Source of the DNA: Desulfotalea psychrophila LSv54
Lineage (GTDB): Bacteria; Desulfobacterota; Desulfobulbia; Desulfobulbales; Desulfocapsaceae
Assembly (NCBI RefSeq): GCF_000025945.1
Contig: NC_006138.1
Coordinates: 2,070,001 to 2,102,000, forward strand
DNA length: 32,000 nt
Direction: 5' to 3'
Position numbers and translations under genes: made by a program
Shown here: one piece after another, positions 1 through 32,000 of the stretch
Layout of the letters: every line of letters begins with the position of its first letter
How positions within the stretch are numbered: the first letter of the stretch is position 1
The notes under the pieces: model-generated
What the model was told of the DNA's origin: nothing
What the model saw: only the letters and a program-made list of their open reading frames with translations
Database searches by the model: none

Positions 1-213
1 CCGGTTTTTGACAAGCTAACTGAATCAGAACAGATAACTATTGATTTAGACGGTTGTTTTGGATACGCAACCAGTTTTTTAGAAGAAGTTTTTGGAGGGT
101 TATCAAGAGAATACGGAGCAAAAAAAGTTTTGGAAAAATTAAAATTTAAATCTGATGAAGAACCTCTTTTAATAACAGAAATTCAGGAGTATATAAAAGA
201 TGCTTCGAAATAA
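1..213 (+). CDS. 3' end of a gene cut by the window edge; C-terminus resembles STAS-like DUF4325 proteins
   Basis: Frame 1 is open from nt 1 to TAA at 211-213 (PVFDKLTESEQITIDLDGCFGYATSFLEEVFGGLSREYGAKKVLEKLKFKSDEEPLLITEIQEYIKDASK). The IDxDG..GY..SFLEExFGGL pattern matches what I recall for DUF4325. It is absent from the ORF track because it has no start. Confidence 0.45.
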   Translation, partial: PVFDKLTESEQITIDLDGCFGYATSFLEEVFGGLSREYGAKKVLEKLKFKSDEEPLLITEIQEYIKDASK

Positions 214-508
214 AGTAGGGATTTTTCTTGTTTTTTTAATTTTAGTAATCACCATTGATTTGTTAACAATCAATTTTCTGAAATGGGACTTTCTAAGTGT
301 TAATTTTTTTAATTGTCGATTAATTGAAATTTTAAGGCTACTTGTAATGATATTTTTAAGTTGTTACGTTGCTTATTGGGTTTCAATTAAAAGTAATGCA
401 ATTCAAAAAAAGAAGGATCTTTGTTTGGTTTTGATAAATGAGGGTAACTTGATTCTATCAGAACAAAAAGAGTTAACACTTTTCGTTTACACAGCAAACA
501 AGCAATAA
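200..508 (+). CDS. small hydrophobic protein (2-3 predicted TM segments), unknown function
   Basis: 102-aa ORF. Its ATG overlaps the upstream stop by 14 nt. Hydrophobic stretches GIFLVFLILVITIDLL and LLVMIFLSCYVAYWV. AT-rich codon usage unlike the rest of the window. Confidence 0.4.
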   Translation: MLRNKVGIFLVFLILVITIDLLTINFLKWDFLSVNFFNCRLIEILRLLVMIFLSCYVAYWVSIKSNAIQKKKDLCLVLINEGNLILSEQKELTLFVYTANKQ

Positions 509-545
509 AGATGATGGCAAGTTAGTTTTAAGTGGCTTTAGGCGA

Positions 546-761
546 ATGAACAATAAATTAGATGCTATAAATATATTGTGCAGCAAAATTGATTCCAAGC
601 TATCTGCTAGTACATTAATTACAAATTTTAAAATAATAAAAGAGCAGTTTGGGGATAGTTATATGGCAGGTTTTGCACTTGAAGATTCAAAAAAAATAGA
701 AAAAAATTTTGATAAATTTGAAAAACTGTTTGATGACTTAAGGATTCAATTGTTAATTTAA
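546..761 (+). CDS. hypothetical small protein (possibly the C-terminal part of a frameshifted gene with 200..508)
   Basis: 71-aa ORF. Its reading frame is already open from nt 477, so it overlaps the end of the previous ORF in another frame. Confidence 0.3.
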   Translation: MNNKLDAINILCSKIDSKLSASTLITNFKIIKEQFGDSYMAGFALEDSKKIEKNFDKFEKLFDDLRIQLLI

Positions 762-897
762 GTATTCTCAGCTAACAAAACGTTGCACCGGATTCGCTGA
801 AGCCTGTCGGTGAACTACCCGTCATACCTATTATTGATTACTATGATTGATCGAGTTGTCAGCTAGGCAGTGGGTATTTTCTTTCATCAGCAAGAGA

Positions 898-921
898 AGA
901 TGCAGTAAGATCTTTGCATCT
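898..921 (-). terminator. hairpin downstream of the last ACP gene (possible end of the long operon)
   Basis: AGATGCA (898-904) pairs with TGCATCT (915-921), 10-nt loop. On the minus strand it is followed by a pyrimidine-rich UUCUCUU tail. Weak U-tract. Confidence 0.3.
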
Positions 922-941
922 CCTCTATTCTGGTTATTAGG

Positions 942-981
942 CTAGCATCTAGCATCTAGCATCTAGCATCTAGCATCTAGC
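942..981. repeat. heptanucleotide tandem repeat (CTAGCAT) x5.7
   Basis: Direct reading: ctagcat repeated at 942, 949, 956, 963, 970, then ctagc at 977. The last unit supplies the TAG stop (977-979, minus strand) of the ACP gene. Confidence 0.95.
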
Positions 982-1243
982 CGATTTCCTGCGAAATAAA
1001 GTCGGCCAAACTAGCAATGGATTCGAGGACCCTACGGCTGGTGTCTTCGCCGCCGATGCGGATATCGTACTGCTTCTGGACCAGGAAGACTATCTCGACG
1101 GCGTCGAGGGAGTCGAGGCCGAGGGGTGAGTCCGGGCCGATGAGTTGGGCATCACTGGGGAAATCGTCGGGGGCATCCATCACCTTGCAGGCATCAATAA
1201 TTAGTAGCTTCAGATTCCTTTCTAACTCTGCTCTCTTCTCCAT
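977..1243 (-). CDS. acyl carrier protein (terminal, third ACP of the cluster)
   Basis: 88 aa. Phosphopantetheine attachment motif LGLDSLDAVEIV. AAGGA Shine-Dalgarno 5 nt before ATG 1243. Confidence 0.9.
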   Translation of the reverse strand: MEKRAELERNLKLLIIDACKVMDAPDDFPSDAQLIGPDSPLGLDSLDAVEIVFLVQKQYDIRIGGEDTSRRVLESIASLADFISQEIG

Positions 1244-1260
1244 ATCTTTCCTTAAAAACG

Positions 1261-1278
1261 GCCCCTCTCAGAGGTGGC
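1261..1278 (-). terminator. GC-rich hairpin plus U5 run lying in the leader just upstream of the ACP RBS (attenuator-like)
   Basis: Minus strand reads GCCACCUCUGAGAGGGGC (7 bp, one bulge) followed by CGUUUUU, then AAGGAAAGAU-AUG. Confidence 0.35.
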
Positions 1279-1301
1279 ACAATATAAATTTATTATAAAA
1301 T

Positions 1302-1317
1302 AGCCTACCTGTAGGCT
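1302..1317 (-). terminator. perfect palindrome AGCCTAC-ag-GTAGGCT followed by AUUUUAUAAU (terminator-like, overlaps a TTCAAG-18nt-TATAAT promoter-like pair)
   Basis: Arms at 1302-1308 and 1311-1317. On the minus strand TATAAT is the complement of 1292-1297 and TTCAAG is the complement of 1316-1321. Confidence 0.35.
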
Positions 1318-1509
1318 TGAAAACCATTGTCTAAAGGGTGTCTTTGAAAAATGAGACTTTTCGATAAATATCAGCTAAGCCCCGACTGCGAGGCATTTGG
1401 AAAATATTACCACAGGCATCGTTGATATCGGAGTCTACGCTTACCTCCGAGGATAAAATTTTTCATACAACGCAGAGATTTGAAGAAGAGACCATTTTTC
1501 GAGGCTCCC
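1314..1509 (-). repeat. dispersed intergenic repeat, copy A (full length, minus orientation)
   Basis: The reverse complement of 1448-1509 matches 31795-31856 at about 51 of 62 positions by hand alignment. The middle block (1390-1417) and 3' block (1331-1368) also match copy C. Confidence 0.85.
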
Positions 1510-2813
1510 TAGAGGGTACCCTTGCCATATCTCCAAGAAAAAACCAAGCGGGAAAGGACAAGGCAGACCAGAAAAAAGCCCAGCAAAAGACCAATATTGC
1601 TCAGGATCGAGTGGATATCACCGCCCCGGACAAAGAGTTCGACAAAGCCCTCTAATCCCCAGGCCAGGGGGGAAAAGCCACTCAGTGTTTTCATAAATGC
1701 AGGCATAACATAGGTGGGAACCATGATTCCACCTATGGCGGCGGCAATGACCACTGAGACGGCACCGAGCATGGAGGCCTGATCGTAGCTACGGGCAAAG
1801 GCACCGAGGAGGAGACCATAGCCGGTGGCCGCCAGGGCCGCACAGAGGGCGAGGAGGAAGACCGCCCCCGGATGATCTCCGAGAAGGAGGGCGGGGGTGC
1901 CAAAGAGGGGCAGAATCCATTTACCCACCGCCAACATCAGAGAGAACTGGATGAGGCAGACCAGCACATAGGCCGCCGTCTTTCCTGCGACGATGACCTC
2001 GTAGGCCACCGGATGGGCAAAGAGACGGAGGAGGGTTCCCTCCTGCCGTTCCCGTAGGAGGGCGGCTGAAAGCGGTACCACAATAAAGAACATACCAAAG
2101 AGGGACCAGGCAGGGACGTTTTGCTGGATGGCATCTGGCGTTTTTATCTCCGGGCCGGTTGTGGCCAGCTCTTTAATGCTGAGAAGTGACTGATTGGCAA
2201 AGAGATTGCTCTCCTCTTCGGTGGGTCTGCCTCTGCTGAATCGTTGTTGCAGGCTGCGCGACAGGCGCTGGCCCTTCATCTCCATCTCCAGCCCCAGAAG
2301 CGCATAGCGAAGTGAGCTCAGGACCGTTGAGCGAAAGGCGCCTTGAACGGTGGGGTCAAAGAAGAGCTCCACCTGACTGTCGACCGTGGCTAACTGCTGC
2401 TTGGTCCCCGGACTGAGAACTTGGGCGCTGAAACGAGCCAACCCCTCTGCCATCGTCTCGCTGCTACCGGCGGGGATGAGGATACCAAACTGGTAGTTAC
2501 CGGCTGCCACCTCTTCTCTTGCCTGCTCTGCCCTGATTGCCTTATCCGCTATGGTTTCTATCAGGGTAATTCCACCCGAGTCGTTGAGACGGTTGCGTAG
2601 CTGCTTGCCCACCTCGGCGCCGTCCTCATCGACAAAGAGGACCTGCAGGGCGGACTGGCCCGTGGCCTGGAGGACATTATTTTGCACCAGGGAGACAATG
2701 AGGACCAGGGCCATGGGCATGACAAAGAGGATGAGCATTCCCGCCCGGTCCCGCCACAGGACCAGAATGTCTTTTATGAAGGTTGCCATAAATTGCTGCA
2801 TAATTCTCATCAT
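1509..2813 (-). CDS. ABC-2 type transporter permease
   Basis: 434 aa. One N-terminal TM, a long extracytoplasmic segment, then 5 C-terminal TMs (YhhJ/YbhS-like architecture). GGGGGAG RBS 6 nt before the ATG. Directly follows the ATPase gene. Confidence 0.85.
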   Translation of the reverse strand: MMRIMQQFMATFIKDILVLWRDRAGMLILFVMPMALVLIVSLVQNNVLQATGQSALQVLFVDEDGAEVGKQLRNRLNDSGGITLIETIADKAIRAEQAREEVAAGNYQFGILIPAGSSETMAEGLARFSAQVLSPGTKQQLATVDSQVELFFDPTVQGAFRSTVLSSLRYALLGLEMEMKGQRLSRSLQQRFSRGRPTEEESNLFANQSLLSIKELATTGPEIKTPDAIQQNVPAWSLFGMFFIVVPLSAALLRERQEGTLLRLFAHPVAYEVIVAGKTAAYVLVCLIQFSLMLAVGKWILPLFGTPALLLGDHPGAVFLLALCAALAATGYGLLLGAFARSYDQASMLGAVSVVIAAAIGGIMVPTYVMPAFMKTLSGFSPLAWGLEGFVELFVRGGDIHSILSNIGLLLGFFLVCLVLSRLVFSWRYGKGTL

Positions 2814-2825
2814 ACTGTTCTCCCC

Positions 2826-3584
2826 CTAATCACGGAGCTGTCGCCCGGTGAGCTGTAGAAACAGCTCTTCAAGATTTTTACAGCCTGTCCTGGCGGCCAC
2901 TAGCGTGGACGGTGCCCCCTCGGCCAAGACATGGCCAGCGTCAATGATGACAATGCGGGAGCAGAGTTGCTGGGCCTCCTCCATATAGTGGGTGGTATAG
3001 AGCATGCTCATCCCCTCCTCATTGAGGCGCTGTAAATTTTCTAAAATCATATTGCGCGACTGGGCATCGATACCAACGGTGGGTTCATCGAGGAAGAGCA
3101 GTTGCGGTTGGTGGACAATACCCACGGCCAGGTTCGCCCGTCGTTTCATCCCCCCGGAGTAGGTAGCAATGGGCCGATCAGCGCTTTCACCCAGACCGAC
3201 CAGTTGCAGGCACTCCTCACATCGTGCCCGTAACCTCTTGCCTGTAAGACCATGCAGTCTGCCGAAGTAGTGGATGTTTTCCCGTGCGGTCAGACTGGGG
3301 TAGAGGGCGATATCCTGGGGAACCAGGCCTATTTTTCTTCGGGCCTGCATGGGTCGGGTCAGCATATCCTCACCGTCAAGGAGGAGGCTGCCCGATGAGG
3401 GACGGAGAAGGGTGGTCATTACCGAGATAGCCGTGGTCTTGCCAGCCCCGTTGGGGCCGAGGAGACCAAATATCTCTCCCCTGCCAATCTCAAGGGAGAG
3501 ACCATTCAGGGCCGGAGCGGAGGCCGTGGGATACTGGACTACCAGTTCCCGGGCCAGAAGGAGGGGCGGAGTTTTAGAAACCAT
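2826..3584 (-). CDS. ABC transporter ATP-binding protein
   Basis: Walker A GPNGAGKTT, signature YSGGMKRR, Walker B LLFLDEPT. I prefer the ATG at 3584 (TAATG overlap with the upstream stop) over the GTG at 3596 given by the ORF track. Confidence 0.92.
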   Translation of the reverse strand: MVSKTPPLLLARELVVQYPTASAPALNGLSLEIGRGEIFGLLGPNGAGKTTAISVMTTLLRPSSGSLLLDGEDMLTRPMQARRKIGLVPQDIALYPSLTARENIHYFGRLHGLTGKRLRARCEECLQLVGLGESADRPIATYSGGMKRRANLAVGIVHQPQLLFLDEPTVGIDAQSRNMILENLQRLNEEGMSMLYTTHYMEEAQQLCSRIVIIDAGHVLAEGAPSTLVAARTGCKNLEELFLQLTGRQLRD

Positions 3585-4585
3585 TAGGCGATACACTCCA
3601 GAACTTGACGAAAGAGCCGATCTTCACGATCGGCGCAGACATGCAGTTGTGCGGCCAGGGCCGGATAGGTGGAACTTGCCCCCTCTCGGCCCTTGCAGTT
3701 GCGGGCACTGAGCAGGGCAAAATAACGCCATAGATCTCCAATCTCGGTCATCTCAGCCGACAGTTCTGCCAACTGTGGCCGCTTGAGGATATCCGCCGCT
3801 TCCTGAAGGAAGGCGGCATAGATAAAGCGGAAACCGCCGCCACCGGTGCCGATCTCCTCCTGCATGCGGATAAGATGGCCAAGATGTTGTCGTGCCCCTT
3901 CGGTACCCAGTTTTTCCGGCCATCTTTCCAGTCGATTTGCCAGGAGGTGAATTCCCCGCGTACCCATAAAGGGGAGGGGGGTGCCTACCATCCGTTTTGC
4001 CACCTCTTTGATGCCCAAGAGGACAGCTGCGGGTAGGTCAACCTCTTCTGGCTTTCTCTGCAGATAGGACATACGTCCACGGGGAGCAAGGGCCCCCTTG
4101 GCAAAACGGGCCCTCTGCAGATCGTTACGATGACAGCGTACCGGTTTATCAAAGACAGGGTCGCTGATCAGATACTCTTCCCCGTCGCGACCATAGACCA
4201 CCAGATTATGGGCGTTAAAGTGAAAACGAAAGGCCGGCGGGAAATAGGGGAGCCAGTAGACCCCTGTCTGCAGTACCACCGGATGGCCCTGCTCCAGGGC
4301 CGCGTCCAGGGCTTGCATACCTGCCTCTTCTCGACGAAAACGCTGGACACGGACGGGTACCCCGAGGCGTCCCGCCGTCTTTTTGAAAATTGCTCCGGGC
4401 GAGGTGCGAAAGGTGATGAGGGGTAGTTTATTTATCCGGACAAAGGGAAAGTAGCCAAAGAAGAGGCCGCCGCCAATACCGAAGGCCAGGGCCTCGGACA
4501 TCTCATAGCCTGAATGGGAGAGGACATTGGCGGTGACCCCGCTTTCGCAGTGGGCCGACTGCCGATGGCTAAATTCTATATTCAC
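3584..4585 (-). CDS. BtrH_N/DUF4872-like protein (papain-fold, ACP-dependent acyl/aminoacyl transferase family)
   Basis: 333 aa. N-terminal HCESGVTANVL with candidate nucleophile Cys, downstream FNAHNLVVYGRD His, glycine-rich GIGGGLFFGY. Pattern recalled from the butirosin BtrH family. GTGA overlap with the upstream gene. Confidence 0.65.
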   Translation of the reverse strand: MNIEFSHRQSAHCESGVTANVLSHSGYEMSEALAFGIGGGLFFGYFPFVRINKLPLITFRTSPGAIFKKTAGRLGVPVRVQRFRREEAGMQALDAALEQGHPVVLQTGVYWLPYFPPAFRFHFNAHNLVVYGRDGEEYLISDPVFDKPVRCHRNDLQRARFAKGALAPRGRMSYLQRKPEEVDLPAAVLLGIKEVAKRMVGTPLPFMGTRGIHLLANRLERWPEKLGTEGARQHLGHLIRMQEEIGTGGGGFRFIYAAFLQEAADILKRPQLAELSAEMTEIGDLWRYFALLSARNCKGREGASSTYPALAAQLHVCADREDRLFRQVLECIA

Positions 4586-5022
4586 TTAACTTCCTCTTGG
4601 CGGGTGCTCTGTTGGGACATCTCTGCCAGCTTAGGTACAAGGTCCAGTTGCTCTATGTTCATCTTAAAAATTGTGGCATAGCGGTTCAGTATTTTGGTGG
4701 ATAACTTCTTATAATGTTTTGCCTGAAGATGTCTTCTCACCCGCCAACGGGCCATCTTTACATAGGAGGCAAGGAGGGCGACATCCATCTGGTTCCTGGC
4801 CATATGATAGACAAGCGGACTGGCACCTTCGGACTCTATCCTGGAGAGGGCTACCATGACATCTGCGGCAATGACCTTCCATGCCTGATCGTTGGCCAGA
4901 TTTGCCGCATCCCAACCTGCACTGGGCACTAGAGCATAGCTGCCGTCTTCCTCCACAGCGTAGGAGACGGCATGCCACTCCTGCAGAATTCCGACATCCT
5001 GTGGAACATCATCTTTTTTCAA
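4582..5022 (-). CDS. hypothetical protein, possible helix-turn-helix segment
   Basis: 146 aa. TTG start preceded by GAGG 5 nt upstream. Segment PLVYHMARNQMDVALLASYVKMARWRVRRHL looks HTH-like. No family recognised. Confidence 0.55.
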   Translation of the reverse strand: MKKDDVPQDVGILQEWHAVSYAVEEDGSYALVPSAGWDAANLANDQAWKVIAADVMVALSRIESEGASPLVYHMARNQMDVALLASYVKMARWRVRRHLQAKHYKKLSTKILNRYATIFKMNIEQLDLVPKLAEMSQQSTRQEEVK

Positions 5023-5029
5023 AATAACC

Positions 5030-6130
5030 TCATTGCTTTTCAGGACGGTTAGATGCGTTCTTCAGGAGGAGGGCGGCATTGATTCCGCCAAAACCGGAGT
5101 TGCAGGTGATGATGGAGGGGTGCCCGAGGGCAAGGGCCTCACTGCCTGAAAGCTGGCAGTCTGTTTCTGCCGGGACTTCAAGGCCCACCGTGGGGGGAAG
5201 GATCATATCCCTGAGGCTGTAGAGCGAGAGCACCGTTTCAACTATTCCCGAAGCGGCAAGGCTATGGCCCAGAGCGCCCTTTACGGAACAGACCGGCATT
5301 CCCGGGGCAAAGACCTTACTAAAGGCCAGGAGTTCCATGGCATCGTTATAGACCGTTGCCGTACCATGGGCATTGATGCCGCCAATGTCTCCGGCCTCCG
5401 CCTTTATCTGTTCCAAGGCGGCTATCAGTCCTGTTGCATATCTGCTGGGCGCAGTTATATGATTGGCATCGCAGCTGATGGACCAGGGACCGAGGGTGGC
5501 AAGCACCGATGAGGGTTCGGCTACTTCTGCCGCCGAGAGGAGGATCCAACCGGCCCCATCGCCTAAGGAGAGGCCATCACGATCTTTGGCAAAGGGCCTT
5601 GCCGCCGTTGCCGATAGGGCCTTGAGGCTGGAAAAACCGGAAAGGACAAACTGGGAGAGGAGGTCAAAGCCGATAATGAGGGCATGGTCGCACTCTCCTG
5701 CCTTAATGCGCATGGCTCCCTGAATGACGGCAATTAGGCCGGAAACGCAGGCTGCACTGACCGTGGTGCCTGCCTTTATTCCAAGTCTTTGGGCTAACTC
5801 CTCTGCCACCTGCCAGGGTTGGCCCTCTTCACGACCACTGCGGAGCAGGAACTCGTCCGTTGCCGCCTTGGTGGTGGCGCAAAAGAGTTGGGTGGCCGGT
5901 GAGAGCTGCGGGAGGCTGGCCAGAAGCCGCTTAAACATATCATTCTGGCGCTGAAGACTGCCCGGTTCTCCTGCCAAATCAGGAATAAAACCTAGAGGCC
6001 ATTCACCTTCCAGGCTCCCAAATTTTTGCAGGGAAATTCCCGTTTTGCCGGCAAGAAGGGCCTGCCAGGTTGATTGCCCATCGCCCAGGGGGGTGAGAAT
6101 ATCTCCGCCAACAACTACAACATCTCTCAT
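5030..6130 (-). CDS. beta-ketoacyl-ACP synthase (complete Cys-His-His)
   Basis: 366 aa. SAACVSG (Cys), NAHGTATVYND (His), KGALGHSLAASG (His). ATGA overlap with the thioesterase gene. Confidence 0.9.
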   Translation of the reverse strand: MRDVVVVGGDILTPLGDGQSTWQALLAGKTGISLQKFGSLEGEWPLGFIPDLAGEPGSLQRQNDMFKRLLASLPQLSPATQLFCATTKAATDEFLLRSGREEGQPWQVAEELAQRLGIKAGTTVSAACVSGLIAVIQGAMRIKAGECDHALIIGFDLLSQFVLSGFSSLKALSATAARPFAKDRDGLSLGDGAGWILLSAAEVAEPSSVLATLGPWSISCDANHITAPSRYATGLIAALEQIKAEAGDIGGINAHGTATVYNDAMELLAFSKVFAPGMPVCSVKGALGHSLAASGIVETVLSLYSLRDMILPPTVGLEVPAETDCQLSGSEALALGHPSIITCNSGFGGINAALLLKNASNRPEKQ

Positions 6131-6600
6131 GATTTACTCCATTTTCCTGTCTGCCATTGATGACGAAACTCTTCAAGCCAGACTGGTGTGATAAAGAGGG
6201 CCATGCCAGCCAGATCAGTGAGGAGCTGTACCGTATAGCCGCTGGCTGCTATTTCTCCTGCCCCGTTTCGGATCAGATAGGAGATGTTGAGACGGGCAGA
6301 CTCCACCCAGTGCAGGGAGGTCTCAATGCTGATCTGCTCATTAAAGTGGAGGGGCCTCTTATAATCCAGATGCATCTGGACAATGGGGGCGGCAATATCA
6401 TGCTGGTGAAAGAGCTCATAGCTCAGACCGCACATATCTCCCAGGGCCATTCTTCCATCCTCTAAGTAACTGGAATATCGTCCATGCCAGACGATGCCCA
6501 GGGAGTCAACCTCTTCAAAACGGATCCGTGTCCGGGCAATGCCCGTAAGAGGTGCAGGTGCCGAATCATCCTCGGGAAAATATTTTTTTATAAAGCCCAT
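6127..6600 (-). CDS. 4HBT/YbgC-type acyl thioesterase (hotdog)
   Basis: RIRFEEVDSLGIVWHGRYSSYLEDGR motif. I place the start at ATG 6600 (MGFIKKYF...) because the 34-codon N-terminal extension in the ORF track runs through a copy of the intergenic repeat. Confidence 0.8.
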   Translation of the reverse strand: MGFIKKYFPEDDSAPAPLTGIARTRIRFEEVDSLGIVWHGRYSSYLEDGRMALGDMCGLSYELFHQHDIAAPIVQMHLDYKRPLHFNEQISIETSLHWVESARLNISYLIRNGAGEIAASGYTVQLLTDLAGMALFITPVWLEEFRHQWQTGKWSKS

Positions 6601-6642
6601 ATTATGCCTATGTCTTAAAATGATAGTACAGATCTTACTGAG

Positions 6643-6678
6643 TAAAGGGTGGCTTGAAAAATTAGACTTTTCTTCAAC
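6643..6678 (-). repeat. dispersed intergenic repeat, copy E (3' module only)
   Basis: The minus strand reads GAAAAGTCTAATTTTTCAAGCCACCCTTTA. This matches copy A at about 29 of 32 positions and matches copy C at 31912-31939. Confidence 0.8.
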
Positions 6679-7078
6679 TTTTGCTGAAATCGCAGCTACC
6701 ATTGCTGACAGACTTACCCTCTTTTTTTACGGTAAACTCGCCATGGTAGAGTTCCTCCTCCGGGGTGAGCCTTACCTCTATCTCTACCTCCTCCCCCGGC
6801 AGTATCGCCCCGGAAAATTTAATTCTTCCATATGCCCGTAGCTGTAGGGCAAAACCGAGGGCCTGCTCTGAGATATGCCGTACTGTGGTAAGCTGGACAA
6901 CGGCGGGCAGGACTGAGTGATCGGGGAAATGGCCGGCAAAGGCGGAAAACGTCTCTGGAAAAACAAAGCTGGCCCTGGCCTGAACAGCTCCCTCCTTCAA
7001 CTCTTTAAGTGCAGAGCTGAGGCAGCAATCTTTAAGAGAGGCATATATGGGAGTATAGGTTTTTTCACTGGGAGTCAT
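6674..7078 (-). CDS. hotdog-fold 3-hydroxyacyl-ACP dehydratase (ApeI/FabA-FabZ-like)
   Basis: FAGHFPDHSVLPAVVQL motif. AAGGA lies 6 nt before ATG 7078 (the ORF track TTG at 7084 is also possible). Overlaps the end of the lipoprotein gene. Confidence 0.75.
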   Translation of the reverse strand: MTPSEKTYTPIYASLKDCCLSSALKELKEGAVQARASFVFPETFSAFAGHFPDHSVLPAVVQLTTVRHISEQALGFALQLRAYGRIKFSGAILPGEEVEIEVRLTPEEELYHGEFTVKKEGKSVSNGSCDFSKS

Positions 7079-7601
7079 TGGCAATCCTTACAAGTTTGAT
7101 TTGTAGCCCTGTTTGGGAGTAGATCGCCCCCGCAAACAGAGAGTCATCGCTCTGTTGTACGGACCACAGGGAGAGGGGGCCAAGGTAGCAGGCCCGCCGT
7201 CTGCCCATCTCTGTCTCTCGGTAAAATGAGAAGATATCTGCCTGGCAGTCGCTGGCCGCGGCGTGGGCAAAAAAGATCCTATAGAGTGATGTTGCCAGCA
7301 GGGTCGGTAGGTGCGAATCTTTTAGCGGCCCCTGCCGAGACTCCATATTTTGTTGGCCCTGTTCGTCAATCTCGGCTGAAAGCAGGGTAACCCCGGTGCT
7401 ATCAAGGAGGGCATAGCTCAGGGGCGTACCGGTTGATTGGAGAACAAGGATGCCGGAAAAGCGTACCTCATCTCCACGGTAGATACGTATACTGTAGAGA
7501 AGAGGGGACTCGGCCCCTTCCTCAAGGTCCATGGGGGGGATCGAACTAGCGCAGCCACTCAGCCCCAGCAGGACCAGAAATAAAATTATTTTTTTAGTCA
7601 T
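7065..7601 (-). CDS. lipoprotein (DUF3261-like, as found in APE clusters)
   Basis: Signal peptide with lipobox LLGLSGC-ASS. 8-nt overlap with the MMPL gene stop. Confidence 0.7.
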   Translation of the reverse strand: MTKKIILFLVLLGLSGCASSIPPMDLEEGAESPLLYSIRIYRGDEVRFSGILVLQSTGTPLSYALLDSTGVTLLSAEIDEQGQQNMESRQGPLKDSHLPTLLATSLYRIFFAHAAASDCQADIFSFYRETEMGRRRACYLGPLSLWSVQQSDDSLFAGAIYSQTGLQIKLVRIANDSQ

Positions 7602-9969
7602 TCCTTCTGCTCCCCAGAGTAAAGAGATATGGACTCACCACCAGGGCAACGGGCCAGCCAATGCCAATGCCCACCAGTACCGTTATCCCTAAGGAGTGGA
7701 GGGCGGGATGGGAGGAAAAGGCCAGTACCCCAAAACCGATCAGGGAGCTGGCCGCACAGATTGAAATGGCCTTTTCCGTGCCCTGCAGACTCTGCTTCAG
7801 GCGGGAACAGACGGCAAAGATACCGTAGTCGACGGCTAGACCAATGACCATTATGCCCATAATCAGATGCATCATATTAAGCGTGTAGCCCATAATCCAG
7901 CAAAAGACAAGCATCCCGGCCAGGGCGGCCAGAACCGGGGCCAAAACGGCGATGATTGCCGCTACATTCCTGAATTGAATTGAGACCAGAGCCAGGACAA
8001 AGATGCCTGCCAGGCCCGAGAGAAAGAGAATGTTCTTTTTCAGCAGGCCTTCTACCTCTGCCTTCCACTGCTCACCTGCCAGGAGATGTATTTCGGGATT
8101 TTGTTCAGTAAAGAGGAGGAGTGCAGGCAATTTTTCTCTGTCACCGGAGATGCTTGTCAGCACCATGGCCCGCCTCTCTCCTTGTTGGGAGAGGGATGAA
8201 CGAATCATAAGGCCCAGCATAGGGTCTAGGGGAGAGCTCTGTAGGTGTTCAATCTTAAGGGGTCCTGTGGGGTTCTCTAACCAGTGAAAAAATGGAAAAA
8301 AGGCCTCGGGGGCAAAACCCTGCCCTGCGGCTACCCTCTTAAAGAGAGGAGAGAACTTTAGCCTCTCTTCCGACCAAAAGCCCTGCCATCTCTGTCTATT
8401 CTCCTTCTGTCTGTGCAGGCTTGGCAGTATCGGTGCCAGACTCTGTATCTGCTTAAAGCCAGACTCCTCCAAAAAATAAAAGAGTCTGTCGTTCTTTTCC
8501 AGAGCTGTCTGTATCTTATCACCAAGGCTGACCACAAATACCTTCTCCTGGGGTTTGCCCCAGGCCTCAGCAAAATAGGCCTCATCTGCCAGGACAGCAA
8601 GGCCCGGTGCATCCAGTGACTTCAGATCGCCGTTATAGCGAATTTGCGGCCAGGCAAAGACTCCTAGGCAGAGCAGGGCAAGCCAGAGGAGGCTACAGCC
8701 TTTACGCAGCCCCATAAAGCGAAGGGGACTTGGCTCTTCTCCTCTGCTCTCTTCCAGTATATTTGCTTTGGTGCAGGTGGTGGGGATTAGCAACCAGGCA
8801 AAACAAATTCCGAAGAGCAGACCGGTAAAGGCCAGACAGGCCATCTGTCTATGAGCCGGGACATTGGAGAAGAAGAGGACAAAGAAGACGGCGAGGGTGG
8901 TCAGGCTGGCAAAGAGAATGGGGCGGCGCATCTCGGCCAGGATAGTACGACGATCTTTGCCATTGCTATGGAGGGCAATAAAGAGATGGATAGAAAAGTC
9001 CACGGCAATGCCCAATAGGACAATGCCGAAACCCAGGGCCAGTCCACTGATACCTTTAAAAATAGAGGAGGTGATGGCAATGGCCGGCAGGCTGGCCAGC
9101 AGGGGGACGGCGAAGACTACTATGGCCTTGATATTTTTCAGAGAAAACGCCAGGAGGAGAAAGAGGAGAAGGGTGGCCATGGGCAAGAGGGTCTGTAGAT
9201 CATGCTTAATCGCCTGGCTGTTGGCCAGGGTATGAGGCAGGGTGCCTATGACCCGGGGGATGATTCCCGGGAGGAGGGCCTGTTCATATATCTTTTTGAG
9301 GGCCTGTTCTATCTCTTTGGCGTTATTGGAATCAGTTAGGCCCAGACGACTTTCGGCAAAGACCAGTATATTCCTGCCGTCCTTACTCAACAAAAAACCA
9401 TTTTTAAGAGAGATGGTGGAGCCATCCCGTAAAAAGCTTAGCTTGGCGGTGAGTAGTGAGCTGAAGTCCAAGGGATCAATCTGTAGCTGTCTCTTCAGGG
9501 CAATTCCTGCCAGGCTGTTGAGCAGAGAGAACGTTTCAGCCATTCTCTCGGTCAGGGCCTCTTCCGACAGCCGTTCTCTGATCTTTACCATATCCGTCTG
9601 TCGACTCAGTACCGGCAGATAGGAGAAAAAATCCGGCCCCATAGGGGTGGCCTGTTTTGAAAAGCGGGCAAAGACATGGGAGAAGCGCCTGTCTTTTTCA
9701 AGCATCGTTTCAAGGGCAGTGGCACTTTTTTCTAATGCCCTCTGGGCGGCAATCGGGTCAGGATAGCTCTTTTCCTGAGCGCTGAGGGTGATGACCAGAC
9801 GATCCACCAGGCCAATCTCTTGCAGGAGTTGCAGGTCACTGCGCACCCTGCCGTCGGGGAGTAAATCCAGAGCATTGTCCTTCATGGAGAGGCCCAGAGA
9901 AAAATAGCCAGCCACCAGGACAAGGAGAAGGACCAGAAGCCAGCGAAGGAGTCGCTCTTTTCTACTCAT
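7594..9969 (-). CDS. MMPL/RND-superfamily membrane exporter
   Basis: About 790 aa, two blocks of about 6 TMs separated by large soluble loops. Start chosen at ATG 9969 (MSRKERLLRWLLVLLL); the ORF track start at 9996 is possible. Confidence 0.85.
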   Translation of the reverse strand: MSRKERLLRWLLVLLLVLVAGYFSLGLSMKDNALDLLPDGRVRSDLQLLQEIGLVDRLVITLSAQEKSYPDPIAAQRALEKSATALETMLEKDRRFSHVFARFSKQATPMGPDFFSYLPVLSRQTDMVKIRERLSEEALTERMAETFSLLNSLAGIALKRQLQIDPLDFSSLLTAKLSFLRDGSTISLKNGFLLSKDGRNILVFAESRLGLTDSNNAKEIEQALKKIYEQALLPGIIPRVIGTLPHTLANSQAIKHDLQTLLPMATLLLFLLLAFSLKNIKAIVVFAVPLLASLPAIAITSSIFKGISGLALGFGIVLLGIAVDFSIHLFIALHSNGKDRRTILAEMRRPILFASLTTLAVFFVLFFSNVPAHRQMACLAFTGLLFGICFAWLLIPTTCTKANILEESRGEEPSPLRFMGLRKGCSLLWLALLCLGVFAWPQIRYNGDLKSLDAPGLAVLADEAYFAEAWGKPQEKVFVVSLGDKIQTALEKNDRLFYFLEESGFKQIQSLAPILPSLHRQKENRQRWQGFWSEERLKFSPLFKRVAAGQGFAPEAFFPFFHWLENPTGPLKIEHLQSSPLDPMLGLMIRSSLSQQGERRAMVLTSISGDREKLPALLLFTEQNPEIHLLAGEQWKAEVEGLLKKNILFLSGLAGIFVLALVSIQFRNVAAIIAVLAPVLAALAGMLVFCWIMGYTLNMMHLIMGIMVIGLAVDYGIFAVCSRLKQSLQGTEKAISICAASSLIGFGVLAFSSHPALHSLGITVLVGIGIGWPVALVVSPYLFTLGSRRND

Positions 9970-10597
9970 TGATATCACAGCGGGAAAAGAGATCATCTGC
10001 CAGCGGAATGTTCAGCTGAGGGTTTTTGAAGAAAATGCGGGTAAAGTCACCTCCTCTTTCAACGATCTTAACCTGTTCTGGCTGTAGGCTCTTCTCGTTA
10101 AAGCGAATGGTTACCCGGGATAGAATTTTTGAGATCGCTCCCTCTTTATCAAAGTGGATGACAAGACTTGCCGGTTCCATCTTGCTCAGTCTATAGAGCT
10201 TGGATAGTTTCAGATAATCACCGCCCAACCAGTTCCAGAGCTGTTCCGCCACCACCCGCATCACTGGGTCGGAGGAGAGGAGAAAGGGGGTGGCTTCACC
10301 TTCGCTGTCACAGCGCATGCCCTGTTCACCGTTGAAAATCAGGGCCGAGGGGAGGGGGGAGGTGAACTGCCAACGTAATTTGTCCGGGCGAATGAGGCTC
10401 AGATGGCCGCGAAAGATCACCGGCTTGTTCAGCATGGCTAGGTGTTTCTCTTGGATAAAGTCCGTGGAGAAGGCCTCTGCCTGCCGTGATGTCTGCTGAA
10501 TCTTGTGCAAAAAGGTGTTGAGCTCTTCCTCTTCGCTGGCAAGGGCCATGGATGCGACAAGGCAGAAAAAGAGGGTAAGGATAATTTTTTTTAGCAT
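9962..10597 (-). CDS. LolA-like outer-membrane lipoprotein carrier family protein
   Basis: Signal peptide MLKKIILTLFFCLVASMALA. FIQEKHLAMLNKPVIFRGHLSLIRPDKLRWQF resembles the LolA core motif. Confidence 0.75.
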   Translation of the reverse strand: MLKKIILTLFFCLVASMALASEEEELNTFLHKIQQTSRQAEAFSTDFIQEKHLAMLNKPVIFRGHLSLIRPDKLRWQFTSPLPSALIFNGEQGMRCDSEGEATPFLLSSDPVMRVVAEQLWNWLGGDYLKLSKLYRLSKMEPASLVIHFDKEGAISKILSRVTIRFNEKSLQPEQVKIVERGGDFTRIFFKNPQLNIPLADDLFSRCDINE

Positions 10598-10665
10598 TTT
10601 TTCCACGTGGTGAGGCTGACGGAATCATCCTTCTTCAGGACTTGTTAACTTTACAAGATTCTGGG

Positions 10666-10716
10666 AGCTTGAAAAACAGGCAATTTCGATAAGACAGAGA
10701 TTTAAAGAAAGGCTCC
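10666..10716 (-). repeat. dispersed intergenic repeat, copy D (short, internally deleted)
   Basis: The minus strand reads GGAGCCTTTCTTTAAATCTCTGTCTTATCGAAATTGCCTGTTTTTCAAGCTC. It shares the 5' GGAGCC, TTCTTYAAAT..CTG..TTATCGAAA and TTTTTCAAGC blocks. It begins 2 nt after the upstream stop codon. Confidence 0.6.
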
Positions 10717-10717
10717 A

Positions 10718-11167
10718 TCAAGGTTTTTTCAGGTCTTCCCAGACCTTAAGGTTGCCTGTAGCCAGGAGATCCTCATTAGAAAATACCTCTCCTTTGAGGA
10801 AGCTGATTGCGCCAAATTCAAAGGTCTTCTCCACCACCACCCGTAATCTTTCGCCACCGTGGCCATTTTTGTTGAGGGAGAAATCCTCTAAACCCACCAA
10901 CATGCCATCATGCAGGGGCTTACCTGCTGAAAGTGCTATAAAACCATTCTGCAGGGCTGCTGCTTGGGCGATGAGCTCCACAAAAAATTCAGGAAGGAAC
11001 TGGTCCCCTGCAAAAAAAATACCCTTCTCCGGTAGACGGGCCAGAACAACAGCCCTCTCGGAGTTACACTCCTGCAGAGAATCCACCAGAAGCATCGGCG
11101 CCCGGTGTGGTAGGAGCAGGCCTGCCGGCATGGGTAATTCAAACTCTTCTTTCACTGTATTTTCCAT
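10718..11167 (-). CDS. FabZ/ApeP-like 3-hydroxyacyl-ACP dehydratase (hotdog)
   Basis: LLPHRAPMLLVDSL motif. GAGGA lies 4 nt before ATG 11167, preferred over ATG 11203, which would overlap fabG. Confidence 0.8.
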   Translation of the reverse strand: MENTVKEEFELPMPAGLLLPHRAPMLLVDSLQECNSERAVVLARLPEKGIFFAGDQFLPEFFVELIAQAAALQNGFIALSAGKPLHDGMLVGLEDFSLNKNGHGGERLRVVVEKTFEFGAISFLKGEVFSNEDLLATGNLKVWEDLKKP

Positions 11168-11183
11168 GGTTTCCTCACCAAAA

Positions 11184-11918
11184 CTACATATGCATTCCAC
11201 CATTTACGCTAAAGACCTGACCGGTTATATAGCTGGCATCATCACTGAGGAGAAAGCGAACAACTCCCGCCACCTCTTTTTTGGTGCCCACCCGACCCAG
11301 AGGGATAAGGGGTAACATCTTATCCAAGGGCAGTCCTTCGATCATCTCTGTCTCTATTAAACCGGGAGAGACCACGTTTACCAGGATATTCCTCTTGGCA
11401 AGTTCTCTTGCCAGGGCCTTGGATGCGCCGATAAGACCTGCCTTGGCCGCCGAGTAGTTTACCTGTCCTGCCTGACCAATTTCTCCTGAGAGGGAGGCTA
11501 TGCTTATGATCCGTCCCCTTCTCTTAGAGAGCATATGACGGGAAAAAATCCGACCGAGGATATAGAAGCTGTTGAGGTGGACATCGATGACTGCGTCCCA
11601 CTCCTGCCTCTGCATCATAGGTAGGAGGGTATCTCTTGTAATGCCGGCATTATGGATCATGGCAAAGGGTACAGTCTCAGCCAATAGGGGTTCCAGAATT
11701 TTCGCAGTTGCCGCCTCGTCGGTGACGTCAAAAGCCAGGAGGAGGCATTCTCGTCCAAGTTCCTCTATCTCCTTTTTAACGGTCTGAGCCTGTTCTGTAG
11801 AACTTCTGTAGTTGAGCCAGATATCATAGCCTGCCGCTGCCAGATGGACGGCAATGGCTGCCCCGATACCCCGACTTGCCCCACTTATGAAAACAATCTT
11901 TTTCTCACTCTCTGCCAT
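11184..11918 (-). CDS. fabG: 3-oxoacyl-ACP reductase (SDR)
   Basis: 244 aa. ISGASRGIGAAIA cofactor motif, NAG, and catalytic S...YSAAK. Confidence 0.92.
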   Translation of the reverse strand: MAESEKKIVFISGASRGIGAAIAVHLAAAGYDIWLNYRSSTEQAQTVKKEIEELGRECLLLAFDVTDEAATAKILEPLLAETVPFAMIHNAGITRDTLLPMMQRQEWDAVIDVHLNSFYILGRIFSRHMLSKRRGRIISIASLSGEIGQAGQVNYSAAKAGLIGASKALARELAKRNILVNVVSPGLIETEMIEGLPLDKMLPLIPLGRVGTKKEVAGVVRFLLSDDASYITGQVFSVNGGMHM

Positions 11919-11976
11919 ATCTTACCTCTCATTTTAGGGCCAGCTAGAAATCTACCCGGCATAACATTCCATTTAT

Positions 11977-12756
11977 TTAGGATAGTCTTATATCTAAATG
12001 TACCGATCCATAGACAGATTCCAGGGTACAGTGCAGGTGCTCCTCTCTCCTTTGAAGTCTTTCGGAGAGGAGGTAGGCGCTGGTCAGTGGATCACTGTGT
12101 CTGAAGAGCTCCTCATTGATCAGGGCCTCTTCCTTGTCCAGCAGATGGTTGACGTCTGACCTGTTCCTGCCCTCTATACTTAACCTATCTATTTTAAATT
12201 GATTGTCAGCTGTACTCTTCTCACTGCTTAAAAGCCAACAGACAGCACCTGCCTGCCAGTTGTCTTCCTCTGCATAATTTTTTTGTCGGACATCCTCTAA
12301 GAGTTGGCTATAGGTCTCCACCTGCAGGACCAGACAGGAGCTGAGCAGGCCACTCTCTATTGCCATCATGGCCTGTTCCAGGGCCCTGAAAAAGGGAAAT
12401 TCAAAGTCCGTGTAGCTCATGGCACATCCCTGAATATTAAAGGTATTTGCCATATAGCCCACCGCCGAGTTGGCAACGGAATGAGAAAATAGGGTGGGGG
12501 AGAGGGGATTTCTATGGGCCACCTCCCTGAGCACAGAAAAATTGGTATCCATGGGGCCGGCAAAGGTGCTGAGAAACAGCCCCTGTGAGATATCTCCTCT
12601 TGCGTCGGGAGAGATATTTCTGCCAAGGACCTCATGGGCTGCCACCGTGCCTAAACGGATGAAATCGTCGGCCCTGCGCAGATGTTTGGCCATGTCTACG
12701 GGGATTTCAAGCTCGGTCAGGAGACCGGCATAAACTTGAGAAATATAGACAGTCAT
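11977..12756 (-). CDS. ketosynthase N-terminal-half protein lacking the active-site Cys (chain-length-factor/ApeC-like)
   Basis: 259 aa. SPTLFSHSVANSAVGYMANTFNIQGCAMSY aligns with the KS region preceding the nucleophile, but no A-C-x-S motif and no His-His half. ATGA overlap with the upstream full KS. Confidence 0.7.
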   Translation of the reverse strand: MTVYISQVYAGLLTELEIPVDMAKHLRRADDFIRLGTVAAHEVLGRNISPDARGDISQGLFLSTFAGPMDTNFSVLREVAHRNPLSPTLFSHSVANSAVGYMANTFNIQGCAMSYTDFEFPFFRALEQAMMAIESGLLSSCLVLQVETYSQLLEDVRQKNYAEEDNWQAGAVCWLLSSEKSTADNQFKIDRLSIEGRNRSDVNHLLDKEEALINEELFRHSDPLTSAYLLSERLQRREEHLHCTLESVYGSVHLDIRLS

Positions 12757-13961
12757 ATCCTTCCTCCCTCCAGAATAAGGACGCTGTTAGAACCACCAAA
12801 GGCCAGCGATTGACTCATGCCAATCCTGCCCAGCAGAGCCCTCTCCTCTCCCTCGGGGATGATGGGAAAGGCGAATAGAGGATCGGGACTGTGACAGCCC
12901 ACCGTCCCTGGAAGATGGCCTTCATTTAAGGACATAAGGGTGAAGACGGCTTCCACGCCACCTGCTGCGCCCAGGGTATGTCCGGTAATGCCCTTGGTGG
13001 AAACCATGGGTAGGGAGGGGCTAAATCCTGCCTGGTAAATAGCCTGGGTCTCGGCCTGGTCGTTTACTGCAGTGCCTGTGCCATGAGCATTTATCATGGA
13101 GATATTGTTTAGATCAAGCCGGGCATTTTTTAGGGCAGAGGCGATGGCCAGTTGTAGACCTCTCCCCTGCGGATGGGGGGCCGTTGGATGGTAGGCGTCC
13201 CCAGCAACCCCATAGCCCCTGACAAAACCTAAGGGGGCTTTTTTGCCGGCGGAATAAGGCTCCATGACAAAGATTCCTGCCCCTTCCCCGAGGTTAAGCC
13301 CCTGCCTCTCTGCATCAAAGGGTTGACAGCTCGTCTCGCTGATAAGGCGCAGGCTCTTAAAACCATTACAGGCAATTCGGGAGAGGGCATCGGCGCCACC
13401 GGCAATGGCAATATCACAGAGCCCCTGCTCCAGCCAAATTTTTGCCATGCCAATGGCATCTGTTCCGGAGGCACAGGCATTGGTGATGACGATTCTGGGG
13501 CCATGTATTCCTAAAAAACGTTGGATATAGGCGGCGAGATTGTTGTCAAGGTGTTGATGGATGGGCCCCGGTTCGGGATTTTTCCCCTCTTCCCATGTCC
13601 TGTAATAGGATTCATCGTCAAAGGTGCTGCCAACGGTGGTGCCCAAGGCCAGGCCGACACGTTTTCCCTGTAGCTCTTCCAGGGAGAGGCCAGCCTGGGC
13701 CAAGGCCTCGTCGATGGCCTGTAGGGCCAGAGAGATTGTCCGGTTATGTGGTTTCTCTCTCTTGCTGTTGAGTACCTGGTAGCTGGTCTCTCCTTCATCG
13801 ACATAGAAACAGGGGGCAGGGAAAAAGGTGGGCAGAGTCTTATTGTTCACCCGTCCTAGCAGTAGGCTCTGCCAGGCAGATTGACAGCTTCGGCCGGCAG
13901 CTGTTACACAGCCATAGCCCCTTACACTGATCTTTGCTAAAGAGTTGTTAGACATGTCCAT
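12753..13961 (-). CDS. beta-ketoacyl-ACP synthase (complete Cys-His-His)
   Basis: 402 aa. TNACASGTDAIG, NAHGTGTAVND, KGITGHTLGAAG. Confidence 0.9.
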   Translation of the reverse strand: MDMSNNSLAKISVRGYGCVTAAGRSCQSAWQSLLLGRVNNKTLPTFFPAPCFYVDEGETSYQVLNSKREKPHNRTISLALQAIDEALAQAGLSLEELQGKRVGLALGTTVGSTFDDESYYRTWEEGKNPEPGPIHQHLDNNLAAYIQRFLGIHGPRIVITNACASGTDAIGMAKIWLEQGLCDIAIAGGADALSRIACNGFKSLRLISETSCQPFDAERQGLNLGEGAGIFVMEPYSAGKKAPLGFVRGYGVAGDAYHPTAPHPQGRGLQLAIASALKNARLDLNNISMINAHGTGTAVNDQAETQAIYQAGFSPSLPMVSTKGITGHTLGAAGGVEAVFTLMSLNEGHLPGTVGCHSPDPLFAFPIIPEGEERALLGRIGMSQSLAFGGSNSVLILEGGRI

Positions 13962-14020
13962 ATTTCCTTTTCTAAACGTTCCAGGCCCTTGCCGGTTTCA
14001 GGGAGTTTTTAGGTGAAAAA

Positions 14021-14275
14021 CTACTCCATCCTCTCGGCAATAAACTTTGCCAGGGCATTGATCGATTCAAAGACTGTTTTTCCCTCTTCCATATCGGCAA
14101 TGGTTACGCCGAAACGTTTTTCCACTAAAAATGCCAATTCAACAGCATCGAGGGAATCAAGGCCGAGACCTTCACCAAAGAGCTGTCCATCATCGTCAAT
14201 ATCCTCTTTGACAATGCCTTGGATTTTCAGGTCATCTACCAGGATCTCTTTCAGCTGCTGTTTTATTTTCTCCAT
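14021..14275 (-). CDS. acyl carrier protein
   Basis: LGLDSLDAVELAF motif. ATG 14275 with a GGAAG RBS is preferred over the TTG at 14293. Confidence 0.9.
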   Translation of the reverse strand: MEKIKQQLKEILVDDLKIQGIVKEDIDDDGQLFGEGLGLDSLDAVELAFLVEKRFGVTIADMEEGKTVFESINALAKFIAERME

Positions 14276-14325
14276 CTCTCTTCCAAGGTCCAATAGCCCG
14301 GTGGGCTTCTAATATGAAAACTGCA

Positions 14326-14351
14326 CAATAGCAAATTGCCCCCTGCTATTG
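14326..14351 (-). other. intercistronic hairpin (8-bp stem, 10-nt loop) spanning the acyltransferase stop codon, upstream of the ACP gene
   Basis: CAATAGCA (14326-14333) pairs with TGCTATTG (14344-14351). Confidence 0.5.
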
Positions 14352-15239
14352 CTCCCAAAAATTATAAAAATTATACCACTGATAGGGGTATTCCTGCAGG
14401 TAGGACTCTAGCGCTGCCAGGTATCTTTCTGCGCACTCTTGTAACATATCTGCGCGACTATCTCGACCCTTATACTGTGGATAAAAACAATCCCATGCCC
14501 GGACTTGAAAATGTTTTCCCCCTCTGTTTGCTGCCAGTAACACCACCACCGGGGCCGCGGCCGTGGCGGCTAGCATATAGGCGGAGGTTGATATGCGTAC
14601 AGGGCTATTATAGAAGTTTGCCGTAACCGAGTGACCACCGATATAGCGGTCTCCCATTATCACCACCAGATCGCCCGCCCTCAGGGCTGCAGCTGCCGCC
14701 AGCATCCCTCCGAAGGGGCCGTTCACATTTATAATCTCAAAGGGTTTTTTTCCTGAGCGTAGTTCAAAATAGTGTTTTGTCACGGCATGGGCATCATAGT
14801 CCATAAGGACATGGACCTTGGCACCCAGACAATTCAGCCGTGAGAGTGTTGCCTGCCAATTACCCACATGGGCCATAAGCAGTACAGCTCCCTTGCCAGC
14901 CTTAACCGCATCTTCCAGTATTGTCTGGTCAACGACATCCTCTTGCAGGGCTGCTCCCTTACAGATACCAAGCCAGGCCCGATCAACCAGGACAGTGCCA
15001 AAGGAAAATACAACTCTGTAGGCGGCCCAAAATAATTTCCAGTGGCCCATCTGTGGAAAACGCCTCTGCAGATAGGGGGCGAGGGTGCGATGGATTTTTC
15101 GACTACAGATCATATAGAAGAGGATTACCGGCCCCAGGAGGAGTCGTCCTCCCCCCCTACCTCCACAGCGAATGGCAAGATAAAAAAAGCGGTGGCCGAG
15201 TCTTTCCAGCCCTTTGAGAAAACGCCTTGGCCATATCAC
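14346..15239 (-). CDS. LpxL/HtrB-family lysophospholipid/lipid A-type acyltransferase
   Basis: AHVGNWQ (HxGNW motif) and C-terminal YPYQWYNFYNFW. GTGA overlap with the GT2 gene. Confidence 0.75.
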   Translation of the reverse strand: MIWPRRFLKGLERLGHRFFYLAIRCGGRGGGRLLLGPVILFYMICSRKIHRTLAPYLQRRFPQMGHWKLFWAAYRVVFSFGTVLVDRAWLGICKGAALQEDVVDQTILEDAVKAGKGAVLLMAHVGNWQATLSRLNCLGAKVHVLMDYDAHAVTKHYFELRSGKKPFEIINVNGPFGGMLAAAAALRAGDLVVIMGDRYIGGHSVTANFYNSPVRISTSAYMLAATAAAPVVVLLAANRGGKHFQVRAWDCFYPQYKGRDSRADMLQECAERYLAALESYLQEYPYQWYNFYNFWEQ

Positions 15240-16420
15240 GGGGTTTCACCTTTTTGGGAGCGGAGGAGGATAAATTTACGGGAAGAGAAATATACCAGGG
15301 ACGCGCCGACAAGCCCCAGTACGGGGCCTACAACCAGGGAACCTAGTAACCACTCCCAGACTCGTTCCGGTATTTCCAGCAACCATCTCTGCCAGGAGAG
15401 ATCGTAGATGAACTCTCCATGCAGCATATAATGGCCCAATTCAATACAGAGGGCGGGTATCAGGGGGGGCATACAGAATTGGCTTGCCGCCACCGCCGCC
15501 ACTTTATTGAGGTGAAGTCGGCAACAGAAATATATTATGGCAAGGGTATGACAGGCAATAAGAGGCAGGGCGCCGAGGAAGAGGCCGCTGAATACCGCCA
15601 CCGCCAACCAAAATGGAGAGGAATTCTCCTGACATATTCTCTTTAGGGTGCGCAGAGGATGTTTGGCATCCTCCAGGGGTTCTAGCTTCGCTTTCCCCTC
15701 CACCAACTGTTTATGGGGCAGGGGCAGGAGACGCCTGCAAACAAGGGTCGTGTGCAGTTTTGTCAGTCGCCAGTTGTCCAGTCCCTTTCTAAAGTGGCTT
15801 ACCCTCTCATCTGCCGGGGGGTAGTGGACGGAAACTGGGACATCCCGGACCTCAAGGCCACTCCAGACAGATTTCACCAGTACCTCTATTTCAAAATCAT
15901 AGCAGCAGTGCGGCAGATCAAGGGCCAGGATTTCCTCCACGGGGTAGAGGCGCATGCCGCTCTGGGTATCGGCCAGTTCGCAGCCGCATTCCAGTCGGAC
16001 CCAAAAATTAGAAAATGCCTTGCCGAAATGACTGGAGCGAGGCACGGTATCCTGGATCATCTCGCGAGCGCCAATGATGATAGCCGGCCACGGCCCCCTG
16101 TTTGCCTCGGCCACCAGGAGAGGAATCTCCAGGGGGCTGTGCTGGCCATCGGCATCCACCGTGACAATGGCCTGATAGCCATTTTCCAGAGCATAGCTTG
16201 CACCCGTCTTAATGGCCGCTCCCTTGCCACGGTTTTCGGTCAGTCGCAGAGTTGCACAGCCTTGGCCCTTCAGGCTCTGCAGGCCGCTGTCGGTACTGCC
16301 ATCGTCGACCACCAGTACAGGCAGGCCTGTCTCAAGTGCCCTGGTAGCTACCGCCGCCACGCTTGTGCCGTGGTTATAGAGGGGGATGACTATCAGTATT
16401 TTTGCATTATCGAGTTTCAT
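15236..16420 (-). CDS. family 2 glycosyltransferase with C-terminal membrane (DUF2062-like) domain
   Basis: VIPLYNHG...VVDDGSTD...TVDADGQH motifs. Hydrophobic C-terminal third. ATGA overlap with the upstream gene. Confidence 0.85.
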   Translation of the reverse strand: MKLDNAKILIVIPLYNHGTSVAAVATRALETGLPVLVVDDGSTDSGLQSLKGQGCATLRLTENRGKGAAIKTGASYALENGYQAIVTVDADGQHSPLEIPLLVAEANRGPWPAIIIGAREMIQDTVPRSSHFGKAFSNFWVRLECGCELADTQSGMRLYPVEEILALDLPHCCYDFEIEVLVKSVWSGLEVRDVPVSVHYPPADERVSHFRKGLDNWRLTKLHTTLVCRRLLPLPHKQLVEGKAKLEPLEDAKHPLRTLKRICQENSSPFWLAVAVFSGLFLGALPLIACHTLAIIYFCCRLHLNKVAAVAASQFCMPPLIPALCIELGHYMLHGEFIYDLSWQRWLLEIPERVWEWLLGSLVVGPVLGLVGASLVYFSSRKFILLRSQKGETP

Positions 16421-17784
16421 CTGCGACGGCCCTGTTGCAAAAGGAGATCCCAGGAGGGACCAACAAATCCCATCTTATGGGAAGAGGCAATACGAAGGTT
16501 CATCTTGTGACAGGGGTAGACCCGCGTCATATCTCTTCGAAAGGAGGTGAGGATACTGCTCTCCATTTCTGCCCGGCTCAGCTGGGGCGAGTAGTAGAAT
16601 GTAGGCTCAAGCAGAGACTGATCTCTGGCAATAATACCATCCTCGATGGCCCGCTGATGGATATCTGTGCCTGGCAGGATACGAATGCCAATAAAGGCAA
16701 AGACCACACTTTTTTTAAGGAGCTCTATATTGGCCAGGCCGCGGGCCAGGGTAGAGCTGTTTTCTTCGGGGCCGCCAAACATAATAAAATGGGCGCAGGA
16801 AACATCCTCTGCAGTGATTATCTTGTGGGCCGCCAGAACATCCTTGAAGGAAAAGCCCTTTTTTATACCCGCCAGAGTTTCATCCGTTGCCGCATCGGTG
16901 CCCAGCTCTGCCGCAGCAAGACCGGCCCGCTTCAACAACCTTATCTCACTACGACCAATCCCTTGGGGGCGGAAAAAGGCGCACCAGGGGATGGAAACCT
17001 CCTGGCGAATAAGCTCTTCTGCTATTTCCAGATACCTGTCGTCTGGATCGTTAAAGACACTGTCGGTAAAAAAGATATAGCGGCCCCCAAAGTCCCGGAT
17101 CAGTTTTTTAACCTCTTCCACCACCTGCTCTGGCTGATAGTGGCGAATCTTTTTCCCCTCTATTGTCGGATATGAGCAGTAGCTGCAACCATAGGGGCAA
17201 CCCCGTTTTGTCTGCACATTGAGCATGCCTCCGTGCCGGGTGTAGTACTCGGCGATATGGGGCATAAACCTGCTGCAGGGTATCAGCTCTTCTATGGCGG
17301 AAAATTTGAGGATCTTTTTGCTGGGCGGCTGTTTCTTGCCAATTTCTCCGGCAAGCCAGGTCATGACCTCTTCACCCTCACCGACCACGGCATAGTCCGC
17401 CTCTAACAGATCGAGCAGGAGCTGGGGTATGATGGAGACAGCCGGGCCACCGATGACAATAAATGTCTTTTGCAGACGGCGAATCAGCTTGGCAATGGCG
17501 ACGGCACCGTTGAGATAGTTGTCGGGTGAGGCGCTGTCAACGGTATCGATATTACGAATGGACAGACCTATAAAGTCATATCTTGCCGAGGAGAGCAGGG
17601 GCTCAAGGGCCTGCAAGCCGCCATCGGCAAGCATATCAAAGTGTCTGGTCTGGTGGCCACTGCCCTCAAGGGCACCAATAATGCAGGCCGCCCCAAGGGG
17701 GTAAACGGGATAGGGGACGACCACCTGGTTTACAGAGATAATTAAGCTATTTGAACCGGCAACAGCTGCTAACGTCCTTTCCAC
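16417..17784 (-). CDS. B12-binding-domain radical SAM protein
   Basis: N-terminal Rossmann-like VPYPVYPLGAACIIGALEGSGHQTRHFD, then KRGCPYGCSYCSYP (CxxxCxxC). GTG 17784 sits 7 nt after GAGGGG and is preferred over the TTG at 17790. Confidence 0.85.
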   Translation of the reverse strand: MERTLAAVAGSNSLIISVNQVVVPYPVYPLGAACIIGALEGSGHQTRHFDMLADGGLQALEPLLSSARYDFIGLSIRNIDTVDSASPDNYLNGAVAIAKLIRRLQKTFIVIGGPAVSIIPQLLLDLLEADYAVVGEGEEVMTWLAGEIGKKQPPSKKILKFSAIEELIPCSRFMPHIAEYYTRHGGMLNVQTKRGCPYGCSYCSYPTIEGKKIRHYQPEQVVEEVKKLIRDFGGRYIFFTDSVFNDPDDRYLEIAEELIRQEVSIPWCAFFRPQGIGRSEIRLLKRAGLAAAELGTDAATDETLAGIKKGFSFKDVLAAHKIITAEDVSCAHFIMFGGPEENSSTLARGLANIELLKKSVVFAFIGIRILPGTDIHQRAIEDGIIARDQSLLEPTFYYSPQLSRAEMESSILTSFRRDMTRVYPCHKMNLRIASSHKMGFVGPSWDLLLQQGRRR

Positions 17785-17867
17785 AATCAAACCCCTCTAA
17801 CGAATAAATAAACAGTGGGGTTTCCCCTCAATGATCTTGGCCCAAGGCCACTGGCAGAACTCTTTTT

Positions 17868-18401
17868 TTAGGCAGCTAGAAGTTTCATCTCCACCAAAAA
17901 GTGTTCTTCGCTTCCATCCAGATAGTGATCAAACTCACAGGCAAACATCATATCTATACCCGCCTGCATCTGCAACAGGAGTTGGGCCTCCTTCTTGGCA
18001 GTTGGCAGGGGCTGTCCATCTGCAAAGAGGGCATATACGGGGCCCGTAAGGCCGAAGGTCAGGGCCGCCTCGGCCAGGGGAATGTTTGCCAGGGTATAGC
18101 CAAAGAGGGCGGGGCTTGCCAGGGTAGAATTCTCATCCATGGAATCGACAAAGGCCCGATCGGTAAAGAGAGAGCCTCGGCGGCTGGCACCAATAAGACC
18201 GACGTTCAGCCCCTTGCCGTCCAGTCGCTCTCCTGGCATGAGCAGATCTTGTTCCTGCAATAGCTGGGCAAGTTCAACAATCAGCAGGCGGCTGAGAGGA
18301 GACATTCTGCCCCAACGAGGAGGGATGCTGCCCAGTAGCCCCTTTACCTGCTCGTCTGCCTGTGCTGCCAATAAACCTTTTTTTATCTCTAGCGGGATCA
18401 T
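17868..18401 (-). CDS. short ketosynthase-N-terminal-like protein without catalytic residues
   Basis: 177 aa. SPALFGYTLANIPLAEAALTFGLTGPVYAL parallels the 11977..12756 protein and the KS pre-nucleophile region. No Cys/His/His. ATGA overlap with the upstream rSAM gene. Confidence 0.55.
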   Translation of the reverse strand: MIPLEIKKGLLAAQADEQVKGLLGSIPPRWGRMSPLSRLLIVELAQLLQEQDLLMPGERLDGKGLNVGLIGASRRGSLFTDRAFVDSMDENSTLASPALFGYTLANIPLAEAALTFGLTGPVYALFADGQPLPTAKKEAQLLLQMQAGIDMMFACEFDHYLDGSEEHFLVEMKLLAA

Positions 18402-19462
18402 ATTTTCTTTGCATCCTCAGCTCGGTTCAGCCAACAGAGTGGATCTTCTGCCAGATAGTCCCCGGAAACCTGGTAGGCATGACCACGGCAGCCATAGCAG
18501 ACCTCACTGAGATCACAGCTGGCGCAACGTCCCTTGATCTTCGAGCGTATCTGGCGGAGATCCTGAAAAACCGGGGCCTGGCTAATGATCTCTGCCAGAG
18601 ATTGACTGCGGATAGATCCTGCCCTGATATTCACTCCCGGACAGGGCTGTACCTCGCCTATGGAGGTGACCGTACAGGAATATTCATGACGGGCACAGTG
18701 AGAGGCGGCCAGAGGAGGATGGGCAATCCAGTTGCAGGAAAACTCTTCACTGTCAATTCGGGAGAGCTCCTTAAAGAGACGCTCCACCTGCTCAGGCTCG
18801 ACTGCTAAGTCGTTGTGCTCGGTGGCCCGACCCTGCATGGTCATGGCCTCTACATATGGGGAAATGCCCTGGTAACGTGCCCAGCGCCAAAGGTCCGGTA
18901 GCTCATCAAAATTTTGCTGACAGATGATGGTCTCTATGCCCAGGGCACAGTTTTCACCCGGATAACCTGCATCAGTAAGGGCCTTAAAGGCCTTTTCAAT
19001 TGCCTGGTGGGTACCCACTCTCCCGGCTAGATAATCCTGTACTTCCGGAATCTTACTGTTCATCTTCAGGACAACATCAACCTCCAGCTTCTGCAGGCGG
19101 ATGGCAACATCGGAGCTCAGGCTCAGGCCGTTGGTGAAGAGATCGACGGCCAGCCCTTTATTTCGAATATACTCTATGACTTCAAAAAGATGGGGGTAGA
19201 GGAGGGGCTCACCACCACCGAGAACAATTATCTTTTGTGCGCCGAGTCCTATGGCCTGGTCGATAATATCTTTTATCTCTACCAGAGTGAGCTCATTTTT
19301 TAGAGGCACACCGGAGGCGGCATAACAGTAGACGCAGCGTAAATCACAAATACGTGAGAGCTCCAGCTCCAGGGAGAGCAGTCCACCCCGCGCGCGACAC
19401 TTTGCTATCTCTTCCGGACTAAACTCCATTCCCAACTGTTCACTTAAACATGCCATTAACAT
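18398..19462 (-). CDS. radical SAM protein with C-terminal SPASM-type Cys cluster
   Basis: CDLRCVYCY (CxxxCxxC), GGGEPLL, and C-terminal CPG...CASCDLSEVCYGCRGHAY. Confidence 0.85.
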   Translation of the reverse strand: MLMACLSEQLGMEFSPEEIAKCRARGGLLSLELELSRICDLRCVYCYAASGVPLKNELTLVEIKDIIDQAIGLGAQKIIVLGGGEPLLYPHLFEVIEYIRNKGLAVDLFTNGLSLSSDVAIRLQKLEVDVVLKMNSKIPEVQDYLAGRVGTHQAIEKAFKALTDAGYPGENCALGIETIICQQNFDELPDLWRWARYQGISPYVEAMTMQGRATEHNDLAVEPEQVERLFKELSRIDSEEFSCNWIAHPPLAASHCARHEYSCTVTSIGEVQPCPGVNIRAGSIRSQSLAEIISQAPVFQDLRQIRSKIKGRCASCDLSEVCYGCRGHAYQVSGDYLAEDPLCWLNRAEDAKKI

Positions 19463-19483
19463 AATCCTTCAAAAATATAGTAA

Positions 19484-19507
19484 GAACAGATATTTAGCCA
19501 TCTGTTC
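19484..19507 (-). other. perfect 8-bp intercistronic hairpin followed by a U-rich tract (internal attenuator/processing-site candidate)
   Basis: GAACAGAT (19484-19491) pairs with ATCTGTTC (19500-19507), 8-nt loop. On the minus strand it is followed by TTACTATATTTTTG and then the RBS GAAGGA. Confidence 0.45.
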
Positions 19508-19513
19508 CGGAAA

Positions 19514-20818
19514 TTACCTATAATCAAAAAACTTTCTTGGTTTTCGTCCACCATCCGCCGTCATGGTGGCCTTAACCTGTTCGGGAGGAAGCACCGTCAG
19601 GGTAGGTTTTACCCGCAGCTGTGCCTGGAGCATCTCCTCAAATTTTTTGTCCAGCGCCTTATCATCACAGCCAACCACTACATGGACATCATCAATTCCA
19701 TCGGCACCTGTACGTACCTCAACGTATGCTCCAGAAACGGCCTCAACCTTCTGCAGAATATTGAAGATTGTTTCAGGATAAAGGGTTGTCCCCTTATATT
19801 TCAGTCGCTGAGCCAGACGTCCCTCCACGGGGCCCAGTCGTTTGGTGTTCCAGCCACAGGCACATGGGGAGTTTTCCAATCGACTGATATCACCAGTTTT
19901 AAGGCGGACCAGGGGGAATCCCTCGATGCCCAGAGGTGTTACCACCACCTCGCCAGAAACGCCATCGGCTACCACCCTGCCATGATCATCCACCACCTCG
20001 ACCAACATCAGCTCAGGGTGGACATGTCCGCCCCGGGCCATGGTGCATTCGCTAAAGGCAGTTTCAAACTCTGTTGCCCCGTAAGAAGAGTAGAGGTCTG
20101 CTTGCCAGAGATCATGTAGTTGAGCGCCAAGTGGGGTGAGACCGTGATCCGGTTGCCGCACAGATTCACCTATGGTGATAATGCTCTTAATCGAAGAGGT
20201 GGCAGGGTCTATTCCTTCCGCCAAGGCCCACTGGCCGAGATCGCGTAAAAATGTGGGTACCCCGACAATGATCTTGGGCTTTAGGGTGTTTATGGTGTGC
20301 CACTGACGAGCCGGTTGGCCGGGGCCGCTGCGAATTGCCGAGGCGCCCAGAAAGGTTATGCCGGAGTAGTAGGCAAGTCCTGCTACAAAACACCTGTCCA
20401 GAGTTACCGTTAGTAGTACCCTGTCCTCAGGTCGAACTCCCGCGCCATAAAAGGCCATTGCCTCGTTAAAGGCCAGTCGTTTCAGATCTGCTTCGGTATA
20501 GGGGACCACAACCGCATTACCCGTGGTTCCCGATGTCAGGGCAATATCACGAAAGGCCCTTTCATTACGCAAACCAAATGCGTCAGCATGACTGTCCAGC
20601 TGTTCTCTGGTCGTGAAGGGGAGTTGGGAGAGCTCTGCAACAGAGCTTAGAGCCTCTATCTCTTTTTTCCCTATGCCCAACGCCTTTTTGTAAAAGGGTA
20701 TGCTGAGGGCATGGAGCAGATGTCTCTTGAGCAGTACCAGTTGTACCTCTTCAATTTGCGCCAGAGGGGCCCTGCGAAGAGAAATAGCCTGCTCGATATT
20801 GTACTTATCTGCCAACAT
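19514..20818 (-). CDS. PaaK/coenzyme F390 synthetase-family adenylate-forming enzyme (starter-acid activation)
   Basis: 434 aa. TSGTTGNAVVVPYT motif and the size typical of phenylacetate-CoA ligase-like enzymes. Confidence 0.8.
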   Translation of the reverse strand: MLADKYNIEQAISLRRAPLAQIEEVQLVLLKRHLLHALSIPFYKKALGIGKKEIEALSSVAELSQLPFTTREQLDSHADAFGLRNERAFRDIALTSGTTGNAVVVPYTEADLKRLAFNEAMAFYGAGVRPEDRVLLTVTLDRCFVAGLAYYSGITFLGASAIRSGPGQPARQWHTINTLKPKIIVGVPTFLRDLGQWALAEGIDPATSSIKSIITIGESVRQPDHGLTPLGAQLHDLWQADLYSSYGATEFETAFSECTMARGGHVHPELMLVEVVDDHGRVVADGVSGEVVVTPLGIEGFPLVRLKTGDISRLENSPCACGWNTKRLGPVEGRLAQRLKYKGTTLYPETIFNILQKVEAVSGAYVEVRTGADGIDDVHVVVGCDDKALDKKFEEMLQAQLRVKPTLTVLPPEQVKATMTADGGRKPRKFFDYR

Positions 20819-20836
20819 AGTATTGCCTTTTCACTT

Positions 20837-20897
20837 GGGGAAACCTTGAAAAAATAGATTTTTCTTTAAATTTCCGCATTATTCGAAAAATCTTCCA
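20837..20897 (+). repeat. dispersed intergenic repeat, copy B (5' module, plus orientation, antisense to the operon)
   Basis: GGGGAAACCTTGAAAAAATAGATTTTTCTTTAAATTTCCGCATTATTCGAAAAATCTTCC aligns with 31795-31853. Confidence 0.75.
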
Positions 20898-20913
20898 AGC
20901 TAGCTAACCTCTG

Positions 20914-21654
20914 TCAACTAAAATGGCCATATTCCCGGAGAGTGGTCTCTATTTGCTCTTGGACATAACGACGCATGCGCTGAACATCATCTCGACCACC
21001 ACTTTTCTCTGGATAGACAGGTTCAAGTACCACCAACTTTACCCTGCCGCACGACAGTAGTCGTTTTCCCGGGGCGAGGATATCTGCTGATCCCAGGATA
21101 CATACGGGAATGATGGGTCTGTTGGTCTCCTGAGCCAGGGTAAATGCCCCCGTTTTAAACCGGGCCAACTGTCGATTGCGGGAACGATGTCCCTCGGGCC
21201 AGATAGTTACATAGCATCCATCATCAAGCATCTTCTGGCTTTTACTTAAAATCTCAGCCCAACCCTTTTCGGCATTTGCATAGCCGGCAATTTTCATAAA
21301 AAAGCTATACAGGGGGATTTTGAAGGGCCAGGAGGTGACAAAACCACTCTCTACAGGGATAGCTCCAAAAAGATAGGGATCTATGGCCGAATTGTGGTTC
21401 GCAACAAAAATTGAGGCCGGTGGTAAGCTCTTTGTCCGGTAAATAACCTCAACGGGTGCCCAGAAGGGTATTTTGCAGACCAAGATCCAACCGTAAAGAC
21501 AGATTCCCCGGCGCAGAGCAGAGCCGATGCTTACAGAATTAACTGTTACGCAGAGCAGGATAGTAAGGGGGGATATGATGACTGCAATGGCTGTGACCAC
21601 GGTGAAGGCCATAAAAAAATAGCAGTTCCACAATATTTTTTGCAAAAGGATCAT
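20914..21654 (-). CDS. 1-acyl-sn-glycerol-3-phosphate acyltransferase family (PlsC-like) membrane protein
   Basis: N-terminal TMs. HX4D motif (VANHNSAIDP) and WPEGHRS motif. ATGA overlap with the ACP gene. Confidence 0.85.
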   Translation of the reverse strand: MILLQKILWNCYFFMAFTVVTAIAVIISPLTILLCVTVNSVSIGSALRRGICLYGWILVCKIPFWAPVEVIYRTKSLPPASIFVANHNSAIDPYLFGAIPVESGFVTSWPFKIPLYSFFMKIAGYANAEKGWAEILSKSQKMLDDGCYVTIWPEGHRSRNRQLARFKTGAFTLAQETNRPIIPVCILGSADILAPGKRLLSCGRVKLVVLEPVYPEKSGGRDDVQRMRRYVQEQIETTLREYGHFS

Positions 21655-21911
21655 GCAGCTGTCTGGCCCGCCTTTTTCTTAACAATAAATTCTGCCAAAT
21701 CCTTCAGGGTCCAGATGGAGCGGATCTCTTTTTCATCAGCAAGTTTCAGGCCAAATGTTTTTTCTAAAACGATAACCATATCAACGGCATCAAGACTATC
21801 AAGCCCAAGCTCCTCATAGAGGGATGCCTCCGGAGTCATCTCTTCCCGGTTGAGTTCAAACTCTTCTGCAAGTACATCAACGACTGTTTGAAAAACTTCT
21901 TTATCTGTCAT
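21651..21911 (-). CDS. acyl carrier protein
   Basis: 86 aa, LGLDSLDAVDMV. ATGA overlap with the KS gene. Confidence 0.9.
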   Translation of the reverse strand: MTDKEVFQTVVDVLAEEFELNREEMTPEASLYEELGLDSLDAVDMVIVLEKTFGLKLADEKEIRSIWTLKDLAEFIVKKKAGQTAA

Positions 21912-23155
21912 GGGTATATGTCATTTCTTATTGCCAGCGAGGTATTTACACCTCCAAGGGCAAAATTGTTTTTTAATATAGTTTTCAAAAAAGCGGAACT
22001 CTTCTCTCTGATTAGCGAAATACCATTGCAACGGGGATCAGCCAGGGATAAATTTCGGGTAGGGATGATCTCCTGACGCTGCATCATTTCCAGTACAGCT
22101 ATTATCTCCAGGGCTCCGGAGGCACCGAGGGTATGGCCTAAATGTCCCTTAAAAGAACTTACCGGGATCAGGGGGCCAAGGACGCTGGCGATGGCTCTAG
22201 CCTCGGCAATATCACCAAGCTCAGTTCCCGTTGCATGGGCGTTGACATAATCAATATCTGCGGCAATGATCCCTGCCTCCGACATTGCTCTGCTCATGGC
22301 CCTTTGCATGGAGTGGGTATCGGGGTTAGCAATATGGCCACTATCGGTGACATTACCAAAGCCTACTATCTCTCCATATATTTTCGCCCCCCGTGCCTGG
22401 GCTGAGGCCAACTCTTCTAACACTAAAACACCACTTCCTCCACCACAAACTACCCCATCCCGGTCTTTGGCAAAGGGGCGACAGGAAGATTCCGGCTCCT
22501 GATGCCGACGAGAGGCTGCGCCTAATAGATCAAAAACACCGGTCACCGATGGATGCGTCTCTTCGGCTCCGCCACAGAGCATTGCCTGCTGTCTTCCCGC
22601 TTTAATGAGGATATAACCCAAGCCTATGGCCTGAGAGGAGGAGGTGCAGGCACTCGCAGGGCCCCACTGTTCTCCCTTTATCCCCAGGGTAAGGCTGACG
22701 TTTGCCGCGCAGGAGTGACCCATGGACTTAAAAAATTCCCCTGACTTGATTCCCTGCAGTGAGCTGTTGACCAGATACTGTAAGTAAAAAGTTTCATAGG
22801 CCGCAGGGCTACCGGTGGTTGAGCCGATGGCAACACCTATATCACCCGAGGAGAGGCACTCTTTGTCTATGCCACTGTCGGCCACCGCTTCTTGGGAGGC
22901 GATGGTGGCAAACATGGCCATTTTTCCCATGGTACGACGTTGTATGCGGGGTAATATTTTCAGATCAAAATCTGGTACCGGAGCAGCCAGATGACTTCCA
23001 AGGCCTGCTACGTCCTGCCATTCCGGAATAGAGCGAATGGCGGAACATCCCTGCCAGAGATTTTCCAGTAGAGTAGGTACACCCAAACCAAAGGGAGAGA
23101 CTGCGCCTCTGCCAGTTATAACGACCCGTTTATTCACAGTTGCACACTTCTCCAA
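21908..23155 (-). CDS. beta-ketoacyl-ACP synthase, FabF/FabB-like (complete Cys-His-His)
   Basis: ASACTSSSQAIG, NAHATGTELGD, KGHLGHTLGASG. The start could instead be GTG 23137 (GTGA overlap with the upstream stop, N-terminus NKRVVITGRG). Confidence 0.9.
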   Translation of the reverse strand: MEKCATVNKRVVITGRGAVSPFGLGVPTLLENLWQGCSAIRSIPEWQDVAGLGSHLAAPVPDFDLKILPRIQRRTMGKMAMFATIASQEAVADSGIDKECLSSGDIGVAIGSTTGSPAAYETFYLQYLVNSSLQGIKSGEFFKSMGHSCAANVSLTLGIKGEQWGPASACTSSSQAIGLGYILIKAGRQQAMLCGGAEETHPSVTGVFDLLGAASRRHQEPESSCRPFAKDRDGVVCGGGSGVLVLEELASAQARGAKIYGEIVGFGNVTDSGHIANPDTHSMQRAMSRAMSEAGIIAADIDYVNAHATGTELGDIAEARAIASVLGPLIPVSSFKGHLGHTLGASGALEIIAVLEMMQRQEIIPTRNLSLADPRCNGISLIREKSSAFLKTILKNNFALGGVNTSLAIRNDIYP

Positions 23156-24633
23156 AGATCTTCTAAACCAAGTATTTCTCCAGCACTTACCAGTCCTGCA
23201 ACAGAGGCTCCAACAACTCCTGTCATAAGTGTGGATTGCCCACTTAGGTAAAACCCTGGTAAACGCGTACGTACATCGGGGTTAAACTGTCCTAAGCAGT
23301 GCATTGCGCCATAGGTACAGCCGGAGGGCGCAGAGAGTTCATCGCGAAAGGTAAGGGGGCTTGCAGTGGCAAGGGGATTCAGGGTTCCACATATATCCCC
23401 CCATTTTTCTTCTGCTCTATGAATCATTTTTTCGGCAATGGCTCTTTTCCACTCTGTATATTCAGGCCCCCTAGGTGGAGAATTCTTGCCTGCAAATTGC
23501 TCGATATCCTGCCAATAACCAGTACTCAGTAATATAACGTCATTGCCTTGACCATGCAATCCTTTCTGTGGAACTGCTGGGGCACCGCTTGTCATAAGCA
23601 TCGTGCGCTGATGGGGGGCAAGTTGGCTCTGTTGAGGGAGGATGGCCCCTTCTTTCGGGAAAAGATAGTAGTTTAGTATGCCGTCGGCACAGTCTACCCT
23701 CTTTTCTGATTCTGCAAAAACGGCAAACATTGAAAGAGAGGGACGCAGGTTTTTTACCCTGGTTTTATAGGCTGGTCGGAAGCCCTGTGGGGGGAGGAGG
23801 TCAAGCGATTGGCTCGGGTGACCTGTATAAATTACCTGCTGACAGGTGATCTCTTCTCCCGAGGCAAGTTGAACCCCTGCGGTCATTCCATTGTTCACCA
23901 GAACTGAGGTGACCTCAGCATTGAGGGTGAGAGTTGCCCCATATTTGTCCAGGGCGTTTGCAAAGGAATCGACAACACTCTGTCCTCCTCCTGCTACCTT
24001 GTATGCACCCGAGTAATAACCATGGGCGACCAGGGAATGGACCTCAAGTGAGGCATCAGCTGTTGGCACCCCATAGAGAAATCCGGGTGCCTCAAGTACA
24101 GCTCGCAGGAGTCTGTCGTCGGTGATGCTCTTTAGAAAACTGGAAAGAGACTGGGCATTTTCCTTATATCCTCGCAGGAAGGGAAGGAGGGGGAGATGAG
24201 GCTTATAAAAGGGCACATCCTGGCAATTTTCTTGCACCGTTTTCAGGTATTTTCTGATGCCCTGTAGTTCTCTTGGAAACTCTCTCTCCAGTTCTTCGGC
24301 AAGTTTTTCATAGGAAAAATAACCCCGAATAACGCGTCCGCTTGCCCCGTCCTCAAAATGATCATAGCCTGCTGGATCAGAGGGGATAATGTCTAAGCTC
24401 TGCAAGACACCGCAGTGTTTCCAGAGGAAATTTAATACCTCTCCTTCTCCCAGGCATCCTGTGTAGTGGAATCCCACGTCAAAGGCGTGTCTCTTTCTGG
24501 TGAACTGCCGGATAGATCCGCCCGGATATCTGCTCTTTTCCAGAATTACTACCTTCTTGCCATGTTTTGCCAGCAGGGCACCGGCGGTTAGGCCACTTAT
24601 GCCACTCCCTATAATAACAACGTCTGCCCTCAC
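23134..24633 (-). CDS. FAD-dependent oxidoreductase of the phytoene desaturase (CrtI/CrtD) family
   Basis: 499 aa. VVIIGSGISGLTAGALLAKHGKKVVILEKSRYPGG dinucleotide fold and C-terminal GFYLSGQSTLMTGVVGA. GTG start 4 nt after GGGAGG. Confidence 0.85.
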   Translation of the reverse strand: MRADVVIIGSGISGLTAGALLAKHGKKVVILEKSRYPGGSIRQFTRKRHAFDVGFHYTGCLGEGEVLNFLWKHCGVLQSLDIIPSDPAGYDHFEDGASGRVIRGYFSYEKLAEELEREFPRELQGIRKYLKTVQENCQDVPFYKPHLPLLPFLRGYKENAQSLSSFLKSITDDRLLRAVLEAPGFLYGVPTADASLEVHSLVAHGYYSGAYKVAGGGQSVVDSFANALDKYGATLTLNAEVTSVLVNNGMTAGVQLASGEEITCQQVIYTGHPSQSLDLLPPQGFRPAYKTRVKNLRPSLSMFAVFAESEKRVDCADGILNYYLFPKEGAILPQQSQLAPHQRTMLMTSGAPAVPQKGLHGQGNDVILLSTGYWQDIEQFAGKNSPPRGPEYTEWKRAIAEKMIHRAEEKWGDICGTLNPLATASPLTFRDELSAPSGCTYGAMHCLGQFNPDVRTRLPGFYLSGQSTLMTGVVGASVAGLVSAGEILGLEDLWRSVQL

Positions 24634-24752
24634 AGTTCCTCCCAGGATTCGTGTTTTTTATTTTTGCTGACAAAAGTCAAACCATCGGTAAAAAAATATA
24701 TACGATGGATTAATTTATCACATAACTAACAGCAACTCATTGTTCAATGTAA

Positions 24753-24822
24753 AGAGATTTTTTCTTCTAATAGGCAACAATTGTGTCTCTTGCCAAGAAA
24801 ATTCGTTTTGATGCCTTGATAA
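24753..24822 (+). repeat. possible degenerate copy F of the intergenic repeat, upstream of the first MFS gene
   Basis: AGATTTTTTCTTCTAATAGGC...TGTCTCTTGCCAAGAAAATTCGTTTTGATGCCTTGAT loosely parallels AGTCTTTTCTTCAAATTGCTGC...TGTCTGTGGTAAAATTTTACGAATGCCTTGAT of copy C. Confidence 0.3.
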
Positions 24823-24894
24823 TTCATCTGTTCTTATGCTAGAAAATCATAGGAGAGAAGCCGCGAAAAAAAAAATCAGTAATAGGTTGAAAAT

Positions 24895-26289
24895 ATGAGC
24901 ATCAAACAAAAAAATGGTGAAGCTTCCACCATCATTTTGGTATCCATTGTCCAGTTTATCACTCCCTTTATGGCCTCCGGGGTGAGTGTTGCTCTGCCCA
25001 CAATTGGTCGCCATTTTTCTGCAAGTGCCTTTCAACTCGGTCTTGCTGAGATGATCTATATTCTGGGCGTAAGCATATTTCTGCTGGCAGCGGGGCAGTT
25101 GGCCGATATATTTGGCAGAAAGAAGATTTTTCTCATGGGTATTTGTGGCTTTATTATCTCTACCTTTGCTATTACCGCCACCAGGTCAATGGGGCAGTTT
25201 CTCCTTGTCAGGTTTGTGCAGGGGCTCAGTGTTTCCTTTATTGCCACCACCACCTTTGCCATCCTCTCCTCCGTCGTTCCGCGGGAGCGTCGGGGAAAAA
25301 GTATGGGCATTGTTCTTGCCTTTGTCTATGCAGGACTTTCAGCAGGCCCAGCTCTGGGTGGATTCATTGTCTTCCAATTTAACTGGCACTGGCTCTTTGT
25401 CTTTGCCGGCCTACTTGCCAGCTTGGCCCTTCTTCTCTGTTTAAAAACTCTCAAAGGTGAGTGGTGGGGTAGCCCCGAGCAGAAATTTGATTATCGTGGC
25501 TGTGCTGTCTATATGCTTTCTCTCTCCTTTCTGGTAGTGGGTGTTGCCGGTCACACTATGGTGGGCGGCTATGCCGCTGCCCTAGTTGTAGCCGGTATTG
25601 TTGGTCTTTCTTTCTTTTTCTGGTTGGAGACCAGGGTGAAATCACCGATGCTTGACGTTCGTATGATTTTTGCTAATCGCGTACTCTTTTTTACGGTGCT
25701 GGCTGCCCTGATCAACTATGGAGCAAGTTTTGCTATTATCTTTTTTTTCAGTCTCTATTTACAGAGCGTAAAGGGACTCTTGCCACAGGTGGCAGGCTCT
25801 GTTCTCATCCTGCAAACCCTTGTTCAATGTATTCTCTCTCCTCTCTCAGGAAAACTTGCCGATAAAATTTATCCGGGAAAAATAGCCACCCTTGGTATGT
25901 TTGTTGGCACCATCGGTCTTGGTATGGCAAGCCTGATCGAACAGGAGAGTTCCGTTGCCATGGTTGCCTTAGTCTTTGTGGTAGTGGGTGTGGGCTTTGG
26001 CCTCTTTGCCTCACCCAATATGACTATTATTATGAACTCGGTACCACAAGAGGCATATGGGCAGGCCTCAAGTCTCACAGCTACGGTACGAACTCTGGGG
26101 ATGCTCACTAGCATGGCCATAGCGTCTCTCTTGGTCTCCCATTTCATGGGCGATACTCCCATCAACAAGGAGAGCATTCCTCTCTTTATGAAGAGTTTGC
26201 AGGGGGCGATGCTGACCTTTACCCTTATGAGTCTGGTGGGTGTCTTTCTCTCCCTGGGGCGAGCCAAGGCGCCAACCAATGAGCCGTAG
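24895..26289 (+). CDS. MFS transporter, DHA2 (EmrB/QacA-like, 14 TMS) family, paralogue 1
   Basis: 464 aa, about 14 hydrophobic segments. Motif A-like GQLADIFGRKKIF. Confidence 0.9.
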   Translation: MSIKQKNGEASTIILVSIVQFITPFMASGVSVALPTIGRHFSASAFQLGLAEMIYILGVSIFLLAAGQLADIFGRKKIFLMGICGFIISTFAITATRSMGQFLLVRFVQGLSVSFIATTTFAILSSVVPRERRGKSMGIVLAFVYAGLSAGPALGGFIVFQFNWHWLFVFAGLLASLALLLCLKTLKGEWWGSPEQKFDYRGCAVYMLSLSFLVVGVAGHTMVGGYAAALVVAGIVGLSFFFWLETRVKSPMLDVRMIFANRVLFFTVLAALINYGASFAIIFFFSLYLQSVKGLLPQVAGSVLILQTLVQCILSPLSGKLADKIYPGKIATLGMFVGTIGLGMASLIEQESSVAMVALVFVVVGVGFGLFASPNMTIIMNSVPQEAYGQASSLTATVRTLGMLTSMAIASLLVSHFMGDTPINKESIPLFMKSLQGAMLTFTLMSLVGVFLSLGRAKAPTNEP

Positions 26290-26434
26290 CGCCTTGGTCA
26301 TCATCGTTTCATTTCTCAGGGTACTGTAATTTTTTTTCTCTGCCCCTCCCTCTTCTACTGAGAAAGGGCCTCTTCTTGCCACTTTCGATCAACGTTTATT
26401 GACTTTTTTTGAAAAAAAAGTACTGTTGCCCAAT

Positions 26435-26443
26435 CAACAGTTG
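26435..26443. promoter_or_regulatory. small palindrome CAAC-A-GTTG flanked by TCAACA direct repeats just upstream of marR (candidate operator)
   Basis: aaTCAACAGTTGtcgtgTCAACAatcaat read directly. No experimental or comparative support. Confidence 0.2.
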
Positions 26444-26471
26444 TCGTGTCAACAATCAATATGGGGTTTCC

Positions 26472-26912
26472 ATGGCTTTTCGAAAAAAGAGTTTAGGCGC
26501 ATGCATTGCGAAAATATTTCGTCTCCAACGTTTAGCGGCCGAGCCCCGTGCCCATGCGCTCGGCATCAGGGAGAGTCAGATCCCATTTCTGGCCTTTATT
26601 CTTGAAAGCCCGGGGATAAATCAGGATGAGCTTTCCAGACAATATTTTATTGATAAGGGTGCTACCGCCCGACAAACGGCAAAGCTTGAAGAGCAGGGGC
26701 TGATCGAAAGGGTAGTTGATCCGGATAACCGGAGAAAAAAACGGCTCTATCCAACCAGCAAGGCTCTTACTCTTGGTCCCGATTTTTACGGAATGCTTGA
26801 TGGCCTCAATGATACCTTCCTGGCGGGGTTTTCAGAAGCAGAGAAGGAACAGCTCCTCCTCCTCCTTGATAAGGTGTCTGTCAATATGTTAAAGCCATCC
26901 ATAAATGAGTAA
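26472..26912 (+). CDS. MarR-family transcriptional regulator
   Basis: 146 aa from ATG 26472 (GGGG 5 nt upstream). Winged HTH QDELSRQYFIDKGATARQTAKLEEQGLIERVVDPDNRRKKRLYPT. The TTG-started extension in the ORF track (26409) is unlikely. Confidence 0.85.
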   Translation: MAFRKKSLGACIAKIFRLQRLAAEPRAHALGIRESQIPFLAFILESPGINQDELSRQYFIDKGATARQTAKLEEQGLIERVVDPDNRRKKRLYPTSKALTLGPDFYGMLDGLNDTFLAGFSEAEKEQLLLLLDKVSVNMLKPSINE

Positions 26913-26924
26913 TAGGTTATAGAA

Positions 26925-28316
26925 ATGAGTTCTAGAGAAGAAAATGAATTTTCCACCGTCCTTCTGGTGTGTATTGTCCAGTTTATCACTCCCTTTATGG
27001 CTTCCGGGGTAGGCGTCGCCCTGCCTACAATTGGTCGGTACTTTTCCGCAAGTGCCTTTCAGCTTGGCCTGGCGGAAATGGTCTATATCCTTGGCTTAAG
27101 CACATTCCTCCTGGCAGCCGGGCAGATCTCAGATATACTTGGTCGGAAAAAGATATTTCTCACGGGGATCTGTGGCTTTATTCTCTGTACCTTCGCCCTT
27201 ACTGCCACCCGGTCCATGGAGCAGTTTCTGGTCATCAGATTCTTTCAGGGAGTCAGTGTTTCACTTATTACCACCACTACCTTTGCCATTCTTACCTCCG
27301 TCGTTCCCGCGGAGCGGCGCGGAAGAAGTATGGGGATTATTATCTCCTCCATCTACGCGGGGCTGTCAGCAGGGCCAGCCCTGGGGGGCGTTATTGTCTC
27401 TCACTTTAACTGGCAGTGGCTCTTCGTCTTTACCGGTCTGCTTGCCAGCCTGGCCCTTTTTCTCTGCTTGAAATCGCTCAAGGGTGAATGGTGGGGCAGT
27501 CCCAATCAAAGATTCGACTATCGCGGCAGCACTGTCTATATGATCTCTCTTGCCTCTCTGATCATTGGGGTAGTGGGGCAGGAAATGGTGGGGGGATATG
27601 CTCTGTACTTGGGCACAGCCGGTATTGCCGGTCTCTGCTTTTTCGGTTGGCTGGAGACGCGGGTAAAGTCACCGATGCTCAACGTTCGCATGATTCTTGG
27701 CAATCGGGTGCTCTTTTTTACGGTGCTTACCACCCTGATCAACTATGGGGCAAGCTTTGGTATTATCTTCTTCTTTAGTCTGTATCTCCAGAGTGTTAAA
27801 GGTCTTTCTCCCCAGGTGGCGGGCTCCCTTCTCATTTTGCAAACCCTTGTTCAGTGTATCCTTGCCCCTCTTTCAGGAAAACTTGCCGATAAAATTTTTC
27901 CGGGGAAAATAGCCACTCTGGGGATGATCGTCGTAACCATAGGTCTTGGTCTGGCAACCCTCATAGATAGGGAGAGCTCCATTGCTATGGTTGCCGTGAT
28001 ATTTGCTATCATGGGGGTAGGTTTTGGCCTCTTTTCCTCGCCCAATATGACTGTTATCATGAACTCGGTGCCACGGGAGGCATATGGGCAGGCCTCAAGT
28101 CTGACAGCTACGGTGCGTACCTTGGGGATGCTCAGTAGCATGGCAATCTCATCCCTGTTGCTAGCTCATTTTATGGGTCATACGCCCATCACCGAGGAGA
28201 ATATTCCCCTCTTTATGAAGAGTCTGCAAAACGGCATGCTGATCTTTACTGGTATGGGAGTGCTGGGTATCTTTTTATCACTGGGGCGGGCTAAACCTCT
28301 GGCTAATAGGGAGTAG
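26925..28316 (+). CDS. MFS transporter, DHA2 family, paralogue 2
   Basis: 463 aa, collinear with 24895..26289 over its full length (roughly three-quarters or more identical by eye). The upstream 11-mer AGTAATAGGTT is also shared. Confidence 0.9.
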   Translation: MSSREENEFSTVLLVCIVQFITPFMASGVGVALPTIGRYFSASAFQLGLAEMVYILGLSTFLLAAGQISDILGRKKIFLTGICGFILCTFALTATRSMEQFLVIRFFQGVSVSLITTTTFAILTSVVPAERRGRSMGIIISSIYAGLSAGPALGGVIVSHFNWQWLFVFTGLLASLALFLCLKSLKGEWWGSPNQRFDYRGSTVYMISLASLIIGVVGQEMVGGYALYLGTAGIAGLCFFGWLETRVKSPMLNVRMILGNRVLFFTVLTTLINYGASFGIIFFFSLYLQSVKGLSPQVAGSLLILQTLVQCILAPLSGKLADKIFPGKIATLGMIVVTIGLGLATLIDRESSIAMVAVIFAIMGVGFGLFSSPNMTVIMNSVPREAYGQASSLTATVRTLGMLSSMAISSLLLAHFMGHTPITEENIPLFMKSLQNGMLIFTGMGVLGIFLSLGRAKPLANRE

Positions 28317-28319
28317 GTT

Positions 28320-28529
28320 ATGGAGCTTGTATGTTATTGCTTTAAATATAGTGAAGAGGATGTCAGGGCTGATATAGCTCGACATGGTCGTTCAACTCTG
28401 CTGGAAAAAATCAAAGAGGCCAAGGGGCAGGGGGACTGTAACTGCGCTGAAAAAAATCCTCTGGGTAGATGATGTCTTGGCGATGTTCACCGTGTTGTGA
28501 ACAAGATTATGGCAGAGGGGAGAGGTTAG
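28320..28529 (+). CDS. small Cys-rich CxC...CxC protein (BFD/CopZ-N-terminal-like), probable selenoprotein with in-frame UGA (Sec51)
   Basis: GGGAG RBS 6 nt before ATG 28320, 4 nt after the MFS stop. MELVCYCFKYSEEDVRADIARHGRSTLLEKIKEAKGQGDCNCAEKNPLGR-[TGA 28470-28472]-CLGDVHRVVNKIMAEGRG-TAG(28527-28529). A hairpin starts 11 nt after the UGA. Without read-through the product is 50 aa (28320..28472). Confidence 0.55.
28484..28503 (+). promoter_or_regulatory. candidate bacterial SECIS hairpin
   Basis: TGTTCAC (28484-28490), loop CGTGTT, GTGAACA (28497-28503). The base of the stem is 11 nt downstream of the UGA, and the loop contains GU. Confidence 0.45.
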
Positions 28530-28778
28530 ACCCAATTATTGATAGAGTGTGGAGAGGGATCGAATCACCGGGCTACCCGCCCCCGGATGCTGGCAGAGGC
28601 ACTATCCCTCAGCATAGTAAGAGGGGGTCTAAGAGCCTCTGGGCGATGTAGAGCAAATTTTGCCAGCAAAGTTCTGGAGGGACATGGCAACAATGGCCTG
28701 CTATAGAGGTTCGTCAGCCGGTGTCTCTTAGCTGTCTTCGGTGGTGCTCAACAGTCAACCGTAGGCCGGCAGAGCCTG

Positions 28779-29276
28779 CTAATACTCATCAATATGATGC
28801 CATTCTGCATTTTCAAGCCAGTTGCCGGGGTCTGATCTTGAGACGAAGTCGACTATGTTCTGCATGATGTGTAAATGTTTTTCTTCTTCTGCTGCCAGTT
28901 GCTCAAAGATCAATTTTATCTTACCATCCTTGGTCTCTTTTGCCCTTTCTAAATAAAAGGTCTTACTCTTCTCCTCAATATCTCGGGCATGTCGATATGC
29001 ATCTATTGTTATTGCCGTTTCTGCTTGGGTAGCTTCTTTTTGCTCCCTCATTTCAATAAAGATATTTCTTACATTTTTCAGCACCTTTCTGTTTTTTACC
29101 TGCGGCACGGCACTCTGCTGACGCAGTTGGTCGATATATTTGTAGTGCTCAACTTCCTCACCGGCCAGTAATGTAAAGATCTTTTGCAGGCCTGGTGAGC
29201 TGCTTCTCTTTACCAAGTCAAGATAATGCTCTTCCCCATCTTTTTCCATCTGCATGGCAAATTCATAGACATCCAT
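28779..29276 (-). CDS. ferritin-like/rubrerythrin-family diiron four-helix-bundle protein (no rubredoxin domain)
   Basis: Paired E...ExxH motifs (EKDGEEHY / GEEVEHY and DIEEKSK / AAEEEKHLH). GGAG 7 nt before ATG 29276; the ORF track TTG at 29315 is unlikely. Confidence 0.8.
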   Translation of the reverse strand: MDVYEFAMQMEKDGEEHYLDLVKRSSSPGLQKIFTLLAGEEVEHYKYIDQLRQQSAVPQVKNRKVLKNVRNIFIEMREQKEATQAETAITIDAYRHARDIEEKSKTFYLERAKETKDGKIKLIFEQLAAEEEKHLHIMQNIVDFVSRSDPGNWLENAEWHHIDEY

Positions 29277-29381
29277 TATCAATCTCCAAACTTGAGTTTC
29301 ATCATGCGCTATCAATTAGGTGCTTGACGTTTTGTCGAGGGGGCCCGGCAAAACGTCAAGGCGCCACATTTTATGGGCCTG

Positions 29382-29573
29382 TTACTCTTTGCTAATACAC
29401 TCTACGGGGCAGGAGGCGATTGCCTCATCTAGGCAATCACTTTCCTCGTTGGCACCGTCGATAACATAGGCCTTAGTCTCATCTTCATTGAAGGCGAATA
29501 CTTCAGGGCAGGTTTCTACGCATGCTTCACAGCCGATACACTCATCTTCGTCAATTGTTACCTTTGCGGACAT
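29382..29573 (-). CDS. small [4Fe-4S]/[3Fe-4S] ferredoxin, Desulfovibrio gigas ferredoxin-like
   Basis: 63 aa. CIGCEACVETCP ... DC ... SCPVECI cysteine pattern and overall similarity to the D. gigas Fd sequence as I remember it. Confidence 0.9.
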   Translation of the reverse strand: MSAKVTIDEDECIGCEACVETCPEVFAFNEDETKAYVIDGANEESDCLDEAIASCPVECISKE

Positions 29574-30108
29574 GATACTCTCCTTGTTTTGATTTTCCCT
29601 GTTCTCTCAAATCAGATTGACCAAGATTTGGTGAAATCGGTACCCTTGCACCTGGCATGGTTCTTCTTTGAGTTTTAGCTCTTGGCTTATTAAGGGCTAG
29701 TTGTTGTTTTCTAGCTAAAATATTTCACTCATCTATAACATTATCATCCTCAACTTCAATAAAATAGGATTATTTTTACAAGTTACAATTTGCTAGGAAA
29801 ACAGGCAGTTGGATAAGCTGTTTTTGGCTGGGGAGAGGGTGGCCTTTTTGCTGAGCCGCTCCCGTGTCAGTTCGACCTGAGGGCAGGGTGGAATAGCTTC
29901 CTGTGAAAATAAAATGTCAGTCGATTGAGGTTATTATCCCTAAGGCGATGTCAGCGCTTAGATTTAATTTCAAATTGCCCAGAGCGAAAGATATAATGTC
30001 GGTGAGGCTATCTTCTCGATTTATGGGGAAGATGCTGCCCTTGTGCTCTGGATGCGGAACTTTTTACGAGGGTGAATGACTATATTTCCGCGGAGTAGGA
30101 GGAACATT

Positions 30109-30546
30109 ATGTCGCTTGTGAAATGGAATCCTTGGCGAGAGATTGAAGATGTTTTTGACCGCAATATTAAGAGAGTGCCGTCCAGGCTAAGTGATCTGGG
30201 ATTTGCTACAAGCGAAGACTGGACTCCCAAGGTGGACATCAGTGAGACCGATAAAGAGTTTATTATCAAGGCAGAGCTTCCTGAGGTAAAACGGGAAGAT
30301 GTTAAGGTGACGGTAGATAAGGGTGTTCTTACAATTTGTGGAGAGAGAAAGCAGGAAAGAGAAGAAGAGGGCAAGACGTTCCATCGAGTTGAGAGATATT
30401 ACGGTAGTTTTACCCGGAGCTTCACCCTGCCTGAAAATGTCGATGAGTCTAAGGTTGATGCCAGCTATAAGGACGGGATGCTCAATTTGAAAATTGAAAA
30501 AACTGAAGAGGCAAAACCGACAAGTATTGAGGTGGAGATTAAGTAG
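30109..30546 (+). CDS. Hsp20/alpha-crystallin family small heat-shock protein
   Basis: AGGAGG 6 nt before ATG 30109. MSLVKWNPW..., alpha-crystallin core PKVDISETDKEFIIKAELPEVKREDVKVTV, and ASYKDGMLNLKIEK. Confidence 0.92.
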   Translation: MSLVKWNPWREIEDVFDRNIKRVPSRLSDLGFATSEDWTPKVDISETDKEFIIKAELPEVKREDVKVTVDKGVLTICGERKQEREEEGKTFHRVERYYGSFTRSFTLPENVDESKVDASYKDGMLNLKIEKTEEAKPTSIEVEIK

Positions 30547-30730
30547 CTTCTCTTTTCTTTTCAGCTTTGGCTTCAAACCATGGGGCGGGGCAGAGCAGCC
30601 CCTCCTCGTGGGGCCGAGGCTTGACTATCATTTGTCAACAGTATCTTGCAATGATAAACCCACCACTGCCACTCTCATTACGGGGCGAGATTTATTGCTT
30701 CAATTCACCGTAATTCTAAGCGCATATCGT

Positions 30731-31606
30731 TTATTCTGCTCTCTTTGTTTTGGAATAGTCGCTGGGGCTGTTGCCAAAATAGCGTTTAAATTCTCGACTG
30801 AACTGGGTGCTACTCTCATAGCCCACCTCAGCTGCCGCTTCACTGACTCGCATTCTCTGCCCGATGAGGAGGGAGTGCGCTCTGCTTAAGCGGATTTTTT
30901 TGATATATTGGATGGGGGTTGAGGCGGTTATCTCCTTAAAAACACGGTGGAAGACAGAGGGACTCATGTTGACTAGCTGGGAGAGTTGTTCTACGGCAAT
31001 GCCCTGCTGATAGTGTGTATCTATGAACTTTAAGGCCCTGTCGATTTGGGAGAGCCTGCTATTGTTGCTGGCAAGGGCATAGAGAGAGGCGGCGCCCTCG
31101 GCACAGATAAGACGAAACATTAACTCCTGGATAAGTGCTTCGCCAAGGATGTGGCTTTCCAGTGGTGTTTGCAGTGCTTGCAGTAATCTTCTTAGGGTCT
31201 CGTTTATAGTAGAACTTCTCCTGCCAAGAAAAAGGCCCTGTTGCTCTTTAGCATAGGAGGGAGGGGGGCGCTGGTCGCCGAGCTGAATGATGATGTGGTT
31301 GAGCTGTTGGACATCAATGTCTACCATCATCAGGAGCACTGGCTTTTGTGTCGTCGCGCAGGTCTCGCACTCTGCAGGGATGGGCACCGTTAGTACCAGG
31401 TAATTTTCGGGATTGTACTCATATATTTTGTCATCGAGGTATACCCTCTTTGAGCCCTGACCGACAAAGAGAACTCCTTGTTTGTAGCAGAGCGGGCCCC
31501 GGGGTGAATAGGCACTTGCCTTAAATATTTTAATTCTGGAGAGGGAGGTTTCGTTGAGCCCCTCCTCCGTCGCCAGATTGTTCATCAGTTCGCCTATGGT
31601 TTGCAT
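30731..31606 (-). CDS. AraC-family transcriptional regulator (AraC_N + HTH, YqhC-like)
   Basis: C-terminal double HTH (VEQLSQLVNMSPSVFHRVFKEITASTPIQYIKKIRL...VSEAAAEVGYESSTQFSREFKRYFGNSP). GGGG 5 nt before ATG 31606; the upstream ATG 31642 lacks an RBS. Confidence 0.85.
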   Translation of the reverse strand: MQTIGELMNNLATEEGLNETSLSRIKIFKASAYSPRGPLCYKQGVLFVGQGSKRVYLDDKIYEYNPENYLVLTVPIPAECETCATTQKPVLLMMVDIDVQQLNHIIIQLGDQRPPPSYAKEQQGLFLGRRSSTINETLRRLLQALQTPLESHILGEALIQELMFRLICAEGAASLYALASNNSRLSQIDRALKFIDTHYQQGIAVEQLSQLVNMSPSVFHRVFKEITASTPIQYIKKIRLSRAHSLLIGQRMRVSEAAAEVGYESSTQFSREFKRYFGNSPSDYSKTKRAE

Positions 31607-31794
31607 GCTATCCCCTTTTATAAGATGTGATTCTTTCACCATAACAGGTCGGCCCGGTAATGCGATTATTTATAGGGGCAGTAGGATTAGGCATGAAAAT
31701 GATGGCTTTGTGTCTTCTCTTTTTTTCAAATTTATTTAAATATTAGCTGATGTAACAAAACATGTAGATTGCGGCTAAGCAGCTCTCTATTTAT

Positions 31795-31939
31795 GGGAAC
31801 CATGAAAAATAGTCTTTTCTTCAAATTGCTGCGTTATTCGAAAAATTCTATCCTCGAAATATTGCCTATATGTCTGTGGTAAAATTTTACGAATGCCTTG
31901 ATCTTTATTGAAAAATCCTAATTTTTCAAGCCACCCTTA
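31795..31939 (+). repeat. dispersed intergenic repeat, copy C (full length, plus orientation)
   Basis: See copy A. Contains a perfect 9-bp AT hairpin, TTGAAAAAT-ccta-ATTTTTCAA, at 31908-31929. Confidence 0.85.
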
Positions 31940-31960
31940 TAACAAAAAAAGGATATCACT

Positions 31961-32000
31961 ATGTTGAATTTTAGTTTTTATAACCCGACAAATATTGTTT
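31961..32000 (+). CDS. 5' end of an iron-containing alcohol dehydrogenase (YqhD/butanol dehydrogenase-like), truncated by the window
   Basis: MLNFSFYNPTNIV matches the characteristic M-x-N-F-x-(F/Y)-x-N-PT-x-I N-terminus of group III ADHs. Divergent from the AraC/YqhC-like gene. Only 13 codons are visible. Confidence 0.5.
   Translation, partial: MLNFSFYNPTNIV

What the first reader, a model, noticed from the sequence alone, without database searches (positions are those of the whole stretch)
977..24633. 24-kb single-strand aryl-polyene-like lipid cluster with radical-SAM, CrtI-like and BtrH-like additions; product not predictable from known families
26 consecutive minus-strand genes have almost no spacing. 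The core matches the gene set of APE/flexirubin-type type II clusters (Ape nomenclature from E. coli/Xenorhabdus work). That core is an adenylating enzyme, ACPs, KS plus Cys-less partner KS, FabG-type KR, two hotdog DHs, a 4HBT thioesterase, PlsC- and LpxL-type acyltransferases, GT2, LolA-like protein, MMPL and a DUF3261 lipoprotein. Several genes are not part of that canon as I know it: a B12-binding rSAM, a SPASM rSAM, a CrtI-family flavoenzyme, a BtrH-like transferase, an ABC-2 exporter pair and a third ACP. The usual aryl-head-group accessories (TAL/UbiC-type starter supply, methyltransferase, halogenase) are absent. The same mixture (FAS-II-like genes + radical SAM + phytoene-desaturase-like) was proposed from comparative genomics, without biochemical proof, for ladderane lipid synthesis in anammox bacteria. 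As I recall, related clusters were noted in a psychrophilic sulfate reducer. I am not aware of any assigned product for the deltaproteobacterial version.
Basis: partly seen in the sequence, partly recalled or inferred. Interest (0 to 1): 0.85.

Follow-up and report, generated by a model that had tools for sequence, protein, structure and literature searches.

The report
Orphan aryl-polyene-type lipid cluster, Desulfotalea
This is a real 24-kb operon-like gene cluster of the sulfate reducer Desulfotalea psychrophila, first described in 2009 as "ladderane-like", that most likely makes a pigment-type polyene lipid for the outer membrane; its product has never been identified.

Summary
There are 26 consecutive minus-strand genes (977-24633), and 15 of 25 junctions overlap. 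The predicted domains match, except that DUF3261 is only sub-threshold.

The window is Desulfotalea psychrophila itself. By my numbering the locus is DP1835-DP1860, the cluster Rattray et al. (2009) compared with Kuenenia, so the finding is a rediscovery. No product has been assigned in the literature I could search, up to 2026.

New points:
- **"Extras" that are known.** The BtrH-like gene, the 146-aa protein, the ABC-2 pair, the third ACP and the third KS form the known "dar accessory" module of flexirubin/arcuflavin clusters (NCBIfam DarH and DarG above cutoff). DarA/DarB are absent.
- **Ligase.** It matches the characterised 4-coumarate ligase FlxY over its full length.
- **Distribution.** The B12-rSAM family (TIGR04072) occurs in at least 584 species, usually embedded in the Ape-like core.
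- **Tyrosine-type starter in relatives.** A TAL/PAL-type lyase lies beside the ligase or is translationally coupled to the B12-rSAM in relatives. None is in this window.
- **Reduced variant.** D. psychrophila lacks a further rSAM present in 63 of 80 relatives.

Best reading: an anaerobe-type aryl-polyene/flexirubin-family lipid cluster. The roles of the rSAM and CrtI-like enzymes are unresolved.

The parts
23134..24633 (-). g26 (DP1860 by my numbering): CrtI/CrtISO-family FAD flavoprotein, the 'phytoene-dehydrogenase-like' gene
   Evidence: Pfam Amino_oxidase 71 bits and NAD_binding_8. NCBIfam carotenoid isomerase 108 bits and crtI_fam 92 bits, both far below cutoff. Present in 20 of 40 well-covered related loci.
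21908..23155 (-). g25: active KS (Cys-His-His), stand-alone ApeR-type position
   Evidence: Pfam ketoacyl-synt N and C domains. NCBIfam PRK09116 408 bits against a cutoff of 470. Motifs ACTSS/HATGT/GHTLG read from the translation.
21651..21911 (-). g24: ACP
   Evidence: PP-binding E 1.2e-11. NCBIfam PRK05350 72 bits, above the cutoff of 65. DSL motif present.
20914..21654 (-). g23: PlsC-type (LPLAT) acyltransferase
   Evidence: Pfam Acyltransferase 69.5 bits.
19514..20818 (-). g22 (DP1856 by my numbering): PaaK-type adenylating ligase, FlxY-like (4-coumarate-CoA ligase relative)
   Evidence: NCBIfam FlxY_rubin E 1.5e-125, 419 bits (cutoff 520), full length; PaaK models score only 125-151 bits. 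FlxY biochemistry is described in PMC3992019.
18398..19462 (-). g21 (DP1855): radical SAM/SPASM enzyme
   Evidence: Pfam Radical_SAM and SPASM. Nearest NCBIfam models are AhbD, NirJ2 and MftC, all below cutoff. Nearest solved structures are SkfB and PqqE. In collinear relatives this slot holds either this gene (24 loci) or a TAL (3 loci).
17868..18401 (-). g20: short Cys-less KS-N/CLF-like protein, probable partner of KS g6
   Evidence: Pfam ketoacyl-synt 21.9 bits. The family profile matches the N-terminal half of FabF, E 1.2e-4. hhalign against the g14 family gives 97.6% probability. Adjacent to the g6 homologue in Desulfuromonadales loci.
16417..17790 (-). g19 (DP1853): B12-binding radical SAM enzyme, family TIGR04072 'lipid biosynthesis B12-binding/radical SAM protein'
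   Evidence: NCBIfam TIGR04072 615 bits, above the cutoff of 360; the next model is BzaD at 175 bits. 100% identical to the NCBI D. psychrophila protein. At least 584 species-level loci carry a relative. Nearest solved structures are AprD4 and TsrM.
15236..16420 (-). g18: GT2 glycosyltransferase fused to DUF2062 (ApeJ-type position)
   Evidence: Pfam hits. Next to the B12-rSAM in 68 of 80 loci.
14346..15239 (-). g17: LpxL/HtrB-type acyltransferase
   Evidence: Pfam Lip_A_acyltrans 47 bits. Found in 62 of 80 loci.
14021..14293 (-). g16: ACP
   Evidence: PP-binding. NCBIfam PRK09184 74 bits, above the cutoff of 70.
12753..13961 (-). g15: active KS (ApeO-type), partner of g14
   Evidence: Pfam KS N and C domains. 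Solved structures: 9s5h_B E 1.6e-59 and ApeO 6qsp_A E 5e-50.
11977..12756 (-). g14: Cys-less chain-length-factor-like KS partner (ApeC-type)
   Evidence: Pfam Ketoacyl-synt_2. The family profile's best solved-structure hit is ApeC 6qsp_B, E 2.7e-9.
11184..11918 (-). g13: FabG-type ketoreductase
   Evidence: NCBIfam FabG NF004200 288.6 bits, above the cutoff of 273; FlxB 275 bits, below its cutoff of 340.
10718..11203 (-). g12: hotdog dehydratase, ApeP/FabZ-like
   Evidence: Pfam ApeP-like 23.4 bits, below the cutoff of 27. Weak solved-structure hits to FabZ, ApeP and amxFabZ.
9962..10606 (-). g11: LolA-like periplasmic carrier
   Evidence: Pfam LolA 122 bits. NCBIfam LolA2_flexi 117.6 bits against a cutoff of 125.
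7594..9996 (-). g10: MMPL/RND-type membrane exporter
   Evidence: Pfam MMPL. Weak NCBIfam HpnN/HAE3 hits.
7065..7601 (-). g9: lipoprotein, remote DUF3261-like
   Evidence: Lipobox-like N-terminus LLGLSGC. DUF3261 E 0.11 only; the positional analogue in L068 passes the cutoff.
6674..7084 (-). g8: hotdog dehydratase, ApeI-like (HFP motif present)
   Evidence: Pfam FabA and ApeI-like, both sub-threshold. Best solved-structure hit is ApeI 6qsr_A, E 2e-4.
6127..6702 (-). g7: 4HBT-fold thioesterase (ApeK-type position)
   Evidence: Pfam 4HBT_2 and 4HBT.
5030..6130 (-). g6: third active KS (DarJ-type position)
   Evidence: Pfam KS N and C domains. Motifs ACVSG/HGTAT/GHSLA. A KS is listed in the Azoarcus dar locus.
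4582..5022 (-). g5: DarG-family protein, biochemical function unknown
   Evidence: NCBIfam NF053536 141 bits, above the cutoff of 70. No Pfam hit.
3584..4585 (-). g4: DarH, BtrH-related (ACP-dependent) acyltransferase
   Evidence: NCBIfam NF053550 485 bits, above the cutoff of 300. Pfam BtrH_N and DUF4872.
2826..3596 (-). g3: ABC transporter ATPase (DrrA-like)
   Evidence: Pfam ABC_tran. NCBIfam drrA 267 bits.
1509..2813 (-). g2: ABC-2 permease
   Evidence: Pfam ABC2_membrane_3 116 bits.
977..1243 (-). g1: third ACP, after a 265-bp gap
   Evidence: PP-binding 22 bits and a DSL motif. Homologues at 47-58% identity sit directly upstream of TAL and the B12-rSAM in the compact cluster type.

Best explanation
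The locus (DP1835-DP1860 by my numbering) is an anaerobe-type member of the aryl-polyene/flexirubin superfamily of type-II-PKS-like lipid-pigment clusters.

Inferred pathway:
1. The FlxY-like ligase g22 activates an aromatic (hydroxycinnamate- or benzoate-type) acid and hands it to an ACP.
2. The stand-alone KS g25 and the KS:CLF pair g15:g14 extend it with malonyl units. A second pair, g6:g20, probably also takes part.
3. KR g13 and the dehydratase pair g12/g8 process each round. No enoyl reductase is present, so a conjugated polyenoyl-ACP results.
4. The B12-rSAM g19, the SPASM rSAM g21 and the CrtI-like flavoprotein g26 tailor the starter or the chain. For g19 the best guess is C-methylation of the aryl ring or chain, substituting for a class-I methyltransferase.
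5. The thioesterase g7 and the acyltransferases (PlsC-type g23, LpxL-type g17, BtrH-type DarH g4) together with GT2 g18 attach the acyl chain to a glyco- or phospholipid anchor.
6. LolA-like g11, MMPL g10, lipoprotein g9 and the ABC-2 pair g3/g2 move the product to the outer membrane.

Shown here: gene content, family assignments, synteny and co-occurrence. Inferred: every chemical step, the aryl nature of the starter in this particular organism, and the roles of the rSAM and CrtI-like enzymes.
For: - Domain set, and no ER in the cluster.
- Ape-type KS:CLF and DH partners. The g14 family profile has ApeC as its best solved-structure hit (E 2.7e-9); g8 has ApeI as best hit; g15 matches ApeO at E 5e-50.
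- g22 matches the model of the characterised 4-coumarate ligase FlxY over its full length (E 1.5e-125; biochemistry in PMC3992019).
- g4 is DarH and g5 is DarG-family, both above NCBIfam cutoffs. The gene order hypothetical-BtrH-ABC ATPase-permease-ACP matches the Azoarcus dar locus.
- The B12-rSAM is embedded in the Ape-like block in 30 of 40 well-covered loci. 29 of 40 carry a FlxY-like ligase and/or a TAL within reach.
- A TAL/PAL-type lyase (NQDVVSMG motif, Pfam Lyase_aromatic 550 bits) follows the ligase in L043, L051 and L061. In Desulfopila inferna it replaces g22-g20 in an otherwise collinear cluster. In the compact cluster type it overlaps the B12-rSAM start by 4 bp.
- In Desulfuromonadales the dar-like tail is interleaved with the rSAM block, so the parts belong together.
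- Recurrent envelope genes in relatives (PagL-like, CsgG-like) fit an outer-membrane product.
- No recurrent class-I methyltransferase was found. The nearest named relative of g19 is BzaD, which I recall from memory to be an aromatic C-methylase.
Against: - No TAL, UbiC/XanB2, methyltransferase or halogenase is in the window. No close TAL orthologue from D. psychrophila is among the 120 best hits. The aryl starter is therefore unproven for this organism.
- The ApeI-like, ApeP-like, FlxY, FlxB and LolA2 matches are all below their curated cutoffs.
- DarA/DarB are absent, so the usual acceptor of a DarH-type transfer is missing.
- No pigment or polyene lipid was reported for D. psychrophila; the 2009 lipid analysis found only ordinary fatty acids plus C31:8/C31:9 hydrocarbons.
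- The nearest solved relatives of g19 include a non-methylating enzyme, AprD4, so methylation is only a guess.
- D. psychrophila lacks the partner rSAM present in 63 of 80 relatives, so its pathway may be incomplete or differ from theirs.
Confidence: 0.6

Rival explanations
1. The 2009 proposal of Rattray et al.: the cluster is a novel anaerobic, FAS-II-based route to polyunsaturated fatty acids. The CrtI-like flavoprotein and the rSAM enzymes would act as desaturases, and the products would feed the C31:8/C31:9 polyunsaturated hydrocarbons of D. psychrophila.
For: D. psychrophila makes C31:8 and C31:9 hydrocarbons, about 5% of lipids, and the authors found no polyketide-type PUFA pathway in its genome. 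The 2011 survey of pfa-like clusters does not list Desulfotalea, whereas it links Geobacter bemidjiensis C31:9 to a pfa-like cluster. The source of the polyunsaturated precursors in this organism is therefore still unexplained.
Against: The cluster's signature genes point to an aryl-primed, membrane-anchored and exported polyene, not a free hydrocarbon precursor. These are the FlxY-like aryl-acid ligase, TAL in relatives, DarG/DarH, the ApeC/ApeI-type partners, GT2, the PlsC- and LpxL-type acyltransferases, LolA and MMPL. KS/KR/DH cycles without an isomerising step would give conjugated trans double bonds rather than the methylene-interrupted cis pattern (this pattern is my recollection of the C31:9 structure). 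I could not check whether ole or pfa genes lie elsewhere in the genome.
Confidence: 0.12
2. The cluster makes a ladderane-like or otherwise rSAM-cyclised lipid, using the same chemistry as anammox bacteria.
For: Synteny with Kuenenia kuste3335-3352, including homologues of both rSAM enzymes (Kuste3343/DP1855 and Kuste3342/DP1853) and the flavoprotein. NCBIfam names the family rSAM_ladder_B12. B12-rSAM enzymes can catalyse non-methylating C-C chemistry, and g19 also matches the NCBIfam BchE model weakly (70 bits).
Against: No ladderanes were detected in D. psychrophila. The cluster regarded as exclusive to ladderane producers is a different, small one (amxACP, amxFabZ, two FabF, PDH, B12-rSAM). 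The TIGR04072 family is in at least 584 mostly non-anammox species. As of 2026 there is no experimental link between any of these genes and ladderanes.
Confidence: 0.05
3. Same assembly-line logic, but the starter is not aromatic. The product would be a non-aryl polyene or modified acyl glycolipid of the outer membrane. In this lineage the SPASM rSAM (which sits where relatives have TAL) supplies or alters a different starter.
For: No TAL or chorismate-derived starter gene is in the window, and no close TAL orthologue was detected. The FlxY match is below the equivalog cutoff. The slot is occupied by SPASM in 24 loci and TAL in 3, never both, among ligase-bearing loci. The closest relative, D. 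vacuolatus, has neither.
Against: The ligase is far closer to FlxY (419 bits) than to any other model. The SPASM/TAL exclusivity may rest on only one or two evolutionary events, and L033 has both a g21-like gene and TAL.
Confidence: 0.18
4. The 26 genes are two or more juxtaposed but functionally separate units: an Ape-like/rSAM unit (g26-g7) and a dar-like export/acyl-transfer unit (g6-g1).
For: There is a 265-bp gap before g1 and a 111-bp gap between g12 and g11. The dar-like genes form a separate locus in Azoarcus. DarH was found within 10 kb of the rSAM in only 4 of 40 loci.
Against: The low DarH count is limited by the flank length, since the window's own DarH lies 12 kb from g19. In Desulfuromonadales the tail genes are interleaved with the rSAM block: g7-g6-g20-xRSAM-g19-...-g14-PagL-g5-g4-g3-g2. 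g20 is adjacent to g6 there. g1-type ACPs sit next to TAL and the B12-rSAM in the compact type. Promoter and terminator scans found nothing above chance.
Confidence: 0.1

Closest known systems
Aryl polyene (APE) clusters of E. coli and Xenorhabdus (ApeA-R; solved structures ApeO:ApeC 6QSP and ApeI:ApeP 6QSR)
   Same: Adenylating ligase, two ACPs, KS plus Cys-less CLF, a second KS, FabG-type KR, two hotdog DHs, 4HBT thioesterase, PlsC- and LpxL-type acyltransferases, GT2, LolA-like, MMPL and a small lipoprotein; no ER. ApeC and ApeI are the best solved-structure hits for g14 (family profile) and g8.
   Different: Sequence similarity is remote, and the Pfam ApeI-like and ApeP-like scores fall below threshold. 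There is no class-I methyltransferase. Extra genes are the B12-rSAM, SPASM rSAM, CrtI-like flavoprotein, a second CLF-like protein, a third KS and ACP, DarG/DarH and an ABC-2 pair. The host is a strict anaerobe.
Flexirubin (Chitinophaga and Flavobacterium flx/dar) and arcuflavin (Azoarcus arc/dar) clusters
   Same: FlxY-like ligase. DarH and DarG-family proteins pass the NCBIfam cutoffs. The gene order hypothetical-BtrH-like-ABC ATPase-permease-ACP plus a KS matches the Azoarcus dar locus. FlxB-like KR and LolA2-like carrier score just under cutoff. Relatives carry a FlxA-like TAL.
   Different: There is no DarA/DarB, so no dialkylresorcinol by the known route. The window has no TAL. rSAM enzymes are not mentioned in the two flexirubin/arcuflavin cluster papers I read, and the Azoarcus gene table lists no CrtI-like enzyme.
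Kuenenia stuttgartiensis kuste3335-3352 ('ladderane locus 1' of Rattray et al. 2009)
   Same: Published synteny with this very locus: both rSAM enzymes, the 'phytoene dehydrogenase', the 'phenylacetyl-CoA ligase', the GT and the MMPL-like membrane protein.
   Different: Kuenenia has additional SAM methyltransferases, a polysaccharide deacetylase and a VacJ-like gene. Neither locus has an assigned product. D. psychrophila has no ladderanes.
Anammox-specific small cluster (amxACP, amxFabZ kuste3604, two FabF, PDH-like, B12-rSAM)
   Same: It combines FAS-II-like genes with a PDH-like flavoprotein and a B12-rSAM. amxFabZ and a recent KS structure (9s5h, origin not checked) appear among the solved-structure hits of g12, g8 and g15.
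   Different: That cluster is reported as exclusive to ladderane producers. The window's cluster type is widespread in Desulfobacterota and beyond.
Pfa (polyketide-type PUFA) synthase with OleABCD, the known route to C31:9 hydrocarbons
   Same: D. psychrophila contains C31:8 and C31:9 hydrocarbons.
   Different: The window has no multidomain PfaA-type protein (TIGR02813 scores only 31-53 bits against a cutoff of 1010) and no Ole genes.

Membership tests
APE (aryl polyene) gene-cluster family | KS plus Cys-less CLF heterodimer of ApeO:ApeC type | tested here: met
   g15 has Cys-His-His and matches ApeO at E 5e-50. The g14 family profile has ApeC 6qsp_B as its best solved-structure hit, E 2.7e-9.
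APE (aryl polyene) gene-cluster family | Two hotdog dehydratases of ApeI and ApeP type | tested here: inconclusive
   The best solved-structure hit of g8 is ApeI (E 2e-4). g12 matches FabZ, ApeP and amxFabZ about equally weakly. Pfam ApeI-like (21.2 bits, cutoff 28.5) and ApeP-like (23.4 bits, cutoff 27) are below cutoff.
APE (aryl polyene) gene-cluster family | KR present and no enoyl reductase in the cluster, giving a conjugated polyene | tested here: met
   g13 passes the NCBIfam FabG cutoff. None of the 26 proteins is an ER. The CrtI-like g26 could in principle act as a reductase; this was not tested.
APE (aryl polyene) gene-cluster family | Anchoring and export set: PlsC- and LpxL-type acyltransferases, GT2, LolA-like, MMPL, DUF3261 lipoprotein | tested here: met
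   All are found by Pfam. DUF3261 is only sub-threshold for g9 (E 0.11), but the positional analogue in L068 passes the cutoff.
APE (aryl polyene) gene-cluster family | Aryl head group: an aromatic starter is activated by the adenylating enzyme and an aryl-polyene product is detected | not testable with these tools
   Indirect evidence only: the FlxY-like ligase and TAL in relatives. There is no chemistry for D. psychrophila.
Flexirubin / DAR-hybrid cluster type | TAL (FlxA) plus 4-coumarate ligase (FlxY) initiation pair | tested here: inconclusive
   The ligase scores 419 bits against a cutoff of 520. The window has no TAL, and no close orthologue is among the top 120 hits. The pair is adjacent in L043, L051 and L061.
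Flexirubin / DAR-hybrid cluster type | DarA/DarB dialkylresorcinol synthases | tested here: not met
   No KS-III-type or DarA-type protein is among the window ORFs. None was seen next to DarG/DarH in the related loci inspected.
Flexirubin / DAR-hybrid cluster type | Dar accessory genes: DarG, DarH (BtrH-like), ABC ATPase and permease, ACP, KS | tested here: met
   NCBIfam DarH 485 bits (cutoff 300) and DarG_fam 141 bits (cutoff 70). The gene set and order match the Azoarcus dar locus.
TIGR04072 'lipid biosynthesis B12-binding/radical SAM protein' | Score above the curated equivalog cutoff, plus a lipid-cluster context | tested here: met
   615 bits against a cutoff of 360. The gene sits inside the KS/ACP/LpxL/GT2 block in 30 of 40 well-covered loci.
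Ladderane biosynthetic cluster (anammox) | Occurs in ladderane producers, and ladderane lipids are present | tested here: not met
   By literature: no ladderanes in D. psychrophila, and the anammox-exclusive cluster is a different one. The family is widespread outside anammox bacteria.
Pfa-type PUFA synthase | Multidomain PfaA/PfaC proteins with tandem ACPs and FabA-type DH/isomerase domains | tested here: not met
   All proteins are discrete. TIGR02813 gives only weak partial hits to the KS domains.

The most novel reading that the evidence does not exclude
The TIGR04072 B12-rSAM, with its partner rSAM enzymes and the CrtI-like flavoprotein, may perform a new radical modification of a growing or finished polyenoyl-ACP in strict anaerobes, such as C-C bond formation, cyclisation or an unusual alkylation. 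D. psychrophila DP1853/DP1855 are the homologues of Kuenenia Kuste3342/Kuste3343. If this reading is right, solving the product in this cultivable organism, or in Desulfopila inferna, would expose chemistry relevant to ladderane formation and define a new class of rSAM-tailored polyketide lipids. A sub-variant is that the SPASM rSAM is an oxygen- and TAL-independent route to the starter unit.
Probability: 0.15. Interest if true: 0.85.

Novelty: already known. Interest (0 to 1): 0.42.

Why it matters
Clusters of this type are flagged as 'ladderane' in genome-mining surveys of anoxic habitats, where their function is described as unknown. Here the B12-rSAM family turns up in at least 584 species. 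A 2026 review names ladderanes and the Jaw5 product as the only fatty-acyl (non-isoprenoid) lipids proposed to be modified by radical SAM enzymes. If these clusters are the anaerobes' version of aryl-polyene or flexirubin pigments, that would correct a widespread annotation. It would also separate this locus from the real ladderane problem and point to cultivable organisms (D. psychrophila, Desulfopila inferna) in which the unknown rSAM chemistry can be tested. For this window specifically, the finding repeats a locus published in 2009.

Tried and rejected
- **Exact-sequence look-ups failed.** g19 and g21 as translated from the longest ORFs were not on record. Identity was obtained from the homology search instead.
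- **Plasmid collection.** tblastn with DarH and the B12-rSAM gave only hits below 30% identity in unrelated contexts, so there was no annotated comparator.
- **Promoter and terminator scans.** Counts were about what shuffled sequence gives, so operon structure cannot be read from them.
- **Rfam and tRNA scans.** Nothing found.
- **Aromatic-acid import idea.** I tested whether the divergent MFS-MarR-MFS genes supply an aromatic acid. They look like DHA2/EmrB-type efflux pumps (sub-threshold) and the aromatic-acid symporter model scores poorly. Rejected.
- **Class-I methyltransferase, halogenase or ER as recurrent cluster genes.** Not found; one methyltransferase occurs in 3 loci on the opposite strand.
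- **DarA/DarB beside DarG/DarH in relatives.** Not found.
- **Ole/Pfa explanation for the C31:9 hydrocarbon in D. psychrophila.** No held paper links Desulfotalea to ole or pfa genes, and the key 2010 paper is not held. Left open.
- **Single-sequence solved-structure search with g20.** Uninformative until a family profile was used.
- **Solved structures for g19 and g21.** Only generic relatives (AprD4, TsrM; SkfB, PqqE), which do not fix a reaction.
- **Structure prediction.** Not run, because it would not discriminate between rSAM reaction types.

Full report
**1. Observation**

The window carries 26 consecutive minus-strand ORFs from 977 to 24633.
- 15 of the 25 junctions overlap, 9 have gaps of 7-111 bp, and one gap is 265 bp, before the terminal ACP.
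- G+C is 0.49-0.58 across most of the cluster, against 0.31 at positions 1-1000 and 0.43-0.52 upstream.
- One call is weak: DUF3261 for g9 scores only E 0.11. Its positional analogue in a Pelovirga locus does pass the Pfam threshold.
- All three ACPs have the DSL serine motif. All three full-length KS have the Cys-His-His triad. Both rSAM proteins have CxxxCxxC (read).
- The cluster has no enoyl reductase, class-I methyltransferase, halogenase, TAL or chorismate-utilising enzyme. The flanks hold two MFS pumps, a MarR, a rubrerythrin-like protein, an Hsp20 and an AraC regulator.

**2. Identity of the locus**

The B12-rSAM g19 is 100% identical to the NCBI protein 'lipid biosynthesis B12-binding/radical SAM protein [Desulfotalea psychrophila]' on a 3,523,383-bp contig.

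Rattray et al. 2009 (PMC2649909) name DP1853 and DP1855 as the rSAM homologues of Kuste3342 and Kuste3343, and DP1860 as a phytoene-dehydrogenase-like gene. Consecutive numbering from g26 = DP1860 places the two rSAM genes exactly at g21 = DP1855 and g19 = DP1853. The cluster is therefore DP1835-DP1860 by inference, the locus whose synteny with Kuenenia kuste3335-3352 that paper reported.

Within the held library no other paper mentions these locus tags.

**3. State of knowledge**
- Rattray et al. found no ladderanes in D. psychrophila. They did find C31:8 and C31:9 hydrocarbons and proposed a novel anaerobic PUFA route.
- Papers from 2023 and 2026 still describe ladderane biosynthesis as unsolved.
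- They regard a different, small cluster (amxACP, amxFabZ, two FabF, PDH-like, B12-rSAM) as the one exclusive to ladderane producers.
- Genome-mining papers report 'ladderane' clusters in Desulfobacterota and other non-anammox phyla, with unknown function.
- I found no paper that assigns a product.

**4. Which 'extras' are really extra**

- g4 falls in NF053550, 'BtrH-related acyltransferase DarH' (485 bits, cutoff 300).
- g5 falls in NF053536, 'DarG family dialkylresorcinol biosynthesis protein' (141 bits, cutoff 70).
- The Azoarcus arcuflavin paper lists, next to DarA/DarB, a conserved hypothetical protein, a BtrH-like protein, an ABC ATPase, an ABC permease, an ACP and a KS. This is the set and order of g5-g4-g3-g2-g1, plus g6.

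The BtrH-like gene, the ABC-2 pair and the third ACP therefore belong to a known accessory module of flexirubin/arcuflavin-type clusters. What is unusual is that DarA/DarB are missing, both here and next to DarG/DarH in the relatives I inspected.

The genuinely non-canonical genes are the B12-rSAM g19, the SPASM rSAM g21, the CrtI-like g26 and the small g20.

**5. Ape-likeness, tested**
- The g14 family profile has ApeC (6qsp_B) as its best solved-structure hit, E 2.7e-9.
- g8 has ApeI (6qsr_A) as its best hit.
- g15 matches ApeO at E 5e-50, although ordinary FabF proteins score slightly better.
- g12 is not resolved between FabZ, ApeP and amxFabZ.
- g20 is a shortened, Cys-less paralogue of the g14-type CLF (hhalign 97.6% probability; profile match to the N-terminal half of FabF).
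- In Desulfuromonadales g20 lies next to the g6 KS. The cluster probably encodes two KS:CLF pairs (g15:g14 and g6:g20) plus a stand-alone KS, g25.

**6. Comparative genomics**

584 loci were confirmed and the best 80 were kept. They come mostly from Desulfobulbales and Desulfuromonadales, with single loci from Terasakiella, a Holophagaceae MAG and a Bacillota-labelled MAG.

A tblastn matrix of all 26 proteins shows a conserved block: g20-(extra rSAM)-g19-GT2-LpxL-ACP-KS-CLF.

Counts among the 40 loci with about 9 kb of flank upstream and at least 8 kb downstream:

| Feature near the B12-rSAM | Loci (of 40) |
|---|---|
| KS/ACP/LpxL/GT2 block | 30 |
| CrtI-like gene | 20 |
| SPASM rSAM | 19 |
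| Extra rSAM | 31 |
| FlxY-like ligase and/or TAL | 29 |

The rSAM genes are thus integral to the Ape-like core and are not a separate unit. In Desulfuromonadales the dar-like tail is interleaved with the rSAM block, which argues that the whole 26-gene set functions together.

**7. D. psychrophila carries a reduced variant**

A roughly 430-aa protein lies between g20 and g19 in 63 of 80 loci. It has weak B12-binding and Radical_SAM matches and a CxxxCxxC motif, and is 58-84% identical among those loci. The window lacks it (only 77 bp separate g20 and g19), as does Desulforhopalus vacuolatus.

Several relatives also carry a third, HpnJ/PhpK-like B12-rSAM and a PagL-like outer-membrane protein. 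Neither is in the window.

**8. Link to a tyrosine-derived aryl starter**
- g22 matches the NCBIfam model of FlxY over its full length (E 1.5e-125; 419 bits, cutoff 520). PaaK models score only 125-151 bits.
- FlxY is a characterised 4-coumarate-CoA ligase that works with the TAL FlxA in flexirubin initiation (PMC3992019).
- A HAL/PAL/TAL-family lyase occurs in 15 of 80 loci (Pfam 550 bits).
- In three collinear Desulfobulbales loci the lyase directly follows the FlxY-like ligase, in the slot that 24 other loci fill with the SPASM rSAM.
- In the isolate Desulfopila inferna the cluster reads KS-CrtI-like-KS-ACP-PlsC-TAL-PagL-B12-rSAM-GT2-LpxL-ACP-...-KR-ApeP-like DH.
- In a compact cluster type the TAL stop overlaps the B12-rSAM start by 4 bp.
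- This TAL family is highly conserved in Desulfobacterota, but no D. psychrophila protein appears among the 120 best hits (all at least 74% identical).

The aryl starter is therefore well supported for the family and only inferred for this organism.

**9. Mechanism, as committed**

The product is an aryl- (or at least acid-) primed conjugated polyenoyl chain.
- It is built on ACPs by KS/CLF, KR and DH enzymes without enoyl reduction.
- It is tailored by the rSAM enzymes and the flavoprotein.
- It is transferred to a glyco- or phospholipid anchor by the PlsC-, LpxL- and BtrH-type acyltransferases and GT2.
- It is exported by the LolA-like protein, MMPL, the lipoprotein and the ABC-2 pair.

For g19 I favour C-methylation, at roughly one chance in three. 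Its nearest named relative is BzaD (175 bits), which I recall to be an aromatic C-methylase. No class-I methyltransferase recurs in these clusters. The flexirubin paper used labelled methionine in feeding experiments and saw a +3 Da shift in the product. However, the nearest solved structures include both TsrM (a methylase) and AprD4 (a dehydratase), so this is a guess.

The nearest relatives of g21 are AhbD/NirJ-type enzymes and peptide-modifying SPASM enzymes. No reaction can be assigned to it.

**10. Rivals**
- **PUFA/hydrocarbon proposal of 2009.** It is not excluded. D. psychrophila makes C31:8/C31:9, and neither Rattray et al. nor the 2011 pfa survey reports a pfa-like cluster for it. 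The cluster's signature genes fit it poorly.
- **Ladderane-type product.** Contradicted by the lipid data and by the family's distribution.
- **Non-aryl starter.** This is the most serious rival for this particular organism.

**11. Verdict**

The locus itself is already in the literature as an orphan cluster, so novelty is 'already known'. What remains of interest is the unresolved radical-SAM chemistry on a polyketide-type lipid. This analysis also suggests that the widespread 'ladderane-like' clusters are anaerobe-type aryl-polyene/flexirubin relatives.

Noticed in passing
window 17791-17867 (the 77-bp g20/g19 spacer); compare L010:8684-9991, L042:8694-9983, L068:8726-9991: In 63 of 80 related loci a conserved protein of about 430 aa sits between the g20 and g19 homologues. 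It has weak B12-binding and Radical_SAM matches plus a CxxxCxxC motif, and is 58-84% identical among loci, more conserved than g19 itself. It is absent from the window and from Desulforhopalus vacuolatus (L001).
   Followed up: partly
L043:5416-7098, L051 and L061 (TAL after the g22 homologue); L083:10001-11593; L081:10001-11596: A TAL/PAL-type ammonia-lyase occupies the slot that holds the SPASM rSAM g21 in 24 collinear loci. The two never co-occur among ligase-bearing loci. In the compact cluster type the lyase overlaps the B12-rSAM start by 4 bp. The SPASM enzyme might be an alternative route to, or modifier of, the starter unit, but the pattern may rest on very few evolutionary events.
   Followed up: partly
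L068:17514-18077, L083:11893-12486, L053:597-1232: A PagL-like (lipid A 3-O-deacylase family) outer-membrane protein recurs inside about 15-21 related clusters, and a CsgG-like lipoprotein in about 8. Neither is in the window. Both hint at an outer-membrane or lipid-A-linked product.
   Followed up: no
L068:11474-12481, L073:11684-12907, L083:18644-20131 (minus strand): A third B12-binding rSAM, HpnJ/PhpK/BchE-like and only 22-25% identical to g19, accompanies the cluster in about 18 loci. It is absent from the window.
   Followed up: no
window 1-976: AT-rich stretch (G+C 0.31 against about 0.52 in the cluster) just downstream of the last cluster gene. It has two small plus-strand ORFs (200-508 and 546-761) with no Pfam match. 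With the slightly higher G+C of the cluster than of the upstream flank, this may mark the edge of a horizontally acquired island.
   Followed up: no
window 24895-28316 (plus strand): An MFS-MarR-MFS gene set is transcribed divergently from the cluster. The pumps resemble DHA2/EmrB-type efflux transporters (sub-threshold), not aromatic-acid importers. No link to the cluster was found.
   Followed up: yes
window 19483-19508 (minus strand, between g22 and g21): A 10-bp-stem hairpin with a weak T tail lies in the 51-bp spacer between the ligase and the SPASM rSAM. Terminator-like sites overall were not more frequent than in shuffled sequence.
   Followed up: no
L031 (JAIWHJ010000148.1, 5.4-kb contig), L072, L054, L074: One B12-rSAM locus, 51% identical with the same LpxL/GT2/ACP neighbours, sits in a MAG labelled Promethearchaeota. 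On a 5-kb contig at very low coverage this is probably a binning artefact. Other hits come from a Bacillota-labelled MAG, Terasakiella (Alphaproteobacteria) and a Holophagaceae MAG, which suggests cross-phylum spread.
   Followed up: no
window 28779-29315 (minus) and 30076-30546 (plus): A rubrerythrin/ferritin-like protein and an Hsp20 small heat-shock protein lie upstream of an AraC-family regulator (30731-31642). These are ordinary stress genes with no apparent relation to the cluster.
   Followed up: no

What the first reader, a model, noticed from the sequence alone, without database searches (positions are those of the whole stretch)
1314..1509. Dispersed modular intergenic repeat family occupying most of the larger intergenic gaps in the window
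The same sequence recurs at several sites. Full copies are at 1314-1509 (minus) and 31795-31939 (plus). Partial copies are at 20837-20897 (plus, 5' module), 10666-10716 (minus, internally deleted) and 6643-6678 (minus, 3' module). A degenerate copy may lie at 24753-24822. The consensus blocks are: GGGARCC..GAAAAAT.GTCTYTTCTTCAAAT..CTGCGTTRT.CGAAAAATT.TATCCTCG / GYCTGTGGTAAWATTTT.C.AATGCCTYG / GAAAAGTCTAATTTTTCAAGCCACCCTTTA. By hand alignment, about 51 of 62 positions match between the two full copies in the 5' block, and about 29 of 32 between copies A and E in the 3' block. Copies A and D begin within 0-2 nt of an upstream stop codon. The 3' block lies 20-90 nt upstream of three start codons (ACP, thioesterase, ADH). 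Copy B is antisense to the operon, which argues against a simple promoter. The 3' block can form an AU-rich hairpin, perfect at 9 bp in copy C. It is not obviously REP, MITE or riboswitch. It could be an mRNA-processing or stability element, a small-RNA family or a regulator binding array.
Basis: seen in the sequence. Interest (0 to 1): 0.65.

Follow-up and report, generated by a model that had tools for sequence, protein, structure and literature searches.

The report
MITE-like intergenic repeat family
The repeated sequence is real, and it looks like the decaying remains of a small non-coding mobile element with inverted-repeat ends that inserted between (and slightly into) genes of a lipid-biosynthesis cluster; this is a common kind of bacterial "junk" repeat, with no evidence so far of a special function.

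Summary
Five related copies lie in the 32-kb window:
- two full copies, A (1336-1509, minus) and E (31795-31936, plus);
- a 78-nt mini-variant that keeps both ends, D (10663-10740, minus);
- a 5' half, C (20837-20894, plus);
- a solo end module, B (6647-6684).

The proposed sixth copy at 24753-24822 is not supported.

Against shuffled sequence this is significant, most strongly between copies. The anatomy fits a MITE-like, ERIC/Correia-like repeat:
- short, AT-rich and non-coding;
- both orientations present;
- internal-deletion and solo-end variants;
- one copy carries a nested insertion.

The sites look like insertions. The permease-to-ACP gap is 265 nt here and 22-79 nt in five relatives. 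The dehydratase-to-thioesterase gap is 73 nt here and 2 nt in Desulfomarina.

Nothing supports a structured RNA. There is no Rfam hit, fold z-scores are weak and inconsistent, and there is no compensatory signal. No sigma-70-type promoter-like site was found at the three copies scanned (A, C, E).

The source is almost certainly Desulfotalea psychrophila LSv54. Its genome was not searchable here, so copy number, the partner transposase and the target-site duplication remain open. Verdict: a new member of a known kind, of modest interest.

The parts
1336..1509 (-). Copy A, full-length (174 nt). It lies between the ABC-2 permease stop codon (1509-1511; the G of TAG is the first G of the GGGAGCC terminus) and the ACP start at 1243. 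It carries extra internal segments compared with copy E.
   Evidence: nhmmer E = 1.1e-68 against its own model. Alignment to E. Inverted-repeat pairs I1 and I3. Termini.
1430..1445 (-). Nested 16-nt insertion, GGTAAGCGTAGACTCC, inside copy A and absent from copy E. It is identical to a unit that occurs in tandem next to 5S-rRNA-like sequence elsewhere in the D. psychrophila chromosome.
   Evidence: Gap in E at this position. Single exact hit in the window. Five occurrences in NC_006138.1 flanks in supplement 93 of PMC2864571.
1310..1323 (-). Extra terminus-like motif, TTTTCAAGCCTACA, 13 nt beyond copy A's 3' end. Possibly the remnant of a second, adjacent end module.
   Evidence: Terminal-motif search.
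6647..6684 (-). Copy B, a solo terminal module (38 nt). It matches the 3' module on the minus strand and equally the 5' module on the plus strand. Its inner part contains the last three codons and the TGA stop (6674-6676) of the ApeI-like dehydratase. Its outer end lies 46 nt upstream of the thioesterase ATG at 6600.
   Evidence: nhmmer 7.8e-04 on minus and 0.043 on plus. Module HMM 6.8e-09, though B was used to train that model. I2, 93% to E. Gene ends.
10663..10740 (-). Copy D, a 78-nt mini-variant with both termini (GGGAAGACCTGAAAAAAC ... GTTTTTCAAGCTCCC) and no central block. Its 5' end supplies the last codons and the TGA stop (10718-10720) of the ApeP-like dehydratase. Its 3' end lies about 56 nt upstream of the LolA-like gene.
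   Evidence: Pattern hit. Terminal motif. Module HMM gives 5.2e-05 for the 3' end (a training sequence) and 0.065 for the 5' end (not a training sequence). Sequence.
20837..20894 (+). Copy C, a 5' half only (58 nt), antisense to the minus-strand gene array. Its terminus points at the AMP-ligase start at 20818, 18 nt away. The truncated side faces the acyltransferase stop.
   Evidence: nhmmer 7.5e-07. D12, 86% to E over 42 nt. Sequence.
31795..31936 (+). Copy E, full-length (142 nt), in the divergent AraC-type regulator / alcohol dehydrogenase intergenic region. Its 3' end lies 25 nt upstream of the ATG at 31962. It is flanked by TTAT on both sides.
   Evidence: nhmmer 1.4e-42. I1-I3. Sequence.

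Best explanation
These are copies and fragments of a small (about 140-175 bp), AT-rich, non-coding repeat with roughly 30-nt imperfect terminal inverted repeats. That makes it a MITE-like element of the same general kind as ERIC, Correia, RUP and BOX elements. It is specific to the Desulotalea lineage as far as the searches here can show.

The likely history, which is inferred rather than shown, runs as follows. A transposase encoded elsewhere in the genome recognised the inverted-repeat ends and inserted copies into AT-rich spots at gene boundaries, including stop codons and short intercistronic spacers. The host was a comparatively GC-rich, probably horizontally acquired, aryl-polyene-like lipid gene cluster. 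The copies then decayed by point mutation (about 67-89% pairwise identity), internal deletion (D), truncation (B, C) and nested insertion (A).

Copies inside the gene array are presumably co-transcribed and tolerated. In two cases the element now supplies the stop codon of the upstream gene. Any effect on mRNA, such as pairing of the two ends to make an RNase target, would be a by-product and not the reason the repeat exists.

Shown: the repeat family, the inverted-repeat ends, the variants, the positions, absence at the orthologous sites in relatives, and the lack of RNA-structure signal.
Inferred: transposition, the source transposase, co-transcription and neutrality.
For: 1. Homology extends over the whole 142-174 nt, not just a motif.
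2. The ends are inverted repeats. Within a copy, 29-39 of 2000 shuffles reach the observed score. Across copies, 0-2 of 1000 do so in 7 of 9 comparisons. The outward-facing motif TTTTCAAGSYNNCC occurs 7 times against 1.0 expected: six hits at element termini and one at the terminus-like remnant beside copy A.
3. The variant spectrum is typical of decaying MITEs: two full copies, a mini-copy that keeps both ends, a half copy and a solo end, in both orientations.
4. It is AT-rich (28-43% GC) within a cluster of 52.5% GC.
5. No coding capacity is evident. The A/E alignment has 15- and 17-nt indels. A profile of the translated open frame finds nothing among 5.8 billion proteins.
6. The sites look like insertions. 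The permease-to-ACP gap is 265 nt here and 25, 29, 79, 22 and 31 nt in five relatives. The ApeI-to-thioesterase gap is 73 nt here and 2 nt in Desulfomarina profundi. The ApeI C-terminal tail is 8 residues shorter here and ends inside the element. None of the 186 kb of fetched loci contains the element.
7. Copy A carries a nested 16-nt unit of another repeat of the same genome. This is expected for neutral DNA.
8. Copy E is flanked by a perfect 4-bp direct repeat, TTAT.
9. These features match the definition of a prokaryotic MITE in PMC10969869.
Against: - Mobility is not shown, and no transposase with matching ends is in the window.
- Target-site duplications are not consistent. E has TTAT/TTAT, A has at best TAG/TAG with 1-2 nt of slack, and D has none.
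- Genome-wide copy number could not be measured, because the source genome is absent from every searchable collection.
- Five copies in 32 kb, four of them inside one gene cluster, would imply either hundreds of copies genome-wide or local clustering. Local clustering could equally point to a cluster-specific role.
- The transcript hairpins are weak compared with classical MITEs (z = -0.4 to -2.0 on the sense strand).
Confidence: 0.6

Rival explanations
1. Exapted cis-acting RNA element. When a copy inside the operon is transcribed, its two ends or the AU-rich end hairpins pair and act as RNase III/E processing or mRNA-stability sites. This would set different expression levels along the long lipid-cluster transcript, as reported for Correia and ERIC elements. 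This reading is compatible with a mobile origin.
For: - Four copies sit between co-oriented genes with otherwise tiny or overlapping junctions.
- The minimum-free-energy folds of A, D and E pair the two ends.
- In all five copies an end module lies 18-92 nt upstream of the next start codon.
- Some end modules fold better than shuffles (z = -2.3, -2.1, -1.7).
- The organism grows in the cold, where AU hairpins are more stable (E(+) z = -2.0 at 10 C).
- There is precedent in PMC10969869.
Against: - Fold z-scores are inconsistent. A sense gives -0.4/-0.5 and D gives -0.3/-0.4, and three end modules are positive or near zero.
- The better-folding strand is the antisense one for A, and for E it is the strand opposite the ADH gene.
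- Copy C is in the opposite orientation.
- Complementarity between ends within a copy is no better than between copies, so there is no compensatory evolution.
- There is no Rfam family match.
- The element is absent from orthologous operons in relatives, so the operon does not need it.
Confidence: 0.15
2. REPIN-like or IS200/IS605-type (PATE) element. In this reading the end modules are individual imperfect palindromes (GAAAAAT-N5-TTTTC) recognised as hairpins by a Y1 (RAYT/TnpA) transposase. Full elements are inverted doublets, and B and C are decayed singlets.
For: - Each end module has its own short palindrome. GAAAAATNNNNNTTTTC gives 8 strand-hits against 0.29 expected, all in end modules.
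- The doublet-plus-singlet pattern is present.
- Consistent target-site duplications are lacking.
- A Y1_Tnp gene occurs in the related Desulfomarina locus, which shows such enzymes exist in the family.
Against: - The palindromes are AT-rich and weak (-2.7 to -5 kcal/mol at 37 C), unlike GC-rich REPs.
- There is no conserved GTAG/GTGG head.
- The spacer between modules (80-110 nt) carries conserved sequence of its own and is longer than in REPINs.
- No RAYT gene lies in the window.
Confidence: 0.1
3. Regulator-binding array. The palindromic end module (TTGAAAAAT-N-TTTTTCAA-like) would be the operator of a local transcription factor, such as the adjacent AraC-type or MarR-type regulator. The copies would mark internal promoters or operators that tie the lipid cluster and the ADH gene into one regulon.
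For: - Copies cluster in one 32-kb neighbourhood that also encodes AraC- and MarR-family regulators.
- An end module always faces a nearby start codon.
- Copy E sits in the AraC/ADH divergent region.
- The palindromic half-sites are strongly over-represented.
Against: - Similarity extends over 140 nt or more, including a central block, far more than an operator needs.
- The copies are degenerate in exactly the palindrome: D lacks it at the 3' end and A's 5' module is poor.
- No sigma-70-type promoter-like site was found at the three copies scanned, A, C and E.
- The divergent promoter region of the cluster itself (24634-24894) has no copy.
- Relatives with the same cluster lack the element.
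Confidence: 0.07
4. Family of independently transcribed small RNAs, or remnants of a small protein-coding gene.
For: - One frame on the reverse strand is open across most of E and is partly similar in A and C.
- The reverse strands of E and A fold better than shuffles at 10 C (z = -3.7 and -2.75).
Against: - There is no start codon, and the A/E alignment has a frame-breaking 17-nt indel.
- A profile of the translated frame finds nothing in 5.8 billion proteins, with no hit even at E <= 10.
- No promoter- or terminator-like sites fall within the element sequence at the three copies scanned (A, C, E); the only terminator-like hairpins lie downstream of copy A's 3' end.
- There is no Rfam hit.
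- Three of the five copies are fragments.
Confidence: 0.03

Closest known systems
ERIC / IRU (enterobacterial repetitive intergenic consensus) elements
   Same: An imperfect palindrome of about 127 bp found in transcribed intergenic regions, including within operons. Copies occur in both orientations, and variants are made by internal insertions or deletions at fixed sites. Copy number differs greatly between lineages. Insertion at the 3' end of genes can alter mRNA stability through RNase E (PMC10969869).
   Different: There is no sequence similarity. This element is AT-rich, and only its outer 30 nt or so are inverted repeats, with a non-palindromic conserved core. It occurs in a different phylum (Desulfobacterota).
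Correia (CREE/NEMIS) elements of Neisseria
   Same: About 100-200 bp with inverted-repeat ends of roughly 26 nt. Shorter variants have an internal deletion. They lie immediately upstream of genes or between co-transcribed genes. End pairing in mRNA is cleaved by RNase III, and TA target duplication occurs (PMC10969869; the TA duplication is from general knowledge).
   Different: No promoter-like sites were detected at the copies scanned. No clear IHF site was seen by eye. The TA duplication is not consistent. The hairpins are much weaker. There is no sequence similarity.
BOX and RUP elements of Streptococcus pneumoniae
   Same: A modular build (boxA-boxB-boxC), in which partial combinations of modules occur at different sites. 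They are intergenic and the transposase is unknown or indirect (PMC10969869, and general knowledge).
   Different: BOX modules can be repeated in tandem, which is not seen here. There is no sequence similarity.
REPINs / REP sequences mobilised by RAYT transposases
   Same: Inverted doublets of short imperfect palindromes, with decayed singlets. They are strictly extragenic (PMC3116915 is listed; the details are from general knowledge).
   Different: REPs are GC-rich, stable hairpins with a conserved GT[AG]G head and a short spacer. Here the palindromes are AU-rich and weak, and the spacer is long and conserved.
Desulfotalea-1 RNA motif (Weinberg et al. 2010)
   Same: It is the only previously described multi-copy non-coding motif of the same organism that I could find. 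It has 229 members and no Rfam accession.
   Different: It is an unrelated sequence (UGGCAUCGCUUGCGUCC...CCCUGAGGGCAAAAAAAA) located near rRNA operons. The end motifs of the window repeat do not occur in that alignment file, flanks included.

Membership tests
Prokaryotic MITE (as defined in PMC10969869) | Total length below about 500 bp | tested here: met
   Full copies are 142 and 174 nt and the mini-variant is 78 nt.
Prokaryotic MITE | Terminal inverted repeats of about 4-30 bp | tested here: met
   The ends align as inverted repeats over about 17-35 nt. Shuffle tests give 29-39 of 2000 within a copy and 0-2 of 1000 for most cross-copy pairs. The terminal motif is enriched 7-fold.
Prokaryotic MITE | Flanking direct repeats (target-site duplication), at least in young copies | tested here: inconclusive
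   E has TTAT|...|TTAT. A has TAG/TAG only if the ends are shifted by 1-2 nt. D has none. B and C are truncated. The copies are old (about 67-89% identity), and duplications wane with age.
Prokaryotic MITE | No transposase or other coding capacity | tested here: met
   Six-frame translation shows only one partly open frame, with no start codon and a frame-breaking indel between copies. A protein profile search finds nothing.
Prokaryotic MITE | AT-rich and inserted in intergenic regions | tested here: met
   The copies are 28-43% GC against 52.5% for the surrounding cluster. All copies lie at gene junctions, and B and D overlap only the last 3-7 codons of the upstream gene.
Prokaryotic MITE | Multiple dispersed copies genome-wide | not testable with these tools
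   Five copies lie in the window. The source genome is not in genome contigs, metagenome contigs or the contig index.
Prokaryotic MITE | Mobilised in trans by a cognate IS whose terminal inverted repeats match | not testable with these tools
   No IS lies in the window and no ISfinder library is available. blastn against 72,556 plasmids and 50,697 phages finds nothing.
Prokaryotic MITE | Transcript forms a thermodynamically stable stem-loop | tested here: inconclusive
   The ends pair in the minimum-free-energy folds of A, D and E. The z-scores are only -1.3, -0.4 and -0.3 at 37 C, and range from -2.0 to -0.4 (sense) and -2.75 to -3.7 (reverse strand) at 10 C.
Presence/absence polymorphism expected of a mobile insertion | Empty orthologous sites in relatives | tested here: met
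   Site A: the gap is 22-79 nt in five relatives and 265 nt here. Site B: the gap is 2 nt in Desulmarina profundi and 73 nt here. The relatives are distant (59-74% amino-acid identity for the flanking genes), so this shows absence, not a recent insertion.
REP/REPIN | GC-rich stable palindrome with a conserved GT[AG]G head, and an associated RAYT gene | tested here: not met
   The end-module hairpins are AU-rich at -2.7 to -5 kcal/mol. The heads are GGGAGCC/GGGAACC/GGGTGGC, with no conserved GTAG. No Y1 transposase lies in the window. The rest of the genome is not testable.
Any Rfam RNA family | Covariance-model match | tested here: not met
   cmscan of the whole window on both strands, with an E-value threshold of 1, returns 0 matches.
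Structured functional RNA (generic) | Compensatory base changes that preserve the pairs | tested here: not met
   Within-copy complementarity of the two ends (scores 17-18) is lower than between-copy complementarity (19-36). With only three copies that have both ends, the power of this test is low.

The most novel reading that the evidence does not exclude
The repeat is not merely selfish DNA. In this reading it has been recruited as operon 'punctuation' in a psychrophile. Cold-stabilised AU-rich hairpins, or pairing of the two ends, would sit a short distance upstream of selected cistrons (ACP, thioesterase, LolA-like, AMP-ligase, ADH). They would act as temperature-dependent RNase or translation-control sites, which would explain why one end module is always kept facing the next start codon, even in the truncated copies.
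Probability: 0.07. Interest if true: 0.6.

Novelty: new member of a known kind. Interest (0 to 1): 0.28.

Why it matters
If the reading is right, this is an undescribed, lineage-specific MITE-like family in Desulfotalea psychrophila, a model cold-adapted sulfate reducer. It has practical uses:
- It explains the unusually long intercistronic gaps in the cluster.
- It explains two altered C-termini and stop codons in the lipid (aryl-polyene-like) gene cluster.
- It warns annotators against reading these gaps as promoters, small RNAs or small ORFs.
- It gives a marker for strain typing, and for dating the acquisition of this comparatively GC-rich cluster.

It does not open a new biological principle. 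Such repeats, and their occasional side effects on mRNA stability, are well documented in other phyla.

Tried and rejected
1. Genome-wide and relative-wide copy search. An exact IUPAC pattern of the 5' block scanned against genome contigs gave 7 single hits in unrelated taxa. Against metagenome contigs it gave 10 hits. None extended beyond the pattern in nhmmer, and the best one (L003) reads as coding sequence. Viral contigs gave 0 hits for two patterns. The source genome is therefore not searchable here.

2. Exact-protein look-ups of window proteins to obtain more of the contig returned 'not on record'.

3. The D. psychrophila plasmids, tried by accession, are not in the plasmid collection. 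The accession numbers came from memory.

4. I translated the repeat's open frame and searched it as a profile, hoping to catch spurious ORFs called over other copies. There were no hits. Alignment A1 contained a mis-entered sequence and was discarded in favour of A2.

5. Rfam scan at E <= 1 found nothing.

6. The Desulotalea-1 motif of Weinberg 2010 was checked as a possible prior description. It is an unrelated sequence.

7. Sigma-54, CRP and IHF consensus sites were checked by eye in the central and 5' blocks. The matches were poor, so I rejected them. This rests on inspection only.

8. The sixth copy at 24753-24822 is rejected: nhmmer E = 20 and a local-alignment shuffle p > 0.05.

9. The coding-remnant idea is rejected.

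10. blastn against plasmids and phages, as a proxy for known IS or MITE ends, found no match.

Full report
**What is there**

The window carries a long array of 26 co-oriented minus-strand genes (977-24633). They encode an aryl-polyene-like / unusual lipid pathway:
- three ACPs, several ketosynthases, and ApeI- and ApeP-like dehydratases;
- a ketoreductase, acyltransferases, a glycosyltransferase and radical-SAM enzymes;
- an AMP-ligase, a LolA-like protein, an MMPL-like exporter, an ABC-2 transporter and a BtrH_N/DUF4872 protein.

Downstream on the plus strand lie MFS-MarR-MFS genes, then a minus-strand AraC-type regulator (30731-31642) that is divergent from a gene starting at 31962.

One window protein sits on a contig of 3,523,383 bp. 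That is exactly the published size of the Desulotalea psychrophila LSv54 chromosome (PMC2702500). A 16-mer inside copy A also recurs in flanks taken from NC_006138.1 in a published alignment. I therefore take the source to be D. psychrophila LSv54. Its genome is not present in any collection I could scan.

**Checking the observation**

- An HMM built from the two full copies finds the other full copy at E = 1.4e-42, the 20838-20894 copy at 7.5e-07 and the 6639-6673 copy at 7.8e-04. The 10685-10740 copy is marginal at 0.25.
- The last copy is rescued by a 27-nt pattern (4 hits against 0.00 expected, though the pattern was designed from those copies). It is also supported by independent matches of both of its ends to an end-module model and by the terminal motif.
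- The proposed degenerate copy at 24753-24822 fails every test.

The family is therefore real and has five members in the window.

**Anatomy**

GAAAA-n-TC-n2-ATTTTTCAAG-n3-CCC.
- Shuffle tests give 29-39 of 2000 within a copy.
- They give 0-2 of 1000 for seven of nine cross-copy end comparisons.
- The outward-reading motif TTTTCAAGSYNNCC (up to 1 mismatch) occurs 7 times against 1.0 expected. Six hits are at element ends and the seventh is a terminus-like remnant at 1310-1323, beside copy A's 3' end.

Redefined by their GGG...CCC termini, the copies are:

| Copy | Coordinates | Strand | Length | Form |
|---|---|---|---|---|
| A | 1336-1509 | minus | 174 nt | full |
| E | 31795-31936 | plus | 142 nt | full |
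| D | 10663-10740 | minus | 78 nt | both ends kept, central block missing |
| C | 20837-20894 | plus | 58 nt | 5' half |
| B | 6647-6684 | minus/either | 38 nt | solo end module, fits either end equally |

 Further points:
- Pairwise identity over aligned parts is 67-89%.
- A differs from E by two extra segments of 15 and 17 alignment columns.
- One of those segments contains the 16-mer GGTAAGCGTAGACTCC. This is a unit that occurs in tandem beside 5S-like sequence elsewhere in the D. psychrophila chromosome. It is a nested insertion of a second short repeat.
- The copies are 28-43% GC, inside a cluster that averages 52.5%.

**Position**

In the minus-strand array most junctions overlap or are under 60 nt. 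Four of the five largest gaps (265, 111, 95 and 73 nt) hold copies A, D, C and B. The 77-nt gap does not.
- Copy A begins on the last base of the permease stop codon.
- The inner parts of B and D contain the last codons and the stop codon of the ApeI-like and ApeP-like dehydratases.
- Compared with Desulfomarina profundi, the ApeI-like protein here ends 3 residues after the conserved C-x-F, instead of 11.
- The thioesterase starts at the ATG at 6600, not at the start of the longest ORF.
- In every copy one end module points at the next start codon, 18-92 nt away. For the three copies with both ends this is automatic. For the two truncated copies it is 2 of 2, which is not significant.

**Comparison with relatives**

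No relative closer than about 70% amino-acid identity with useful contig length was available. The 90%-identical hit is a 1.3-kb contig that is all coding.
- The permease-to-ACP junction is 25, 29, 79, 22 and 31 nt in five related clusters, against 265 nt here.
- The ApeI-to-thioesterase junction is 2 nt in D. profundi, against 73 nt here.
- None of the 186 kb of fetched loci contains the element.

The cluster's closest homologues are from Desulfuromonadales-type organisms and not from Desulfobulbales. Its GC content also exceeds the 46% genome average. This suggests the cluster was acquired horizontally and colonised by the host's AT-rich repeat afterwards. That step is inference.

**Tests of functional readings**

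- Rfam: no match at E <= 1.
- Folding: the two ends pair in the minimum-free-energy structures of A, D and E. The energies are not clearly better than dinucleotide shuffles: z = -1.3, -0.4 and -0.3 at 37 C. At 10 C the sense strands give -2.0, -0.5 and -0.4, while the reverse strands of E and A reach -3.7 and -2.75.
- End-module hairpins range from z = +1.0 to -2.3. The perfect 9-bp AU stem exists only in E.
- Complementarity between the ends within a copy is no better than between copies, so nothing indicates compensatory maintenance of a helix.
- The consensus scans find no sigma-70-like promoter at the three copies scanned (A, C, E). The only terminator-like hairpins lie downstream of A's 3' end and occur at chance frequency.
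- One reverse-strand frame is open through most of E. It lacks a start codon, is broken by a 17-nt indel in A, and a profile of it finds nothing among 5.8 billion proteins.

**Interpretation**

The anatomy matches the published definition of a prokaryotic MITE (under 500 bp, terminal inverted repeats up to about 30 bp, AT-rich, intergenic, non-coding, direct repeats that fade with age; PMC10969869). It also shows the variant spectrum known from ERIC, Correia, BOX and RUP elements.

I therefore commit to a MITE-like, lineage-specific intergenic repeat that is now decaying (confidence 0.6). Mobility, the partner transposase, the target-site duplication (only E shows a clean TTAT/TTAT) and the genome-wide copy number are not shown.

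The main alternatives are:
- a secondary role in mRNA processing or stability (0.15; this is compatible with a mobile origin);
- a REPIN/Y1-transposase-type origin (0.10);
- a regulator-binding array (0.07);
- a small-RNA or coding remnant (0.03).

**Novelty and interest**

I found no prior description:
- There is no Rfam family.
- The only published multi-copy non-coding motif I found for this organism, Desulfotalea-1, is unrelated.
- The literature searches found nothing on such repeats in Desulfotalea.

This is a new member of a well-known kind. It is useful for annotation and for reconstructing the history of this gene cluster. It would not surprise a specialist, hence the interest score of about 0.28.

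Noticed in passing
window 1430-1445 (minus), inside copy A: The 16-mer GGTAAGCGTAGACTCC is absent from copy E. It is identical to a unit that occurs in tandem (GGUAAGCGUAGACUCC repeated) next to degenerate 5S-rRNA-like sequence at several places in NC_006138.1, as seen in the flanks of the Desulfotalea-1 alignment of Weinberg et al. 2010. This points to a second, very short repeat family of this genome that can insert into other sequences.
   Followed up: partly
window 942-981: A perfect heptanucleotide tandem repeat, (CTAGCAT) x 5.7. It overlaps the stop codon of the last ACP gene of the array (977-1243, minus). Its length is not a multiple of three, so copy-number changes would alter the C-terminus or stop of the ACP.
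   Followed up: no
window 24895-26289 and 26925-28316: Two MFS transporter genes, about 80% identical at the DNA level (2027-nt register), flank a MarR-family regulator gene (26409-26912). This is a recent tandem duplication around the regulator.
   Followed up: no
window 1-800 versus 1000-24600: There is a sharp compositional break. GC is 25-31% in the first 800 nt (small AT-rich ORFs) and 50-64% in the lipid gene cluster, against a published genome average of 46%. The cluster's proteins are closest to Desulfuromonadales-type homologues (about 70%) and less close to the same-family Desulfomarina (63%). This suggests the cluster was acquired horizontally.
   Followed up: partly
window 6127-6702 (minus): The longest ORF of the thioesterase gene overstates the protein by 34 residues. 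Alignment to the Desulfomarina orthologue places the true start at the ATG at 6600. The extra N-terminal ORF sequence is read through repeat copy B.
   Followed up: yes
window 1302-1317 and 1262-1274 (minus): Two terminator-like hairpins followed by T-runs lie between copy A and the ACP start. Their number is at chance level for the region. If real, they would separate the ACP gene from the upstream operon.
   Followed up: no
L019 15442-15867 (Desulfomarina profundi AP024086.1): A Y1_Tnp (IS200/IS605- or RAYT-type) transposase gene sits inside the related lipid gene cluster of D. profundi, between the permease and the ACP-KS part. This shows that the cluster is a target for mobile elements in the family.
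   Followed up: no
window 31717-31731: TCTTTTTTTCAAATT lies just upstream of copy E and resembles the element's TCTTTTCTTCAAATT (14 of 15; local shuffle p about 0.007). It could be a tiny remnant of another copy or simply AT-rich low complexity.
   Followed up: partly

What the first reader, a model, noticed from the sequence alone, without database searches (positions are those of the whole stretch)
16417..19462. B12-radical SAM and SPASM-radical SAM genes bracket a catalytically dead ketosynthase fragment inside the fatty-acid-type operon
Both proteins have intact CxxxCxxC motifs, and all three genes are chained by ATGA overlaps to the GT2 gene downstream. SPASM enzymes normally act on peptides or proteins, and B12-rSAMs typically methylate or rearrange unactivated carbons. 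No precursor-peptide ORF fits in the 83-nt and 51-nt flanking gaps. The likely substrate is therefore an ACP-tethered acyl/polyene chain, possibly presented by the 177-aa Cys-less KS-like protein acting as a scaffold. C-C bond formation or C-methylation on a polyene chain would be unusual chemistry.
Basis: partly seen in the sequence, partly recalled or inferred. Interest (0 to 1): 0.75.

Follow-up and report, generated by a model that had tools for sequence, protein, structure and literature searches.

The report
Known radical-SAM genes in polyene-lipid cluster
These are genes DP1853-DP1855 of Desulfotalea psychrophila, two radical SAM enzymes and a half-size ketosynthase-like protein in an aryl-polyene-type lipid cluster; the locus was described in 2009 as the "ladderane-like" locus, and its chemistry is still unknown.

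Summary
The window is the Desulfotalea psychrophila LSv54 chromosome, and the three genes are DP1855 (SPASM rSAM), DP1854 (177 aa) and DP1853 (B12-rSAM).

Rattray et al. 2009 compared this same locus with the Kuenenia "ladderane" cluster. DP1853 is a full member of NCBIfam TIGR04072, "lipid biosynthesis B12-binding/radical SAM protein". So the finding is a rediscovery. No function has been shown yet.

New points from this work:
- The operon is an aryl-polyene/flexirubin-type cluster.
- DP1854 is a one-thiolase-half chain-length-factor-like protein. Its best structural match is ApeC. Its homologues occur fused to, or directly after, the cluster's 366-aa ketosynthase type. It is therefore more likely a ketosynthase partner than a radical SAM scaffold.
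- The "bracketing" is lineage-specific. In 54 of 73 related loci a third, highly conserved 418-aa B12-like rSAM sits where D. psychrophila has its 83-nt gap.
- The SPASM gene belongs to a separable AMP-ligase module and has decayed in the nearest relative. The B12-rSAM is coupled to the GT2/acyltransferase genes.

RiPP and housekeeping readings are rejected. The most likely role is radical tailoring, probably cobalamin-dependent C-methylation, of an ACP- or lipid-bound polyene. This is inferred, not shown.

The parts
18398..19462 (-). DP1855, a radical SAM/SPASM protein (354 aa; the NCBI start at 19456 gives 352 aa).
   Evidence: Pfam hits to Radical_SAM and SPASM. CX3CX2C plus 8 invariant SPASM cysteines. 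No NCBIfam model above its cutoff. Identity to CAG36584/DP1855. Lies directly after the AMP-ligase gene in 23 of 25 loci that have it.
17868..18401 (-). DP1854, a 177-aa ketosynthase-like protein with one thiolase half and no active-site Cys (chain-length-factor-like).
   Evidence: Weak PF00109 match. AF2 model with pLDDT 84 and pTM 0.80. Top Foldseek hits are ApeC 6QSP_B and AbApeC 7F28_C/A. HHalign to the cluster's own ApeC-like CLF family gives 93.8% probability, E 1.7e-7. Natural fusions to a KS366-type ketosynthase exist. 100% identical to CAG36583/DP1854.
17785..17867 (-). 83-nt intergenic gap. In most relatives this position holds a conserved 418-aa B12-like radical SAM gene.
   Evidence: The distance from the KS-like stop to the TIGR04072 gene start is about 1.2 kb in most loci, but 83 nt here and 71 nt in L001. 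A tblastn search with the L007 418-aa protein finds it directly upstream of the TIGR04072 gene in 54 of 73 loci, and finds nothing in this window apart from a weak 25%-identity match inside the DP1853 gene itself.
16417..17784 (-). DP1853, a B12-binding radical SAM protein that is a member of TIGR04072.
   Evidence: TIGR04072 score of 615 bits against a cutoff of 360. Pfam B12-binding and Radical_SAM hits. Closest solved relatives are TsrM (profile E 3e-41) and AprD4. 100% identical to CAG36582/DP1853.
15236..16420 (-). GT2 + DUF2062 glycosyl/acyl-transferase (ApeJ-like). Its start overlaps the DP1853 stop (ATGA).
   Evidence: Pfam hits. Lies directly downstream of the TIGR04072 gene in 55 of 74 loci, and after one extra rSAM gene in 9 more.
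14346..15239 (-). LpxL-type lysophospholipid acyltransferase (ApeD-like).
   Evidence: Pfam PF03279. Conserved synteny.
14021..14293 (-). Acyl carrier protein (second ACP of the cluster).
   Evidence: Pfam PP-binding. NCBIfam hits.
11977..13961 (-). Ketosynthase (402 aa, 12753-13961) and an ApeC-like half-size chain length factor (259 aa, 11977-12756).
   Evidence: Pfam PF00109/PF02801 for the ketosynthase and PF13723 for the CLF. 4-nt overlap between the two genes.
19514..24633 (-). Module A: CrtI-like FAD oxidoreductase (23134-24633), FabF-like ketosynthase (21908-23155), ACP (21651-21911), PlsC-like acyltransferase (20914-21654) and PaaK/FlxY-like AMP-ligase (19514-20818).
   Evidence: Pfam and NCBIfam hits. 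The block, with or without the FAD gene, moves as a unit with the SPASM gene: it is absent upstream in many loci and lies downstream of the CLF gene in L048/L049.
5030..6130 (-). 366-aa ketosynthase with the Cys and both His motifs present. Proposed partner of DP1854.
   Evidence: Pfam hits. Its orthologue directly precedes the DP1854 homologue in Desulfuromonadales loci. It is 37-39% identical to the N-terminal ketosynthase of the fusion proteins P0422 and P0504.
1509..11918 (-). Rest of the operon: FabG/FlxB-like KR, ApeP-like DH, LolA2-like protein, MMPL exporter, lipoprotein, ApeI/FabA-like DH, 4HBT thioesterase, (KS366), DarG-family protein, DarH acyltransferase and an ABC transporter.
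   Evidence: Pfam hits. NCBIfam hits.

Best explanation
DP1855, DP1854 and DP1853 are accessory genes of a 23-kb aryl-polyene/flexirubin-type type II PKS-lipid operon of Desulfotalea psychrophila LSv54. In the literature this is called the 'ladderane-like' FASII cluster.

**Two modules meet here.**
- Module A is FAD oxidoreductase, ketosynthase, ACP, PlsC-like acyltransferase and AMP-ligase, and it ends with the SPASM rSAM.
- Module B starts with DP1854 and the TIGR04072 B12-rSAM. It continues with GT2, LPLAT, ACP, KS/CLF, KR, DH and the export genes.

**DP1854** is a chain-length-factor-like half-ketosynthase. It most likely heterodimerises with a ketosynthase of the cluster, and the 366-aa KS is the best candidate. 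It would help set chain length or substrate choice.

**DP1853** most likely binds cobalamin in the TsrM manner and SAM on its [4Fe-4S] cluster in the canonical manner. It would carry out a radical tailoring step, most plausibly C-methylation, on the ACP-bound polyene/aryl chain or on the assembled lipid just before or during GT2/LPLAT processing.

**DP1855** is a dispensable accessory enzyme that works with the AMP-ligase/ACP loading module on a non-peptide substrate.

**Shown:** gene identities, family membership, synteny statistics, structural similarity and fusions.
**Inferred:** the KS partnership, the methylation chemistry, the substrates and the product.
For: - **Organism and locus.** The three proteins are 100% identical to DP1853-DP1855.
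- **Family.** TIGR04072 is met at 615/360 bits.
- **Cluster type.** GT2-DUF2062, LpxL-type acyltransferase, two ACPs, KS plus PF13723 half-CLF, ApeP/ApeI-like DHs, LolA, MMPL, thioesterase and an FlxY-like ligase are present. DarG-family and DarH score above their cutoffs.
- **DP1854 as a CLF.**
  - Top Foldseek hits are ApeC 6QSP_B (E 1.7e-5) and AbApeC 7F28.
  - ApeC is known to be a single thiolase half that pairs with ApeO (PMC8358021).
  - HHalign ranks the cluster's CLF family first, at 93.8%.
  - Beyond E of about 1e-18, profile hits are mostly 210-270-aa proteins; the five examined carry only a PF00109 N-terminal-domain match.
  - P0422 and P0504 are single polypeptides made of a KS366-type ketosynthase plus a DP1854-like domain.
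  - In Desulfuromonadales the homologue (237 aa) directly follows the KS366 orthologue.
- **Modularity.** SPASM lies directly after the ligase in 23 of 25 loci. GT2 lies directly after the TIGR04072 gene in 55 of 74. A DP1854-like ORF lies upstream in 54 of 70. Module A is absent or relocated in many loci. SPASM is a remnant in D. vacuolatus.
- **Cobalamin and SAM.** TsrM Arg69, the lower-face residue (PMC8992657, PMC13331322), aligns with the family-invariant SIRN[IL]DTVD motif. TsrM Glu273, which blocks SAM binding, is Val here in the conserved TDSVFND motif.
- **Missing methyltransferase.** No ApeB-type methyltransferase was found among the operon ORFs scanned.
Against: - No experiment links these proteins to any product. 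Heterologous expression of the Kuenenia orthologues failed (PMC4790861).
- Structural similarity of DP1854 to ApeC is moderate (TM 0.57-0.60), and sequence similarity to ketosynthases is weak.
- In D. psychrophila the proposed partner KS366 is 12 kb downstream. The fusion proteins come from metagenome gene calls and could be mis-joined.
- In 54 of 73 loci the KS-like gene is immediately followed by two rSAM genes with tiny gaps or overlaps. This is also what a functional KS-like/rSAM complex would look like.
- Class B rSAMs include non-methylases (BchE, OxsB, AprD4-like), so methylation is only the commonest precedent.
- Kuenenia clusters carry SAM methyltransferases as well as these rSAMs, which weakens the 'ApeB replacement' argument.
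- ApeP/ApeI, FlxY, FlxB and LolA2 matches are below the curated cutoffs.
Confidence: 0.55

Rival explanations
1. One reading: the Cys-less KS-like protein is a scaffold or adaptor. It holds the ACP-tethered chain and presents it to the flanking radical SAM enzymes, which form C-C bonds or methylate the chain during elongation.
For: - In 54 of 73 loci the order is KS-like, then the 418-aa rSAM, then the TIGR04072 rSAM. The junctions are gaps of a few nt or overlaps, in both Desulfobulbales and Desulfuromonadales.
- DP1854 is under strong constraint, with 32 invariant positions in 39 sequences.
Against: - The best structural and profile matches are chain length factors that pair with ketosynthases.
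- Fusions are to a ketosynthase, not to an rSAM.
- DP1854 is retained intact where the adjacent 418-aa rSAM is lost, both here and in L001.
- The SPASM gene is not linked to the KS-like gene. It is absent, relocated or separated by a PagL-like gene in many loci.
Confidence: 0.15
2. Rattray 2009 model: the shared rSAMs and the CrtI-like oxidoreductase form an anaerobic desaturation extension of FASII that makes PUFA. These PUFA are the precursors of the C31:8/C31:9 hydrocarbons found in D. psychrophila, and of ladderanes in anammox bacteria.
For: - Synteny with Kuste3342/3343 and detection of C31:8/9 hydrocarbons in D. psychrophila (PMC2649909).
- A CrtI-like FAD enzyme is present in module A.
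Against: - D. psychrophila makes no ladderanes (PMC2649909).
- In other bacteria C31:9 is made by the Pfa synthase plus OleABCD (PMC6463001).
- The operon has the full gene set of aryl-polyene-lipid clusters, including LolA/MMPL export, GT2 and LPLAT. This points to an outer-membrane polyene lipid, not to bulk PUFA.
- The 2026 heterodimer study refutes one early ladderane proposal.
Confidence: 0.1
3. RiPP cassette: the SPASM and B12 rSAMs modify a ribosomal peptide encoded nearby.
For: SPASM and class B rSAMs are common RiPP maturases. Weak NCBIfam similarities to SkfB, StsB, PqqE and MftC (PDB hits).
Against: - There is no conserved small ORF. The gaps are 51-111 nt. The 32-codon ORF overlaps the ligase gene and is not conserved.
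- No protease, leader-recognition or RiPP transporter context is present.
- All RiPP maturase models score far below their cutoffs.
- Synteny with lipid genes is conserved across orders.
Confidence: 0.02
4. Housekeeping cofactor enzymes placed here by chance: the SPASM protein as an AhbD/NirJ-type haem enzyme and the B12-rSAM as a BzaD-type lower-ligand enzyme.
For: Apart from TIGR04072, the best-scoring named models are AhbD (156 bits) and BzaD (175 bits).
Against: - Both scores are far below the cutoffs of 500 and 450.
- TIGR04072 is met instead.
- The genes are translationally coupled to lipid genes, and the synteny is conserved in dozens of species.
- The SPASM gene is decayed in a free-living relative.
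Confidence: 0.02

Closest known systems
Kuenenia stuttgartiensis 'ladderane' FASII cluster kuste3335-3352 (rSAMs Kuste3342/Kuste3343, ligase Kuste3344, GT Kuste3335)
   Same: Published as syntenic with this very locus (DP1853 with Kuste3342, DP1855 with Kuste3343). It has the same ligase-rSAM-rSAM order, and also a CrtI-like enzyme, FabF paralogues, ACPs and a glycosyltransferase (PMC2649909, PMC4790861).
   Different: D. psychrophila makes no ladderanes. Kuste3342 and Kuste3343 have consecutive locus tags, so no DP1854-type gene lies between them, judged from the locus tags only. Kuenenia sequences could not be fetched here. The Kuenenia cluster also has SAM methyltransferases.
Aryl polyene lipid (APEL) clusters of E. 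coli CFT073, Xenorhabdus doucetiae and Acinetobacter baumannii (ApeA-R), and the flexirubin clusters
   Same: Shared features are a KS plus half-size CLF (ApeO/ApeC), a second KS (ApeR), two ACPs, KR, two DHs, a thioesterase, an adenylating ligase, GT2-type ApeJ, LPLAT ApeD and LolA/MMPL export. DarG and DarH are as in flexirubin clusters.
   Different: Those clusters have no radical SAM genes and no CrtI-like oxidoreductase, and they have only one CLF. They carry the SAM methyltransferase ApeB, which is absent here. No product or pigment is known for D. psychrophila.
ApeC chain length factor (PDB 6QSP_B, 7F28_A/C)
   Same: A single thiolase half with no catalytic Cys, at about half the size of a ketosynthase. 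It is the best structural match to DP1854.
   Different: DP1854 is shorter (177 aa against about 200-240), with only 16-18% identity and TM of about 0.6. It is not adjacent to a ketosynthase in this genome, and it forms its own tight family of about 165-205-aa proteins.
TsrM (tryptophan 2-C-methyltransferase, PDB 6WTE) and BzaD, class B cobalamin rSAMs
   Same: Same B12-binding plus rSAM architecture. The TsrM Arg69 lower-face motif is conserved. Both are the closest characterised relatives by profile.
   Different: TsrM Glu273, which blocks SAM ligation, is Val here, so radical chemistry is not excluded. The substrate is unrelated. Scores are far below the cutoffs of those equivalog models.

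Membership tests
TIGR04072 lipid biosynthesis B12-binding/radical SAM protein (DP1853) | Whole-protein HMM score above the curated cutoff (360 bits). | tested here: met
   615.1 bits, E 5.8e-185, covering model positions 2-442 of 443.
TIGR04072 lipid biosynthesis B12-binding/radical SAM protein (DP1853) | N-terminal B12-binding domain plus a radical SAM core with CX3CX2C. | tested here: met
   PF02310 and PF04055 hits. C196/C200/C203 are invariant.
TIGR04072 lipid biosynthesis B12-binding/radical SAM protein (DP1853) | Gene neighbourhood of fatty-acid/polyketide-type lipid genes. | tested here: met
   GT2, LPLAT, ACP and KS lie downstream in most of the 80 loci.
TIGR04072 lipid biosynthesis B12-binding/radical SAM protein (DP1853) | A defined catalytic activity. 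| not testable with these tools
   No member has been characterised. The reviews still list the function as only proposed (PMC13459092).
TsrM-type non-radical cobalamin methylase | Arg under the corrin (TsrM Arg69). | tested here: met
   TsrM VRNTDTV aligns with the invariant SIRN[IL]DTVD. The residue's role is taken from PMC8992657.
TsrM-type non-radical cobalamin methylase | Glu ligating the unique Fe (TsrM Glu273), which blocks SAM. | tested here: not met
   TsrM TDSEFN aligns with the conserved TDSVFND, so the residue is Val here.
SPASM-domain radical SAM (DP1855) | A radical SAM core plus a C-terminal Cys-rich SPASM domain for two auxiliary clusters. | tested here: met
   PF04055 and PF13186 score above their cutoffs. 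There are 8 invariant C-terminal Cys.
Named SPASM equivalogs (AhbD, NirJ, MftC, PqqE, sactipeptide maturases) | HMM score above the curated cutoff. | tested here: not met
   AhbD 156/500, TIGR04053 141/395, NirJ2 138/500, MftC 122/265, PqqE 86/381.
RiPP biosynthetic cassette | An adjacent conserved precursor-peptide gene. | tested here: not met
   There is no ORF in the 51- and 83-nt gaps. The small ORFs are not conserved.
ApeC-type chain length factor (DP1854) | A single thiolase half lacking the catalytic Cys and the C-terminal His residues. | tested here: met
   The 177-aa protein matches PF00109 positions 68-170 only, and the Cys position is not conserved. The model topology matches ApeC best.
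ApeC-type chain length factor (DP1854) | Encoded next to, and forming a heterodimer with, a ketosynthase. | tested here: inconclusive
   It is not adjacent to a ketosynthase in this window. It is adjacent in Desulfuromonadales and fused in P0422 and P0504. Dimer formation cannot be tested with these tools.
ApeC-type chain length factor (DP1854) | Membership of Pfam PF13723 (Ketoacyl-synt_2). | tested here: not met
   PF13723 is hit by the 259-aa CLF but not by DP1854. The relationship is seen only by HHalign.
Aryl polyene / flexirubin-type gene cluster | The core gene set: KS + half-CLF, second KS, 2 ACPs, KR, 2 DHs, TE, adenylating ligase, GT2-DUF2062, LPLAT and LolA/MMPL export. | tested here: met
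   All are present by Pfam. DarG-family scores 141/70 and DarH 485/300.
Aryl polyene / flexirubin-type gene cluster | Family-specific models above their cutoffs (ApeP-like, ApeI-like, FlxY, FlxB, LolA2). | tested here: inconclusive
   All score just below the cutoffs: ApeP-like 23.4/27, ApeI-like 21.2/28.5, FlxY 419/520, FlxB 275/340, LolA2 117.6/125.
Aryl polyene / flexirubin-type gene cluster | A SAM-dependent aryl methyltransferase (ApeB) and an aryl-polyene pigment product. | tested here: not met
   No methyltransferase domain was found in any operon ORF scanned. The product was not examined and cannot be tested here.
Ladderane biosynthetic cluster | The organism makes ladderane lipids. 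| not testable with these tools
   The literature reports no ladderanes in D. psychrophila (PMC2649909).

The most novel reading that the evidence does not exclude
The DP1854-type half-ketosynthase would be an adaptor that docks cobalamin radical SAM enzymes (the 418-aa rSAM and TIGR04072) onto the ketosynthase/ACP machinery. Radical C-methylation or C-C bond formation would then happen on the growing ACP-bound polyene during elongation. This would be an on-line radical tailoring mode unknown for type II PKS/FAS systems, and it would bear on how anammox bacteria build ladderanes. D. psychrophila (two rSAMs), D. vacuolatus (one) and Desulfosediminicola (three) would form a natural deletion series for it.
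Probability: 0.15. Interest if true: 0.8.

Novelty: already known. Interest (0 to 1): 0.4.

Why it matters
The function of the radical SAM enzymes in 'ladderane-type' lipid clusters has been open since 2006-2009. These clusters are predicted in many anaerobes, and relatives of the B12-rSAM were found in at least 586 species-level genomes here.

D. psychrophila can be grown in pure culture, unlike anammox bacteria. Three results make the question more tractable:
- The clusters are aryl-polyene-lipid-like.
- The half-ketosynthase is a CLF-type ketosynthase partner.
- Close relatives differ naturally in how many rSAMs they carry.

As a scan finding, however, it re-describes a published locus.

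Tried and rejected
- **RiPP reading.** I searched the gaps and the whole operon for small ORFs and tested the only candidate (32 codons, 19456-19554) against 80 loci. It is not conserved.
- **Housekeeping reading.** All named cofactor and maturase models score far below their cutoffs.
- **Cobalamin riboswitch or other RNA.** There are no Rfam hits in the window.
- **Internal promoter or terminator in the gaps.** Consensus scans gave counts at shuffle level. One hairpin lies in the ligase/SPASM gap and was not pursued.
- **Direct sequence link of DP1854 to solved structures.** Only a marginal FabF hit was found, at E 0.06.
- **Literature on TIGR04072.** No paper was found.
- **Kuenenia sequences.** I could not obtain them. 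The genome-collection scan returns only the 80 best loci, all closer relatives, so the anammox comparison rests on the literature.
- **Complex prediction of DP1854 with ketosynthases or rSAMs.** Not attempted. The structure tool folds single chains and gives no interface measures.

Full report
**1. What is there**

The window carries one long minus-strand operon, from about 24633 to 1509, with mostly overlapping or closely spaced genes. The three genes of the finding are intact.
- 18398-19462 encodes a radical SAM/SPASM protein (Pfam PF04055 and PF13186). It has CX3CX2C at C39/C43/C46 and eight invariant cysteines in the SPASM domain.
- 17868-18401 encodes a 177-aa protein. Its only database signal is a weak match to the middle of the ketosynthase N-terminal domain (PF00109, E 1.5e-4).
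- 16417-17784 encodes a B12-binding radical SAM protein with an invariant C196/C200/C203 motif.

The SPASM/177-aa and B12-rSAM/GT2 junctions are ATGA overlaps. An 83-nt gap separates the 177-aa gene from the B12-rSAM gene, and a 51-nt gap precedes the SPASM gene. The one correction is that the three genes are not all chained by overlaps.

**2. Where it comes from, and that it is already known**

All three proteins are 100% identical to proteins of Desulfotalea psychrophila LSv54 on its 3.52-Mb chromosome. They are DP1853 (B12-rSAM, CAG36582), DP1854 (177 aa, CAG36583) and DP1855 (SPASM, CAG36584).

Rattray et al. 2009 (PMC2649909) found this locus to be 'strikingly' syntenic with the Kuenenia stuttgartiensis FASII/'ladderane' cluster. 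The published reviewer comments name the pairs Kuste3343/DP1855 and Kuste3342/DP1853. That paper found no ladderanes in D. psychrophila, but it did find C31:8/C31:9 hydrocarbons.

DP1853 scores 615 bits on NCBIfam TIGR04072, 'lipid biosynthesis B12-binding/radical SAM protein' (model name rSAM_ladder_B12, cutoff 360). Heterologous expression of the Kuenenia orthologues gave no detectable protein (PMC4790861). A 2026 review still treats the role of rSAMs in these clusters as only proposed (PMC13459092). 'Ladderane' clusters are routinely predicted in Desulfobacterota and other non-anammox phyla without a known product (PMC9902471).

**3. What kind of operon it is**

The rest of the operon has the gene set of aryl-polyene-lipid (APE/APEL) and flexirubin clusters:
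- a GT2+DUF2062 protein and an LpxL-type acyltransferase
- two ACPs
- a ketosynthase with a PF13723 half-size chain length factor, plus a second, short ketosynthase
- a FabG/FlxB-like reductase and ApeP-like and ApeI/FabA-like dehydratases
- a 4HBT thioesterase and a PaaK/FlxY-like AMP-ligase
- LolA and an MMPL exporter
- a DarG-family protein, DarH and an ABC transporter

DarG-family and DarH pass their curated cutoffs. ApeP/ApeI, FlxY, FlxB and LolA2 fall just below theirs. So this is a relative of those clusters, not a typical member.

In Xenorhabdus the equivalent ApeD and ApeJ attach a conjugated fatty acyl chain and the aryl polyene to a glycerol-phosphate-GalNAc backbone (bioRxiv 10.1101/2020.12.19.423268).

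Compared with canonical APE clusters, this operon has five extra genes: a CrtI-like FAD oxidoreductase, a third FabF-like ketosynthase, the two rSAMs and DP1854. The ApeB methyltransferase is missing.

**4. The 177-aa protein**

The family is tightly conserved, with 32 invariant positions in 39 sequences, so it is not a decaying fragment. Against FabF, the stretch that should hold the active-site Cys is variable D/E/T-type sequence.

An AlphaFold2 model (pLDDT 84, pTM 0.80) finds its best PDB matches in two structures. These are ApeC, the chain length factor of the Xenorhabdus APE synthase (6QSP_B, E 1.7e-5), and Acinetobacter ApeC (7F28_C/A). ApeC is known to be a single thiolase half that heterodimerises with the ketosynthase ApeO (PMC8358021).

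Profile-profile comparison ranks the operon's own 259-aa CLF family first (93.8%, E 1.7e-7), ahead of the three ketosynthases.

An exhaustive profile search finds a tight group of about 165-205-aa proteins, and beyond it mostly 210-270-aa proteins. It also finds single polypeptides (P0422 at 613 aa, P0504 at 592 aa) in which a full ketosynthase is followed by a DP1854-like domain. That ketosynthase is 37-39% identical to the window's 366-aa KS.

In Desulfuromonadales loci the homologue is 237 aa and directly follows the orthologue of that same KS.

I therefore read DP1854 as a second, truncated chain-length-factor-type partner of a ketosynthase, most likely the 366-aa one. This is an inference from structure, fusion and gene order. 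No binding was tested.

**5. The 'bracketing' is a junction of two modules and is lineage-specific**

A genome-collection scan found relatives of DP1853 in at least 586 species-level genomes, and 80 loci were retrieved. They include Desulfobulbales, Desulfuromonadales, a Desulfobacter MAG, a Holophagaceae MAG and a Terasakiella isolate. I mapped all operon proteins onto these loci. The results:
- GT2 lies directly after the TIGR04072 gene in 55 of 74 loci, and after one extra rSAM gene in 9 more.
- A DP1854-like ORF lies upstream in 54 of 70 loci.
- The SPASM gene was seen in only 25 loci, and in 23 of these it lies directly after the AMP-ligase.
- The block of ketosynthase, ACP, PlsC-like acyltransferase, ligase and SPASM (with the FAD oxidoreductase in most cases) is missing upstream in many loci. 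In L048/L049 it sits downstream of the CLF gene instead.
- In Desulfurivibrio-type loci a PagL-like gene separates the SPASM gene from the KS-like gene.
- In 54 of 73 loci a highly conserved 418-aa B12-like rSAM (58-84% identity across orders) sits between the KS-like gene and the TIGR04072 gene. D. psychrophila and its closest relative Desulforhopalus vacuolatus have only an 83- or 71-nt gap there.
- D. vacuolatus has also lost the SPASM gene. It keeps only a C-terminal remnant in a 649-nt spacer.
- Desulfuromonadales carry yet another B12-rSAM (483 aa) before the GT2 gene, and none of the Desulfuromonadales loci retrieved shows a SPASM gene.

**6. What the rSAMs probably do**

The closest solved relatives of the TIGR04072 family are TsrM (profile E 3e-41) and AprD4. 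The closest named model is BzaD, far below its cutoff.

TsrM Arg69 sits under the corrin and stabilises cob(I)alamin (PMC8992657, PMC13331322). It aligns with the family-invariant SIRN[IL]DTVD motif, which argues for real cobalamin use.

TsrM Glu273 blocks SAM ligation and so blocks radical chemistry. Here it is Val, in the conserved TDSVFND motif. Canonical SAM binding and 5'-dA radical formation are therefore possible.

These points, the tight coupling to the GT2/LPLAT genes and the lack of an ApeB-type methyltransferase lead to my preferred reading. DP1853 would be a cobalamin-dependent radical C-methylase, or a related tailoring enzyme, acting on the ACP-bound or lipid-linked polyene/aryl chain. 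I hold this with only moderate confidence, because class B rSAMs also catalyse cyclisations and rearrangements.

The SPASM protein's best similarities are to AhbD and NirJ2, which act on tetrapyrroles rather than peptides. Its fixed position after the AMP-ligase suggests a role in the loading/starter module. Its loss in a close relative shows that it is dispensable.

**7. Rejected readings**
- RiPP: there is no conserved small ORF.
- Housekeeping haem or B12 enzymes: the curated cutoffs are missed by a wide margin, and the synteny is with lipid genes.
- Ladderane synthesis: none occurs in this organism (PMC2649909).
- PUFA/C31:9 synthesis: elsewhere this hydrocarbon comes from Pfa plus OleABCD (PMC6463001), and the operon looks like an outer-membrane polyene-lipid pathway. 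This reading is not formally excluded.

**8. Verdict**

But the locus and the idea of rSAMs acting on lipid chains in it were published in 2009, and the family is curated.

This analysis adds four points:
- the assignment of the operon to the aryl-polyene-lipid type
- the CLF-type identity and likely ketosynthase partner of DP1854
- the two-module architecture
- the natural series of one, two or three rSAMs in related cultured species

Novelty: already known. Interest: 0.4.

Noticed in passing
window 1-1000 and 1500-24600, compared with 24600-32000: The operon has a GC content of 49-58%. The downstream flank is 43-52%, and the first kilobase is only 31%. This may indicate a horizontally acquired cluster.
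   Followed up: no
window 19483-19508 (minus strand): A 10-bp-stem hairpin followed by a T-rich tail lies in the 51-nt gap between the AMP-ligase and SPASM genes. It could be an attenuator or an RNA-processing site between the two modules.
   Followed up: no
L007 8757-10013, and the same position in 54 of 73 related loci: A 418-aa B12-like radical SAM protein with no NCBIfam model above cutoff. It is more conserved across orders (58-84% identity) than the TIGR04072 protein. It is absent from D. psychrophila and D. vacuolatus at this position.
   Followed up: partly
L001 about 8744-9395 (Desulforhopalus vacuolatus): The SPASM gene is reduced to a C-terminal remnant ('...GCRERICHVTRDDLAENLLCQRNRTEDAKERL') in a 649-nt spacer. 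The nearest relative has therefore lost two of the three rSAMs.
   Followed up: partly
L073 11582-13033 and other Desulfuromonadales loci: A further 483-aa B12-binding rSAM lies between the TIGR04072 gene and GT2, and none of the Desulfuromonadales loci retrieved shows a SPASM gene.
   Followed up: partly
L026 7511-8155: In Desulfurivibrio-type loci a PagL-like (lipid A 3-O-deacylase family) outer-membrane protein gene is inserted between the SPASM gene and the KS-like gene.
   Followed up: no
proteins P0422, P0504 and P0385 (metagenomic): P0422 and P0504 are natural fusions of a KS366-type ketosynthase with a DP1854-like domain. P0385 is a tandem duplication of the CLF-like domain.
   Followed up: partly
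L029 (5.4-kb contig of a MAG labelled Promethearchaeota archaeon): The contig carries a typical bacterial B12-rSAM, GT2, LPLAT and ACP block, with the B12-rSAM 51% identical to the query. This is probably a binning error rather than an archaeal cluster.
   Followed up: no
window 3584-5022: A DarG-family protein and the DarH acyltransferase (flexirubin/dialkylresorcinol-type NCBIfam models, both above cutoff) lie at the 3' end of the operon. An ABC transporter follows them.
   Followed up: no
window 24895-28316 (+ strand): A divergently transcribed MFS transporter, MarR regulator and second MFS transporter unit lies next to the operon's 5' end. A rubrerythrin gene and an AraC-type regulator lie further on.
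   Followed up: no

What the first reader, a model, noticed from the sequence alone, without database searches (positions are those of the whole stretch)
28320..28529. Unannotated small CxC protein whose TGA is probably selenocysteine (U-C pair, SECIS-like hairpin at +11)
A 50-codon ORF, below the ORF-track cutoff, starts 4 nt after the second MFS gene behind a good RBS. Its TGA (28470-28472) is followed in frame by TGT and 17 more sense codons up to TAG 28527, giving ...NPLGR-U-CLGDVHRVVNKIMAEGRG. A 7-bp hairpin with a GU-containing hexaloop starts 11 nt after the UGA. That is the spacing described for the minimal E. coli fdhF SECIS. Deltaproteobacterial sulfate reducers are selenoprotein-rich. 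My recollection is that Cys-containing relatives of these small VCYCF...C.C...NP.G proteins continue through a C-C-L-G-x-V motif, which would place Cys opposite this UGA. Eighteen open codons alone are not significant, so this rests on the combination of signals.
Basis: partly seen in the sequence, partly recalled or inferred. Interest (0 to 1): 0.72.

Follow-up and report, generated by a model that had tools for sequence, protein, structure and literature searches.

The report
Small iron-sulfur selenoprotein, annotated truncated

Summary
ORF 28320-28472 ends at TGA. The frame stays open through TGT and 17 more codons to TAG 28527-28529. A 7-bp hairpin with loop CGUGUU starts 11 nt after the TGA. 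The window is Desulfotalea psychrophila LSv54. RefSeq holds the gene as a 50-aa '(2Fe-2S)-binding protein' (WP_041277851.1).

On its own the hairpin is not significant. The comparative evidence decides the case. A DNA pattern anchored only upstream of codon 48 retrieved 120 loci from different species. Codon 51 is TGA in 97 and TGY (Cys) in 20. After the TGA nearly all continue in frame with C-L-x-D-V-R/H-x-V-V. Synonymous sites in the hairpin arms are almost frozen, and one pair covaries (CG 71, UA 16, UG 8, broken 0). RNAalifold finds the same helix independently, and Cys forms lack it. Of 150 database representatives, 128 stop at residue 50.

The gene encodes a 69-aa BFD/CopZ-N-terminal-like [2Fe-2S] selenoprotein with a G-x-U-C motif. 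This family is already listed in selenoproteome surveys and reviews (2016, 2022, 2026). The function, metal or metalloid redox handling, is inferred from mer and ars neighbours in related loci. The MarR-MFS context here is not conserved.

The parts
28308..28313 (+). Shine-Dalgarno-like AGGGAG, 6 nt upstream of the ATG and inside the 3' end of the MFS gene. The position suggests translational coupling.
   Evidence: Read directly from the sequence.
28320..28469 (+). Codons 1-50 of the selenoprotein gene (MELVCYCF...NPLGR). Conserved Cys are C5, C7, C40 and C42, followed by N46-P47.
   Evidence: 100% identical to RefSeq WP_041277851.1. Pfam Fer2_BFD, NCBIfam NF047645 and NF045877 match partially.
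28470..28472 (+). In-frame TGA, read as selenocysteine (residue 51). It is the U of the G-R-U-C motif.
   Evidence: 97 of 120 related loci have TGA here and 20 have TGY. It aligns with Cys118 of A. fulgidus CopZ-NT, PDB 2hu9.
28473..28529 (+). Codons 52-69 (CLGDVHRVVNKIMAEGRG) and the true stop TAG at 28527-28529. C52 is invariant in the family.
   Evidence: The real tail adds 9-15 bits to the NCBIfam matches, whereas shuffled tails score no higher than the single added Cys51 alone (37.3 and 25.6 bits).
28484..28503 (+). Bacterial SECIS stem-loop. The 5' arm is 28484-28490, the apical loop CGUGUU is 28491-28496, and the 3' arm is 28497-28503. It starts 11 nt after the UGA, and 18 nt separate the UGA from the loop.
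   Evidence: The same helix is predicted by RNAalifold on 96 TGA-form sequences. Pair counts and covariation are, wobble constraint, and absence from Cys forms.
26409..28316 (+). Upstream genes on the same strand: a MarR-family regulator (26409-26912) and a DHA2/EmrB-type MFS efflux permease (26925-28316). This is probably the operon that carries the small gene. A 77%-identical MFS paralogue lies at 24895-26289.
   Evidence: Pfam and NCBIfam, and BLASTP of the paralogues. The context is not conserved in related loci.

Best explanation
Positions 28320-28529 are one gene for a 69-residue selenoprotein. The UGA at 28470-28472 is recoded to selenocysteine by SelB and tRNA-Sec. Recoding is directed by the stem-loop at 28484-28503, which lies inside the coding sequence 11 nt downstream of the UGA.

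The protein is the stand-alone short form of the BFD-like domain found in the N-terminal part of Archaeoglobus CopZ. It carries C5-x-C7, C40-x-C42 and the vicinal pair U51-C52 (motif G-x-U-C).

Shown here: the recoding signals, their conservation, and the family relationship.

Inferred: the domain binds a [2Fe-2S] cluster. The Sec sits in or next to the cluster ligand sphere. There it acts as a redox or metal-binding selenolate that handles a soft metal or metalloid (Hg, As, Cu) or a thiol-reactive compound. In this genome it may do so in concert with the MarR-controlled MFS exporter, whose stop codon lies 3 nt before its start codon.
For: 1. Unbiased comparative test. A pattern that specifies only CYCF..D...D..CxC...NP, and nothing from codon 48 on, found 120 loci in distinct species genomes. 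Codon 51 is TGA in 97, TGC in 15 and TGT in 5. The remaining three are 2 others and 1 contig end.
2. The frame after the TGA is open for a median of 22 codons, and only 1 of 95 loci has fewer than 10. In the other two frames 26/93 and 52/93 have fewer than 10. The residues C-L-x-D-V-R/H-x-V-V are conserved.
3. The real window tail raises the NCBIfam scores from 33.1 to 48.3 bits (NF047645) and from 22 to 34.7 bits (NF045877). Seven shuffled tails give 35-39 and 25-28 bits.
4. SECIS. RNAalifold independently predicts the helix at nt 16-21/28-33. 92.3% of cells are paired, against 31-63% for slid registers. Five of 7 pairs carry double changes, and 0 of 500 shuffles reach the observed covariation score. 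The pair between the Val wobble base and the first base of Asp/Asn is CG 71, UA 16, UG 8, broken 0.
5. Synonymous-site entropy is about 1.7-1.9 bits at 4-fold sites upstream. It falls to 0.82, 0.24 and 0.23 bits at V56, R57 and V60.
6. 72 of 96 Sec forms have all 6 core pairs, against 0 of 20 Cys forms.
7. The window's element meets the published bSECIS constraints (PMC13188914, Fig. 2). The stem is 7 bp and the loop 6 nt. G is at loop position 2 followed by U. 18 nt separate the UGA from the loop. The MFE of nt 4-48 is -11.2 kcal/mol.
8. The host decodes Sec (PMC1794560; PMC5029168 Table S2).
9. UGA is otherwise an ordinary stop here: 12 of 28 long ORFs in the window end with it.
10. The family is listed as a selenoprotein with exactly this GxUC motif (PMC13188914; PMC9312934; PMC5029168 Table S3).
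11. Function hints. U51-C52 aligns with Cys118-Cys119 of the [2Fe-2S]/Zn CopZ N-terminal domain, 2hu9. That protein reduces Cu(II) (PMC7558416). Recurrent neighbours in related loci are MerT (18 loci), MerR (15), a MerA-like flavoprotein (12), ArsC (9), Acr3 (9), ArsR (7) and Thioredoxin_3 (6).
Against: - There is no direct evidence of selenium incorporation or of expression.
- On this single sequence the hairpin is unremarkable: z = 0.17, 5.7% of synonymous recodings match it, and the isolated stem has -6.8 kcal/mol.
- The window's loop (CGUGUU) is the minority variant. 13 of 96 sequences have U at loop nt 24. The majority form is C-[A/G]GGU-G.
- No Rfam family matches.
- selA, selB and selC are not in the window, so the Sec machinery rests on the literature.
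- The functional part is weak. Only a minority of related loci carry mer or ars neighbours, and none of those genes is in this window.
- The MarR-MFS context is essentially unique to this genome. Only 1 of 120 loci has a weak MFS hit, at 25% identity.
- Which cysteines bind the cluster could not be checked, because the structure paper was not available.
Confidence: 0.9

Rival explanations
1. The TGA is a genuine stop. The functional product is the 50-residue protein as annotated in RefSeq, and the open frame and hairpin downstream are coincidental.
For: This is how RefSeq, and 128 of 150 database representatives, call the gene. The single-sequence statistics for the hairpin are not significant. 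When selenium is scarce, termination at the UGA probably does yield some 50-aa product.
Against: A 50-aa product would lack the invariant Cys52. The downstream frame is open and conserved at the amino-acid level in about 95 independent species. Cys-containing homologues read straight through with C-C-L-G-x-V. The RNA helix shows covariation and synonymous-site constraint.
Confidence: 0.05
2. The UGA is read through, but not as selenocysteine. It could be suppressed as Trp or Cys by a near-cognate tRNA, or this copy could be a decaying gene in this genome.
For: Five metagenomic representatives carry W at position 51 and two carry R. A few related loci are visibly damaged: L109 has a 1-nt insertion, L027 has AGA plus a frameshift, and L052 has GGA.
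Against: The W entries are most simply gene calls that translated TGA as Trp; their DNA was not examined. The same position is TGA in 97 of 120 loci, followed by the same motif. The element after the UGA has the form and spacing of a bacterial SECIS, and it is missing from Cys forms. The window's copy has an intact frame, all conserved Cys and all 7 stem pairs. The host is Sec-decoding.
Confidence: 0.03
3. Rival at the level of function: the protein is a bacterioferritin-associated ferredoxin (Bfd), as one RefSeq name says. It would pass electrons to a ferritin-like protein to release iron, and would not handle toxic metals or metalloids.
For: Pfam Fer2_BFD is the only Pfam match. A rubrerythrin/ferritin-like gene (28779-29315, minus strand) and a small 4Fe-4S ferredoxin lie just downstream.
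Against: The Fer2_BFD score is below Pfam's gathering threshold (23.4 and 21.7 bits against 26). The Cys pattern is CxC...CxC...UC, whereas Bfd has CxC...CxxC. The best-scoring NCBIfam and PDB matches are CopZ-N-terminal-like. The ferritin-like neighbour is convergent and has no homologue near any of the 120 related loci. mer and ars genes recur there instead.
Confidence: 0.1

Closest known systems
[quoted passage not shown]
   Same: The domain type is the same, and so is the Sec motif (G49-R50-U51-C52). The UGA lies about 18 codons before the real stop, and the host group is deltaproteobacteria. The window gene fits this family in every respect I could test.
   Different: Nothing structural differs. 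The D. psychrophila copy is still truncated in RefSeq. I could not confirm that this gene is among the 16 selenoproteins counted for the strain.
Csac_0668 family 2Fe-2S cluster-binding (seleno)protein. This is NCBIfam NF045877 'CopZ_Nterm_CU', called 'form 2' with motif CU.
   Same: The C-terminal BFD-like module is homologous (E = 1.6e-8 over model positions 100-160). Sec lies within the same vicinal Cys-Cys pair.
   Different: The score is 34.7 bits against a cutoff of 190. The window protein lacks the roughly 100-residue N-terminal part of the model. Going by the family motifs (UC here, CU in form 2), Sec appears to be the first residue of the pair here and the second in form 2.
Archaeoglobus fulgidus CopZ N-terminal domain (PDB 2hu9) and NCBIfam NF047645 'CopZ_Nterm_CC'.
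   Same: C5/C7 align with Cys75/Cys77, C42 with Cys109, and U51-C52 with Cys118-Cys119. The NP-x-G-R-C-C motif is shared. That domain binds [2Fe-2S] and mediates Cu(II) reduction (PMC7558416).
   Different: It is all-Cys. It has an extra N-terminal Zn subdomain and a C-terminal HMA copper-chaperone domain, both absent here. It lacks the equivalent of C40. The NF047645 score is 48.3 bits against a cutoff of 100.
Minimal E. coli fdhF SECIS. By my recollection of Liu et al. 1998 (not checked here), it is an upper stem-loop 11 nt after the UGA with G-U in the loop.
   Same: It is a short stem-loop inside the coding sequence. The window's stem starts 11 nt after the UGA. The family-majority loop contains GGU and the window's loop contains GU. 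It meets the general bSECIS model quoted in PMC13188914.
   Different: The sequence is unrelated to fdhF. No bulged U is evident. The window carries the minority hexaloop CGUGUU. Function with D. psychrophila SelB has not been tested.
Bacterioferritin-associated ferredoxin (Bfd, Pfam PF04324).
   Same: It is a small protein of about 60-70 aa with an N-terminal CxC and the helix-rich BFD-like [2Fe-2S] fold family.
   Different: The score is below Pfam's gathering threshold. The second Cys pair is CxC, not CxxC, and there is an additional U-C pair. No conserved linkage to bacterioferritin genes was found.

Membership tests
Bacterial selenoprotein gene (Sec-UGA plus bSECIS) | The in-frame UGA aligns with Cys in homologues. 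| tested here: met
   Codon 51 is TGA in 97 loci and TGY in 20 of 120 upstream-anchored loci. CC forms among the proteins include P0005, P0103, P0150 and P0151.
Bacterial selenoprotein gene (Sec-UGA plus bSECIS) | The reading frame downstream of the UGA is open and conserved at the protein level. | tested here: met
   The median open length is 22 codons, and 1 of 95 loci has fewer than 10. C52 is invariant and L-x-D-V-R/H-x-V-V is conserved. Tail-shuffle control.
Bacterial selenoprotein gene (Sec-UGA plus bSECIS) | A stem-loop meets the bSECIS model of PMC13188914: loop 3-9 nt, stem 4-16 bp, G in the first two loop positions, 16-37 nt from the UGA to the loop, and MFE <= -7.5 kcal/mol. | tested here: met
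   In the window the stem is 7 bp, the loop is CGUGUU, the spacing is 18 nt, and the MFE of nt 4-48 is -11.2. The isolated hairpin has only -6.8.
Bacterial selenoprotein gene (Sec-UGA plus bSECIS) | The host genome encodes selA, selB, selC (tRNA-Sec) and selD. | not testable with these tools
The literature lists SelD and 12 (later 16) selenoproteins for D. psychrophila LSv54 (PMC1794560; PMC5029168).
Bacterial selenoprotein gene (Sec-UGA plus bSECIS) | Selenium is physically incorporated at the UGA position. | not testable with these tools
   This needs 75Se labelling or mass spectrometry.
CopZ-family (2Fe-2S)-binding selenoprotein, form 1 (GxUC) | A G-x-U-C motif lies near the C-terminus of a CopZ-like/BFD-like domain (cd10141). 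| tested here: met
   G49-R50-U51-C52. The domain relationship rests on NF047645 at E = 1.1e-12, Fer2_BFD at E = 8e-5 to 3e-4, and 2hu9 at profile E = 4e-4. cd10141 itself could not be searched.
Csac_0668 family, NF045877 (form 2, CU) | A full-length match above NCBI's cutoff (190 bits) with Sec as the second residue of the pair. | tested here: not met
   34.7 bits. Only model positions 100-160 of 161 are matched. The order here is U-C.
CopZ_Nterm_CC metallochaperone, NF047645 / A. fulgidus CopZ-NT | An N-terminal Zn-binding subdomain plus the [2Fe-2S] subdomain, scoring at least 100 bits. | tested here: not met
   48.3 bits. Only model positions 86-137 of 138 are matched. The ORF starts 4 residues before CYC, directly after the MFS stop codon. 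The long forms in related loci are the Cys forms.
Bfd, bacterioferritin-associated ferredoxin (PF04324) | A Pfam score at or above the gathering threshold, and a CxC...CxxC ligand pattern. | tested here: not met
   23.4 and 21.7 bits against 26. The pattern is CxC...CxC...UC.
[2Fe-2S] cluster protein | Four conserved Cys ligands and a bound cluster. | tested here: inconclusive
   C5, C7, C42 and C52 are invariant, and C40 is nearly so. They align with the Cys of 2hu9. Which four are ligands, and whether a cluster is bound, was not testable.

The most novel reading that the evidence does not exclude
The short, stand-alone form of this domain is an almost obligately selenium-dependent module. 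Among short forms sampled, 95 use Sec and 1 uses Cys. The Sec is either itself a ligand of the [2Fe-2S] cluster or forms a selenolate/thiolate site one residue from a ligand, paired with C52 or C40. Such a site could couple one-electron chemistry at the cluster to binding or reduction of Hg, As or Cu species, and the module would then act as an accessory of mer-type, ars-type or efflux systems. A naturally Sec-ligated or Sec-gated Fe-S cluster would, as far as I know, be new biochemistry.
Probability: 0.2. Interest if true: 0.55.

Novelty: already known. Interest (0 to 1): 0.27.

Why it matters
The practical consequence is an annotation correction. WP_041277851.1 should be a 69-residue selenoprotein.

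The same error affects most public entries of this family. 128 of the 150 best-scoring database representatives stop at the UGA. No NCBIfam model covers the short form above its cutoff.

The data gathered here add three things to what I found in the literature:
- The TGA form occurs in at least 97 species genomes, whereas the 2016 survey reported 11 organisms.
- The short form almost always uses Sec.
- The family has a very uniform SECIS that overlaps the conserved V-R-x-V-V-D codons.

The recurrent mer and ars neighbours give a testable lead on what this uncharacterised selenoprotein does.

Tried and rejected
- A word-indexed protein search with the read-through product returned only the protein itself.
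- My first DNA pattern had six N too many and matched nothing, not even the window. The corrected pattern worked.
- An Rfam scan of 28200-28700 gave no SECIS hit.
- Single-sequence folding and a synonymous-recoding null were not significant. The case therefore rests on comparative data.
- I tested whether the MarR-MFS-MFS context is conserved. It is not: 1 weak MFS hit and 0 MarR hits in 120 loci.
- I tested whether Sec forms are fused to an upstream HMA domain. No in-frame M.C..C motif was found in the loci, although some database representatives carry HMA-like N-terminal extensions.
- No terminator-like site was found after the gene.
- Both reviews credit the GOS paper for this family. That paper does not name the family in its text or in the supplements held here.
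- The Sazinsky 2007 structure paper and the two Haft papers were not available. The cluster-ligand assignment in 2hu9 is therefore unverified.
- Structure prediction was not run.

Full report
**What is in the sequence**

- The second MFS gene ends with TAG at 28314-28316.
- AGGGAG lies at 28308-28313, and ATG 28320 opens a 50-codon frame: MELVCYCFKYSEEDVRADIARHGRSTLLEKIKEAKGQGDCNCAEKNPLGR.
- That frame stops at TGA 28470-28472.
- The same frame continues with TGT and 17 more sense codons (CLGDVHRVVNKIMAEGRG) to TAG 28527-28529.
- TGTTCAC (28484-28490) pairs with GTGAACA (28497-28503) around the loop CGTGTT. The stem begins 11 nt after the TGA.

The 50-aa product is 100% identical to a protein of Desulfotalea psychrophila on a 3,523,383-bp contig. 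It is RefSeq WP_041277851.1, named '(2Fe-2S)-binding protein' or 'bacterioferritin-associated ferredoxin'. The ORF is therefore annotated publicly, but cut at the TGA.

**Is it more than chance in this sequence alone?**

No.
- The 66-nt region folds no better than shuffles, with z = 0.17.
- The isolated hairpin has -6.8 kcal/mol.
- The six core pairs arise in 5.7% of random synonymous recodings of the same peptide.
- Rfam has no match.

**Family relationship**
- With U replaced by C, the 69-aa product matches NCBIfam NF047645 (CopZ_Nterm_CC) at 48.3 bits. It matches NF045877 ('Csac_0668 family 2Fe-2S cluster-binding (seleno)protein') at 34.7 bits.
- The 50-aa form scores 33.1 and 22 bits against the same two models.
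- With X at position 51 the tail alone still adds about 9 bits. Seven shuffled tails give 35-39 and 25-28 bits, no more than the 37.3 and 25.6 bits obtained by adding Cys51 alone.
- Both matches cover only the C-terminal third of the models and are far below the curated cutoffs of 100 and 190 bits.
- Pfam gives Fer2_BFD just under its gathering threshold.
- In the PDB the only relative is the N-terminal Zn/[2Fe-2S] domain of A. fulgidus CopZ, 2hu9. The single-sequence E-value is 0.019 and the family-profile E-value is 4e-4.
- In that alignment C5/C7 match Cys75/Cys77, C42 matches Cys109, and U51-C52 match Cys118-Cys119.

**Protein homologues**

An exhaustive HMMER search with the 50-aa ORF found 350 representatives. 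I classified the best 150 by what follows the NP-x-G-x motif.

| Category | Count |
|---|---|
| End at or before residue 50, whatever their N-terminal length | 128 |
| Continue with C-C | 7 |
| Continue with W-C | 5 |
| Continue with R-C | 2 |
| Frameshifted or other at positions 51-52 | 5 |
| Motif not found | 3 |

The W-C entries are most simply TGA translated as Trp by the gene caller. Their DNA was not examined. The continuing sequences share C-L-G/A-D-V-R-x-V-V with the window's tail. This is the pattern expected for a selenoprotein family that gene callers truncate.

**Decisive DNA test**

I scanned one genome per species with a pattern that fixes only CYCF, D14, D18, CxC and N/H-P. It specifies nothing from codon 48 onward (after a mistyped first attempt).
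- Codon 51 is TGA in 97, TGC in 15 and TGT in 5. One locus has AGA with a frameshift, one has GGA, and one is a contig end.
- After the TGA the frame is open for a median of 22 codons, and only 1 of 95 loci has fewer than 10. In the other two frames 26/93 and 52/93 have fewer than 10.
- TGA forms are almost all short proteins from Desulfobacterota. Isolates include Desulfoluna limicola, Desulfopila sp., Desulfovibrio desulfuricans, Nitratidesulfovibrio liaohensis and Malonomonas rubra. The Olavius Delta-1 symbiont also has it.
- Cys forms are almost all long proteins with the N-terminal Zn-ribbon-like subdomain. They come from Acidobacteriota, Elusimicrobiota, Nitrospirales and others.
- Among short forms the ratio is 95 Sec to 1 Cys (L110).

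**The SECIS**

I aligned 96 TGA-form sequences, window included, from the TGA to +45 nt. RNAalifold predicts one helix, nt 16-21 with 28-33 counting the T of TGA as 1. This is the window's hairpin.

For the 7-pair version:
- 92.3% of cells pair, against 31-63% in slid registers.
- Five pairs carry changes on both sides.
- None of 500 shuffles reaches the observed covariation score.

The pair between the wobble base of Val56 and the first base of residue 61 (Asp or Asn) is CG in 71 sequences, UA in 16 and UG in 8. It is never broken. A few sequences (L081, L048, L053) keep the helix with different letters.

Synonymous sites are nearly frozen in the arms.
- GTY makes up 96 of 96 at Val56.
- Of 77 Arg57 codons, 74 end in C.
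- Of 80 Val60 codons, 77 are GTG.
- Four-fold sites upstream carry 1.7-1.9 bits of entropy. These three sites carry 0.82, 0.24 and 0.23 bits.

All six core pairs are present in 72 of 96 Sec forms and in 0 of 20 Cys forms.

The majority loop is C-[A/G]GGU-G. The window has the minority CGUGUU form, shared by 13 of 96 sequences. Its stem is GUUCAC/GUGAAC, so an A-U pair stands where most sequences have G-U.

The window's element meets the published bacterial SECIS constraints (PMC13188914, Fig. 2). UGA is not reassigned in this genome: 12 of 28 long ORFs in the window end with it.

**Host competence**

No sel gene or tRNA-Sec lies in the window. The literature lists SelD and 12 selenoproteins for D. 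psychrophila (PMC1794560). A later survey lists 16 (PMC5029168 Table S2).

**What is already known**
- Peng et al. [quoted passage not shown] They count 11 organisms and 12 genes (Table S3).
[quoted passage not shown] They also list 'form 2', the Csac_0668 family with motif CU.
- The window's G-R-U-C is form 1.
- The 2006 list of 12 selenoproteins for this strain does not include it. I could not establish whether it is among the later 16.

The kind is therefore known. What remains open is the public annotation, for this gene and for most of its relatives.

**Function (inferred)**
- The invariant residues are C5, C7, C42 and C52, plus C40 in nearly all sequences. Position 51 is Sec or Cys.
- Two ligand sets are possible. 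In the CopZ-NT-like set, C5, C7, C42 and C52 bind the cluster, which leaves C40 and U51 beside it. In the Bfd-like set, C5, C7, C40 and C42 bind it, which leaves a free vicinal U51-C52 pair.
- Going by the family motifs (UC in form 1, CU in form 2), Sec appears to occupy the neighbouring residue of the pair in form 2. This suggests the pair is a reactive site and not a purely structural one.
- The A. fulgidus domain mediates Cu(II) reduction (PMC7558416).

Recurrent neighbours in the 120 related loci:

| Neighbour | Loci |
|---|---|
| MerT | 18 |
| MerR | 15 |
| MerA-like flavoprotein | 12 |
| LMW-PTP ArsC | 9 |
| Acr3 | 9 |
| TauE | 8 |
| ArsR | 7 |
| Thioredoxin_3 | 6 |

In the window the gene instead follows a MarR regulator and a DHA2-type MFS exporter. 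That context is not conserved.

My best guess is a cluster-coupled selenolate that handles soft metals, metalloids or thiol-reactive compounds. Confidence in this functional part is about 0.4.

**Verdict**

Confidence that this UGA encodes Sec is about 0.9. The family is already catalogued, so the finding is a correct re-annotation with modest incremental facts.

Noticed in passing
window 24895-26289 and 26925-28316 (+), with 26409-26912 between them: Two tandem DHA2/EmrB-type MFS efflux genes are 77% identical, with a MarR-family regulator between them. Only the second is followed by the small selenoprotein gene, and no second CYCF-type ORF exists in the window.
   Followed up: partly
window 1509-24633, minus strand: A long co-directional cluster encodes several ketoacyl-synthase-like proteins, an SDR reductase, LolA-like and MMPL proteins and acyltransferases. 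It also encodes a GT2+DUF2062 protein, a B12-binding radical SAM enzyme, a radical SAM/SPASM enzyme, an AMP-binding enzyme, a CrtI-like desaturase and an ABC-2 permease. It looks like a lipid or aryl-polyene-type biosynthesis and export locus. Only Pfam and NCBIfam scans were done.
   Followed up: partly
window 28779-31642: Downstream lie stress-type genes. They are a rubrerythrin/ferritin-like protein (28779-29315, -), a 63-aa single-cluster 4Fe-4S ferredoxin (29382-29573, -), Hsp20 (30076-30546, +) and an AraC-family regulator (30731-31642, -). No homologue of the two that were searched for (the ferritin-like protein and the ferredoxin) is found near the small gene in the 120 related loci.
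   Followed up: partly
L109:4240-4287, L027, L052 (related loci): Some copies look damaged. L109 has a 1-nt insertion right after TGATG. L027 has AGA at codon 51 followed by a frameshift. L052 has GGA at codon 51 with a degraded tail. These may be sequencing errors or pseudogenes.
   Followed up: no
proteins P0004, P0023, P0025, P0078, P0087; P0002, P0050; P0013, P0104, P0147: Some database representatives have W or R at the Sec position. Others switch to the +1 frame just before it (..GS-MMPWGRSP..). That frame corresponds to the window's overlapping ORF 28469-28651 (MMSWRCSP..). Gene calls that translate TGA as Trp, or single-base errors, seem the likely causes. This was not checked at the DNA level.
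   Followed up: no
L030 versus L035; L018, L062, L120: L030 (a Desulfobacterales MAG) and L035 (a Sedimentisphaerales MAG from the same study) carry identical sequence over the compared stretch, the gene and the 75 nt after codon 51. Short contigs with the deltaproteobacterial-type TGA form are also binned as Nitrososphaeraceae, Phycisphaerae and Spirochaetota. Mis-binning is likely. The apparent spread of the Sec form outside Desulfobacterota should be treated with care.
   Followed up: no
literature (PMC9312934, PMC13188914 versus PMC2398784): Both reviews credit the 2008 GOS paper for the CopZ-family (2Fe-2S) selenoproteins. Neither the main text of that paper nor its held supplements mention the family, CopZ, 2Fe-2S or Desulfotalea. 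The original description may be elsewhere.
   Followed up: partly
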